DNA of 52,067 bases. Source: Rothia sp. (in: high G+C Gram-positive bacteria) (GTDB taxonomy: Bacteria > Actinomycetota > Actinomycetes > Actinomycetales > Micrococcaceae). The notes under the pieces are model-generated. The model saw only the letters and a program-made list of their open reading frames with translations, did no database searches and was not told where the DNA came from. Every line of letters starts with the position of its first letter. Position 1 is the first letter of the stretch. The stretch spans positions 1 through 52,067 of the forward strand of contig JAXFPK010000067.1 of the NCBI GenBank assembly GCA_034179845.1. The letters run 5' to 3'. Positions 1-52,067 of this stretch are shown here, one piece after another. A program made the translations under genes and the position numbers.

Positions 1-101
1 TCAGCTCCCAAACTGTGAAACAATAGCCAGCTGATAATACCTAGACCCCAATACAGTAGAATCGTGGGAAGCCCAATATTGTTTTGAATTCTTTCTAACA
101 T
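1..101 (-). CDS. 5' part of a small hydrophobic membrane protein, candidate bacteriocin immunity protein (runs off the window)
   Basis: Manual translation from ATG at 101 gives MLERIQNNIGLPTILLYWGLGIISWLLFHSLGA..., open to the window edge. It starts 37 nt downstream of the bacteriocin-like ORF on the same strand. Confidence 0.5.
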   Translation of the reverse strand, partial: MLERIQNNIGLPTILLYWGLGIISWLLFHSLGA

Positions 102-138
102 ACTGTTCAACCTATCTGGCTAGATAAATATTTCGGCT

Positions 139-389
139 TTAGTCGAAGCAGGCGACAGATGCTCCAGTTAGTCCGCCGCCGATTCCTCCGACGACAGCTC
201 CTACTGCGCCCCCGCCCACAGTACCGATGATAGGGAGAGTGACGGTTCCGACTGCGGCTCCTGCAAGACCCAAGGTGCCTGCGCCAGTTACAGCTCCGCC
301 ACCGATACCTGTCAGGCACTTGCCCACGCTACGCATCTTACAGCTAGTGCGATAGAAGCAAAACCAGTGATAGCTTTCTTGGTGGTCAT
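139..389 (-). pseudogene. Gly-rich Blp/class II bacteriocin-like precursor, frame-disrupted between signal peptide and core
   Basis: The core ORF 139-336 (KCLTGIGGGAVTG...VGTVTLPIIGTVGGG...GLTGASVAC) has two terminal Cys. The ATG at 389 has a strong RBS (GAAAGGAAA) and encodes the signal-like MTTKKAITGFASIALAV, but it is out of frame with the core (53 nt apart) and stops at 312. Confidence 0.65.
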
Positions 390-550
390 CGTATTTTCCT
401 TTCGTTCCGCAGCGCCTTTGCCGCGGTGATTGGCGATGTCTCTATCTCACCAGTATTCATAAAGAAAGTCAACTTAATAAATGGTGGTTTAGTTAACAAT
501 AAGTAATATCTTATGCATACTTACTAGTCAGGTGCCTGTTGTTTTTCTCT

Positions 551-1442
551 TGTACTGGGTTTAGGTCACACCTTCCGCCCAACCCCAACCGAAGGAATAA
601 TAAAAACCACACCCACCCAATACCCCCACCGACTTCAAAGAACGAGCCATCAGACTCATCAACACCAAACTCCAAGACAACGACGCACCCTCAATGACAC
701 GAACCGTCAAGACACAACCACCAAACTAAGCACCCCCCTCAGCACTCTCACCCGCTGGTGCAACCACGCTGCCCTAGACACCGGCAAAGAAATCACCGCC
801 GGCACCGAAGCCAACGCTGAAATGCGACGACTCAAAGGAGAAAACGCCGAACTGCGCCGTGCCAATACAGGGCAAAGAAACGTGTGCCTTTAGCTCGGGT
901 GCTGAAAGACCAGCTGTTGATTCCCGATCTTCAGCAGATTCATGCTGAGAATTACGGGGTCTATGGTGTGCGTAAAATGTGGCAGGCTATGCGGCGGTCT
1001 GGCTGGGGTATCGGACGGGGTTAGATCTACCGGCTGATGAAAGCTGCTGAGAGTTTTGCGGCAGGCTTTGTTTGAGGCAAAGAAATCGGGGTCTGATTTG
1101 ACTCGGGTTGTGCATCATTCTGATTGTGGGTCGCAGTATGTTTCTGCTGATTACACGCGTGAGTTGAAAGCGCTCGGTGTGCAGTTGTTGGTTGGGTCTT
1201 GTGGAGGTTCGTATGATAATGCGCTGGCTGAGCCGGTCAATGGGGTGTATAAGGCTGAAATGGTGGAAAGCCTGGTTTTTTGGTTCTGTGGTTTGGTTGG
1301 AGGCTGAGACGGCTTCTTGGGTGTGGTGGTTGTATGAGGGGTTTGGTGATTGGATGCTGTGGGAGGTGGAGGAAAGTGCTTTGATGTTTGTTTGGTTTGT
1401 ATGATTTTGTGTGGGTGGTTGGTGTGGCCTAAACCCAGTACA
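551..1442 (+). mobile_element. IS3-family element, internally deleted and degenerate (892 bp)
   Basis: Terminal IRs TGTACTGGGTTTAGGTCACACC (551-572) and GGTGTGGCCTAAACCCAGTACA (1421-1442) match 21/22 with TG...CA ends. OrfA remnants: PTDFKERAIRLI, EMRRLKGENAELRRAN. OrfB remnants: NYGVYGVRKMW, VHHSDCGSQYVS, SYDNALAEPVNGVYKAE. Confidence 0.9.
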
Positions 1443-1496
1443 TATCACCCCTTAAAAACTTTGAGGCTTATTCATAAGGGGTAAATCCACCAGCTA

Positions 1497-1685
1497 GGAG
1501 CGTGTCAGATTGTTTGTGTACATGGCTAATCTGATGTGAAAAGATTGACCGCGTCTATGAACAATATGAACAAGTAAACCCCTGAGTCTGAGCCGATGGC
1601 TCGCGAGTTGCGTCGCGAGTTGTTCAGTGACCGTCTCGGCTACGGGAAACATGATCCGGCGGGCCGGGGATTGAGGAATTCTAGA
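1497..1685 (+). mobile_element. IS256-family transposase scar (left end only)
   Basis: 1629-1685 translates to DRLGYGKHDPAGRGLRNSR, matching the IS256 N-terminal LGYxxHxxxGRxxxNxRNG motif. An IS256-like end (GGAGCGTGTCAGA...) lies at ~1497. Confidence 0.65.
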
Positions 1686-1815
1686 GCTATTTGCGCAGTA
1701 GCCTGAGTGGCCATGTGGTTAGGGTAGCCTGCTAAAAAGACCTACAATGACCCCCAGCTGAAATAATCAGGCTCCCAAGCTCCACCTACCTTGACGGAGG
1801 CGTTAAAATCAAAGA

Positions 1816-3186
1816 GTGAGCACAATAGAAAACACCCAGAACCCCGCTGCCCCCGCTGACTTCACCCTGCGCACCATTGACCTGCGCGGTAGTCACCATT
1901 CCTATGCTGAGCTGCGCCGCATCGTCCCGCGTCAGACCACCGAATTTGTGGGGAAGGCGCTCACCACTGTGCAAGACATCCTTGAAAAGGTGCAAACCCG
2001 CGGGGCTGATTACCTGCGTGAGCTCTCCGCCCAGTTTGATGGCGTTGAGCAAGGCGCCCTGCGCGTGCCCCAAAGCGCTATTGACCAGGCTGTGGCCAAC
2101 CTTGACCCTGGTGTGCGTAAGGGCCTAGAAATCGCTATTGAACGTACCCGTGCTTTTGCTGCCGTCCAGCGTCCGGCTGACCAGACCCTTGAGGTAGCAC
2201 CTGGGGCCGTCCTCACTAACCGTTGGACCCCCGTCCGCCGCGCCGGTGTTTATGTGCCCGGTGGCCTGGCCGTCTACCCCTCATCGGTCATTATGAACAC
2301 TGTGCCTGCCCAAGCAGCAGGGGTCGGCTCCATTGTGCTGTGCACCCCGCCCCAAAAAGAATTTGGTGGCCTGCCCCACCCCACTATTCTGGGTGCCGCG
2401 GGCCTGCTCGGTATCACCGAAATCTGGGCAATCGGCGGCGCCGGTGCCCTAGGGGCTATGGCCTACGGGCTTGAAGATGCCGATGAAACACTGGAACCAG
2501 TAGATACCATCACCGGCCCCGGTAACATCTTCGTAGCCATGGCCAAGCGCGCCCTGCAAGGCATGGTAGGTGTGGACGGTGAAGCCGGAACCACCGAAAT
2601 CGCCATCATCGCAGATGACACCGCCAACCCTGAGTATGTAGCAACCGACCTGATTTCTCAGGCAGAGCACGACCCTAACGCAGGGTCCGTACTCATCACC
2701 CACAGCCCCGCCCTAGCTGCCGCCGTCCAAGAAGCCGTTAGCCGCCGGGGAGCTGCAACCAAGCACCGCGAGCGCGTTGCCACAGCCCTAACAGGCCCCC
2801 AGTCCGGTGTGGTGCTGACCGATAACCTGGAAGCCTCTATCGCTGTGGCAGATGCTTATGCCGCCGAGCACCTGGAAATTCACACGGAAAAGGCCGAAGA
2901 AGTCGCCGGGAAGGTGCGTAATGCTGGGGCTATCTTCATCGGTTCCTATTCGCCGGTGCCCCTGGGAGACTATGCGGCAGGTTCTAACCACGTTCTGCCG
3001 ACCGGCGGTTCAGCAGCCTATGCTTCTGGGCTGAACACCACTGTTTTCATGAAAGCTGTCCAGCTCATTAACTACAGCCAGGAGGCACTGGCTGACATTG
3101 GCGATGCTATTGTTGCGGTTGCCCACGACGAGGACCTACCCGCTCATGGTGAAGCTATCACCGTGCGTACTGGTCAGGCTCAGTAA
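1816..3186 (+). CDS. hisD: Histidinol dehydrogenase
   Basis: Motifs [43 protein letters not shown]. Confidence 0.97.
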
Positions 3187-3208
3187 AGGTACCTACCGGA
3201 GGAACCAC

Positions 3209-3685
3209 ATGAATTGCCCCTTCTGCCGTAATGCCACCTCAAAGGTGGTTGATTCGCGTACCACTGATGATAATTCAGCGATTCGCCGCCGCCGTCAGTG
3301 CAGTAACTGCGGTAAGCGGTTCACCACCGTTGAGACTACCGCCGTGTCGGTTATTAAGCGAAGTGGTGTGACGGAGCCTTTTGATCGGTCCAAGATTGTC
3401 TCTGGTGTGCGCAAGGCCTGCCAGGGGCGGCCTGTAGGTGAGGACGACCTGGCCAAGCTGGCCCAGGAAGTGGAAGAATCGATCCGGGCTAAGGGTATCG
3501 CTGAGATTGATGCCCACGAGGTGGGGCTCTCAATCTTAGAGCCGCTCTCTAAGCTGGATACGGTAGCTTACCTGCGTTTTGCTAGTGTCTACCAGGCTTT
3601 TGAGTCATTGGATGATTTTGAGCGGGCTATTGCGGCCTTGCGCGCAGAGGGCGCGGACGAGGGGGAGCAGCCCACCTTGCTCTAG
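3209..3685 (+). CDS. nrdR: Transcriptional repressor NrdR
   Basis: MNCPFC...IRRRRQC..C Zn ribbon plus ATP cone and [10 protein letters not shown]. Start refined to ATG 3209 after the GGAGG RBS. Confidence 0.97.
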
Positions 3686-3699
3686 CAGCTAGATATGCC

Positions 3700-3756
3700 A
3701 GGACGCCGCCTGCTCACTTTGCTACCTGCTGGTAGGAGAGGGGGCAGCGGCGTCCT
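3700..3756. terminator. Hairpin between convergent nrdR and ppgK
   Basis: AGGACGCCGC...GCGGCGTCCT followed by a T-rich tail. Confidence 0.6.
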
Positions 3757-3779
3757 TTATTTGTTGGGGCTGGGGGTAT

Positions 3780-4625
3780 CTAGTTCTGGGCGGTGGCGCG
3801 GCGTTCGTGTTCGCTGGGGTGGCCTGCTGCCCATAGGGCTGCGCCTACGATGCCGGCGTTGTTTCGTAGCTGGGCTATGGCCAGGGGGGTGTTAATCTCA
3901 GTTTCAAGGTGAGGTAGGAATTTTTCTGGGTGTTTCGAGATGCCGCCGCCAATGATGAACAGGTCGGGGGAGAAGAGGGATTCTACGTGGGAGAAGTATC
4001 GGCGCAGTCGCTTGCCGTATTTTTTCCAGGAGAGTTCTTGGTGTTCACGTACTCGGGCTGAGGCGCGGGTTTCTGCGTCGTGGCCATCAAGTTCAAGGTG
4101 GCCCAGTTCGGTGTTGGGAATGAGCTGGCCGTTCATGATGAGGGCAGAGCCGATACCGGTACCGAGGGTGACCATGATGATGAGCCCTTCCTTGCCTTGG
4201 CCTTGCCCGTAGGTGGCTTCGGCTAGGCCGGCGGCGTCGGCGTCGTTGAGGGCGTAAACGGTGCGGCCGCCCAGGGCCTGGCTCATGGTGCCCTCAAGGT
4301 CAGCACCAATCCAGGATTCGTGCACGTTGGCGGCAGAGAGTGTTACCCCGTTTTTTACGATGGCTGGAAAATCAATGCCTACCGCCGCATCGGGGAGGGG
4401 TGCCAGTTCTCGGCCTTGTAGCTCAGCGACGATTTCTTGTGCCACGGTGGCGCAGGCTTGGGGGGTGGCTGGCTGGGGGGTGGGGATGCGGAAGCGGTCG
4501 CCTACTAGCTGGCCGGTGCGGATATCGACGATACCGCCTTTCATTCCGGTGCCTCCGATGTCGATGCCGATGACCAGGTCCGCTGGGGTGGGTGCTGGGA
4601 TGCCGGGGGTGGTTGTGTCCGTCAT
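3780..4625 (-). CDS. ppgK: Polyphosphate glucokinase (ROK family)
   Basis: Motifs GIDIGGTGMK, LNDADAAGLAE, TLGTGIGSA, PNTELGH, IIGGGIS. Start refined to ATG 4625. Confidence 0.93.
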   Translation of the reverse strand: MTDTTTPGIPAPTPADLVIGIDIGGTGMKGGIVDIRTGQLVGDRFRIPTPQPATPQACATVAQEIVAELQGRELAPLPDAAVGIDFPAIVKNGVTLSAANVHESWIGADLEGTMSQALGGRTVYALNDADAAGLAEATYGQGQGKEGLIIMVTLGTGIGSALIMNGQLIPNTELGHLELDGHDAETRASARVREHQELSWKKYGKRLRRYFSHVESLFSPDLFIIGGGISKHPEKFLPHLETEINTPLAIAQLRNNAGIVGAALWAAGHPSEHERRATAQN

Positions 4626-4650
4626 GGGCTTTCCTTGAGGGTCGTGGCGG

Positions 4651-5556
4651 TTAGGGCAGGGTGAGAATATCAACGCCGTCGGCGGTGACAACCATGGTGT
4701 GTTCAAATTGGGCGCTGCGTTTGCGGTCGCGGGTGACGACCGTCCAGTCGTCGTCCCACATGTCCCATTCGATGGTGCCGAGGGTGAGCATGGGTTCGAT
4801 GGTGAAGATCATGCCTTCTTCGATGACGGTGTTGTAGGCTGGGGCGGCGTCGTAGTGGGGGATGATGAGGCCGGAGTGGAATTCGCGTCCTACCCCGTGG
4901 CCGGTGAAGTCTCGTACTACCCCGTAGCCGAAGCGGGCTGCGTATTTTTCGATGACGCGGCCGATGATGTTGATTTCACGGCCGGGGCGTACTGCTTTCA
5001 TGGCGCGGTTGAGGGCTTCTTCGGTGCGCTCAACTAGTAGGCGGGATTCTTCGTCTACATTGCCGATGAGGAGGGTGCGGTTGGTGTCACCGTGCATGTT
5101 GTTTAGGTAGGCGGTTACATCTAGGTTGAGGATGTCGCCGTCTTCTAGCACGGTGGAGTCGGGGATGCCGTGGCAGATGACTTCGTTGAGTGAGGTGCAT
5201 ACGCTTTTGGAGTAGCCGCGGTAGTCGACGGTGGAGGGGTAGGCTCCGTGGTCGCAGATGTATTCGTGGACGAGTACGTCGATGTCGTTGGTGGTGGTGC
5301 CGGGGGTCGCAATTTTTTCGGCTTCGACGATGGCTCCGGCTGCGATTTTTCCGGCGGCTCGTACTTTTTCTATTTCTTCGGGGGTGTAGAAGTCTGAGCC
5401 TTGCCCTTCGTTGGCTTCGGGTTTACCGACGTATTCGGGGCGGACGATGTGGGCTGGTACCGGGCGCATGGGGGCAACGGTGCCGGGGGTGAGGTTTCCG
5501 ATGGGGGCTTTGCCTGGTTCGGTGGGGAGGTTGTGGCTTACTGATGATGTCGACAT
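4651..5556 (-). CDS. map: Methionine aminopeptidase type I
   Basis: Motifs [42 protein letters not shown]. Start probably ATG 5556 (leaderless). Confidence 0.95.
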
Positions 5557-5681
5557 GTCTTCTAGCTTAACCGCTGAGTGCTCATCGGTTGGGCTTAGGG
5601 CAGTGTCAAAAGCTGTATCTTTCACCTAAGAAGGCGTAAAGTGGTGCATGTAACATCCCTGATGGTGAGAAAGAAGATGCC

Positions 5682-5882
5682 ATGTCACTCAATGATTACA
5701 CCCCTGGCCCCCATGACCGCCAGTACTGGTACAACTTGAGCACCGGTCAGGTGGAGGAGGGGCAGCAGTCTAAAATTACTGAGCTGTGGGGCCCCTTTGC
5801 TACCCGCCAAGAGGCCGAGCGGGCTATGGAGAAAGCTAAAGAGCGCAACGAGCAGTGGGACCAAGAAAACCAGAAGTGGTAG
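5682..5882 (+). CDS. Small conserved actinobacterial protein (often annotated SPOR-domain) divergent from map
   Basis: YWYNLSTGQVEEG...WGPFATRQEAERAM...RNEQWD pattern and position next to map. Confidence 0.75.
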   Translation: MSLNDYTPGPHDRQYWYNLSTGQVEEGQQSKITELWGPFATRQEAERAMEKAKERNEQWDQENQKW

Positions 5883-5938
5883 GTGAGCTTCTCGTCTTAT
5901 CTGCTGGTGCGCTCTCTTAACTTTTATCTTTTGAGGTC

Positions 5939-6763
5939 TTATCGAAGTTTCTGTTGGGTCAGCCAGTGGAAGAGCCCTACGCACAGGCCACCGCCCACGA
6001 TGTTCCCCAGGGTAACTGGGATGAGGTTGGAGAGAATGACTGCGCCCCAGGTGAGGGTGGGTTCTGTTCCGATAATCACCCCGTAGGGCAGCAGGAACAT
6101 GTTGGCGATGGAGTGTTCGAACCCTAGGGCTACGAAGGCTGTGATAGGGCCTATGACAGCGATGATTTTATCTACGGTGCTACGGCCCGCGAAGGTCATG
6201 AAGACTGCTGTGCAGACCAGGAAGTTAGCACCAATGCCGAGGGCAAAGGCCTGGCCCCAGGGGTAGCTTACTTTGGTTGTGGCTGCTGTGGTTACGAGCT
6301 GCCCCCAGGCCCCGCTACTTCTCTCCTGTAAGCCTCCCCAGTAGCATAGGGCAACCACGAGTGCTGCCCCCACCAGGTTCCCCGTATAAGACAGAGCCCA
6401 ATGTTTGAGAAGCTGCACCCATGAGATTACCCCGGAGGCGCGGGCTGCAAGCGTCATGGTGGTTGAGGTGAAGAGTTCAGCCCCGGTCATGACCACCATC
6501 ATCAGACCCACAGAGAAGGTCATTGCGCACAAGAGTTTCAAAACACCGCTGGGCATGTTTTCTCCCCCGAGCTGGGTGTTGATATAAAGGGCGAAGCCAA
6601 AGGCGATGAGCCCACCTCCTGGTAAGGCCAGTAGGAAGGTCTTGAGGGGAGAGGCATCTGCTGTTTTAGCTTTGATCTCTAAGGCGGTGATGGTTTTTTC
6701 AATCATCTCTGCCGGGGTAGGGGTAGCTGATGACGCGTGTGGTGCTGTTTCTGCCGTAGACAT
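5939..6763 (-). CDS. focA: Formate/nitrite transporter (FNT) family channel
   Basis: Motifs GAELFT, GNLVGA, GFEHSIANM, NLIPVTLGNIVGG. Substrate is not certain. Confidence 0.88.
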   Translation of the reverse strand: MSTAETAPHASSATPTPAEMIEKTITALEIKAKTADASPLKTFLLALPGGGLIAFGFALYINTQLGGENMPSGVLKLLCAMTFSVGLMMVVMTGAELFTSTTMTLAARASGVISWVQLLKHWALSYTGNLVGAALVVALCYWGGLQERSSGAWGQLVTTAATTKVSYPWGQAFALGIGANFLVCTAVFMTFAGRSTVDKIIAVIGPITAFVALGFEHSIANMFLLPYGVIIGTEPTLTWGAVILSNLIPVTLGNIVGGGLCVGLFHWLTQQKLR

Positions 6764-6984
6764 GCTTTAACTCTAGTGGCCTCAGGGCACACCGCCAACT
6801 GAGTGCACTCTTGGGGGTTATCTCAGCCGGTGAAAGAAATCTTTAAAAATCGTTACTCTTATATGCTCTGAGAGCGTGCCAACTGGGCACTTGTGGGGGT
6901 TACGTTCTAGAGTTGATGCTAAGGATTCGTTTGCTCGCCCACCGGGGCGCGGGCACCACCTTTAGACATGAACGGATAGGTTAC

Positions 6985-8328
6985 ATGGATCGTCAGCAAG
7001 AATTCGTTTTGCGCACCATTGAAGAGCGCAACGTGCGTTTCGTCCGCCTCTGGTTTACCGACGTGGTGGGGCAACTTAAATCAGTTGCTATCGCACCGGC
7101 TGAGGTAGAAAGCGCCTTTGACGAAGGTATTGGTTTTGACGGTTCTTCTATTGAAGGCCTTTCCCGTGTCTATGAGTCAGACATGCTGCTGCAACCTGAC
7201 CCCTCCACCTTCCAGGTTCTGCCCTGGCGTGGGGAGGACGAATCTACTTCCCGCATGTTCTGCGATATCTTGACCCCCGACGGGGAGCCTAGCACCTCTG
7301 ATACTCGTGGTGTGCTCAAAAAAGTGCTGTCTAAAGCAGCGGGCATGGGGTTCACCTGCTACACTTCACCAGAAATTGAGTTCTACCTGCTCAAATCGAA
7401 GGAACTTGGGCCCAATGGTTTCCCCGAACCGGTCGACTTCGAAAGCTACTTTGACCATACCCCCGGCGGGGCAGTCCAAGACTTCCGCCGCAAAGCAGTA
7501 ACCAACCTAGAAGAAATCGGCATCTCTGTAGAGTTCTCCCACCACGAAACTGGTCCCGGCCAAAACGAAATCGATCTTCGTCACGCAGACGCCCTCCAGA
7601 CTGCCGACAACATCATGAGCTTCCGCACCGTCATTAAGGAAGTCGCTCTTTCCCAGGGCATCTACGCAACCTTCATGCCTAAGCCCTTCACTGAACACGC
7701 AGGCTCTGGCATGCACACCCACTTCTCCCTCTTTGAAGGTGACACTAACGCCTTCTTCGAAGCGGGAGCAGAATACCAGCTCTCACGCACCGCCAAACAC
7801 TTTATCGCCGGTGTGCTACGCCATGCCCCTGAGTTCACCTCTGTCACCAGCCAGTTCGTCAACTCCTACAAGCGCCTCTGGGGCGGCGGCGAAGCACCCT
7901 CCTTCGTCTCCTGGGGCCACAATAACCGCTCAGCCCTGGTCCGCGTTCCTCTCTATAAGCCCAATAAGATGCAGTCAGCCCGCATGGAATACCGCGGTAT
8001 CGACTCAGCCTCCAACCCCTACCTGGCCTATGCCGTGATTCTGGCTGCTGGCCTCAAGGGCGTGGAGAACGAATACGAGCTACCTAGCGCCGCAGTCACC
8101 GAGGATATCGCTGCAATGACCAGCGCCGAACGCCGGGCCATGGGCTACCACGCCCTGCCCTCATCTCTCTACGATGCAATCCACCGCACCGAAGAATCAG
8201 AGTTCATGGCTGAAACCCTTGGCGAACAGGTCTTTGAACAGTTCCTGCGCAACAAGCGCCAGGACTGGGAGGCCTTCCGCGCAGAAGTAACCCCCTATGA
8301 ACTGAAAAATAGCCTCGGAATTCTCTAG
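6985..8328 (+). CDS. glnA2: Glutamine synthetase family protein (GlnA2 type)
   Basis: Motifs MDRQQEFVLRTIEER, FDGSSIEG, TFMPKP, GSGMHTH, NRSALVRVP. Located directly upstream of glnE. Confidence 0.93.
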   Translation: MDRQQEFVLRTIEERNVRFVRLWFTDVVGQLKSVAIAPAEVESAFDEGIGFDGSSIEGLSRVYESDMLLQPDPSTFQVLPWRGEDESTSRMFCDILTPDGEPSTSDTRGVLKKVLSKAAGMGFTCYTSPEIEFYLLKSKELGPNGFPEPVDFESYFDHTPGGAVQDFRRKAVTNLEEIGISVEFSHHETGPGQNEIDLRHADALQTADNIMSFRTVIKEVALSQGIYATFMPKPFTEHAGSGMHTHFSLFEGDTNAFFEAGAEYQLSRTAKHFIAGVLRHAPEFTSVTSQFVNSYKRLWGGGEAPSFVSWGHNNRSALVRVPLYKPNKMQSARMEYRGIDSASNPYLAYAVILAAGLKGVENEYELPSAAVTEDIAAMTSAERRAMGYHALPSSLYDAIHRTEESEFMAETLGEQVFEQFLRNKRQDWEAFRAEVTPYELKNSLGIL

Positions 8329-8336
8329 CACCCGCA

Positions 8337-8372
8337 AGCAGGCGCAACACCCCAACAGGTGTTGCGCCTGCT
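8337..8372 (+). terminator. Perfect 15-bp stem between glnA2 and glnE without U-tract (partial terminator or stabiliser)
   Basis: AGCAGGCGCAACACC-6 nt-GGTGTTGCGCCTGCT. Confidence 0.65.
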
Positions 8373-8397
8373 GCGATATTACCCCAAGGAGTCAGCG

Positions 8398-11300
8398 GTG
8401 ACCCACACCCAGCAGAACGAAACCCCCCAAGAGGCAGCCTACCGGGCTGAAGAAGAACGCAAGGCCCACCTCCGCCTGGTCAGCGAAATGGTGTCCCTAG
8501 GTTTCTATGACGCTGCCAAAAGCGTCCGCTGGCTCAGATCCCCAGAACTCCAGGGCCTAGACCGGGCCAAACTCTTTGAGGGCCTACGCCTTGCCCCTTC
8601 ACCTGATATCGCCCTTCCTGCCCTGGTACGGCTCATTGAGCGCGCCCCCCAGGTGGCAGAGCTAGCGCAAAAAGGCGCTCAAGCTGAAGCCCTCTACCGT
8701 CTCTTAGGGGGATCTGAGGCGCTAGGGGAGTTCCTAATCCGCCACCCCGAACACGCCTCCTTACTGGCCCTAGACCCCACCTCCTTTTCTGGGCAGGACC
8801 ACCCGGCCTCCTTAATGCCAGAGACAGATGAAGAATATCTATCCCCAATCGCGCCGCTAGATACTCTCTACCGCCGTGAACTACTCACAGCCGTCGGCGC
8901 AGACCCCAATGCGACTGACCCGCAAGCCCAGCTCACCGGTAAAGAAGCCTACACTGCCCTGCGCGTAGCCTACCGCCGTCACCTCACAGAACTAGCCATC
9001 TACGACCTCACCAGCTTCGCCCCGGCCCAGTTCATGCCAACGGTCGGGCGGCTCCTAGCTGATCTGGCTGCTGCCGCCATTGAAGGTGCCCTCGCTATCG
9101 CCCGAGCCGACGTCAGCAAAAACTACGACCCCCAGACAGTAGCTGCCGTGCAACTGGCAGTCATCGGCATGGGCAAGTGCGGGGCACGCGAACTCAACTA
9201 CATCTCTGATGTCGACGTCGTCTACGCGGTAGCCCACACACCTCTCACCGACCTACCGGAGGGCTTCACCCCCCTAGATGAGAACACCCTGACCCAGATT
9301 GGTACCGAACTGGTCATGGCCCTCTCCAAGGCCATTATGGCCCCAGCCCCAGAACCTGCCCTCTGGGAAGTAGACGCTAACCTCCGCCCAGAAGGTAAGG
9401 ACGGAGCCCTGGTTCGCACCGTGGAATCCTACACCACCTACTACAAACGCTGGGCCGAAAACTGGGAATTTCAGGCCCTGCTCAAAGCCCGCCCTATCGC
9501 TGGCACCCCCGAGCTAGGCGTCCGCTGGGCCAGGGCCATGCGCCCCTTCATCTGGGAATCTGCAACCCGCGACTCCTTTGTAGAATCAGTCCAAGCCATG
9601 CGCCGGCGCGTTACCGATAACATCCCCGCAGCAGAAGTAGACCGCCAAATTAAGCTAGGCCCAGGCGGGCTACGAGACGTCGAATTTACCGTGCAGCTAC
9701 TGCAGCTCGTGCACGGACGCACCGACGAGAGCATCCGCACCCAAACCACCACCGACTCCATCGCCGCCCTCGCTAAAGCCAGCTATATCGGCCGTAAAGA
9801 CGCCCACGATTTTGCCGAGAACTATGCCACCTTACGGGTCATGGAGCACCGTATTCAACTCCTGTATATGCGCCGCACCCACCTGATGCCCGCTAAAGAA
9901 AAAGACCGCCGCGCTCTTGCCCGGGCCATGAATTCGCCCCTAGCCCCCACCCACCTGACCGAAGCTGAGATGCTCAAACAGTGGGCTGGTATCAAACGGG
10001 TAGTCAAGTCTCTGCACGAGCGGCTTTTCTTCCGTCCTCTTCTGGCCGCTGTCGCCCACCTTTCTAAGGCCGAAGTTGCCCTCTCGCCCCAGGCGGCTCA
10101 AGATCGTCTGGCTGCCCTGGGCTATAAGGACCCCAAACGCGCTATGGGCCACATTGAAGCCCTCACTAAGGGGCTGCGCCGCTCAGCAGAGATCCAACGC
10201 ACCCTTATGCCTGTGCTTCTGGGTTGGTTCGCCAAAGGTGTTAATCCGGACGCCGGCCTCCTCGGTTTCCGCCGTATCAGCGAGTCCCTCGGCGGCACCC
10301 CCTGGTACCTGCGCATGCTCCGCGACTCACCGGCAGCAGCAGAACGACTCTGCTCCCTGCTGTCCTCCTCCCGCTTCATCACAGACCTATTGGAGGACAC
10401 CCCAGAACCTATCGCCTGGCTAGACCGGGCTGAAGATCTCAAACCGCGCAGCACCGACGTCATCATAGGAGAGTTACGTTCCCAGCTCACCCGCCATACC
10501 GATTCTGCCGAAGCCATTCGGGCAGTACGCATGGTGCGCCGCCGCGAAATACTGCGCCTGGCCATGGGGGAGGCCCTCGGCCTGAACACCAACGCAGAAG
10601 TTGCCCACGGCCTATCAGATATCGACCGGGGAGCCATCCAATCAGCCCTGGCTATTGCCGAGCGAGAAACCTACACAGATGGCCGCACCCCGCTCACTGA
10701 CCTTGCGGTAATCGCTATGGGCCGTCAGGGCGGGGCCGAAATCGGCTACGGCTCAGACTCCGACCTCATCTACGTGCACATACCGCGCGAGGGGGCCGAT
10801 GGTAAAGCAGCCCAAGCAGAAGCAACGGACCTCATCAACCGCATGGTCAGCCTACTCAAACAACCCACCACACCACCGATTCGGGCTGAGAAGGTTCTCG
10901 AGATTGATGCTGACTTGCGCCCTGAAGGTAAGTCTGGGGCTATGGTGCGCTCGCTGGAGTCTTTCCGCGAATACTATGAGCGTTGGGCAGATACCTGGGA
11001 GTTTCAGGCTCTACTGCGTGCTCGCCCTTTTGCTGGTTCTGAATATGTGGGCGCGGCTTTTATTGAGCTCATCGACCCCTACCGGTACCCGGTTTCTTTC
11101 TCTGCTGAGAAGGTCACCGAGATCCGCCGTATGAAGGCCCGTGTGGAGACCGAACGTATGCCCCGCGGGTCTGATAAGACCCGCCAGCTCAAGCTGGGCC
11201 GGGGCGGGTTGACGGACGTCGAATGGCTGGTTCAGCTCTTGCAGCTACAACATGCGCACCGAGTACCAGGGATGCAGACAACCTCTACTCTCAAGGCTTT

Positions 11301-11574
11301 AGAGGCAGCTGTAGAGGCCGGACTTATTGATGAGCAAGATGCCAGCTTGCTTTCAAGGGCTTGGAAACTTGCCTCAAAGATACGCGGGCTGAACGTGTTG
11401 CGTACCGGTAGAGCATCAGATACATTGACGACCACCCGCTCAGATCTTGAAGCGATTGCCCGCTGGTGTGGTTACGCGCCCGGTTCTGCCTGGAAACTAG
11501 AGGACGATTACCTGCGTATTACACGTCAGGCCCGCGCAGTCTATGAAAAGCTCTTCTACCCGCAGGCCTCGTAG
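8398..11574 (+). CDS. glnE: Bifunctional glutamine synthetase adenylyltransferase/adenylyl-removing enzyme
   Basis: Two nucleotidyltransferase domains (GMGKCGARELNYISDVD and MGRQGGAEIGYGSDSD), each with DAxLRPEG. GTG start at 8398 after AAGGAG. Confidence 0.96.
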   Translation: MTHTQQNETPQEAAYRAEEERKAHLRLVSEMVSLGFYDAAKSVRWLRSPELQGLDRAKLFEGLRLAPSPDIALPALVRLIERAPQVAELAQKGAQAEALYRLLGGSEALGEFLIRHPEHASLLALDPTSFSGQDHPASLMPETDEEYLSPIAPLDTLYRRELLTAVGADPNATDPQAQLTGKEAYTALRVAYRRHLTELAIYDLTSFAPAQFMPTVGRLLADLAAAAIEGALAIARADVSKNYDPQTVAAVQLAVIGMGKCGARELNYISDVDVVYAVAHTPLTDLPEGFTPLDENTLTQIGTELVMALSKAIMAPAPEPALWEVDANLRPEGKDGALVRTVESYTTYYKRWAENWEFQALLKARPIAGTPELGVRWARAMRPFIWESATRDSFVESVQAMRRRVTDNIPAAEVDRQIKLGPGGLRDVEFTVQLLQLVHGRTDESIRTQTTTDSIAALAKASYIGRKDAHDFAENYATLRVMEHRIQLLYMRRTHLMPAKEKDRRALARAMNSPLAPTHLTEAEMLKQWAGIKRVVKSLHERLFFRPLLAAVAHLSKAEVALSPQAAQDRLAALGYKDPKRAMGHIEALTKGLRRSAEIQRTLMPVLLGWFAKGVNPDAGLLGFRRISESLGGTPWYLRMLRDSPAAAERLCSLLSSSRFITDLLEDTPEPIAWLDRAEDLKPRSTDVIIGELRSQLTRHTDSAEAIRAVRMVRRREILRLAMGEALGLNTNAEVAHGLSDIDRGAIQSALAIAERETYTDGRTPLTDLAVIAMGRQGGAEIGYGSDSDLIYVHIPREGADGKAAQAEATDLINRMVSLLKQPTTPPIRAEKVLEIDADLRPEGKSGAMVRSLESFREYYERWADTWEFQALLRARPFAGSEYVGAAFIELIDPYRYPVSFSAEKVTEIRRMKARVETERMPRGSDKTRQLKLGRGGLTDVEWLVQLLQLQHAHRVPGMQTTSTLKALEAAVEAGLIDEQDASLLSRAWKLASKIRGLNVLRTGRASDTLTTTRSDLEAIARWCGYAPGSAWKLEDDYLRITRQARAVYEKLFYPQAS

Positions 11575-11663
11575 AAGGCTCAGATAAGACGACTTGTGCT
11601 GGGCGTGTTCTGGCGTGCAGACCCCTACTTAGGGGGGGCGGGCATCAACCTTCCAGCGCATGC

Positions 11664-11708
11664 AAAAGGCGGGGGCCGGTTACCTTGAAAAGGTGACCGG
11701 CCCCCGCC
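11664..11708 (-). terminator. Intrinsic terminator of glnA1
   Basis: GGCGGGGGCCGGTTACCTT / AAGGTGACCGGCCCCCGCC stem with a T-run on the minus strand. Confidence 0.85.
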
Positions 11709-11734
11709 AGAGGAATATCTAGGAGCTACAGGTC

Positions 11735-13159
11735 TTAGACGCCGTAGTACATCTCGTATTCGAGGGGGTGGGGTACAAGCAGCAGGGGAGCGAGCTCATT
11801 GGTGCGCTTGTAGTCAATCCATGCTGAGATGAGGTCTTCAGTGAAGACGTCGCCTGCTAGCAGGAAGTCGTGGTCCTTCTCCAGAGCGTCCAGGGCTTCT
11901 TCAAGGTTGATGGGGGCCTTCTTGATGTCTGCTGCTTCTTCAGCAGGCAGTTCGTAGAGGTCTTTGTCGATGGGTGCAGGCGGTTCGATGCGGTTGCGGA
12001 TACCGTCCAGACCTGCCATGAGCTGGGCTGCGAAGGACAGGTAGGGGTTGGAGGAGGGGTCCGGGGCACGGAACTCGAGGCGCTTGGCCTTGGGGTTGGT
12101 GCCGGTGATGGGGATACGGATACCTGCCGAACGGTTACCCTGTGAGTAGACCATGTTGATAGGTGCTTCGTAGCCGGGAACCAGGCGCTTGTAGGAGTTG
12201 ACGGTGGGGTTGGTGAAAGCTAGAACTGATGAGGAGTGCTCAATCAGACCACCAATGTACCAGCGGGCAATATCTGAGAGGCCTGCGTAGCCGCGCTCGT
12301 CGTAGAAGAGGGGCTCGCCGTCCTGCCATAGTGACTGGTGGCAGTGCATGCCTGAACCGTTGTCGCCAAAGACAGGCTTGGGCATGAAGGTGACGGTCTT
12401 GCCCCACTGGTCGGCGGTGTTCTTGATGACGTACTTGAACTTGAGCAGGTCATCTGCTGCCTGGGTGAGGGTAGAGAACTTGTAGTTAATCTCAGCCTGG
12501 CCGGGTGCACCAACTTCGTGGTGGGAACGCTCAACTTCGAGGCCTACTTCGTCAAGGCTGACGCACATGGCGTCGCGCAAATCTGCCTGCTTATCGACGG
12601 GGGAGACGGGGAAGTAGCCGCCCTTGGTCTGGGTCTTGTTGCCCAGGTTGCCGCCTTCTTCCTTGCGGCCAGAGTTCCAGGGAGCTTCATCTGAATCAAT
12701 CTTGAAGGAGACTGACTGGGGAGTGACTTCGTGCTGGACGTTTTCGAAGACGAAGAATTCTGCTTCTGATGCGAAGAAAGCGGTGTCTGCGATACCGGTT
12801 GACTTCAGGTACTCTTCGGCGCGTTCTGCAACACCACGGGGGTCACGGTGGTATGACTCACCGGTGCGGGGGTTAACAATGGAGCCGGTAACGACCAGGG
12901 TCTTTTCAAGACGGAAGGGGTCAACGTAGCAGCTAGTGACATCGGGGATCAGCTGCATGTCAGACTCTGCGATGCCCTGGAAACCACGGATTGAGGAGCC
13001 ATCGAACATCTGGCCTACGGTGAAGAAATCTTCGTCGATAGCCTTAGCGGGCAGGTTGAAGTGCTGCTGAACGCCGGGCAGGTCGCAGAAGCGGATGTCA
13101 ACGAACTTGATGTCTTCGTTCTTGATGAAGTCGAGGACTTCCTGTGCAGTAGTGAACAT
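11735..13159 (-). CDS. glnA1: Glutamine synthetase type I (GSI-beta)
   Basis: Motifs [29 protein letters not shown], and the adenylylation site DKDLYEL. ATG at 13159 after AAGGAG. Confidence 0.97.
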
Positions 13160-13259
13160 GGTCGTTTGTTCTCCTTGAGTTGTTATCGACCCATGGGTGC
13201 CCGTTTGCAGGGGCTCCCTCGTTGTTGTTTCTAGCCTAAGGCGTATTTTTTGCCCTAAA

Positions 13260-13286
13260 GTGTCGCTTTTGTTTCGCGCATGTAAC
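13260..13286 (-). promoter_or_regulatory. GlnR box upstream of glnA1
   Basis: Minus strand reads GTTAC-n6-GAAAC-n6-GACAC, matching the gTnAc-n6-GaAAc consensus. A TAGGCT -10-like hexamer follows. Confidence 0.8.
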
Positions 13287-13445
13287 TTGCCTTGTGCCTG
13301 GGTTGCGTGGGCGTTACCTGGTTTAAGGGGGCTACGGTCCCTTATATCTAGTGTAGGGGTTCTAAGCTCAAGTTTCTCAGAGTACGGGATGCTTGCCCCA
13401 GCTTTTCCCCAGTGAAAGGAGCTAAGAGCCGGTAAGGTTAGTGGG

Positions 13446-13907
13446 GTGCTGACAAGAAAAGAATTAGGCTCATGGATTGAAGGTGCCCCCACTGATCAGG
13501 AGTACCCCGGCCAGAATATGGGCAGACCGCGGTCAGGACGGGGAGCCGTGGCTCGCCCGGGGCGCCGTCTGCTAGCTTTCTGGGTGGATTGGTTACTGGT
13601 TGAAGGCATCTTTTTTGTGCTGGGGCAGACTATCTTCCCCACCGTCAATACGGCCATCCCCGATATCGTACAGCTAGTCTTTTTCTGGCTCTATATGGTG
13701 GCAGCTGTAGGTTTCATGGGGCATACCATGGGGCATTTTGCCCTGGGCATGCAGGTGCAAAGACTCGATGGTAAACCCGCTGGTTGGCTGACCGCCCTTA
13801 TCCGCCAGTCCCTCATCATGCTGGTATTACCCGTTGTCATTATGGACGCAGACCAGCGAGGCTTACATGACCGGGCCCGTCACACTATTTTGGTGATGAT
13901 TCGATAA
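13446..13907 (+). CDS. RDD family membrane protein
   Basis: Motifs RRLLAFWVD and DQRGLHD. Canonical position divergent from glnA1. Confidence 0.9.
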
Positions 13908-13919
13908 AAGAAAGATAAT

Positions 13920-14621
13920 ATGACGAACCCTAACCCCGAAGAACCGCCCCACACAAAGGACCCGGCGCTACCGTCCTTTCTCACCCAGCCACGAAAAATC
14001 GACAAGATTCTTTTGAGTCTTTTGGGTTTGATGACTATTTATTCAATGGTCATGATTCCTCTGCGCCCTAACCTCATGGTTGATGCCCCCTGGCTTCTCT
14101 CACTGCTCACAGGATCAGGGCTGGGGCTACTGATTACAGCCGCCCAGAACCAGGGTGCTGTCCTCATGCTAGCTGCCCTCAGCCTAGCTGCAGCTGCCAG
14201 TGCCATCAAATTCTTGCTTGTCTACTTCTTCATGGGCAAACACTGGGGGCAGGATTTCATCACCTGGATATTCGCCAACCACACCCCCCTGTGGTGGCGC
14301 AAACTTGAAGGGTTTGTCGAGAAGCACCTTTTCCTGAGCCTGGCATTAGGGTTTATCCCCTTCTCACCTATCCCTGCCACAATCCTGGTTGCAATCGCCG
14401 GGATTCGCAAAATCAAGGGGTGGATGATTGGCCTCTATATCTTCCTGCTGGCCCTGTGCAATAAGCTCTTCTACCTCTACCTGGGATTGCGTTTTGGTGA
14501 AGGCATACAGCCAACTCTCGAAACTATCGACCGCTACATGATGCAAATAACCCTGGCCTTGATTGCCTACGTTTTCATCATGAACTGGTGGCGTAGCTCT
14601 AAGAAAAAAACTGGGCAGTAG
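13920..14621 (+). CDS. DedA/VTT-like membrane protein
   Basis: Multiple hydrophobic segments, YFFMGKHWG, re-entrant-like FIPFSPIP. Confidence 0.6.
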   Translation: MTNPNPEEPPHTKDPALPSFLTQPRKIDKILLSLLGLMTIYSMVMIPLRPNLMVDAPWLLSLLTGSGLGLLITAAQNQGAVLMLAALSLAAAASAIKFLLVYFFMGKHWGQDFITWIFANHTPLWWRKLEGFVEKHLFLSLALGFIPFSPIPATILVAIAGIRKIKGWMIGLYIFLLALCNKLFYLYLGLRFGEGIQPTLETIDRYMMQITLALIAYVFIMNWWRSSKKKTGQ

Positions 14622-14637
14622 ACTTGCCCACGGTACA

Positions 14638-14678
14638 AAGGGGGGGGGCGCTCAACAGGTGTTGAGCGGGCCCCCCTT
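14638..14678. terminator. Hairpin between convergent genes
   Basis: GGGGGG..GCTCAACA / TGTTGAGC..CCCCCC inverted repeat. Confidence 0.65.
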
Positions 14679-14698
14679 ATGTGAGTAAACCCTTAGGC

Positions 14699-15448
14699 TT
14701 AGCGCATGCCCTTACGGTTAGGGCGCATACGCATAGGGTCAATACCCTTAGGAATAGCATTGAGCATGTTGTTCTGCTTTGACAGCGAATCAATGCGGTT
14801 TGCTACCTGGTGCATCTCCTGCTGGGTGAGCTTCTTAGAAAGCTTATTCATGGTCTTGGTGAGCTGTTTAAGCTCAACCTGGCCCTCAGCAGAACCGGTG
14901 TTAATGACGGTAACAGGAACAGTTGGCACAATCTTGGTGTACTTGAGCTTTTCCTTCTGAACCAGGCCATTGACGCGGCTGGTGGGCCCCTCAGTGACGA
15001 GGACGATGCCAGGGCGTCCAATGGCGCGGAAGACGACGTCCTGGGATTTGTTGGCTGCTACGGGGCGCTGCTCGAAAATCCAGCCGCGACGCAGGGTAGA
15101 GAGAGCTGCACCGGAGCGTCCGGGCTGGCCTTCTAACTGCGCGAAGGCAGCCTTTTCTGCACGGCGAGAGAGCACCATGACAGCGAACAAGATACCCAGG
15201 GGGATACCAATCAGCAGGAAGGTAATCCAGTTATTCAGTAGCAGACCGATGAGTAGGAAAACCAGAAGGGTGCCACAGAAGATGAGGGCAAGAATCCAGG
15301 GGATGGTGGGGTCCTGCTCGCGGGTCATAGCATAGACCTGCTTCATCTGAGCAAACATGCCGGGGCCACGCTTGGCGCGGCGCTCCTGACGAGCTTTCTT
15401 CTTTTCTTCGCGGGTCTGTGCGCGGGTGCTGCCACGGGATTCAGCCAC
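14699..15448 (-). CDS. DUF4191 family membrane protein
   Basis: Two TM helices, VFRAIGRPGIVLV.EG and IPKGIDP. Conserved position between lipA and the RDD gene. GTG start after GAAGGA. Confidence 0.88.
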   Translation of the reverse strand: MAESRGSTRAQTREEKKKARQERRAKRGPGMFAQMKQVYAMTREQDPTIPWILALIFCGTLLVFLLIGLLLNNWITFLLIGIPLGILFAVMVLSRRAEKAAFAQLEGQPGRSGAALSTLRRGWIFEQRPVAANKSQDVVFRAIGRPGIVLVTEGPTSRVNGLVQKEKLKYTKIVPTVPVTVINTGSAEGQVELKQLTKTMNKLSKKLTQQEMHQVANRIDSLSKQNNMLNAIPKGIDPMRMRPNRKGMR

Positions 15449-15576
15449 TGTGTTTCCTTCGTGAGTCGATTCTGGGCGGGCGGGTGCCATACGCGCCCTA
15501 ACTTACCTATTCTATACGGCAAGCGCCCACCGGTGAAACCGCTGGGCGCTTGAAACTCTAGAGGCTGAGCTAGCTT

Positions 15577-16584
15577 TTATGCTCCGGCCGCTACCAAAGA
15601 GCTGGCCTCCTGCATAGCAAAACCTGAATCTTCGATGTGAGACAGGTGCTCAGGAATCTTACGCCCCTGCTTCTTCATTGCACGAGCCCAGAGCTTACCG
15701 GCACGGTAGGACGAGCGTACCATGGGGCCTGCCATGACGCCGGCAAAGCCGATTTCTTCAGCCATCTTCGACAATTCAACGAACTCAGCGGGCTTAACCC
15801 AGCGGTCGATGGGGTGGAAGAGAGGGCCAGGGCGCAGGTATTGGGTAAGAGTAATCAAATCAGTGCCAGCATCGTGCAGGTCGCACAGGGCCTCGTAGAC
15901 TTCGTCATTGGTTTCGCCCATACCCAGAATCAGGTTGGACTTGGTAATCAAGCCTGCCTCTTTACCCTGGGTGATGACGTCCAAAGAACGCTCGTAGCGG
16001 AAGGCAGGGCGAATCTGACGGAAGATACGAGGAACAGTCTCAAGATTGTGGGCAAAGACCTCAGGCTGGGCATCAATAACCTGCTGGACGTCCTCTTCCT
16101 TACCCTTAAAATCGGGAATCAGGATTTCGACCCCAGTATTAGGGGAAACCCGGTGAATCTGACGGATAGTTTCGGCATAAAGCCAGGCCCCGCCGTCTTC
16201 AAGATCATCACGTGCTACACCGGTGACCGTGGCGTAGCGCAGACCCATCTTCTTAACGTTCAGTGCTACCTTCAGAGGCTCGGTGCGGTCGATGGCAACA
16301 GGCTTGCCGGTGTCAATCATGCAGAAGTCACAACGGCGGGTACATTCTGAACCGCCGATGAGGTAGGTGGCCTCGCGGTCTTCCCAACATTCGAAGATGT
16401 TGGGGCAGCCTGCCTCTTCACACACAGTGTGCAGGCCAGAGCCTCGGGCCAAGTCAATCATTTCCTTGTATTCAGGGCCGACCTTGGCCTTGGTCTTAAT
16501 CCATGAGGGCTTCTTCTCGATGGGGACCTCGGCATTGCGGGCTTCAACGCGAAGCAGCTTGCGGCCTTCTGGCTGGGCGCTCAT
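15577..16584 (-). CDS. lipA: Lipoyl synthase
   Basis: Motifs [24 protein letters not shown]. Confidence 0.97.
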
Positions 16585-16650
16585 GAGGTGGGGTTCTCCT
16601 TGGTATATGGCTTGGTTCTCGCCGGTGATAGGGTGTGGCAGCTAATCAGA

Positions 16651-17322
16651 CTAGTCTTGGACAGTGAAGTTGGCAGCTAGTTGATCGGCGTAGCGCGCTA
16701 GTTCTTTTTCTACTGCATCAACAACATCAGAGGGGCTAATATTCCGCCCCAGCTGTTCTGAGATGGTGGTAACACCGGCATCGGTGATACCGCAGGGGAT
16801 AAAAGCGCCAAAGGGATCAGTGGGGTTGTTACAGTTCAGAGAAAAGCCGTGCATGGTTGTCTTCTTTGAGACGCGAATACCGATAGCAGCAATCTTCTTA
16901 TCGGGCACTAAGGCGCCATCGCCCATGACCCATACCCCCGAGCGTCCTTCTACCCGCTGGCAGGTGATGCCCATATCTGTGAGGACGTTAATCAGTACCT
17001 CCTCTAAGAGGCGCACATATTTGACAACATCAAAGGGCTGGGGCAACTGTACGATGGGGTAGCCAACGAGCTGGCCAGGGCCGTGCCAGGTGAGCTTTCC
17101 TCCGCGGTCAATTTTTATTACCGGTACCTGGTTATCGGCGGGATATTCATGATCTTCGGTGCGCTTACCAGCGGTGATAACTTCTTGATGTTCTAGAAGT
17201 AAAACGGTGTTTTGACGGACGCTGGTGGCGACTTCTTCGTGGATAGTGCGCTGGTAGTCAAGCGCGGAGGTATATTCCACATAGTCGGGGGCAAGCCCAA
17301 CACGTTCAAACAAAAGTGCCAT
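16651..17322 (-). CDS. lipB: Octanoyltransferase
   Basis: Motifs [40 protein letters not shown]. Start refined to ATG 17322. Confidence 0.96.
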
Positions 17323-17400
17323 ACCTTCTAGAGTAGTCCTTTTAGCGGTGCGACAAAAATATTTGAGAAGGCTCAAGAGCACCGTGCCTCTTCTCTTACC

Positions 17401-17478
17401 TTATGACACTCTATGACGCTTTTATCCACAAGGGTTCTGTATGTATTTGACTAGGTGAAACATTCTGCCTGTGGAGAG
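17401..17478. promoter_or_regulatory. 10-bp-phased TATGAC repeats plus DnaA-type box upstream of the pseudokinase
   Basis: TTATGACACT-CTATGACGCT (17401-17420), TTATCCACA (17422-17430), TTTGAC (17446-17451), degenerate TGTGGAGAG (17470-17478). Confidence 0.6.
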
Positions 17479-17517
17479 CGGTGAGAAGGCAAGAACACAC
17501 TGGTATATAGCTTAAGC

Positions 17518-19164
17518 ATGAGCACCCCCACACAAGCACCCCAGACACCTCAACAGCCTGCCCCGACGGAACAAGAAATAGCGCACTCTTCTCTTCTCCC
17601 AGCAAACCTAGCCGATGTTACCCCGCGCTACCGCATCGAAAGCGGAGCCCACCACAGCACCTGGATCGTAGACTGCGGCTACCAAGGCGCTGCCCAACTC
17701 GAGGTGCAAGCTGGCCCCTACACTCTCACCCACATCACCGAACCTGCTGAGGAACACATCAAAGCAGCCGAACGGCTCTGCTCCATCAACCCCCACCCCG
17801 CAGTGCTACGCGTTGATGCGGTAACCTCATCAGCCAACTCCCACCACATCTGGTATGAACCCGCTGAAGCCGGTACTCTTGCAGACTACTGCCAGGCCAA
17901 AGGCAAACTGCCACTAGGGCAAGTAACAGCCATCGCACAAGGTCTCACGCAGGCCCTGAGCTACCTCCACGAGCAAGGCTTTGCCTACTCCACCCTCACA
18001 GCCAACCATTGCCTACTCACCGTGCGAGGCGAACTCAAACTTCTTGCCCCTGATCTTAATACCCGCACCCTGACACCAGCAGTACAAAAAAGCCGGCAGG
18101 CAGAGAATATTGCTGCTTGCGCTGCCCTGCTATGGTTTTGCCTGACCGGCCAAGAACCTAAGACTATGCGACTGAGAGCTCCACTGAACCTAGCCGTCCC
18201 CCAAGCAAGTGAAGCGCTAGCCCAGACTCTCGAAGATGCCATCGACTCTAGAGCCCAACAACCTCAGCTTGCAGACCTACTAGCTCCCATCGAACTAGTA
18301 GCAGACCCCGAGCCTCTAGAACTTCACCTCAGCGCCCACCCAAGCGTGCATTCCAGGCTCCCTGCCTACAGGCAACCTGAAACAAGAGAACCTCACCGGG
18401 CTATCAAACAGCGGTGGAAAACCTACGGGCAACTTCCAGATCTATCCCAAGGGAACACAAGACACACCCGCAAACAGATTCTCAAGAAAACAGAAAGCAA
18501 AAGCAGCTGGCAACTACCCCTAGGGAAGAATCTCCAAGGCAGGGGAGCCCTTGCCGGGGTAGCCGTCGTTGCTGCCCTAGCCCTGGGTGGGGCTGGGTAT
18601 CATCTCTTCTCCCCAACATCTTCCTCTGAAGAAATGAAGTCAGAAGCCGAGACTACTTCATCACCTTCACCTCCTAGTGAACTAGCTGTGGAGCCTCAAC
18701 TGGCCGGCCAGCCACAAGAAACCGAGGAACAACAGGTAAAGACCGCAGGACTAAGTGATGATGAAATAGCTCTAATCACTACAGGACTAGTGGCTACCCG
18801 CAGCACAGTCCTGGCTTCAGGGGAACACAGTCGCATTGGCGAATACGCACCTCCAACCTCACCACTGGCTAAATCCGATCAACAACTGCTAAGCCATGAA
18901 GGTGCAGCTAGATTAGCTGGCACAAGCACAGAACTGATTGCGGTGAATGAGGTTGTAACAACTGAAAACGGTTATACACTCCGGGCCATCGTGCAAGCTA
19001 ACGGGTATAGCCCCACTGGTAGCGACCAAGAACTTTCTGCACAAGGGATTAGCTGGCAAGACGGTAAAGTGCTCCAACACGTTGAGCTGAGCATCCAAGA
19101 CCAAGACGGAAGCTATCTACTAACTCAGGCCCGCCCACTGCCACTGACACCGTCCACCCTCTAG
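17518..19164 (+). CDS. Membrane-anchored Ser/Thr kinase-like protein (probable pseudokinase)
   Basis: Kinase-fold remnants (HPAVLRV, GTLADY, ALSYLHEQG), but YSTLTANH replaces HRDxKxxN and APD replaces DFG. A single TM helix precedes a C-terminal extracellular domain. Confidence 0.75.
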   Translation: MSTPTQAPQTPQQPAPTEQEIAHSSLLPANLADVTPRYRIESGAHHSTWIVDCGYQGAAQLEVQAGPYTLTHITEPAEEHIKAAERLCSINPHPAVLRVDAVTSSANSHHIWYEPAEAGTLADYCQAKGKLPLGQVTAIAQGLTQALSYLHEQGFAYSTLTANHCLLTVRGELKLLAPDLNTRTLTPAVQKSRQAENIAACAALLWFCLTGQEPKTMRLRAPLNLAVPQASEALAQTLEDAIDSRAQQPQLADLLAPIELVADPEPLELHLSAHPSVHSRLPAYRQPETREPHRAIKQRWKTYGQLPDLSQGNTRHTRKQILKKTESKSSWQLPLGKNLQGRGALAGVAVVAALALGGAGYHLFSPTSSSEEMKSEAETTSSPSPPSELAVEPQLAGQPQETEEQQVKTAGLSDDEIALITTGLVATRSTVLASGEHSRIGEYAPPTSPLAKSDQQLLSHEGAARLAGTSTELIAVNEVVTTENGYTLRAIVQANGYSPTGSDQELSAQGISWQDGKVLQHVELSIQDQDGSYLLTQARPLPLTPSTL

Positions 19165-19189
19165 AGAACCTATCTACCTGTCTATATGC

Positions 19190-19224
19190 CAGGGGCGGTG
19201 CACCAAACCGGTGCACCGCCCCTG
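19190..19224. terminator. Hairpin between convergent genes
   Basis: CAGGGGCGGTGCACC-5 nt-GGTGCACCGCCCCTG perfect stem. Confidence 0.8.
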
Positions 19225-19257
19225 AGTATAAGAATCTACAGATTCTTGAAAACGAGC

Positions 19258-19641
19258 TTAAATCTGGGGGTACTGCATGAACACCGCGATAGCAATATTA
19301 ATTAGTGCCAAACCGCCAACAGTATGGGCCAAAGCCACATTTCTGCCATTTTCAGGGGTGCCCAGTGCACAGGCGGCCTTGTACTTCTTCTGTCCCATAA
19401 AAGCAGCTACAGCAATGATGAGAGCAAGCACCATCTTGATACCAATCATCATGTGATTCAAGGTCATGTTCTGTGACATCTGAAGGAAATAGAGAGCAAA
19501 GCCTGTAATCACCTGTAAGAGGGCTGCATGGAACTGGCCGGGTAAGACGATGCCCTGCTTGAAGGTGCCTAGCCATAGGCCAAGAACCATTGCGGCACCC
19601 ACGATATGCAGGAAAAGAAGAATTGAAAATGCGATAGACAT
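19258..19641 (-). CDS. Conserved 4-TM membrane protein
   Basis: Four hydrophobic helices with LHIVGAA, QVITG, NH..IGIK and H.VGGLA motifs. Confidence 0.8.
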   Translation of the reverse strand: MSIAFSILLFLHIVGAAMVLGLWLGTFKQGIVLPGQFHAALLQVITGFALYFLQMSQNMTLNHMMIGIKMVLALIIAVAAFMGQKKYKAACALGTPENGRNVALAHTVGGLALINIAIAVFMQYPQI

Positions 19642-19754
19642 GACCACAAGTCTACGTAATACTTAGTTGTTTAGCGACAGTTTGCCACTAAAAGATGTGT
19701 GGGCGTGACCACGCAAGAAACCATAGAAAAAGAATACTATCCCGCAAAGAACAG

Positions 19755-19791
19755 AAAGGTGCCCCGCTGGCAAAATTACCAGCGGGGCACC
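19755..19791 (-). terminator. Terminator of sucB
   Basis: GGTGCCCCGCTGG...CCAGCGGGGCACC with a T-run on the minus strand. Confidence 0.8.
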
Positions 19792-19825
19792 CAAGCACCT
19801 AGCTATCAGAGCTAAGAACTATGGC

Positions 19826-21466
19826 TTAGAGACCAACCTCAGCTTCGAAGGCTGCTTCTTCAAGACGCTGCTTGAGGAAAGCCAGGAAGCGGCCGGCGTC
19901 CGCACCGTCTACAACGCGGTGGTCGTAGGTCAGTGAGAAGTAAGCCATGGAACGAACAGCAATGACGTCGTTACCCTCGGCATCCTGAACGATAGCAGGA
20001 CGCTTGTTGGTTGAACCGATACCCAGGATTGCAACGTTGGGCTGGTTGATGATCGGGGTAAAGAAGATACCGCCGTTCTGACCGGTGGAGGAGATGGTGA
20101 AGGTTGAACCTGACAGCTCCTCGGGGCCAACCTGGCCATCGCGGGCGCGCTTTGCAACATCGTTGATGTTCTTAGCCAGACCTGCGATGTCGAGGTCGCC
20201 AGCATTCTGAACAACAGGAACGAGCAGGCCCTTGGGGGTGTCAACAGCCAGGCCGATGTTCTCGGTGCCGTGGTAGGTGATTTCCTTCAGGTCATCGCTC
20301 ATGGATGAGTTGAACTGGGGGAACTCCTGCAGAGCTTCGGTAACTGCCTTGGTGAAGAAGGGTAGGAAGGTCAGCTTAGAGCCCTCACGGGACTCGAAAC
20401 CAGCCTTAGCCTTGTTGCGCAGAGCAACCAGACGGGTCAGGTCAATTTCCTGAACGGTGGTCAGCTGGGCTGAAACAGCCAGTGACTCAACCATGCGCTT
20501 AGCAACGGTCTGGCGGATGCGAGGAGCCTTCTCTGTGGTGCCGCGCTTTGAGGACGCTGCAGACTTGGGGGCTGCCTTCTTGGCAGGAGCGGTGGTTGCG
20601 GGAGCTTCAGCAGCGGATTCTGACTTGACGTCGCCACCCTTCTTTGCCTCAGCAGCAGCCATGACATCCTGCTTGCGGATGCGGCCACCAACACCGGTGC
20701 CCTTAACAGTGGAGAGGTCAACGCCTTCCTGCTTGGCCAGCTTGCGGACCAGGGGAGTGACGTATGCTTCGCCGTTATCGCCAGAAGGCTGTTCAACAGC
20801 GGGTGCCTCGGAAGCTTCGTTGGTTGAAGAGACAGCAGGTGCTTCCTCCTTCTTCTCTTCAGTCTTAGGTGCTTCTTCCTTTGAAGAAGCTGCTGAAGCG
20901 TCACCAATGATAGCCAGAACCTGGCCAACCTCGGCGTCCTCATCTTCCTGGATGCGGATCTCGAGCAGGGTACCTGCTACGGGTGAAGGAACCTCGGTGT
21001 CAACCTTGTCGGTGGAAACCTCAACGAGGGGCTCGTCAACGGCGACCTCTTCGCCAACTTCCTTGAGCCAGCGGGTAATGGTACCTTCGGTGACAGACTC
21101 GCCCAGAGCGGGCAGGGTAACCTCGGTGCCAGAAGCTGAACCGGAGGATGCAGCAGGTGCTTCTTCCTTCTTCTCTTCAGCCTTGGGTGCTTCTTCAGCA
21201 GGTGCATCGTCAGATGAGCCTGCGCCGGAGCCATCACCAATGACCAGAAGGGGAGCGCCAACCTCGACGTCCTCGTCTTCTTCAACGAAAATCTTCTCAA
21301 CAACACCGGCTACGGGTGAGGGAACCTCGGTGTCAACCTTGTCGGTGGAAACTTCAACGATGGGCTGGTCAACCTCAACGGTTTCGCCAACCTCAACGAG
21401 CCAGCGGGTAACGGTACCCTCGGTTACGGATTCGCCCAGTGCGGGCAGTTCTACGGTGGTGGACAT
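19826..21466 (-). CDS. sucB: 2-oxoacid dehydrogenase E2 dihydrolipoamide acyltransferase with two lipoyl domains
   Basis: Two VEVSTDKVDTEVPSP lipoyl domains, an E3-binding domain (TPLVRKLA...GTGVGGRIRKQD) and catalytic DHRVVDG. Confidence 0.95.
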   Translation of the reverse strand: MSTTVELPALGESVTEGTVTRWLVEVGETVEVDQPIVEVSTDKVDTEVPSPVAGVVEKIFVEEDEDVEVGAPLLVIGDGSGAGSSDDAPAEEAPKAEEKKEEAPAASSGSASGTEVTLPALGESVTEGTITRWLKEVGEEVAVDEPLVEVSTDKVDTEVPSPVAGTLLEIRIQEDEDAEVGQVLAIIGDASAASSKEEAPKTEEKKEEAPAVSSTNEASEAPAVEQPSGDNGEAYVTPLVRKLAKQEGVDLSTVKGTGVGGRIRKQDVMAAAEAKKGGDVKSESAAEAPATTAPAKKAAPKSAASSKRGTTEKAPRIRQTVAKRMVESLAVSAQLTTVQEIDLTRLVALRNKAKAGFESREGSKLTFLPFFTKAVTEALQEFPQFNSSMSDDLKEITYHGTENIGLAVDTPKGLLVPVVQNAGDLDIAGLAKNINDVAKRARDGQVGPEELSGSTFTISSTGQNGGIFFTPIINQPNVAILGIGSTNKRPAIVQDAEGNDVIAVRSMAYFSLTYDHRVVDGADAGRFLAFLKQRLEEAAFEAEVGL

Positions 21467-21561
21467 GGTCCTTCGTGCTCTCCTTGTGAGTGGTTTAAAA
21501 ATTATGAAAGGTAGGTGGGTGGGCTGCCGGTGGGCGAACCCACCACCTACCTGAGTCTCAT

Positions 21562-22938
21562 TTAGCCGTGCAGCGGGGTGCCAGCCAGAGCCATTGCTGC
21601 TTCACCCAGTGATTCGTTCTGAGTGGGGTGAGCGTGGATGAACTGTGCAACGTCCTCGGGGAATGCTTCCCAGACAACCCACATCTGAGCCTCACCAATC
21701 TGCTCGCCCATGCGCTTACCAACGGCGTGAACACCGATGATGGGGCCGTTCTTCTCGCGAACAACCTTGACCAGACCGCCGGTGCCCAAGATGGAGGACT
21801 TACCGTTACCAGCCAGGTTGTATTCAGCAACCTGAACGTTTTCCTTACCGAACTTCTCTTCGGCCTTGGGCTGTGAGTAGCCGATAGAAGCAATCTCAGG
21901 CTCGCAGAAGGTAACCTTGGGGATGTTGATGTCTTCGACAATCTGGGGGTTCAGGCCAGCGATTTCTTCAGCAACGAAGCGACCCTGCTGGTAGCCACGG
22001 TGAGCAAGCTGAACGCCAGGGACGATATCGCCGATTGCGTAGATGTTGCCTACGCCGGTGTGCAGACGCTCGTTGGGGATAACGAAACCGCGGTCCATGG
22101 TGATGCCCTGCTCTTCGTAACCAAAGCCCTCAGTGTTGGGGCCACGGCCTACAGCGACAAGAACAATCTCGGCCTCGAACTCGGTGCCATCTTCAAGGGT
22201 GACCTTGGCGCCGTTAGCATCCTGCTCAACGGTCTTGAAGAACTTGCCCAGTGAAGACTTAATGCCGCGCTTCTTGAACTCGCGCTCAACAACCTTGATG
22301 ATTGAGGGGTCTTCGTTGGGGACCAGGTGGGGCAGGCCTTCAATGATGGTGACCTCAACGCCCATGGAGTTCCACATGGAAGCGAACTCAGAACCGATTA
22401 CGCCACCGCCAAGGACGATTGCGCTCTTGGGCAGGTAGTCCATCTGAAGTGCTTCGGTGGAGGTAAGAACGCGGTCGCGAATCTCGATACCGAAGGTCTT
22501 AGAGATTGAACCTGAAGCCAGGATAATGTGCTTACCCTTATACTCGGTGCCGTTGACGGTGATGGTGTCCTTGCCGGTGAGCTTACCTTCACCTTCAATG
22601 ACGGTGACCTTCTTCATCTTGAGAAGACCGGACAGACCCTTGAACTTGCCGGCAACGATGCCGTCCTTGTAGTCACGGACCTTAGCCATGTCAATGGACT
22701 CAAGGGTGGTGTTGACACCGTACTGAGCTGAGTGCTGTGCTTCTGAGGCTAGCTCTGCTGCGTGCAGGTAAGCCTTGGTGGGGATACAACCGGTGTGAAG
22801 GCAAGTACCACCCAGTTTGCTCTTTTCGATGAGGCCTACGGTGAAGCCCAGCTGAATAGCTCGCAGAGCTGCTGAGTAGCCTGCGCTACCGCCACCGAGG
22901 ATGAGGATATCGAATTCTGTTGTTGCCGAATCGGCCAC
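21562..22938 (-). CDS. lpdA: Dihydrolipoamide dehydrogenase
   Basis: Motifs GGGSAG, GGTCLHTGCIP, HAHPTQNE. Confidence 0.97.
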   Translation of the reverse strand: MADSATTEFDILILGGGSAGYSAALRAIQLGFTVGLIEKSKLGGTCLHTGCIPTKAYLHAAELASEAQHSAQYGVNTTLESIDMAKVRDYKDGIVAGKFKGLSGLLKMKKVTVIEGEGKLTGKDTITVNGTEYKGKHIILASGSISKTFGIEIRDRVLTSTEALQMDYLPKSAIVLGGGVIGSEFASMWNSMGVEVTIIEGLPHLVPNEDPSIIKVVEREFKKRGIKSSLGKFFKTVEQDANGAKVTLEDGTEFEAEIVLVAVGRGPNTEGFGYEEQGITMDRGFVIPNERLHTGVGNIYAIGDIVPGVQLAHRGYQQGRFVAEEIAGLNPQIVEDINIPKVTFCEPEIASIGYSQPKAEEKFGKENVQVAEYNLAGNGKSSILGTGGLVKVVREKNGPIIGVHAVGKRMGEQIGEAQMWVVWEAFPEDVAQFIHAHPTQNESLGEAAMALAGTPLHG

Positions 22939-23137
22939 GTTGACGCTCCCTTACATGGGTTGCGGAGGCCGAAGCCCCCATGTGTACTGTCACGTTCTAG
23001 CTTATCCCTTGAACACCTCCACCTGCCACTATTGACAGGTGTTTTATTGTTCTGGTGGGAATGATTACACCCTCTACCCCGCTAGAACCTAACTAAAAAG
23101 GGTGTAAACGTAAAAAGTTGCCTACGAAAGAGGAGAA

Positions 23138-24652
23138 TTAGGCGTACGCTTCAATGAACTTAATCAAAGTAGCGATGGAGTGGCCGGTACCTTCCTTAGG
23201 GGTATAACCGTAAGGACTCTCCTCGTTGAAGGAAGGACCCGCAAAATCTAAGTGTGCCCAGGGAATCTTGGCGCCGTCCTTCTCGCCCACAAATTCTTCA
23301 AGAAACATGCCAGCTACCAGCATGCCTCCATACCGAGCACCAATATTTTGCATATCGGCAACGGAAGACTTGAGGCTCTTGCGCAGATGCTGGGGCATAG
23401 GCATAGGCCAGTAGTCCTCACCGGCCTCGGCTGCTGCATCAACAACCTGCTTGCGAACATCATCACGGCCCATCACCGCTGCGGTGCGGACGCCTAAAGC
23501 AACGAGCTGGGCACTGGTGAGGGTCGCGATATCCAGCAGAACATCGGGCTCAGTTTCAGAGGCCAGGGCTAGACCGTCGGCCATGACCAAACGGCCTTCA
23601 GCATCGGTATTCATGACCTCTACGCTGTGGCCGCTGCGCATAGTAAGCACATCTTCGGGGCGGATAGAATTGCCGCCGGGCATATTTTCAGCCAGGCAAA
23701 GATAGCCGTGGACGGCAACCGGCAGGTTAAGCTCAGACGCTGCAGCAACAACGTTGAGCACGGTTGCAGCCCCTGCCATATCAGATTTCATGGTGGTCAT
23801 AGAGCCCGCAGGCTTCAAGGAGATACCACCAGTATCAAAAGTAATACCCTTGCCCACAATGGCAACGGTCTTCTCAGCATGATCGGGAGTGTATTTGACT
23901 TCAACAAGGCGGGGCTTACGCTCTGAGCCCTGGCCAACGCCAGCGATACCGCCAAAGCCTTCTGCAACTAGCTCATCGTAGTCCCAGACCTTAGTCTCAA
24001 CATGCTTCAGGCCATCGACCCGAGAAAGGGCGCGCTCAGCAAAAGTCTCAGGGTAGAGATGGGAGGGGGGAGTATTGACCAGACGGCGGGTATGATCAAC
24101 TGCTTCACCCAGAATCAAGGCCCGGGTGAGTACATTTTCAGCCTCTTCAACTGTCACATCAGTAACAATGAGAACCTCAGCAACCGGAGCTTTGACCGAA
24201 TCAGAGGTCTTTGCTCGTAACTGAGCATCGGTGAAGGCGCCGTAGGTGGCACCTTCTGCTACGGCAGCTACCTCTTCAGCGGTCTCAGTGCCCAAGGCGA
24301 GGGCTACGATATCTACACCGGCAAGCTGACGGATAGCTGAACCTGCTGCATAGCGCAGGGCGGTGCGGTGAGCGGTGGCATCATCATTCTGTGTGCCCAG
24401 CCCGATAAGAGCAACCACATCCACACCAGCTTCATCAAAACCGGGAAGTCGAAGAAGTTCGTCCTGCTTGCCGCTAACCCCCAAATCTTCCAAAATAGCC
24501 TCTAGCCCCTCAGCCGTTTCGCTATCGAGGGGGTTAGGGGCAAGTGAGGGGCCTTCCTTACCGGAATACACGCCCAGCACCAGTACATCAGCCTCAAGAG
24601 CGTCAAGGTCGGGGGCGGTTACAGAGAATGATAGGTCGTGAGAATCGCTCAC
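23138..24652 (-). CDS. pepA: Leucyl aminopeptidase (M17)
   Basis: Motifs VGKGITFDTGG, MKSDMAGAA, NTDAEGRL, DIATLT. Confidence 0.96.
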   Translation of the reverse strand: MSDSHDLSFSVTAPDLDALEADVLVLGVYSGKEGPSLAPNPLDSETAEGLEAILEDLGVSGKQDELLRLPGFDEAGVDVVALIGLGTQNDDATAHRTALRYAAGSAIRQLAGVDIVALALGTETAEEVAAVAEGATYGAFTDAQLRAKTSDSVKAPVAEVLIVTDVTVEEAENVLTRALILGEAVDHTRRLVNTPPSHLYPETFAERALSRVDGLKHVETKVWDYDELVAEGFGGIAGVGQGSERKPRLVEVKYTPDHAEKTVAIVGKGITFDTGGISLKPAGSMTTMKSDMAGAATVLNVVAAASELNLPVAVHGYLCLAENMPGGNSIRPEDVLTMRSGHSVEVMNTDAEGRLVMADGLALASETEPDVLLDIATLTSAQLVALGVRTAAVMGRDDVRKQVVDAAAEAGEDYWPMPMPQHLRKSLKSSVADMQNIGARYGGMLVAGMFLEEFVGEKDGAKIPWAHLDFAGPSFNEESPYGYTPKEGTGHSIATLIKFIEAYA

Positions 24653-24942
24653 AGAAATCTCCCTTCACATCAGGAATAAATAGGGGCAGCTACGCTATAA
24701 AGCGACTGCAGTACCGTCTATAAGATTAGGCCTAAATACTGTGAGAATGTAACCTGCGCAACGCCCCTTACTGGTAAATCACCGTAGAGCGAACAGATAA
24801 GGCGAGAACTCTGCGTGGCTGTCAGCAATAATTCTGTATGTTCCCAGCCTTATACCTCAGTCATCAGACTACACACCGGCCATACCCTGGAGTACTATAG
24901 AGACTCACAGAAGACGGGAACTCAAAAAAGGGGGCTAGAAAG

Positions 24943-25887
24943 ATGATGCACGAAGACCGGCTGTATATAGCCCAGGCCGGAGCGTTCGAAAATGACCGGT
25001 TACGAGGTCTACCTCTTGTCATTGCTCTCTCTCACCCCCAGGATGCAGGTGGTACCGCCGGGCACCTAGGTGAAGTACTTCTGCACGAACTTGATAACGT
25101 GCCCGTCATTGAATTTGATGCTGACCGCCTACACGACTACCGCTCACGAAAGCCCCGCATCACTTTCAAGAAAGACCACTACACCAACCCGGTGCTCCCC
25201 GAACTCAAACTCTATGCGGTAGAAGACCGCCTGGGTAAGCCTTTCTTGCTCCTTACTGGAGCAGAACCTGATTTGCTGTGGCAACGATTTACAGCTGATG
25301 TGGTTGATATCGCCCAGAAACTTGAAGTTTCTGTAGCCCTAACGGTTACAGGCTTCCCTATGCCTGTTCCGCATACCCGCCCTATCCCCGTAACCGCACA
25401 CGGATCACGAAAAGACCTAACCGTTGGCATCTCCCCTTTTCAACCTGAGGTCATGGTGCCAGGGTCCGTTTCAAGCCTGCTCGAAGTTCGCCTCACCGAG
25501 GCTGGGATTGGCACAGCTGGCTTCGCGGTGAATGTTCCACAATACCTTTCAGAGTCAGAACTTCCCCAGACTGCTCTCATCGCCATGGAGCACCTGTCGC
25601 TAGCTGCTAAGTTGAGCCTTCCCTCAGATCGCTTGCGGGAACTATCTGAAAACGTCCAGCTACAAATTGATGAGCAAGCTAACGCCAACCCTGATATTCA
25701 AAGGATGATTCGGCGCCTAGAAGAATCATATGACGCAAACGCCGCCCAAGGATTTAGCAGCCTGCCCCTCTCACAACGAGCAGCAGGGCAGGTTCCTAGC
25801 CGGGACGAAATCGGTGATGAAGTCGAGGCTTTTTTGGCCCAGTTAGACTACCACGACCCAGATGCGGGTGAAGGCACCCCGGGCTAG
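24943..25887 (+). CDS. PAC2 (proteasome assembly chaperone-like) family protein
   Basis: Motifs DAG, DYRSRKP, GAEPDLLW, PMPVPHTRP, VPQYL, LEESYD. Confidence 0.85.
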   Translation: MMHEDRLYIAQAGAFENDRLRGLPLVIALSHPQDAGGTAGHLGEVLLHELDNVPVIEFDADRLHDYRSRKPRITFKKDHYTNPVLPELKLYAVEDRLGKPFLLLTGAEPDLLWQRFTADVVDIAQKLEVSVALTVTGFPMPVPHTRPIPVTAHGSRKDLTVGISPFQPEVMVPGSVSSLLEVRLTEAGIGTAGFAVNVPQYLSESELPQTALIAMEHLSLAAKLSLPSDRLRELSENVQLQIDEQANANPDIQRMIRRLEESYDANAAQGFSSLPLSQRAAGQVPSRDEIGDEVEAFLAQLDYHDPDAGEGTPG

Positions 25888-25959
25888 GCCCCTCATCTTC
25901 CTAGGCTCCTCATCTTCCTCGGAAGTCTCAGAGCGTTTTCAGTTCAGAGCGTTTTCAGT
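25884..25959. repeat. Two adjacent short tandem duplications (17 bp x2 and 16 bp x2)
   Basis: CTAGGC(C/T)CCTCATCTTC at 25884-25900 and 25901-25917; TCAGAGCGTTTTCAGT at 25928-25943 and 25944-25959. Confidence 0.85.
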
Positions 25960-25971
25960 AGTGCGCCTGGC

Positions 25972-26105
25972 TGTGGAAATCCTCATATATCTGTCACAGA
26001 TAAGTCATAGATTCACCGACATATAGGTTCCTAGCCCATGGTCTACCACAAAAAACCTTGTGACTTGGGTAAATTCCCTATTCGCTGACTATGAAGATAT
26101 CCACA
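25972..26105. promoter_or_regulatory. Pair of near-consensus DnaA-type boxes upstream of the DUF4192 gene
   Basis: TGTGGAAAT (25972-25980) and ATATCCACA (26097-26105), with GTCA repeats 11 bp apart (25993, 26004). Confidence 0.45.
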
Positions 26106-26155
26106 AGGGGTAGCGAAATTCCCCTAAGGCTCTGACTTTCACCAGGCTAATAGGT

Positions 26156-27562
26156 ATGACAGAGAATTACTCCGCCCCAGAAGAACCCACCGTTACCTAC
26201 ATCAGCTCCGAGCGCGACGTCCTTGCCCTAGCACTTCACCTTTTAGGGTATTGGCCTGAACAATCCATCCTGCTTCTAGCTCTCAGCGACGGAGGCGCTG
26301 GCCCCCTCATGCGAGTAGATATGCCGGATATTTCTGACGTAGCCCCGGACGACTTCCTTACATACCTCTTTGGCGCCTTCCCCACCCACAGCCCTAGCGG
26401 TGACCCTATCAACAGCGTCTTTCTGCTCCTCTTTGCCCCAGGTTCAACTTCGGGTACTGCAAATGCGGCAGTAGAAAGTCCTTTCATAGACACAGCGCAA
26501 CAGTACGCCACGCTCGCCCCAGCTCATGCTCAACGCCATGGGCTAAACGTACTGGACGTACTTGCAATTGGGCAACAGGCCTACTGGGCAGTAAATCCCG
26601 CTGAAGGACAACTTGCTCCCGCAGGCTTTCTCGACGATGTGCTCACAAGCCCGCTCTACGCCGAACTGGTAACTCGCGGATCATGCGTTGCGAACGATTT
26701 CTTAGAAGCACAAAAACTCAAAAGATGGGATGCGCTACAAACCCAGAACCCCCAGGCACAAGAGAGCTGGCAGGTCTATGCTGAAGCTGCTAGCACCCTA
26801 TACCAGCACAATAAAGAAGAAGAGAACCCTGATGAAGCGTTCCAAATTGCTGGCGAACTAGAGCTGTGGGAACAGGCGATAGATACAGTGACTTCCTTGC
26901 TAGATAATGCCCCGGGTATAGACCTAGATAACAGGGGAGTGCTAGCTGATTCCATACGCGCCACGGTGCTACCTGACTTAGCCGGTTTTCTCATCACTTC
27001 ACTCAGTAGCCTCGCCACGCTGCAACTGGTAATTTTTCAGGCCTGCCGCAGTCTCAAAGACTCCGTAGCCGCCCTTGAAACCTTGGCCAAGAGCAGCGAA
27101 GAACTTGGAATAAATCATCAGCCGGAATCTAATAGGGTGCTGCCCCTGCCCTCCACGCTTCACCGGTATCAGCTCAATCACCTCAGCCAACCTGAATCTT
27201 ATACACCGAACCCATCAAAAGACACAGGGGATAATCTCAGCGCACTCGCACAGACCCTTTTTGGGCTAGAAACTCTCCCACCATGCTGGAAACGTCTTGA
27301 CGCTTTAGCCTGCCTGGCAGCCGTACTTGAAGGCTCTGCCACCGGGAAAGCAGAAGGGGCTCTTGTTGCTGCTCAAGCCTGGATGAGCTGGATGCGGGGA
27401 AACTCTACAGAAGCCTCCCATCTGCTCGAAACCATTGATAACACCTATATTGAAAATGATTCTCTACCCCTGCACTACCTCTTAACCATAAGTGCCTTCC
27501 CAGCCTGGCTTACCCTCCCTGGAGGGACTCCTGGAGGGAAGATGAGTAAGAATAGCGAATAA
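26156..27562 (+). CDS. DUF4192 family protein (divergent)
   Basis: N-terminal DVLALALHLLGYWPEQSILL...RVD and C-terminal AWMSWMRGNSTEA. Conserved position upstream of sigA. Confidence 0.8.
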   Translation: MTENYSAPEEPTVTYISSERDVLALALHLLGYWPEQSILLLALSDGGAGPLMRVDMPDISDVAPDDFLTYLFGAFPTHSPSGDPINSVFLLLFAPGSTSGTANAAVESPFIDTAQQYATLAPAHAQRHGLNVLDVLAIGQQAYWAVNPAEGQLAPAGFLDDVLTSPLYAELVTRGSCVANDFLEAQKLKRWDALQTQNPQAQESWQVYAEAASTLYQHNKEEENPDEAFQIAGELELWEQAIDTVTSLLDNAPGIDLDNRGVLADSIRATVLPDLAGFLITSLSSLATLQLVIFQACRSLKDSVAALETLAKSSEELGINHQPESNRVLPLPSTLHRYQLNHLSQPESYTPNPSKDTGDNLSALAQTLFGLETLPPCWKRLDALACLAAVLEGSATGKAEGALVAAQAWMSWMRGNSTEASHLLETIDNTYIENDSLPLHYLLTISAFPAWLTLPGGTPGGKMSKNSE

Positions 27563-27808
27563 GAGGCCGTGCCTTCTTCGCTAGATAACCTAAAACATGT
27601 CATACTTGACTATTGACCCCGCTCAAAGTATCTCTCAGAAAATACAGTTCCGTATTCGGGAATAGCAACCCCTTCTAGGGTGTTGAGATAACCGATAGTT
27701 ACCTAGAAACTGCATTTTGTGACCCAGGCACTTGACAGGGTCTTAGGTGTTTTGACCGCGAACACCGCCTCATACTCGCTACGGTCAACTAGCTCAGAAA
27801 GGTTTTCT

Positions 27809-29152
27809 GTGTCACCAGCCGCACGCAAGAAAGCAGCCAGCGAAACCGCTGCAACCAAAGCCACCGCTAAAAAAACCTCAACTCGCGCCAAAGCAAAAAA
27901 GGCTGATGAGGCAGCAGACGCCGTAGAAGCAGACGACGAAGAAAGCGCCGCACCTCAGCGAGCCCCCAAAAAGACCGCAGCTAAGAAAGCTGCCCCTAAA
28001 AAGGGCCGTAAAGCCAAGGACGAGGACGACGAATTCGCCGATAGCGACATCGACTTGAGCGGTGATGACCTCGATACCACCGACATCGAAGATGCCGATG
28101 AAGACGATGAAGATGACGAGACTAACTCCGTCACCAAAGAAGAAAAGAAAGAAGCTGAAGCTGTAGCAGCTAAGGGCTCAGGCTTTGTTCTCACTACCAA
28201 CGATGAAGATGACGCCCCTGCCATCCGCGTTGTTACTCCCGGCGCCACAGCGGACCCCGTTAAGGACTACCTCAAGCAGATTGGTAAGGTCGCCCTCCTC
28301 AACGCTGAGCAGGAAGTTGATCTTGCTATGCGCATCGAGGCAGGTCTCTACGCCGAACACAAGCTCAAAGAAAACCCTGATATGGACCCGCAGCTCAAGA
28401 AAGAGCTACGTTGGGTTATTCACGACGGCCGCCGTGCCAAGAACCACCTGCTGGAGGCCAACCTACGACTGGTCGTCTCTCTTGCTAAGCGTTACACTGG
28501 CCGCGGCATGCTCTTCCTCGACCTGATTCAGGAAGGCAATCTGGGCTTGATTCGCGCTGTTGAGAAGTTCGACTACTCAAAGGGCTTTAAGTTCTCAACT
28601 TACGCAACCTGGTGGATTCGTCAGGCCATTACCCGCGCTATGGCAGACCAGGCTCGTACTATTCGTATTCCTGTGCACATGGTTGAAGTCATCAACAAGC
28701 TGGCACGTGTGCAGCGTCAGATGCTACAGGATCTAGGCCGCGAACCTACCCCTGAGGAGCTTGCTAAAGAACTTGATATGACCCCCGAAAAGGTCATTGA
28801 AGTTCAGAAATACGGCCGCGAACCGATTTCACTCCACACCCCTCTGGGTGAGGACGGCGACTCTGAGTTCGGTGACCTGATTGAGGACTCTGAAGCTGTG
28901 GTACCAGCAGACGCCGTCTCATTCACCCTACTCCAAGAACAACTCCACTCAGTTCTAGATACTCTCTCTGAACGTGAAGCTGGTGTTGTTGCCATGCGTT
29001 TTGGTATGACTGATGGTCAGCCTAAGACTCTCGATGAAATCGGCAAAGTCTACGGGGTTACCCGTGAGCGCATTCGCCAGATTGAATCAAAGACCATGTC
29101 TAAGCTCCGTCACCCTAGCCGCTCCCAGGTTCTTCGCGACTACCTAGACTAA
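27809..29152 (+). CDS. sigA: Principal RNA polymerase sigma factor
   Basis: Motifs [55 protein letters not shown] start at 27809 after GAAAGG. Confidence 0.97.
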
Positions 29153-29174
29153 ACCGGCTTAGTGGAGACACAGT

Positions 29175-29222
29175 AAAAGGGTGGGGCCCTTGAGCAAGCT
29201 AGCTCAAGGGCCCCACCCTTTT
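29175..29222. terminator. Bidirectional intrinsic terminator
   Basis: AAAAGGGTGGGGCCCTTGAGC...GCTCAAGGGCCCCACCCTTTT. Confidence 0.9.
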
Positions 29223-29276
29223 CGCGATACATCTGAATCACACCATCATAAGTGCGCAGCGCTTGAGAAACCTGCC

Positions 29277-29780
29277 TTAAGCAATAGCTAGGGCCACAAT
29301 TTTCCAGTTGCCTCGTTTGCGCTCTGCCCGAAGAGCTATAGCTCTCGTCCGAATCTCATCGGTCACCAGTAAACTCATCTCATAGGCTGTAGGGGCAGCT
29401 TTCTGAACGATGATACGACGCGGGCGAATCTGTGCTGAAGGCTTCTGAGGGTACATGGCTTGAGGGTAATGAAGCTGCCGGTAACGAATGGCAGCTTTAG
29501 CTTGTTCAAGCTGCTTCTCCAGAGTGCGGTAGCAGCCAATAGTCATCCACGGCGCCAGATGATGCTGAGGCCTGCGCCCCATAAAAACTTCAATGGCAGC
29601 GGTTCCGATGCGAACCCCAAGCTGCTCAACAGCCTGCTCCTCTTGATCGATAAATGAAAGACTTACTTCAGGCTCAGCGGGGTGACCCTTTTCAAAGAAA
29701 GGCGCATATTTCTCAGCGTATTCGGTAGCCTCTACGATGATGTATTTACGGTTGTCTCGTTCTGGGAAAGCGGTTTTCAT
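29277..29780 (-). CDS. Rv3235-family protein
   Basis: Motifs AAIEVFMGRRPQHHL..W and RTRAIALRAE...NWKIVAL. Located downstream of the LysM gene. Confidence 0.75.
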   Translation of the reverse strand: MKTAFPERDNRKYIIVEATEYAEKYAPFFEKGHPAEPEVSLSFIDQEEQAVEQLGVRIGTAAIEVFMGRRPQHHLAPWMTIGCYRTLEKQLEQAKAAIRYRQLHYPQAMYPQKPSAQIRPRRIIVQKAAPTAYEMSLLVTDEIRTRAIALRAERKRGNWKIVALAIA

Positions 29781-29800
29781 TGGATGCTCCTTTGTAAAAC

Positions 29801-30730
29801 CTAACGGGGTAAATGAATAGTTTGACCTGGAAAAATAAGGGTATCTAGGGTGGGGATAGTATCTTGATTAAGGTGGTAGATGCTCTGCACAAGCGCCAAC
29901 ACCTCAGCTCCAGAAGCATCTGGGGCTAACCTGCTTTCTGCAATGCTCCATAAGGAATCACCAGAGGCTACGGTGTAGGTATCTGTGAGATTTTCAGTTG
30001 GGTGTGCATCTTTGCCCTCGGAGGCTCCAGAGAACTGCACTGACTCTGGGGTAGCAAGAAGGGAAAGTTCCTCTTGGTTGCTACCGCCTTCCCCAGAGAT
30101 TTGCGATAGAGGAGTGCTGCCTCCAAATAGGGGAGAGATGGGGCGGTAGCTTGTACCTTTGACAGGAAGAATAGTTACGGCCGTCTGCGTCTGAGGGCTT
30201 TCGAAGAGCGGTGAAAGTGGAGTTGCGGGGCTCCTTAGATCGATGAGGGGACCATCGATAGGAGAAGCGACGTTAGATTCGTGAGGAAACAGAGGGGAAG
30301 AAATCTCGTCTCCGTACATCGGTGCTGTAAGTACAGCGGCCTGTTCAGACGGTAAAGCATAAGCCTGTGCTGCGGGGTTTAAAGCTCCAATGCCTATAGA
30401 GGCTCCAGCAAGTGTCTTAAGAAGACCAGGGGCCCAGGCAGGAAGCTGTATCTGATGGAAGGTACGCTGCGAACGAAGCAGAGCACTGTAATAAAAACCT
30501 AAGCTCATAAGCCACCAGAGGGCAATACAGAAGCAGAACAGGCCAATAAGAGCACAAACTAAAAGACTAACCCACAGGCCTGGGGTACCTGGAGCTATGT
30601 CTAGGCCGTGTTCCTTATCTGTGAGAAGTGAGTGAACCATCATGCTAGCTACTCCAGCGCCCGCCAGAGCTAGCAGAGGAACCAAATTGGCAACTATGAA
30701 GGCAGAAACCCTTGTTTTCACTTCTTTCAC
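29801..30730 (-). CDS. Membrane-anchored LysM-domain protein
   Basis: Two N-terminal TM helices, a Pro/Ser linker and a C-terminal LysM (YTVASGDSLWSIA...N...LIFPGQTIHLP). Confidence 0.85.
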   Translation of the reverse strand: MKEVKTRVSAFIVANLVPLLALAGAGVASMMVHSLLTDKEHGLDIAPGTPGLWVSLLVCALIGLFCFCIALWWLMSLGFYYSALLRSQRTFHQIQLPAWAPGLLKTLAGASIGIGALNPAAQAYALPSEQAAVLTAPMYGDEISSPLFPHESNVASPIDGPLIDLRSPATPLSPLFESPQTQTAVTILPVKGTSYRPISPLFGGSTPLSQISGEGGSNQEELSLLATPESVQFSGASEGKDAHPTENLTDTYTVASGDSLWSIAESRLAPDASGAEVLALVQSIYHLNQDTIPTLDTLIFPGQTIHLPR

Positions 30731-30740
30731 CTCGAATCAT

Positions 30741-30770
30741 GTCATTTGATGCAGTTTGATGATTTAAGTA
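30741..30770. promoter_or_regulatory. 10-bp-phased TTTGAT repeats in the divergent LysM/hypothetical promoter
   Basis: GTCATTTGAT-GCAGTTTGAT-GATTTAAGTA. Confidence 0.5.
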
Positions 30771-30854
30771 TCATACTACTTCTCTTTGAGGGGGATTCAA
30801 AGGACGGCATGCCATTACTCGAGATATTTTCGCTCGTCACGGTATGCTCAGTGC

Positions 30855-31412
30855 ATGACACACCTCGATTTACTCTTCCGTGACTACGAAATTCAGATGG
30901 AAGCCCACAAACAGCGAGACTACGAGATGGACGCCCGCGAGCTTCGCCAAGCAGAACTTTCTCGCATCACCGCAGCCGATCGACTGGCCGCTCAGATGCA
31001 ACAAGAACTAACCATTCACGGGACAACAGGAGACATCTGGCGAGGAAAACTACAAACCCTTGGGCTAGGGTGGCTCCAACTTTCCACCGAGGCAGGGGGC
31101 ATCATCCTTCCCCTTGCCGAAACTCTCTGCTGGGAAGGAGGAAACCACCACGCAATAGGAGAAGCACACGAAGTCTCCCGAAAGCTCACCCTAGGGTCTG
31201 CCCTGCGAGCTCTGAGCAGAGCCCAACAAGAGATACAAATACATCACACCGGAGGAAAAGGACTAACCAGCGCAGGAAAAATCTACTCGGTAGGGGCAGA
31301 CTACTGCGAAATCCTCGGTATGAGGACACAAAAAGAGGGCGCATATGGAATACCACAAGTTCCACGTTGCGTCCTCTTCACCTCGATTGCCGCTATCAGA
31401 GTAGCGAGATAA
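30855..31412 (+). CDS. Conserved hypothetical protein with two similar beta-rich repeats
   Basis: MTHLDLLFRDYEIQ start, probably leaderless after TATGCT. Repeats G.IWRGKLQTLGLGWLQL and SAGKIYSVGADYCEI. Confidence 0.7.
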   Translation: MTHLDLLFRDYEIQMEAHKQRDYEMDARELRQAELSRITAADRLAAQMQQELTIHGTTGDIWRGKLQTLGLGWLQLSTEAGGIILPLAETLCWEGGNHHAIGEAHEVSRKLTLGSALRALSRAQQEIQIHHTGGKGLTSAGKIYSVGADYCEILGMRTQKEGAYGIPQVPRCVLFTSIAAIRVAR

Positions 31413-31422
31413 CCAAGCTCAT

Positions 31423-31653
31423 TTAAGAAATATCTGCCCGCTCTGACTGATCAGCCCGGATAGCTTCTTCGGTCATGGCATAGCGCTCGCTGATATAGGC
31501 TTCGAGCATACTCTTCTCAACTCTCCACTGGTTTCTGCCACCAATCTGGATAGCTTTTAGCTCCCCAGAACGCACCAATGCACGAGTTTGACTGGGGGAG
31601 ATATTAAGAATTTCACCGACGTCTGTCAGAGTGAGGAAACGCTGTTCAACCAT
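31423..31653 (-). CDS. Stand-alone excisionase/BldC-like (MerR-type) helix-turn-helix protein
   Basis: RFLTLTDVGEILNIS...VRSGELKAIQIGGRNQWRV. No integrase nearby. Confidence 0.88.
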   Translation of the reverse strand: MVEQRFLTLTDVGEILNISPSQTRALVRSGELKAIQIGGRNQWRVEKSMLEAYISERYAMTEEAIRADQSERADIS

Positions 31654-31690
31654 GTCTAGAGTCCTTTTATGAGGGGGTGAATGGGGGATT

Positions 31691-31770
31691 CTTTGCTACA
31701 TTTTAGTGTATTTTGACCTATTTTGATAGAAGAATCAAAGTCTGTGGATAACTTGATTGATTTTGCGTAA
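31691..31770. promoter_or_regulatory. Array of 10-bp-phased TTTG repeats plus perfect DnaA-type box in the HTH/cpaB divergent promoter
   Basis: CTTTGCTACA-TTTTAGTGTA-TTTTGACCTA-TTTTGATAGA (31691-31730), TGTGGATAA (31743-31751), in-phase TTTTGCGTAA (31761-31770). Confidence 0.65.
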
Positions 31771-31865
31771 CCTTCGCCCAAAATATGCAAGAATTTTGAA
31801 ATCTAGCCTCTGATTAGGGAAACTGCTGTTAAAGAGAAAAATCCCTGACTCAAAGAGGTGCCCAC

Positions 31866-32510
31866 ATGGCTCAAGAAAACCTAGCTGCCCGCTTCAGAAA
31901 ACCGGGCTTTCGCGACCCCAAGCTGCTGGCGGGCGTCCTCATCATTCTTCTCTCAGTTCTAGGGGTGGTCGGTATCGTGCGAGCTACCAACCAAACTCAG
32001 CCCTATTACGTAGCTAGCAAAGATATTGGTATAGGTGAGAAAATCACCACCGACAACACTACAACCACCCAGGTCAAACTCGGAGACTCAGCCCAATTCT
32101 ATCTTTCAGCCGATCAAGTAATCGCTGAGGGCACAGTTGCCACACGCCCCCTAGCCTCAGGCGAACTTCTCTCTGCACGTTCACTATCAAGCGAAGTAAA
32201 TGATGGGCGCAGACTCGTCACATTACTTCTAGACCAGTACGCGGTAGCTGAATACCTACCCGGTGACCACGTAGATATTTGGGTCGCCTACAAAACAGAG
32301 GGCACCAACTCCTATGGTGACCCCGTAGCGATAGCAGAATCAGCACAGGTACATTCTGTAACCGCCCAAGAGTCAGTCATCGGAGGCACAGGACGTTCAG
32401 CTGTAGAACTATGGGTCAAGCAGGAAGTCCTACCTGATGTACTGGGTGCAACAAGTAAAGGCGCGGTCATCAACCTGGTTCCATCGGCTTACGAAACAGG
32501 AGATAACTAA
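31866..32510 (+). CDS. SAF-domain Flp pilus assembly protein (CpaB/RcpC-like)
   Basis: RFRKPGFRDPKL followed by a TM helix and a SAF domain (YYVASKDIGIGE...ATRPLASGELL); PGDHVDIW. Confidence 0.75.
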   Translation: MAQENLAARFRKPGFRDPKLLAGVLIILLSVLGVVGIVRATNQTQPYYVASKDIGIGEKITTDNTTTTQVKLGDSAQFYLSADQVIAEGTVATRPLASGELLSARSLSSEVNDGRRLVTLLLDQYAVAEYLPGDHVDIWVAYKTEGTNSYGDPVAIAESAQVHSVTAQESVIGGTGRSAVELWVKQEVLPDVLGATSKGAVINLVPSAYETGDN

Positions 32511-33889
32511 TGCAGGTCCCTCTTGTTGTCGTTGGCGATGAAGGCGGACGCTTCATCGCAGCTATCGAATCCCAGCGCGGCCATGTGAGCGTGGTCAGAC
32601 ATGTTCACGACATCGGCGAGATGCTAGGAATCGCCCAAAGCGGTATCGCCCGCGCTGTACTCATCGTGACCGGGGCAGAACAACTAACTCATTCCATGGT
32701 GAAATCCCTGCACCTTCTAGAGGTAGCAGTTTGTCTTGTCCTCGACCAAGGAACCCCACCAGCTATCACAGGGGTTCACCCCATCGACTCCCTAGCCGAT
32801 ACTGCCGAACTCATCGGTGAAATAGAACAAGCAGTCGAAAACCTGCTGGCTTCAGAAGACCCCGAACCTCGCTCCGAACCGCACCTAGATGCACCTGAGC
32901 TCTGCGCACCTGCACACACCGGGCAGCTACAGACAGAAGAAAAACAGGACGCACCCCCTTCACCTCACACAAACGGAAAAGTAATGGCAGTATGGGGGCC
33001 CTACGGCTCACCAGGGCGCACAACCTTAGCCATCAACCTAACAGCAGCCTACGCAGAAGCAGGTTACACAGTATGCCTGGTGGATGCAGATACCTACGGG
33101 GCCTCAATCGGGGCCGCCTTGGGGCTCACCGATGACTACTCGAGCCTGGCCCAGCTCTGCCACTATGCAGACCGCGGGAACCTCACCCAACAGCAGCTCA
33201 AAGAACTAACCCATACCATTTCAGACCGTTCCCACTATTTCGACGTCATCACCGGGATAAACAAAGCAGAACGCTGGGTAGAAGTACGCTCCAGCGCACT
33301 AGAGCTTGTGCTCAATCAACTGGTCTCAAAATACGACCTAGTAGTAATTGATACATCCTTTTGCTTAGAAGAAGACCCCGCCCTGAGCTTTGACGGCCTA
33401 ACTCCCCAACGAAATGAAGCAACCCTCACCAGCCTGACACGAGCCGATCACATAGTAGCTGTCGGCCTAGCAGACGTCGTTGGCGTACCCCGGCTCATCA
33501 AAGCATACGACAGTCTCACCACAGCTCTTGGAGCGAACCCCGCCGAGAAAATCAGCATTGTCTTTAACCGAATCCGCACCGAAGCCTTAGGCGGCTCCGC
33601 ACAAGCGGCACTAGAACACTCCTGGGAACGCTTTGGGCCAGCCCTCCCTATCACATCTCAACTACCAGAAGACACCGCAAACGCAGATAAAGCCCGGCTA
33701 GAAGGACGAACCATTCTTGACCTAGCCCCACACACAGAACTGGCTCGCCAACTGCACGAACTAGCTCAGACCACTCAACGCGCCCTAGGACTTGGAAAAC
33801 CTGCCCCATCGCTAGAGCAAGTACAGGGCATAAGCATGATAAAAAAGAAGAAACCCTGGGCGCGCTTTACCCGCCGCCACAGTACCTAA
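32510..33889 (+). CDS. TadZ/CpaE-like MinD-family ATPase with N-terminal receiver-like domain
   Basis: Deviant Walker A WGPYGSPGRTT, LVDADTYG, VVIDT, basic amphipathic C-terminus. Start overlaps the SAF gene stop. Confidence 0.8.
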   Translation: MQVPLVVVGDEGGRFIAAIESQRGHVSVVRHVHDIGEMLGIAQSGIARAVLIVTGAEQLTHSMVKSLHLLEVAVCLVLDQGTPPAITGVHPIDSLADTAELIGEIEQAVENLLASEDPEPRSEPHLDAPELCAPAHTGQLQTEEKQDAPPSPHTNGKVMAVWGPYGSPGRTTLAINLTAAYAEAGYTVCLVDADTYGASIGAALGLTDDYSSLAQLCHYADRGNLTQQQLKELTHTISDRSHYFDVITGINKAERWVEVRSSALELVLNQLVSKYDLVVIDTSFCLEEDPALSFDGLTPQRNEATLTSLTRADHIVAVGLADVVGVPRLIKAYDSLTTALGANPAEKISIVFNRIRTEALGGSAQAALEHSWERFGPALPITSQLPEDTANADKARLEGRTILDLAPHTELARQLHELAQTTQRALGLGKPAPSLEQVQGISMIKKKKPWARFTRRHST

Positions 33890-33919
33890 ACCGCCCGGTT
33901 CACGCTAACAGGAGGCACC

Positions 33920-35461
33920 TTGTCACTGACCGAACCCCTCATGCCCACAGACGCTTACAGGCCCGGCGACATCGAATGGCTCCACCTACTCACCAACGAA
34001 TGGCAAATCATTGCAGACACCGGCTACTGCGACCTGATGCTCTGGGCCCCCCACCCCGAGACCATCGAAGGCTATTTCTCCCTCTCCCAATCGCTACCTG
34101 CCTCCGCTAGGTTCATCAACCTGGCCCAAATTCGCCCCTCCACCACCCACACAGTCTTCCACACCGACTGGGTAGGAAAAGAACTCAACCCTGCCCTCTG
34201 CGAACGCGCTGTAGCGAGTTGGAATAGTCAAACCCCCAAGACATTCAACGATGAACATAACCTCACCGACATCGTCCTTGATACGGAATTTATTCCACTC
34301 ATACGTAACGACAGGCCTGTAGCCCTACTATCTGTCCACCGTGAAAGCCTAGGTACCCGAAAGCGCCAGAAAGCAGAACGGGTCTACCGCGATGTCTCCC
34401 ACCACCTTCTACAGATGGTCTCACGCGGGGCCTGGCCCGAATTCGCTGCCCCTGTTGGAACAGCCCACGGCAACCCACGCGTCAGCGACGGTCTTGTCAT
34501 GCTTGATACCGACGGGCGAGTCACCTACGCCTCTCCTAACGCCCTCTCAATTTACAAACGCCTCAACTACGCAGGCGATATGATCGGGGCAAGCCTGCTC
34601 GATATCACCCGGGCCTTACTCCCCACCGGCGAAAAAGCGGACGAAACTCTGCCCCTAGTTCTTACCGGCCGCATGCCCTGGCGTGCAGAAATTAAAGCCA
34701 ATCTCAAAAACGTCACCTTCCGCGCCATTCCCCTGCGACACGTCTCCAGATTTGGCGAAGAACGCTACGGTGCTCTTCTCTTGTGCCGCGACGTCACAGA
34801 GCTACGCCGGCGAGAACAAGAGATGATGTCTAAAGACGCTACCATCCGCGAAATCCACCACAGGGTTAAAAACAACCTCCAAACAGTGTCAGCTTTACTG
34901 CGGCTACAATCTAGACGCATGACCACCCCCGAAGCGAAGGAAGGCCTTGAACAGGCCATGCGTCGTGTATCAACTATCGCCCTGGTACATGATGCTCTCT
35001 CGCAAGGGCTGACCCAGGACGTAGATTTCGATGACCTCATCAGCCGCCAATTCAGACTTGCTGCTGAGCTAGCGTCCCCCGGCCAGCAGGTTGCAACCCG
35101 AATTGAGGGATCATTTGGGAAACTACCTAGCCAGATCGCAACACCTCTAGCCCTTGTTATCAACGAGGTCGTAGCTAACGCGGTAGAACACGGGCTAGCT
35201 GGAGAAACCGGTACCGTGACGTTAGGCTGCCAACACCGCTACTCAGAAGGGCAAGAGCACAGCATCATCGTTACAGTGCACGATAGCGGCCAGGGGATCA
35301 GTGCAGAGAAAATCAGGGAGCTAGAGGAAGACGGCCCCGGAAACGGTCTCGGCACACAAATCGTGAAAACCCTGGTTGCTAGCGAACTCAACGGTACTAT
35401 TCATTGGTCTCCAGCCCCTGAAGGTGGGACTCTCGTAACGATTGAAGCAACTATCTTATAG
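33920..35461 (+). CDS. pdtaS: Cytoplasmic sensor histidine kinase, PdtaS type
   Basis: N-terminal sensor (WQIIAD...DLMLW), PAS domain, H-box EIHHRVKNNLQ, NAVEHG, GLGTQIV. TTG start after AGGAGG. Confidence 0.88.
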   Translation: MSLTEPLMPTDAYRPGDIEWLHLLTNEWQIIADTGYCDLMLWAPHPETIEGYFSLSQSLPASARFINLAQIRPSTTHTVFHTDWVGKELNPALCERAVASWNSQTPKTFNDEHNLTDIVLDTEFIPLIRNDRPVALLSVHRESLGTRKRQKAERVYRDVSHHLLQMVSRGAWPEFAAPVGTAHGNPRVSDGLVMLDTDGRVTYASPNALSIYKRLNYAGDMIGASLLDITRALLPTGEKADETLPLVLTGRMPWRAEIKANLKNVTFRAIPLRHVSRFGEERYGALLLCRDVTELRRREQEMMSKDATIREIHHRVKNNLQTVSALLRLQSRRMTTPEAKEGLEQAMRRVSTIALVHDALSQGLTQDVDFDDLISRQFRLAAELASPGQQVATRIEGSFGKLPSQIATPLALVINEVVANAVEHGLAGETGTVTLGCQHRYSEGQEHSIIVTVHDSGQGISAEKIRELEEDGPGNGLGTQIVKTLVASELNGTIHWSPAPEGGTLVTIEATIL

Positions 35462-35480
35462 ATAGTAAGAACACTATAAA

Positions 35481-35518
35481 AAGCAGGGGTGAACTGTTTG
35501 ACCAGTTCACCCCTGCTT
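35481..35518. terminator. Terminator between convergent pdtaS and whiB1
   Basis: AAGCAGGGGTGAACTG...CAGTTCACCCCTGCTT. Confidence 0.85.
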
Positions 35519-35543
35519 AAGAACACTTAAGTGAAGTCTTCTA

Positions 35544-35792
35544 CTATGAGGCCCTACGGGCTCGAGCAGCACGTCGCTTTATAGCACGACGCTCATCCTC
35601 ACTTGTACCGCCCCACACGCCAGAATCCTGGCCTGTTTCGATAGCCCACTGCAAGCAGATATCCATCACAGTGCAGCCGCGGCAAACATTTTTAGCCTCT
35701 TCAATCTGAAGAAGGGCGGGCCCGGTATTTCCTACGGGGAAAAAGAGTTCAGGGTCTTTCTCAAGACAAGCAGCACGGCTACGCCAATCCAT
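35544..35792 (-). CDS. whiB1: WhiB-family Fe-S regulator WhiB1/WblE
   Basis: MDWRSRAAC..DPELFFPVGNTGPA, four Cys, GVWGG. Confidence 0.93.
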   Translation of the reverse strand: MDWRSRAACLEKDPELFFPVGNTGPALLQIEEAKNVCRGCTVMDICLQWAIETGQDSGVWGGTSEDERRAIKRRAARARRAS

Positions 35793-36077
35793 TAGCATGC
35801 TCTCCTATAGGGTTTACCGGATTAAAGCTGAGGCAAAAGGACTCAGCAACTTACAAAAAAATCTGGCCCCTTTCCTCAAAGGAGCCAAACTTGAACCTCA
35901 ATAACTTTCCCACGATATGGGGCGTCATACAAGGGGGTTGTGAGCGAAAATCTGCCCGCAAAGCTGAGGTAAATATCACAGGAGAAGACCTGTGGGGGTG
36001 CCGGGGTGAGAGGTAACACTCCCAGATGCCTATTCTAGATAGGAGACCCTTTAGGAAGAAAGAGAAATGAGATAGAC

Positions 36078-36461
36078 ATGGCTTCTTCTAGTGCCTTAGC
36101 CGTCCCCAGGCCAGTGAAAATCTTGGTTGGCTTAAGCTTAAGCCAGGCCCTATACCTTGCCTTCCGCGCACTCATCGGCATTATCACCTCTACTGAAAGT
36201 GGGGGAGCTGTAGTGACAGCCTCCTTCTACTTTATTATCTCGCTAGCCCTTGGCGTAGGCGCTCTTGCCATATGGCGGGCCCAGCGCTTTGGGCAGACGC
36301 TTGTGCTCGTCTGGCAGCTCTTTGCCGTTATTATTGGCATTCAAACAGCCCTAGGTGGGGACCACCTGGTAGGAATCACAGCAGCCACGATTGGAGGGGC
36401 CGTTATTTTGCTACTTTTTACTCGCTCTACTCTCGAGTATCTGACTCCTTCTTCCCGCTAG
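36078..36461 (+). CDS. Small 4-TM membrane protein
   Basis: Hydrophobic ORF with a WQL motif, typical neighbour divergent from whiB1. Confidence 0.7.
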   Translation: MASSSALAVPRPVKILVGLSLSQALYLAFRALIGIITSTESGGAVVTASFYFIISLALGVGALAIWRAQRFGQTLVLVWQLFAVIIGIQTALGGDHLVGITAATIGGAVILLLFTRSTLEYLTPSSR

Positions 36462-39400
36462 CCTCTACCTCTGGCAGGGCCGCTTGAAAAGCGCTAACCC
36501 TTGCATGGTCAATAATGACTCCACGCCCTGCCGGTAACTGACCATAGGTTCTAAGGTCAAGCGGTAAGGTAAGGCCAGGGTAGAAAGACATATCTGCTGA
36601 GGTTCGTGGGCTAAGGACGATACCTGTGGACGTGCCGTTAAGGGCTGCAAGAATCGGGGAGGTATTCCAGCGCGGCCACGGAGTATAGGTAAGAACAACC
36701 GATTCAAATTTATCTTTCTGGTTGAGTATCGTATGCTGCACATCATGACTGAGCTGATCAAGATTATCAATGAGCAATATAGGGCGAACCCCTAGACTTT
36801 CACCCGCGAGGAGGGCCTGCTCGATATCTGCCATCTGAGTAGTAGCACCTGAGGAGATAAGGATGAAATAATACTCAGGATTAGCTTGGATGAAGGTTTG
36901 GAGCAGGCTGGTTTTCCCTGACCCACGAGGGCCGCTAACACTCATGAACCCTGCCCGCAAAGGCGGGGTGAAAGCTGTAGACCCGTCTCTGAGCACTCCA
37001 CACGCAAGTGCACCTGAATGAGGTTTAGGCGCACGAGAGATAGCATGCACAGGGCAGAACAAGGGTAAGGGGCGCCAGGAATGCTCGCCAGGGTAAGAGC
37101 CCTCTAACTGGGTGGTGGGCTGTAAGGAGGCCTTGTCTGAAGAACTCGGTGATGTATCGAGTGCTGCCCAGACAAGCGTACCTGCCTGCACCCGTCCTTG
37201 CGAGGAGTCGTAGATAGATTTTCCTTCTACCGCAAACTGCCCACTGCCCGGTATCGTGTAATCCTTGGTGTGGGGGCGGAGAGGGTCACTTTCAAGAGCA
37301 GAACGAGTCATGAAGGTGTGCTCAAAAATTTGCTGGTACTTGCCCCGCACTCCTGTAACTGAAGTGCATAAAACCTGGACCTTGGGGTGCTCGCCCATGG
37401 TAAGTATCTGCTGCAGGTGGAATTCTGCTACCGGGTGCCGCTGAAGGGAATCAAGCAGCACCTCGAGAGCATCTATCAGTAGGAGCTGACCAGGCTTGGG
37501 CTCTTCTGCGCAAGAGGCTAGAAGATGCTGTACATAGTCAAAATCCTGGTAGGTAAAGACCTCAACCTGCTCTGCATACTCCTCACCCCAGCCCCGTATC
37601 TCTCGAGCCCGCTGCTCTGAGGGGGTAAGACATAAAACGGCATAGCCTTTCTCCAGCGCTTGAAGAAGGGTTACCTGAAGTGCCGGCAGACAATCATTGC
37701 TAGATCCCTGTAGTAGGACCGGGCCATTGCTAGGCGTCCAGATAAAAGGAGCTTGAAGCCCTAACTCTGCTATCTCGTAGCGACCCAGCAGCAAAGAAAA
37801 CGGGTGAGCTGAATCTGGCATATCGGTATGCTTGGGAGGCTGAAGGGCAGCGGCGATAGGCCGATAAGCAGGTAACTGGTGAAGTGCCTGATAAGCCTGA
37901 TGAACGGACGTATTGGTAGCCTCAAGGTCGGTATCGCTCAGCGGCGGGAGCATCTTGGCCATGTGAGAATCATCGATATCGAGAATAAAACGTGCACGGC
38001 AGAGGTCTTCTGGTTCTTGCTCATAGAGCCCTGTAATTAAAGGTGCTTGAAACTCAACCACCTCATTTTCAGTGCTTTTGAGGAGCCCCCGGCCGGGGGA
38101 CTGCGCAGAAAGATGAGCAGCATCATCAGAGCCTAGGACGCTAAAAGATTCCTGCGCAGAACTTACTCTCAGACACATCAGCGTTGAAATGTTGGCCCGA
38201 ATATCGGGAGAAATTGCTCCCTGAGGGCGCTGGGTAGCAAGGATAAGGTGATAGCCCAGTGATCTACCGATAGTAGCGATTTTCATTATTTCGTTCATTA
38301 TCTCTGGGTAATCATCGACGAGCATACGAAACTCATCGATACAGATAACAAGCTCTGAAAACTCCGGGGCTGTACGGGTAGCTTTGCAGCAGGCGATGTA
38401 ATCATCGTAGGAGCTAATTCCCATGCGTTTCCACATCTGTTTGCGCCGCGTGAGATCTGCTCGTAAAAATTTCATCGTGCGCATCAGCTGAGAAGTTTCA
38501 AGGTCAGATATTAGTGAAGCGCAGTGGGGCAAGGACGCTAAGGGGCCTAAACCAGCGCCACCTTTGAAATCAATGAGGATCAATGAAAGACGTTGGGGCG
38601 GGTAGCGTAGTGCTGCTGACCACAAGAGCGAACGAAGAAGCTGAGATTTACCTGAACCTGTTGTTCCCGCGCAGAGGAAATGAGGGCCGTGAAGGGTCAG
38701 CCCCAGTTGTAGATTGGCATTACTCCCGCAGGCCTGGCCTGCGAAGAGAAAAATCTCTGCCGCCCACAGGTTCTTATGTGCACCCTCCTGCGGTAACTCA
38801 GTCAGACCATAGGCTGGTATGTGAGATGTCAGTACTTTAGCGCCAGCTAAACCTTGGGAAATAGGGGATAGCTGACCGGGCGTGAGGTCAGCTAGTAGCG
38901 CACAGTAACGCTCTTCGCTGATTCCATCTACAACGAAGCTATGCCAAGGGTGGGGTGGAGAAAAGAGGTCTGTGGGCGACTGGGGGGAGGAATAAGAACT
39001 GACAGGAAAGGCCCTTAGCTGCGCTGGTAAGGACGCCGGTATAGAACAGCACACCACCACACCAGCATCGACGCTATCAAGTTCTGCTGTGGATACTGCA
39101 AGTACGTTTGCTGTAGCAAGCAGCGGATCAATAAGACGTAGAAACCAGGCGGGATCTTTCTTCCCTACCAGAACATAGACAGGCTCTTCCTTGGCTACAA
39201 GCTGATAAAGAGCTAACCTCTGGGCTGATAAAGGCAGGGTAGGGAGTATCTGTGCAAGTTCTTCTGCGTTGACCGTATAAGGTGCTGCCTGGACTTCAGG
39301 TAATTGCTCTAACTCACGTTGCCGTCCCATGACTCGTAATGGTCGGGTGCCGCGTCCTACGATAAAACCTGTAGTAGCGTGTACCGCATCAGCTCCCCGG

Positions 39401-40185
39401 TAGCTGACTACTGCTTCTTCTTCCGCATGGGCAAGGTGCGCTATTTCCCGGCGTACCGAAGACCGTTCATGGCCTTGTGTAAAGGCATGAAGACCCATCA
39501 AAAGTGAGGACCCACAAGCCATCAGAAGAATAAACCACAGTTTTGTAAACCAGGCAATGACGAGCCCGATGATGAGAGGGAAAATCATCATAGCCACGGT
39601 AAGTAGCTTAGATTTAGGCGCAGGAACATCAATCTCTTGAATCTCAGGGTCACAGAAAAGGGGAGGGCTCTTCTCATGCTGGTCAAGAACGAGGACGCTA
39701 CTACCTAAGACAAATTTTTCCCCAATGGTGATTCTGTGGTGCGCATCTTTCCCTGAGAAATACACTCCGCTGCCAGTTACTTCGAGGCAGCCCTCAATAG
39801 GTGCGAGAGAGGGGTCCTCAACTCTGAGCAGAGAAGCTTGTCTGCCGATTTCCCAGCTACCTCGTGCCAAGGGAAAGTAAGAATGTGAGTCTGGCCCGTG
39901 AATCACGCGCAAGATAAAGAGAGGTTGGCTCTCTGAAGGGGAAGACCAAATCGGATGAGATAAAGAACCTGATACTTTGAGCTGGGCGCCATCAACCCAG
40001 GGAGAAAGACCAGGGGTGAGCCCCCTGATATCGTTCCCCTGAATGCTCCAGCTGAAATGATCGCTACCCCACAAGGAGCACAGTTCTTGATGGCAGATAG
40101 CCCCTGTTGTTCCTCGTGAATACTCAAGTTCTACCGACCTGTAAGGCCCAGCGGGAGGTTGCTGGATGCGGAGTAAAAGCTTCAT
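36427..40185 (-). CDS. FHA-like + 2TM + FtsK/SpoIIIE ATPase (EssC/YukB-like architecture)
   Basis: FHA-like GPDS...WEIGR...EDPSL, two TM helices, GTTGSGKS, LIDFKGG, IDEF, ATQRP, a degenerate middle domain and C-terminal GPRGSGKT. Start is 40185 or 40215. Confidence 0.85.
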   Translation of the reverse strand: MKLLLRIQQPPAGPYRSVELEYSRGTTGAICHQELCSLWGSDHFSWSIQGNDIRGLTPGLSPWVDGAQLKVSGSLSHPIWSSPSESQPLFILRVIHGPDSHSYFPLARGSWEIGRQASLLRVEDPSLAPIEGCLEVTGSGVYFSGKDAHHRITIGEKFVLGSSVLVLDQHEKSPPLFCDPEIQEIDVPAPKSKLLTVAMMIFPLIIGLVIAWFTKLWFILLMACGSSLLMGLHAFTQGHERSSVRREIAHLAHAEEEAVVSYRGADAVHATTGFIVGRGTRPLRVMGRQRELEQLPEVQAAPYTVNAEELAQILPTLPLSAQRLALYQLVAKEEPVYVLVGKKDPAWFLRLIDPLLATANVLAVSTAELDSVDAGVVVCCSIPASLPAQLRAFPVSSYSSPQSPTDLFSPPHPWHSFVVDGISEERYCALLADLTPGQLSPISQGLAGAKVLTSHIPAYGLTELPQEGAHKNLWAAEIFLFAGQACGSNANLQLGLTLHGPHFLCAGTTGSGKSQLLRSLLWSAALRYPPQRLSLILIDFKGGAGLGPLASLPHCASLISDLETSQLMRTMKFLRADLTRRKQMWKRMGISSYDDYIACCKATRTAPEFSELVICIDEFRMLVDDYPEIMNEIMKIATIGRSLGYHLILATQRPQGAISPDIRANISTLMCLRVSSAQESFSVLGSDDAAHLSAQSPGRGLLKSTENEVVEFQAPLITGLYEQEPEDLCRARFILDIDDSHMAKMLPPLSDTDLEATNTSVHQAYQALHQLPAYRPIAAALQPPKHTDMPDSAHPFSLLLGRYEIAELGLQAPFIWTPSNGPVLLQGSSNDCLPALQVTLLQALEKGYAVLCLTPSEQRAREIRGWGEEYAEQVEVFTYQDFDYVQHLLASCAEEPKPGQLLLIDALEVLLDSLQRHPVAEFHLQQILTMGEHPKVQVLCTSVTGVRGKYQQIFEHTFMTRSALESDPLRPHTKDYTIPGSGQFAVEGKSIYDSSQGRVQAGTLVWAALDTSPSSSDKASLQPTTQLEGSYPGEHSWRPLPLFCPVHAISRAPKPHSGALACGVLRDGSTAFTPPLRAGFMSVSGPRGSGKTSLLQTFIQANPEYYFILISSGATTQMADIEQALLAGESLGVRPILLIDNLDQLSHDVQHTILNQKDKFESVVLTYTPWPRWNTSPILAALNGTSTGIVLSPRTSADMSFYPGLTLPLDLRTYGQLPAGRGVIIDHARVSAFQAALPEVEASGKKESDTRE

Positions 40186-40511
40186 AGGGCTACCTAAGAC
40201 CTGGAAACCTGCCATCGCAAGGGCGCAAAACAGAAAAACAAACTATATGCGTTGTTTTTAGGTGGTGGCGGGGAAAAATTTAAGATTTTCACCTCCCTGT
40301 CACCTCCGATAGTGAGACTGGGGAATAATCACACGAATTTTCCAGCCTGTTAGCGGGTAGTGGCCGCCCATATCCGGTACTTTTGTTATTAACTGTGTTT
40401 ACCGTACATAGAAGGAACACACTGAAGTTTAAGCTTCTACGCTGTAGTAGCAGAGCGCGGTTGCCTCAATCCCCACGCTAGGTGCGCAACCCCTAATAAG
40501 GAGTAAGTTAA

Positions 40512-41699
<1,188 letters not shown>

Positions 41700-41701
41700 C
41701 A

Positions 41702-43720
41702 ATGAGCGAAAAAAGCGTAACTGCAATGAAAACTCTACAGCGGGTTATTCTGCCTGAAGCTGTACAAACTGACGTCATACCCTTGTATATTGACAGTGGT
41801 AGCGCCACCGGCGTGCAACTACCTACCCGCTTAGACGGAGACGCAGCTCAAACCATTGAGAAGGCAACTGCTCAACAGGAGTTGAAGAACGAAAGTTCAA
41901 CGGGCCCTGCAACCATGAGCTCTGACCTACTAGGTCGCCATTCAACTCACCTAGATGCAGGTAAAACTGTTTCCTTTGGCACCTATTTCAATGCCTTCCC
42001 CGCATCGTACTGGAGACGATGGACCGACCTTAGATCAGTAACCCTCAGTATCACCACTGAAGGTTCAGGTATGGTCGTGGTCTACAAGTCAAATGCTCGC
42101 GGTGTTATCCAACGCGTGGACGCTAAAGTGCTTGAAGGGCCAGAAACTTCCACCTTTGACCTGACACTAGCTCCCTTCGGTGATGGTGGCTGGTATTGGT
42201 TTGATCTTACTGCCACCCACAGCGACCTTACCCTAATCAAGGCAGAGTGGCTTGGTAATATTAAGCCTCGCCTGGGAGAAGCTGGCGGTAAAGCTACCGT
42301 GCAGATTACCACCATGAACAAGGTGCAGTATTGCATCGACAATATCCGTTCCCTTGGTAATAACCTTGATGCTCTGGAAACCGTTAAAGAGATTCTGATT
42401 GTTGATCAGGGTACCGATAAAGTTCAAGACCACCCTGACTTTGAAGAGGTAGTTGCTCCTCTTGCGGGCAAATTCCGTATTATCAACCAGGCAAACCTGG
42501 GTGGTTCGGGCGGCTTTGCCCGCGGCATGTTCGAGTCTGTTAATAACGGGTCAGACTACGTTATGTTGCTCGATGATGACGTCGTTGTTGAACCTGAATC
42601 TATTTTGCGTCTGATTACCTTTGCTGATTACTGCAAGAACCCCACTATTGTGGGCGGTCACATGTTCGATATGTATGACCGGTCAGTTCTGCACGCCTTC
42701 GGTGAAGTAGTGAACCCCTGGCGCACTTTTTACGATAAGCCCCATGCTGATATGTCTCTTGGGCACGATTTAGGTAGAAACAACCTCCGTAACACGCACT
42801 GGATGCACCGCCGTGTAGACGTTGACTATAACGGTTGGTGGATGTGCCTGATTCCTACAGAGGTCATTCAGAAGATTGGCCTGTCACTTCCCCTTTTCTT
42901 GAAATGGGACGATGCAGAGTACGGTCTTCGCGCTAAAGAAGCTGGAATCGCCACCGTCTCATTCCCCGGTGCGGCCTTGTGGCACGTATCGTGGCAAGAT
43001 AAGGACGACTCCGTCGGCTGGCAGGCTTACTTCCACGAGCGTAACCGCCTTATTACTGCCCTTATCCATTCCCCCTTTGAAAAGGGTGGAGCGGTCCTAC
43101 GCGAATCTCTCTTCTTGGATGTAAAGCATGCTCTATCGATGCAGTACTATACAGAAGAAGGCCGCCTGATGGCTATCGAAGATTTGCTCTCTGGCCCAGA
43201 ACATCTGCACCCTTCTCTCAGCGAGCGCCTGCCTGTTATTCGCGGTAAGGTGAAGGAGTTCCAGGACGCTCAGCTCAAGTCAGATGTCGATGAGTACCCT
43301 CAGCCCAAGACGACTAAACCTCCTTTCAAGGGACGTCGTAACTTTAGTTCCCCTGGCTACCGGAAGCTTATTCCCTGGGCTGTTTCGACTGTGGGGCGTC
43401 AGCTCTTTAAGCCGGTTGATGATTTGGCGAAGACAAACCCCCAGATTCAGCTGAATTACTCTGAGAATCGTTGGTGGACTGTTTCTAAGTTTGATTCGCT
43501 CTTGGTGACTAACGCTGAGGGGACCGGTGTCTTCTGGTATCAGCGTGACCCCAAGAAGCTTCGGGAGAATTTGGCTCGTGCTTCGAAGCTACATGCCAAG
43601 CTCTATAAGAATTGGGCTGAATTGCGTCAACAGTATCGTTCAGCAGCAGCTGAAGTAGCGTCGTACGATGCGTGGGCTGATACTTTCAAGAAGCATACGG
43701 AGTCTGAGCTGACCCGATGA
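41702..43720 (+). CDS. glfT2: Galactofuranosyltransferase GlfT2-like (GT2)
   Basis: Motifs SFGTYFNAFPASYWRRWT, NLGGSGGFARG, LLDDD, DYNGWWMCLIP, KWDDAEYG. Confidence 0.9.
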   Translation: MSEKSVTAMKTLQRVILPEAVQTDVIPLYIDSGSATGVQLPTRLDGDAAQTIEKATAQQELKNESSTGPATMSSDLLGRHSTHLDAGKTVSFGTYFNAFPASYWRRWTDLRSVTLSITTEGSGMVVVYKSNARGVIQRVDAKVLEGPETSTFDLTLAPFGDGGWYWFDLTATHSDLTLIKAEWLGNIKPRLGEAGGKATVQITTMNKVQYCIDNIRSLGNNLDALETVKEILIVDQGTDKVQDHPDFEEVVAPLAGKFRIINQANLGGSGGFARGMFESVNNGSDYVMLLDDDVVVEPESILRLITFADYCKNPTIVGGHMFDMYDRSVLHAFGEVVNPWRTFYDKPHADMSLGHDLGRNNLRNTHWMHRRVDVDYNGWWMCLIPTEVIQKIGLSLPLFLKWDDAEYGLRAKEAGIATVSFPGAALWHVSWQDKDDSVGWQAYFHERNRLITALIHSPFEKGGAVLRESLFLDVKHALSMQYYTEEGRLMAIEDLLSGPEHLHPSLSERLPVIRGKVKEFQDAQLKSDVDEYPQPKTTKPPFKGRRNFSSPGYRKLIPWAVSTVGRQLFKPVDDLAKTNPQIQLNYSENRWWTVSKFDSLLVTNAEGTGVFWYQRDPKKLRENLARASKLHAKLYKNWAELRQQYRSAAAEVASYDAWADTFKKHTESELTR

Positions 43721-44598
43721 GTAAGCAAATAGTTCACCCTCTTTTGCCCCCAGGGCGTGGTAGAGGTCTACGAGATGTCCTTCAAAATCGTTATCTTTTG
43801 AAGCTGCTGGTCGACAAGGAAATCCAGGTTCGCTACCGTGGGTCTGTCTTGGGTATTCTTTGGTCGTATATTAAACCGGGTGTGCAGTTCGGTGTCTTCT
43901 ACATTGCCATGGGCCTTTTTCTGGGCCTGGAACGGGGCATGCAGAATTATGCTATTTACCTGTTCTCTGGCATGGTTGTCATTAACTTCTTCTCTGAAGG
44001 CTTCAGTAATGGGGCTAAGGCCATGGTTGTTAATGGTGCCTTGATTAAGAAGATTTACCTTCCTCGTGAGCTGTTCTCGGTCTCAACGATTTGGGTGGCT
44101 TTGATCCACTTTGTGCCTCAGATTGTGGTGCTTTTGCTGGCTTGTATTTTTGCCGGGTGGAGCCCAGATGTGAAGCAGGTTGCTGCGGCTCTTGTTGCCA
44201 TGGTGATTATTATGGTGTTCTCTGCGGGGCTTGGCCTGATTTTTGGTGTGGCTAATGTCTTTTTCCGTGATTCAGAGAATATTGTGGATATGCTCCTGAT
44301 GGTTGCTACCTGGTTTTCTCCGGTGCTGTATTCATGGACTATGGTGCGAGATACTCTCTATTCGTGGGTTATTAATGTTTATCTTCTGAACCCTCTGACC
44401 GTTGCTGTTGAACTGTTTCACTATGCTTTCTGGATCCCCACTTTGTCTGAGGAGGCTTTGGCTCTACCAACCTCGCAGATCCCTCCGCATCTACTTACTC
44501 TGTGGGTGCCGGTTGCCTTGGGCGTTTCGCTAGTAACCTTGTTCCTTGGTGACTTACTTTTCCGTAAGCTCGAGGGCAACTTCGCCCAGGAGCTCTGA
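43717..44598 (+). CDS. wzm: ABC-2 polysaccharide export permease
   Basis: Motifs RYRGSVLGILWS, LIKKIYLPRE, FFRD, LNPL. Confidence 0.9.
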   Translation: MSKQIVHPLLPPGRGRGLRDVLQNRYLLKLLVDKEIQVRYRGSVLGILWSYIKPGVQFGVFYIAMGLFLGLERGMQNYAIYLFSGMVVINFFSEGFSNGAKAMVVNGALIKKIYLPRELFSVSTIWVALIHFVPQIVVLLLACIFAGWSPDVKQVAAALVAMVIIMVFSAGLGLIFGVANVFFRDSENIVDMLLMVATWFSPVLYSWTMVRDTLYSWVINVYLLNPLTVAVELFHYAFWIPTLSEEALALPTSQIPPHLLTLWVPVALGVSLVTLFLGDLLFRKLEGNFAQEL

Positions 44599-44602
44599 TC
44601 GT

Positions 44603-45379
44603 ATGGATATCAAGAAGTTCGATTTACCGCCTGTGACTGATAGCGCCCCGGTGGTTATTAGGGTTGAGTCGCTGGTCAAACGCTTTGTGCTGCGCCATAC
44701 CCGTTCGATGAAGGAAGCTTTCGTCTGGTTGATGAAGGGCCGCAAGGGAGATTTGAATGAGAAATTCAATGCGCTCAACGGGGTCTCTTTAGATATTCGT
44801 GAAGGTGAGCGCGTTGCCTTGCTGGGTTATAACGGTTCTGGCAAGTCAACCTTGCTCAAGCTGATTTCGGGTGTGATGCACCCTGATGAAGGTATGGTGC
44901 TGACGGGCGGACGCATTGCCGGGCTTATTGAGGTCGGTGCAGGCTTTCACCCCGACCTTACCGGGCGGGATAACGTGTACCTCAACGCCGCAATCCTTGG
45001 TATGAGCAAGGAACAGATCGAAGCAAAGTTCGATGAAATTGTTGAGTTCTCTGAAATCGGCAACTTTATTGATACCGAGGTGAAGTTCTACTCATCGGGC
45101 ATGTATTTGCGTCTGGCGTTTGCTGTGGCTGTTCATACTGACCCGGAGATTTTCTTGGTGGATGAGATCCTGGCGGTGGGCGATGAGCCTTTCCAGAAGA
45201 AGTGTATCGCTAAGATTCGTGACTTGAGTGCTGAGGGGAAAACCCTGGTTGTAGTCAGTCATGACCTTGATTTGGTGGCTAGGATTTGTGAGCGTGGTGT
45301 CGTTTTGGATCACGGTTCTAAACAGTTTGATGGTCCTATTGACCAGGCGATTGAGTTCATGAGGGCTAAATCTCGGTAA
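44603..45379 (+). CDS. wzt: ABC polysaccharide export ATPase (no C-terminal carbohydrate-binding domain)
   Basis: Motifs GYNGSGKST, YSSGM..RLAF, LVDE, VSHD. Start refined to ATG 44603. Confidence 0.92.
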   Translation: MDIKKFDLPPVTDSAPVVIRVESLVKRFVLRHTRSMKEAFVWLMKGRKGDLNEKFNALNGVSLDIREGERVALLGYNGSGKSTLLKLISGVMHPDEGMVLTGGRIAGLIEVGAGFHPDLTGRDNVYLNAAILGMSKEQIEAKFDEIVEFSEIGNFIDTEVKFYSSGMYLRLAFAVAVHTDPEIFLVDEILAVGDEPFQKKCIAKIRDLSAEGKTLVVVSHDLDLVARICERGVVLDHGSKQFDGPIDQAIEFMRAKSR

Positions 45380-45394
45380 GAGAAGTCTTCCCCT

Positions 45395-45431
45395 AAAGTA
45401 CCCACAAGCTCCCTAGCTTGTGGGTATTTTT
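45395..45431 (+). terminator. Terminator of the galactan operon
   Basis: AAAGTACCCACAAGCT...AGCTTGTGGGTATTTTT. Confidence 0.85.
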
Positions 45432-45502
45432 GTGCGTTGTTACTAGTCAGTAACTAGTTGCGTGTCTAAACGTTACGAATTTCTGCAATGAAAATGAGGG
45501 GC

Positions 45503-45635
45503 TGTGGAAAAGTTCTGCCCTTGAGTTGTCGTGCCTTATCAAGCAAAACTTGTATGGGATCTAACCTGTGGGGCAGAGGCGCACCCGGCTGATTTATCCA
45601 CAGAATTTTCTTCTGCCGTTTGATTGTTTGACCTA
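45503..45635. promoter_or_regulatory. Two DnaA-type boxes plus TTTGAT/TTTGAC repeats upstream of tadA
   Basis: TGTGGAAAA (45503-45511), TTATCCACA (45594-45602), TTTGAT (45619-45624), TTTGACCTA (45627-45635). Confidence 0.6.
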
Positions 45636-45695
45636 ATCAACTGTATCTTGTTGGAGAATTCACCGATGGGTAAGAACAGGACGTAAGGGGGACAA

Positions 45696-46940
45696 ATGCC
45701 TATAGCGCACGCAGAAGAGCTTATCGAAGCAGATGTACGCGATTTAATTCGCCGTAGTAGCCTTGATCCGCTTGTACAGCAGAGTGAAGCTAAAGAGCTC
45801 ATTCAGCAGGCAATCGCAGAGTATGAGCACCAGATGCTGCGCGGGGCAGTGCCGCGGCTTGAGAACGCTGATACCCTCATGAGCACCTTGTTTGACAAGG
45901 TGTGCGGCTTTGGCGAGATTCAACAGTTTCTTGATGATAGCTCTGTCGAAGAGGTATGGATTAACGCCCCGGATGAGATTTTTGTGGCTAGGGCCGGGGA
46001 ATCGGAGCTAACTGGCTTGAGCCTGAGCGAAGAACAGATTCGTGCACTGGTAGAGCGTATGCTCAAAACCTCGGGCCGTCGCCTGGATCTGAGCACGCCT
46101 TTTGTTGACAGCTCACTGCCGGACGGCTCTAGGCTCCATGTAGCTATACCCGATGTTACCCGCCAACATTGGGCCATTAACATTCGTAAGTTCATTGCTC
46201 GGGCAACCCGTTTAAATGATTTAGTGAAACTGGACTCTCTGAGCCTAGAGGCTGCAAAGTTTTTGGATGCAGCTGTTGCTAGCGGTCTCAATTGCCTGGT
46301 GTCAGGGGCAACTCAAGCTGGTAAAACAACTATGTTGAACTGTTTATCGGCCTCAATTGGTATGCGAGAACGTGTTATCACCTGTGAAGAGATTTTTGAG
46401 CTTAAGATTCCGTTGCGCGATGTTGTGAATATGCAGTGCCGTCAGCCCAACCTTGAAGGGCATGGGGAGATTCCTCTACGGCGTCTGGTGAAAGAAGCCT
46501 TGCGTATGAGACCTGACCGTTTAATAATTGGTGAGGTACGTGAAGCTGAGTCCCTTGATATGTTGATAGCTTTGAATTCTGGGCTGCCGGGCTTATGCAC
46601 TATCCACGCTAACTCTGCCCGTGACGCTATCACCAAGATGTGCACACTCCCGCTTTTAGCCGGTGATAATATCTCAAGTTCTTTTGTTGTGCCGACGGTA
46701 GCTTCTTGTTTTGACCTGGTAGTGCATTGCGACCGCGATTTGAGAGGGAGGCGCTACGTTCGAGAGATTCTTGCGGTGGGTAATCGTGTTGAACATGGTG
46801 TGATTGAGACCAGCACACTTTTTAGGCGTGAAGGTGAGCAGCTGGTGTGTGTTGCCTCAGAGGTGCCCTCACCGGAGAAGTTTCTGAGGGCTGGTTATGC
46901 TCCTGAATCTCTGCTTAACTGTGAGGCAGGGCTGGTATGA
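45696..46940 (+). CDS. tadA: Tad/Flp pilus assembly ATPase (CpaF)
   Basis: Motifs VEEVWIN, LPDGSRLH, GATQAGKTT, ALRMRPDRLIIGEVR, TIHANS. Confidence 0.95.
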   Translation: MPIAHAEELIEADVRDLIRRSSLDPLVQQSEAKELIQQAIAEYEHQMLRGAVPRLENADTLMSTLFDKVCGFGEIQQFLDDSSVEEVWINAPDEIFVARAGESELTGLSLSEEQIRALVERMLKTSGRRLDLSTPFVDSSLPDGSRLHVAIPDVTRQHWAINIRKFIARATRLNDLVKLDSLSLEAAKFLDAAVASGLNCLVSGATQAGKTTMLNCLSASIGMRERVITCEEIFELKIPLRDVVNMQCRQPNLEGHGEIPLRRLVKEALRMRPDRLIIGEVREAESLDMLIALNSGLPGLCTIHANSARDAITKMCTLPLLAGDNISSSFVVPTVASCFDLVVHCDRDLRGRRYVREILAVGNRVEHGVIETSTLFRREGEQLVCVASEVPSPEKFLRAGYAPESLLNCEAGLV

Positions 46941-47791
46941 GTGCTTTCTTTGGTCTTACGTTCGGTATTGGTGCGCTTTTTATCTATATGTCCTTCTGGG
47001 AGCTTCCCAGCCGCGGAAAGAAAAAACGCAAAGCTCCCGTCATGCAGCAGCTCCTTCGTCAGGCAGATCTTGAGAAGTTCACTGTGGGTATGTTTTATTC
47101 AGTGTCGGCTGCAGCTGCTCTAGTGGCCATGGTCCTAACTTTTGCCCTGACGTCCTTAGTCCCTCTTGCTCTACTTGCTGCAGGCGTTGGCTTCTTTGGC
47201 CCCTATTTTCTGGTCAAACACCGGGCAACTCAACGGCAGGCTCAGCTGCGAGATCTATGGCCTGACACGGTAGATCACTTGCGGTCAGCTATCCGTGCTG
47301 GCTTATCGCTTCCAGATGCCCTCATGCAACTTCAATACCGGGGCCCAGAACCTCTACGCCCAGCTTTTGCCAGTTTTGCTGCAGACTACCTGGCTAGCGG
47401 CGAGTTCTTGCCTGCTCTGAACCGTCTTAAAGACCGTTTGAGCGACCCTACAGCCGATAACATCATTGAGGCCCTTAAAGTGACCCGCGAAGTTGGTGGC
47501 ACCGACTTAGGTCGACTTCTAGGAACCTTAAGCTCCTTTTTACGTGAGAACAGTAGAACCCGTTCTGAGCTTGAAGCTAGACAATCATGGACGGTTAATG
47601 CTGCGCGTCTGGCCTGTGTGGCCCCCTGGGTTGTCTTGGGTTTAATGGCAACCCAGCCTAGTACCATCAGAATCTATAACAGCTTTGCTGGCTTTGTGGT
47701 CTTAGCAAGTGGGCTCGTACTAACTATTATTGCCTACCGGCTCATGATGCGTATCGGTGCTCTACCTGAAGAGAAGAGGGTCCTTACATGA
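46937..47791 (+). CDS. tadB: Tad platform protein (T2SS F family)
   Basis: WPDTVDHLRSAIRAGLSL, GGTDL; overlaps the tadA stop. Confidence 0.9.
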   Translation: MSAFFGLTFGIGALFIYMSFWELPSRGKKKRKAPVMQQLLRQADLEKFTVGMFYSVSAAAALVAMVLTFALTSLVPLALLAAGVGFFGPYFLVKHRATQRQAQLRDLWPDTVDHLRSAIRAGLSLPDALMQLQYRGPEPLRPAFASFAADYLASGEFLPALNRLKDRLSDPTADNIIEALKVTREVGGTDLGRLLGTLSSFLRENSRTRSELEARQSWTVNAARLACVAPWVVLGLMATQPSTIRIYNSFAGFVVLASGLVLTIIAYRLMMRIGALPEEKRVLT

Positions 47792-48723
47792 ATCTTTCTC
47801 TTCTCCTTGGCCTGAGTCTTGCCGCAGGGCTCTGGTTGGTTCTTTCAGGTATGTGGCACCAGCGGCGGGAAAGCTTCGCAGACCGTATAGCACCCCAATT
47901 GCGCGCAGCAGAACTTAAAAAGAGCCGCCCAGATGCCCCGTATAGTACCTTGCCAGAAGGTATCTACGGTGCAAGTGCTGCCCTTCTGGCCCCCTGGGTC
48001 GAAAAGATTTACCGGAGTTTGGGCAAATCTAGCTTCGATACAGTGGCTCTTGAAAAACGTCTTGCCCAGTTAGGTAGGGGTTTGACGGTTGCTGAATACC
48101 GGGTGCAACAGGTGCTGTGGAGTTTGCTGGCTGCTGGGCTCTGTATTTGTCTGGTAGCTGTGGGACTTGCCCACGGCACACTAAATCTTGTGCCGGGCTT
48201 TCTTCTCATCGTGTTAGGTGCTGCGGCCGGTTTTCTTGCTCGTGATTACTGGCTATCTCAGCAGATTGCTAAACGGGAAAAAACGATGCTAGCTGAGTTT
48301 CCCGCCTTAGCTGAGTTGATGGCCTTATCTGTTACCGCAGGGGAGTCAGCTATCGGTTCGCTTGAGCGGGTTGTGCGCAGTTCGCAGGGAGAGCTCTCTG
48401 GTGAGTTTCGAACTATTCTCGCTATGACTCGCTCTGGTGAATCACTGGTTGTTGCTTTGCAAAGTTTTTCTCAGCGAACTTCGGTGGCGGCCCTCTCCCG
48501 TTTTGTGGACGGCCTAGTGGTGGCTATTGAACGTGGCACACCTCTGGCTGATGTCTTGCGAGCCCAGGCACAAGATGTGCGGGATAACGCCAAGCGTGAG
48601 CTGATGGAAACAGCAGGGAAGAAAGAAATCGGTATGATGGCGCCCGTTGTCTTTCTGATTCTTCCGCTCACTGTGCTTTTTGCGATGTTTCCAGGCCTTT
48701 CCCTTCTTAATCTTAATTTCTAA
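47788..48723 (+). CDS. tadC: Tad platform protein (T2SS F family)
   Basis: EFPALAELMAL...AGES, ERGTPLADVLRAQA, PVVFLILP. Confidence 0.9.
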   Translation: MNLSLLLGLSLAAGLWLVLSGMWHQRRESFADRIAPQLRAAELKKSRPDAPYSTLPEGIYGASAALLAPWVEKIYRSLGKSSFDTVALEKRLAQLGRGLTVAEYRVQQVLWSLLAAGLCICLVAVGLAHGTLNLVPGFLLIVLGAAAGFLARDYWLSQQIAKREKTMLAEFPALAELMALSVTAGESAIGSLERVVRSSQGELSGEFRTILAMTRSGESLVVALQSFSQRTSVAALSRFVDGLVVAIERGTPLADVLRAQAQDVRDNAKRELMETAGKKEIGMMAPVVFLILPLTVLFAMFPGLSLLNLNF

Positions 48724-48777
48724 TCTTGCCTTCCTCTAGGCGCTTTCTATTCACCCTCTTATGTATAAGGAGAACCC

Positions 48778-48987
48778 ATGAAAAAGTTTATGACCGACAC
48801 CTACGTTAAGGCCCTTATCAGCATTTTTGCCCCTCTGCCTAGCGCAGATGATGCTGAGCGTGGTGACGTACCCGGCTGGGTGATGATCACGATGATGTCC
48901 GCTATCCTCGTGGCCGCTATTTTGGTGATTGCTCAGGATGCTCTGGTGAATATGTTCAATAATGCGATGTCGATGATTAGCCGCTAG
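48778..48987 (+). CDS. Flp-type major pilin (non-canonical ERG|DVPGWV)
   Basis: 69 aa, strong RBS AAGGAG, leader ending ERG, then a hydrophobic helix. Located after tadC. Confidence 0.8.
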   Translation: MKKFMTDTYVKALISIFAPLPSADDAERGDVPGWVMITMMSAILVAAILVIAQDALVNMFNNAMSMISR

Positions 48988-48996
48988 GGGAGTCCT

Positions 48997-49383
48997 GTGA
49001 GAGCTGTGGTCCTTGAGAAGGAAAGAGGAAACGCAACGGCAGAGTTCGTGATGGTTTCTGCCCTGGTTGTTTTACTTTTCCTGAGTGTTGTGCAAATCGC
49101 TTTTGCCATGTTTACCCGAAACGTACTGCAAGATGCTGCCTCTCAAGGTGCCCGCTATGGGGCCATGCTCGATAGGACGCCCGCTGATGGTGAAGAGCGC
49201 ACACACGACTTGCTCTACTCTGTGCTCCCTGACCAGTATTCGGCGAAGATTAGTAGCTCTGTCACCCAGTGGCAGGGAGTAGATGCTGTGCAAGTGACCG
49301 TTGTTGCCCCGGTCCCACTGCTTGGCCCCTTTGGTATGGACGCCCAGTGGGAGGTGAGCGGGCATGCTGTGGTTCAGCGATAA
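48997..49383 (+). CDS. tadE: TadE-like pseudopilin
   Basis: ERG|NATAEF, hydrophobic helix, DAASQGARYGA. Confidence 0.85.
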   Translation: MRAVVLEKERGNATAEFVMVSALVVLLFLSVVQIAFAMFTRNVLQDAASQGARYGAMLDRTPADGEERTHDLLYSVLPDQYSAKISSSVTQWQGVDAVQVTVVAPVPLLGPFGMDAQWEVSGHAVVQR

Positions 49384-49822
49384 ACCCGGTGAAGAACCTA
49401 AAGTAGCAGAAAGGTCAGATCATTCTGACAGGGGCAGTGCCCTGGTCGAATTTATTGGCTTAGGTGCCCTGCTGATGGTGCCCACAGTTTATTTTCTGCT
49501 CTCGGTTTTTGCCATGCAGTCAGCGGCCTTCGCGGCCTCTAACGCTAGTGCCCACGCTCTACAGGTCATTCAGTTTCTACCCCCGGAGCAGCGTAGCCAA
49601 TCTGCTGTCCAAGCTGTTGCGGTGCTGACAGCAAGCGACTTTGGTATAGATGCTGGGGCTGTTACAGCCACCTTAGGCTGTGAGGATACCTGCGCACCGG
49701 GGGAGCGGGTAACTGTAGAGGTAAGAGTTGAGGTGGAGTTGCCCCTGGTGCCCTGGCCAGGAGCACCTACCCTGGCTACAATGACCTCCCAGGCTGTGAG
49801 CTGGGGAGGTGATTACTCCTGA
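49364..49822 (+). CDS. TadE/F-like pseudopilin
   Basis: DRG|SALVEF, hydrophobic helix, C...C.PG motif. Confidence 0.8.
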   Translation: MLWFSDKPGEEPKVAERSDHSDRGSALVEFIGLGALLMVPTVYFLLSVFAMQSAAFAASNASAHALQVIQFLPPEQRSQSAVQAVAVLTASDFGIDAGAVTATLGCEDTCAPGERVTVEVRVEVELPLVPWPGAPTLATMTSQAVSWGGDYS

Positions 49823-50313
49823 TGCTCAAGAAACACGCCCACTATTCTGAATCGTCTCAAGGAGAGACAGAAAAAGAGCATGAAGCTGAGCAGGGGAGTG
49901 TGCTTCCTCTGATCGTGGGGCTCTGTCTGGTGCTGCTACTGATTGCCTCTACCGTTACTGGAGTGAGCTCAGTCTACCTAGAAAGAGCACGTCTGCAAGC
50001 TTTAGCTGATCAGGCTGCAACCTCAGCTGCGCAACGCATCGAAGGTATCACCGCAGTAGGGGCGTCCCAGGCACAGGTGAGACTCACCAATGCCGGGGTG
50101 CAGGCGTCCGCTCAGACTTTCCTGCATGAAAGTGGCGCTGGGGCTGATTTCTCCCAGCTGGCCTTGAACCCCGCAACTGGAGCGCCCGAACACCATACGG
50201 CAACCGTCGTCCTCTCAGCAAGAGCCCACCCGCCCTTACTCTCCATCGTGCTACCTGATGGTATCGATATCACCGTTACCGGCAAGGCACGCGTCATCAC
50301 CACCCAACAGTAG
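49822..50313 (+). CDS. TadG-related pilus assembly protein
   Basis: EQG|SVLPLI, hydrophobic helix, [14 protein letters not shown]. Confidence 0.8.
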
Positions 50314-50395
50314 AACACCCACAGCTCTGCCCCATCAGCGCAAAAGCGGGGCAAAACCGGGCGCTTACCCTCCTTTTCAGTTAGGGTTAATAGTC

Positions 50396-51520
50396 ATGGC
50401 TACTTTAGATTTTTCTGCCCACATCAAAACCTTACGCTCAACCTACGCCTCCATCGAAGAGGTCAGCGACGTTGAGCAGCTTCGCGCTACCATCGCAGAA
50501 CTCTCTGAAGCAGCCGGCGCCCCGGACCTCTGGGACAACCCCGACGCCGCCCAAAAAGTAACCTCCCAGCTCTCCCACAAACAAGCTGAACTCGATAAGC
50601 TCCTCAAACTAAACCAGGCCATTGACGACCTTGACATCATGGTCGAACTAGCCGAAGAAGAAAGCGACACCCAAACCCTGGCCGAAGCGGAAACCGAACT
50701 GCGCGCTATCGAAAAACGCCTAGCAGAGCTTGAAGTCATCACCCTCCTCTCCGGCGAGTACGACCAGCGCGATGCCGTCGTCACCATCCGAGCAGGAGCC
50801 GGTGGCGTAGATGCCGCCGACTTCGCCGAAATGCTCCTGCGCATGTACCTGCGCTGGGCAGAAAAAAACGGCTTTGACACCACTGTCATGGACACCTCCT
50901 ACGCCGAAGAAGCCGGCCTCAAATCAGCAACCTTTGAGGTCAAAGCCCCCTACGCCTTTGGGCGCCTATCCATCGAAGCAGGAACCCACCGCCTGGTGCG
51001 CATCTCACCCTTCAATAGCCAGGGCAAACGCATGACCTCCTTCGCCGCAGTAGAAGTCATCCCCCTCATTGAGCAAACCGACCACATCGAGATCCCCGAA
51101 GCCGAACTCAAAGTTGATGTCTTCCGCTCATCTGGCCCCGGCGGTCAATCCGTCAACACCACAGACTCAGCTGTGCGCATGACCCACATACCCACCGGCA
51201 TCGTAGTATCGATGCAAAACGAAAAATCCCAGCTACAAAACCGAGCCGCTGCGCTACGCGTCCTACAATCTCGCCTGCTCCTACTGCGTAAAGAACAAGA
51301 GGACGCCAAAAAGAAGGAACTCGCCGGTGACGTCAAGGCCTCCTGGGGCGACCAGATGCGCTCCTATGTGCTCAACCCCTACCAGATGGTCAAAGACCTA
51401 CGCACCAACTATGAAGAGGGAAACCCCAGCGCCGTATTCGACGGGGCACTGGACGGCTTCATCGACGCCGGTGTGCGATGGCGCGCCGCCGAACGACAGA
51501 AAAGAAAGAACGAAGAATAA
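50396..51520 (+). CDS. prfB: Peptide chain release factor 2
   Basis: SPF tripeptide and GGQ motif in a continuous ORF. Start refined to ATG 50396. Confidence 0.97.
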
Positions 51521-51522
51521 TC

Positions 51523-52011
51523 GTGGCTAAGAAAAAAGTAACGAAAGAAGACCCCAACAACCACACCATCGCCTCCAACCGCCGCGCTCGCCATAACTAC
51601 AACATCCTAGAAACCTGGGAGGCTGGCCTAGTGCTCATGGGCACCGAGGTGAAATCTTTGCGTGATGGTGGTGCTTCTATCACCGATGGTTTTTGCCAGA
51701 TGTATGGCAATGAGCTGTGGTTAGAGGGTATTCATATCGCTGAATACGGGCGAGGGTCTTGGACTAATCACGCTGCCCGCCGCCGCCGCAAACTGCTCAT
51801 GCATCGCAGCGAAATCAATAAAATCGCCCAGAAGCTCAACGAAAGCGGCTACACGGTGGTGCCTTTGAAACTTTATTTCAGTAAGGGCCGCGCCAAGGTT
51901 GAAATTGCCCTGGCTACCGGTAAACGCGACTACGATAAGCGTCAGGCCCTACGCGAGCGCCAGGACAATCTAGAAGCTCAGCGTGCTATGCGCTATAAGA
52001 ACCTGGGCTAA
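51523..52011 (+). CDS. smpB: SsrA-binding protein
   Basis: Motifs NRRARHNY, EAGLVLMGTEVKSLR, RKLLMH, GKRDYDKR. Confidence 0.97.
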   Translation: MAKKKVTKEDPNNHTIASNRRARHNYNILETWEAGLVLMGTEVKSLRDGGASITDGFCQMYGNELWLEGIHIAEYGRGSWTNHAARRRRKLLMHRSEINKIAQKLNESGYTVVPLKLYFSKGRAKVEIALATGKRDYDKRQALRERQDNLEAQRAMRYKNLG

Positions 52012-52032
52012 TAACCTACTCGAAGGAGAGAG

Positions 52033-52067
52033 ATGACAACCGGAAATAACAAGGAAAACCCCTACGG
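52033..52067 (+). CDS. Start of next gene (truncated by window end)
   Basis: AAGGAG RBS, then ATG encoding MTTGNNKENPY. Confidence 0.5.
   Translation, partial: MTTGNNKENPY

Follow-up and report, generated by a model that had tools for sequence, protein, structure and literature searches.

The described late-competence regulons are those of ComK in B. subtilis, ComX/SigX in streptococci and CRP-S/Sxy-TfoX in Pasteurellaceae and Vibrio. Only a few species of the phylum Actinobacteria are known to transform, and we know of no actinobacterial competence regulator. The 9-mer TT(A/T)TNCACA is the DnaA box. As a transcription factor, DnaA is described with the same 9-mer upstream of promoters, as for E. 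coli nrdAB, Caulobacter gcrA, ftsZ, mipZ and podJ, and B. subtilis sda (PMC8203912, in whose main text the words 'competence' and 'Actinobacteria' do not occur). In Micrococcus luteus, Tad pilus and uptake genes are needed for transformation (PMC4322843), and com-derepressed mutants have their hot spot in the HTH_17/cpaB promoter region (excerpts of PMC8467076). The M. luteus genes Mlut_14660 and Mlut_14650-40-30 show the same divergent HTH_17 / cpaB-tadZ-kinase order as positions 31423–35461 below; the excerpts propose transcriptional interference and a repressor and name no shared site, and 'dnaA' is absent from the main text. A literature search returned no description of a DnaA-box competence regulon.

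The exact 9-mer TTATCCACA occurs three times in the window, the 52,067-nt stretch of Rothia sp. DNA analysed here, against 0.26 copies expected, and none of 100 shuffles reaches three. These sites, reported in a first-pass annotation, were recovered at the same coordinates (Table 1), together with the consensus-type box TTTTCCACA. The same annotation placed two one-mismatch copies before DUF4192: this holds for the proximal ATATCCACA, one mismatch from TTATCCACA, but not for the minus-strand word ATTTCCACA, which has two mismatches and is missing from the one-mismatch list. All the boxes it named are intergenic, and the neighbours are, as proposed, genes for a kinase-like protein, HTH_17 / CpaB-TadZ, TadA and DUF4192. 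At the kinase-like gene, the exact box exists, but the conserved site is a reverse box, CTCTCCACA, that had been overlooked. The housekeeping spacers are clean, with the TCCACA/TGTGGA core absent before glnA, lpdA, sucB and sigA. Looser motifs are not enriched in the window alone: degenerate TTWTNCACA gives 4 matches against 2.66 expected (30 of 100 shuffles reach 4), and the one-mismatch set of TTATCCACA gives 9 against 7.89 (equalled by 39 of 100 shuffles). The window has no dnaA/oriC context, dnaA being located on another contig, C129; with one or two boxes per promoter and no dense cluster, an oriC or datA reading of the window boxes was rejected. True DnaA-box clusters are present on contigs C100 and C148, separate from the window boxes.

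Table 1 Boxes, predicted promoter elements and genes of the box-bearing loci in the window.
Feature	Position	Strand	Basis or remark
ATGAC-n5-ATGAC repeat beside the box (GTCAY-type half sites on minus strand)	17403–17417	+	Sequence; also in G003
Upstream exact box TTATCCACA, pseudokinase promoter	17422–17430	+	Exact match search of window; kept at same distance only in G003
Reverse box variant CTCTCCACA	17470–17478	-	Ends 29 nt before -10-like hexamer; conserved in relatives, often as TTATCCACA
Predicted -10 TAGCTT, pseudokinase gene	17508–17513	+	Prediction from sequence
Kinase-like protein, probable member	17518–19164	+	Weak Pkinase match below cut-off; box in 9/13
Upstream reverse box variant ATTTCCACA, DUF4192 promoter	25972–25980	-	Sequence
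GTCAC-n6-GTCAT direct repeat, MtrA-like	25993–26008	+	15 nt behind reverse core
Proximal box ATATCCACA, DUF4192	26097–26105	+	Ends 37 nt before predicted -10
Predicted -10 CAGGCT, DUF4192	26143–26148	+	7 nt before ATG, leaderless-type; predicted
DUF4192 gene, regulon member	26156–27562	+	Core in 19/23
HTH_17 (excisionase-like) gene	31423–31653	-	Arrangement as M. luteus Mlut_14660, proposed com repressor
Predicted -10 TAAAAT, HTH_17 gene	31700–31705	-	37 nt past box; predicted
Exact box TTATCCACA	31743–31751	-	Divergent HTH_17 / cpaB promoter
Possible -10 CAAAAT, cpaB	31779–31784	+	27 nt past reverse-read box; weak, AT-rich spacer, many candidates
cpaB/rcpC (SAF domain)	31866–32510	+	Domain match
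tadZ/cpaE-like ATPase	32510–33889	+	Domain match
PdtaS-type histidine kinase, third gene of cpaB run	33920–35461	+	Domain match
Upstream reverse box TTTTCCACA, tadA promoter	45503–45511	-	Consensus match
Exact box TTATCCACA	45594–45602	+	41 nt from box end to predicted tadA -10
Predicted -10 TATCTT, tad operon	45644–45649	+	Predicted
tad-1-type cluster: tadA, tadB, tadC, 69-aa ORF, tadE, 152-aa ORF, tadG-like	45696–50313	+	Domain matches; no family match for 69-aa ORF

Across the source genome (G000), the exact 9-mer has 29 copies, 23 of them non-coding against a non-coding expectation of 1.49, and among the 1090 genes with free upstream DNA, only 17 have the strict box ahead of them. Where the first-pass annotation had pointed to uptake genes elsewhere in the genome, boxes precede comEA-comEC, flp, the second ssb and yraN-comM-dprA, while comF and the second tadA have none of their own. 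The prepilin peptidase gene likewise lacks a box and, like comF, follows closely behind an upstream gene; none was found for the FtsK-like gene of the window. AbiEi/DUF559-like genes, nrdH-nrdIE and dnaA carry boxes too, and recA was not found in this assembly, which is 92.6% complete. Twenty-nine copies are too few for a DNA uptake sequence, which would number hundreds genome-wide, and a mobile repeat was rejected, as the copies share motif positions alone and their spacers differ.

Conservation was scored in relatives as a TCCACA core lying no more than 200 nt ahead of the start codon, with about 2 expected per gene set, over 25 genomes of which 13 belong to one genus, so that kin are not independent. 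The core precedes comEA in 20 of 24 relatives, tadA in 17 of 20, DUF4192 in 19 of 23 and yraN in 19 of 25, compared with 1/24 for glnA, 0/24 for pepA and 2/21 for lpdA among the controls. HTH_17 (13/21) and cpaB (10/19) are partial members. In named genomes, 72 of 80 tadA promoters contain the core where 8.0 would be expected, against 19 of 233 windows taken further upstream, and 52 of 80 contain strict TTNTCCACA; class-wide, yraN promoters carry the core in 27 of 30 cases (2.6 expected) and in a further 34 of 40, giving 61/70. The second ssb has the core upstream in 17 of 20 cases versus 0 of 9 for the operon-internal ssb, the paralogues being grouped by search rank and by eye with L491 left out; a split based on ettA (11/13 vs 7/17) was discarded as unreliable because ettA is often outside the flank. 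The core also lies upstream of recA (4/4) and AbiEi/DUF559 genes (28/30 versus 2.9 expected), and radA has none (0/5). In high-GC families, the first box letters are often CCG, TCG or CTG, and strict TTNTCCACA is found outside the genus in 0 of 11 comEA and 0 of 11 DUF4192 promoters.

The anticipated conservation in orthologous promoters and absence before housekeeping genes are thus borne out, at the level of both order and class. The genes that share the site are tad, comEA-comEC, yraN-comM-dprA, the second ssb, recA, DUF4192 and AbiEi/DUF559, with HTH_17/cpaB and the pseudokinase belonging in part. The proposal that the dispersed loci form one regulon, plausibly for competence, is supported by the box at uptake genes, its conservation and the clean controls. 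Of the new components it was said to recruit, DUF4192 is solid (19/23, at fixed spacing), whereas the pseudokinase is weaker and mostly genus-level (9/13).

Alignment of the boxes gives the consensus gTT(A/G)TCCACAG, at a fixed distance from a -10-like hexamer. Over 76 promoters, 53 hexamer matches fall 37–41 nt from the box, against 0–4 per position elsewhere, and in 27 of 60 promoters the start codon follows 6–7 nt past the hexamer. There is no conserved -35: no column ahead of the hexamer exceeds 0.25 bit, and about half of the hexamers start with C. The gap of 37–41 nt, rather than 16–19 nt, rules out the box as a sigma-factor -35. Spacing in reverse orientation is weak (10 matches at gaps of 28–32 nt from the core over 29 promoters), and a genome-wide scan for the box-hexamer architecture in G000 alone gives a modest signal, with a hexamer at 36–42 nt for 16 of 50 sites and a background rate of 0.15. 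Judged by this geometry, a box 37–41 nt ahead of a -10-like hexamer that lacks a -35 likely occupies an activator position.

DnaA is the best candidate reader, to judge from the shared oriC motif, the lack of any other DnaA-domain-IV protein in G000 and its weak in-vitro peak at M. tuberculosis comEA. The site matches TT(A/T)TNCACA exactly in the window, with 5' letters that are weaker in high-GC families, and the oriC flanks of 25 genomes are built from the same words as the promoter boxes. A TCCCCA variant, to which no chance expectation is attached, is common to oriC and yraN/comEA promoters in G031, G115 and G131. A PF08299 profile search of G000 returned dnaA as the sole match; since this assembly is 92.6% complete and recA is absent from it, a second box reader may be missing too. 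The third box letter covaries with oriC (rho 0.52, n=23), but this was set aside as proof of DnaA, being confounded by GC (rho -0.75, -0.70). Purified M. tuberculosis DnaA gives a weak in-vitro peak that lies 92 nt ahead of Rv2415c (PMC7738170 S8), a gene entered as ComEA in PMC2587704; this peak is 3.6–5.7-fold (wild type, 300 nM) versus 36–88-fold for oriC and dnaB, S8 contains numerous further weak peaks, and none of its rows names yraN or tad genes by locus tag. Strong DnaA binding in mycobacteria is confined to five regions, of which none is a competence gene; nine of the M. smegmatis ChIP peaks are unnamed.

Promoter activation by DnaA has precedent elsewhere (PMC8203912). Among M. luteus mutants from a library of DNA-binding-protein deletions, two were strongly impaired, and both have links to amino-acid biosynthesis (PMC6667448); promoter-off mutants show no clustering (excerpts of PMC8467076). 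An essential activator would fit these results. Expression of tadA1, tadA2 and comEA drops 4-fold together in this species (PMC6667448). We lean towards the view that DnaA binds the conserved sites 37–41 nt from the hexamer before uptake and recombination genes, activates these promoters and so acts as a competence master switch. The hexamer would then be the -10 element, many transcripts would be leaderless and the box would fall at roughly -50 to -60; from there, a protein bound to it could bring RNA polymerase to a promoter that is weak by itself. If that protein is DnaA, its free level or nucleotide state may couple uptake to the replication state, and the HTH_17 protein, with a box in its own promoter, may repress the regulon in rich medium. 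The broadest form of this model, to which we give slightly less than an even chance, would make DnaA the direct master activator of competence throughout Actinomycetes, with a box at about -55 driving Tad pili, ComEA/EC, DprA, ComM, SsbB, RecA and new transformation factors (DUF4192 and the multi-copy, nuclease-like AbiEi/DUF559 proteins) and HTH_17 as feedback repressor.

Another conserved actinobacterial activator could read TCCACAG in the same regulon, the likeness to a DnaA box being convergent or a borrowed specificity. The weak 5' letters outside Rothia and the lack of strong com peaks in mycobacterial DnaA ChIP and IDAP agree with this; the full TTATCCACAG in many promoters (strict in 52/80 tadA promoters against 0.5 expected), the TCCCCA variant shared with oriC, the absence of a second DnaA-domain-IV protein from G000 and the weak in-vitro peak at comEA do not, and we regard such a reader as unlikely though worth serious thought. 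DnaA might also bind and repress, keeping uptake genes off during active replication with competence upon release, given that DnaA is a repressor at several promoters and its effect can change sign with its nucleotide state (PMC8203912) and that M. luteus competence is a late-exponential, poor-medium trait (excerpts of PMC8467076). However, about two helical turns separate the box from the -35 zone downstream of it, it does not overlie the core promoter, and the promoters look too weak for a repressor there because they have no -35 consensus and about half of their hexamers start with C; the derepressed M. luteus mutants, moreover, map to the HTH_17 locus, and we consider repression by DnaA distinctly unlikely.

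The HTH_17 protein (Mlut_14660 type) is an improbable reader of the TCCACA box. It is the sole genetically mapped comEA/EC regulator in M. luteus, its deletion was not obtained (excerpts of PMC8467076) and the box stands in its own promoter; yet HTH_17 mutants gain expression while the box holds an activator position, and the box-bearing genomes G025, G028 and G115 have no cpaB-linked HTH_17 among the loci taken (20 of 26 matches). A structural search with HTH_17 returned no informative solved relative, only a weak one (Gp37, E 0.1), so that it has no known specificity. A replication-stress or DNA-repair regulon in place of competence would account for boxes at recA (4/4), the second ssb, nuclease-like DUF559 genes and nrdH, but radA has no box (0/5) and the core of the set consists of pilus and uptake genes that M. 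luteus requires for transformation (PMC4322843), making it very improbable. The repair and competence readings may overlap. Chance, AT-rich spacers or datA-like titration sites would agree with the unenriched degenerate matches in the window and the true clusters on C100 and C148, but are refuted by the fixed hexamer spacing, the gene-specific conservation and the clean controls; we give them practically no weight.

In close Rothia, an MtrA-type regulator may provide a second input to the box-bearing promoters through GTCAY-n6-GTCAY, which accompanies the box there; in G000 the repeat is also found ahead of rpf and an NlpC/P60 gene. The MtrA box is a direct repeat c-G-T/A-n-A-C/T-c with an 11-nt period (PMC6265350), and the candidate repeat fits it in its GTnAY direct repeat, its 11-nt period and its rpf/NlpC placement. 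Here, the strict repeat is restricted to G000, G002, G003, G008 and G009 of the 13 genus genomes, and another OmpR-type regulator or HTH_17 could read it.

The shared site with its fixed geometry yields a list of the genes in the regulon and can be tested directly in the comEA-lacZ strain that already exists. Its class-wide conservation assigns a likely role to the DUF4192 and AbiEi/DUF559 genes and suggests that regulated uptake is kept in many Actinobacteria for which no transformation is known. With DnaA as the reader, DNA uptake would be under the direct control of the replication initiator, and if DnaA is the master activator, uptake would be wired directly to the replication cycle.

The late-competence regulons likewise have one shared site before pilus, comEA/EC, dprA, comM, second ssb and recA genes, and CRP-S is a precedent for the reuse of a general regulator. 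What differs here is the DnaA-type box, the Tad/Flp pilus and the extra members DUF4192, AbiEi/DUF559, WXG100 and the pseudokinase, which have no known uptake role. Mycobacterial DnaA sites include strong clusters off oriC, comparable to the ones on C100 and C148, and the weak comEA peak in S8; the excerpts of that source (PMC7738170) do not discuss com promoters with one box or a pair of boxes. Compared with the described DnaA transcription-factor systems, the targets here are pilus, uptake and recombination genes, and the spacing is fixed across the whole class.

All three exact TTATCCACA boxes that the first-pass annotation reported in the window are present (0.26 expected; 0 of 100 shuffles reach three). 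Looser forms show no enrichment there, with 4 TTWTNCACA sites against 2.66 expected and 9 one-mismatch sites against 7.89, and the site at 25972, described as a one-mismatch copy, has two mismatches from TTATCCACA. The gene names hold (kinase-like ORF, DUF4192, HTH_17 divergent from cpaB-tadZ, and tadA), with the tad cluster reading tadA-tadB-tadC-tadE-tadG, a PdtaS-type kinase gene after cpaB-tadZ, and the closest named TadA relatives in Rothia. The assembly totals 1.88 Mb at 92.6% completeness, and the window is its contig C17; dnaA lies on contig C129, as the claimed lack of dnaA context implied.

Several other features lie nearby. The FtsK/SpoIIIE-type ATPase gene sits a few kb away from the tad cluster; transformation of M. 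luteus requires a tad-adjacent gene of this family, according to the available text of PMC8467076. A WhiB-like gene, apparent by eye, follows the PdtaS-type kinase gene and is encoded on the other strand. The LysM and DUF6459 genes follow HTH_17 in the same orientation and may share its transcript. The palindrome GTTAC-n6-GTAAC, which comes right behind a terminator-like hairpin and before the tadA boxes, is partly retained in genome G003.

Genome-wide, 29 exact boxes were found, 23 of them non-coding (our own simple gene caller), where a third-order model of non-coding DNA predicts 1.49. Ten of the 23 are replication-type: three around dnaA, four on C148, two on C100 and one before nrdH-nrdI-nrdE; the other 13 precede genes marked exact in the table. 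Of the 1090 genes whose free upstream DNA spans 60 nt or more, 17 have a strict box there. The suspected extension to competence genes was borne out in the same genome at comEA-comEC, the second ssb and yraN-comM-dprA, and failed at comF, which lacks a box upstream, as do the second tadA and the prepilin peptidase gene. The dense box clusters away from dnaA on C100 and C148, one following a rhomboid gene and the other between sodA and a MarR gene, are candidate datA-like sites comparable to the mycobacterial Rv0010c-Rv0011c site. GCGGACG and GGACGCC are also strongly over-represented between genes (GCGGACG, 140 vs 15 expected), and probably represent a REP-like repeat.

Features of the Rothia sp. 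assembly (G000), with upstream boxes and conservation of the TCCACA core
Feature	Location (strand)	Box upstream	Core, all genomes	Core, other families
tadA	window	exact	17/20	9/9
HTH_17/cpaB	window	exact	HTH_17 13/21; cpaB 10/19	HTH_17 7/8; cpaB 6/8
Pseudokinase	window	exact	9/13	
DUF4192	window		19/23	7/11
comEA-comEC		exact	comEA 20/24	comEA 7/11
yraN-comM-dprA		variant	yraN 19/25	yraN 9/12
Second ssb		exact		
DUF4244 flp pilin, second tad cluster		exact		
Three AbiEi-like genes		exact, five in all		
Two further AbiEi-like genes		variants		
ESX-like pair		exact		
One ORF of unknown identity		exact		
WXG100 gene		variant		
1119-aa ECF sigma factor (L082)	C31:20-3379 (-)	variant		
WXG100 gene behind two-component system (L018)	C144:14067-14357	box + GTCAY repeat		
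ESX-like small ORF, then WXG100-like hydrolase (L006)	C65:4226-6609	box + GTCAY repeat		
Dense box cluster (L008)	C100:4900-5100			
Dense box cluster (L012)	C148:12650-13110			
FtsK/SpoIIIE-type ATPase	window 36427-40215 (-)	none		
Small WhiB-like gene	window ~35530-35790 (-)			
LysM + DUF6459 genes	window 29277-30730 (-)			
GTTAC-n6-GTAAC	window 45439-45454			

Footprinting covered 25 genomes, namely G000, 12 congeners and a single representative of each of 12 other families, and scored the TCCACA core on either strand within 200 nt upstream of the start (1.4-2.4 expected per gene). Numbers fall below 25 where a gene was missing or a contig ended, and ten loci of other tadA paralogues were excluded. 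The core is retained in orthologous promoters, as a shared regulon would predict, and is rare at the housekeeping controls (glnA 1/24, pepA 0/24, lpdA 2/21). It precedes tadA in 72 of 80 named genomes (Rothia, Arthrobacter, Kocuria, Micrococcus, Cellulomonas, Blastococcus and others) against 8.0 expected; of 233 windows lying farther upstream, 19 contain it. Class-wide, yraN carries it in 27 of the best-scoring 30 of 120 matches (2.6 expected), and 34 of 40 additional loci hand-picked for family coverage have it too. Among six genomes of 1.4-1.5 Mb (L389-L394), five have the core upstream of yraN; the small genome G126 has comEA and comEC, yet its comEA lacks an upstream core.

Second ssb genes have the core in 17 of 20 loci, omitting one ambiguous locus that has a box, and operon-internal ssb in 0 of 9. 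Of 30 AbiEi/DUF559 loci drawn from 13 genomes, ten of them in G003, 28 have the core against 2.9 expected, including 11 of the 13 outside the genus. These nuclease-like genes are multi-copy (C15, C87, C103, C130, C143 and C152 in G000; 11 matches in G003), two being short N-terminal forms of ~154 aa; Pfam matches of the G000 proteins are mostly below cut-off, and the C143 protein has none. The core precedes recA in 4 of 4 loci and radA in 0 of 5; recA was not found in the 92.6% complete G000 assembly. Because some recA and radA promoters also show separate motifs that we take to be the SOS box and the PafBC/RecA-NDp element, the box set appears distinct from both damage regulons.

Box and promoter are held in a fixed arrangement. 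In 76 forward-core promoters, a [TC]AnnnT hexamer occurs 53 times at gaps of 37-41 nt and 0-4 times per position elsewhere; gaps in the window are 41 (tadA), 37 (DUF4192) and 37 (HTH_17), and the pseudokinase differs, with a reverse box 29 nt before the hexamer. A second box, direct or inverted, is frequent further upstream. Among 60 promoters selected for the box-hexamer arrangement, the site consensus is gTT(A/G)TCCACAG (T63, T72, A55/G25, G80 percent), the hexamer begins with C in 53%, no column upstream of it exceeds 0.25 bit, and the start codon lies 6-7 nt past it in 27. If the hexamers are -10 elements, the box falls at about -50 to -60. This is outside the core promoter on its upstream side, a position from which an activator would touch RNA polymerase. 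The ECF sigma factor L082, which has a long C-terminal extension, is preceded by TACAAT with a TTTCCACA variant ending 36 nt before that hexamer; given this spacing, L082 may be a second-tier regulator.

The protein reading the box is likely to be DnaA, and if so its effect is quite probably activation. The oriC flanks in 25 of 25 genomes are composed of the same words as the promoter boxes, and dnaA is the sole PF08299 match in G000. In genomes G031, G115 and G131, a TCCCCA variant occurs both in the yraN promoter and at oriC (raw counts of TCCCCA vs TCCACA: 7 vs 4, 2 vs 7 and 4 vs 4, respectively), and the comEA promoters carry TCCCCA/TCCACA pairs; the third letter of the box covaries with that at oriC, but GC content confounds this. 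The 5' letters are less constrained outside Rothia, the strict form occurring there at 0/11 comEA and 0/11 DUF4192 but 8/9 tadA. In PMC7738170, purified M. tuberculosis DnaA at 300 nM gives 3.6-5.7-fold enrichment at a site that lies 92 nt ahead of Rv2415c, the gene listed as ComEA in PMC2587704. This peak is one among several dozen weak ones, strong regions numbering just five, in vitro as well as in growing M. smegmatis, and no yraN or tad row was seen in tables S8 and S9 under the locus tags looked for.

A second motif overlaps the set. GTCAY-n6-GTCAY occurs in 11 of 981 G000 intergenic regions, six within the 31 box-bearing ones (0.47 expected; 0 of 20000 draws), and begins 15 nt behind a reverse core in three. 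It agrees with the MtrA motif in the accessible text of PMC6265350; mtrA-mtrB-lpqB-comF form a single run on C51, and the repeat precedes rpf and an NlpC/P60 gene without a box. Its restriction to close Rothia marks it as a local addition with an unproven reader. Type VII substrates are possibly linked to the regulon via L018 and L006.

A class-wide promoter signature of DNA-uptake genes is almost certainly real and very probably competence-related; a regulon activated by DnaA is its most likely reading, at slightly better than an even chance. We found no publication joining DnaA boxes to comEA/competence in Actinobacteria or to DUF559/AbiEi, in a search that covered subscription papers and supplements thinly; the word 'dnaA' is absent from the main text of four M. 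luteus papers, including PMC8467076, PMC4322843 and PMC6667448, and the regulon is called unknown in the part of PMC12849477 available. DnaA regulons and competence regulons are each known, and their union is new as far as we found.

The M. luteus genetics, as given in these papers, can be set beside these findings. Transformation depends on both tad clusters and comEC (PMC4322843), and tadA1, tadA2 and comEA drop together (PMC6667448). In a DNA-binding-protein deletion library, strong impairment was seen in two mutants, each with a link to amino-acid biosynthesis (PMC6667448). Nearly all comEA/EC-derepressing mutants map to one gene, the HTH_17 gene lying divergent to cpaB-tadZ-kinase; that gene resisted deletion, and promoter-off mutants did not cluster (PMC8467076). 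One Micrococcus tadA locus, L333, carries boxes. The window shares this HTH_17/cpaB-tadZ-kinase layout, with an exact box between both units, and the M. luteus results would fit an essential activator plus an HTH_17 repressor.
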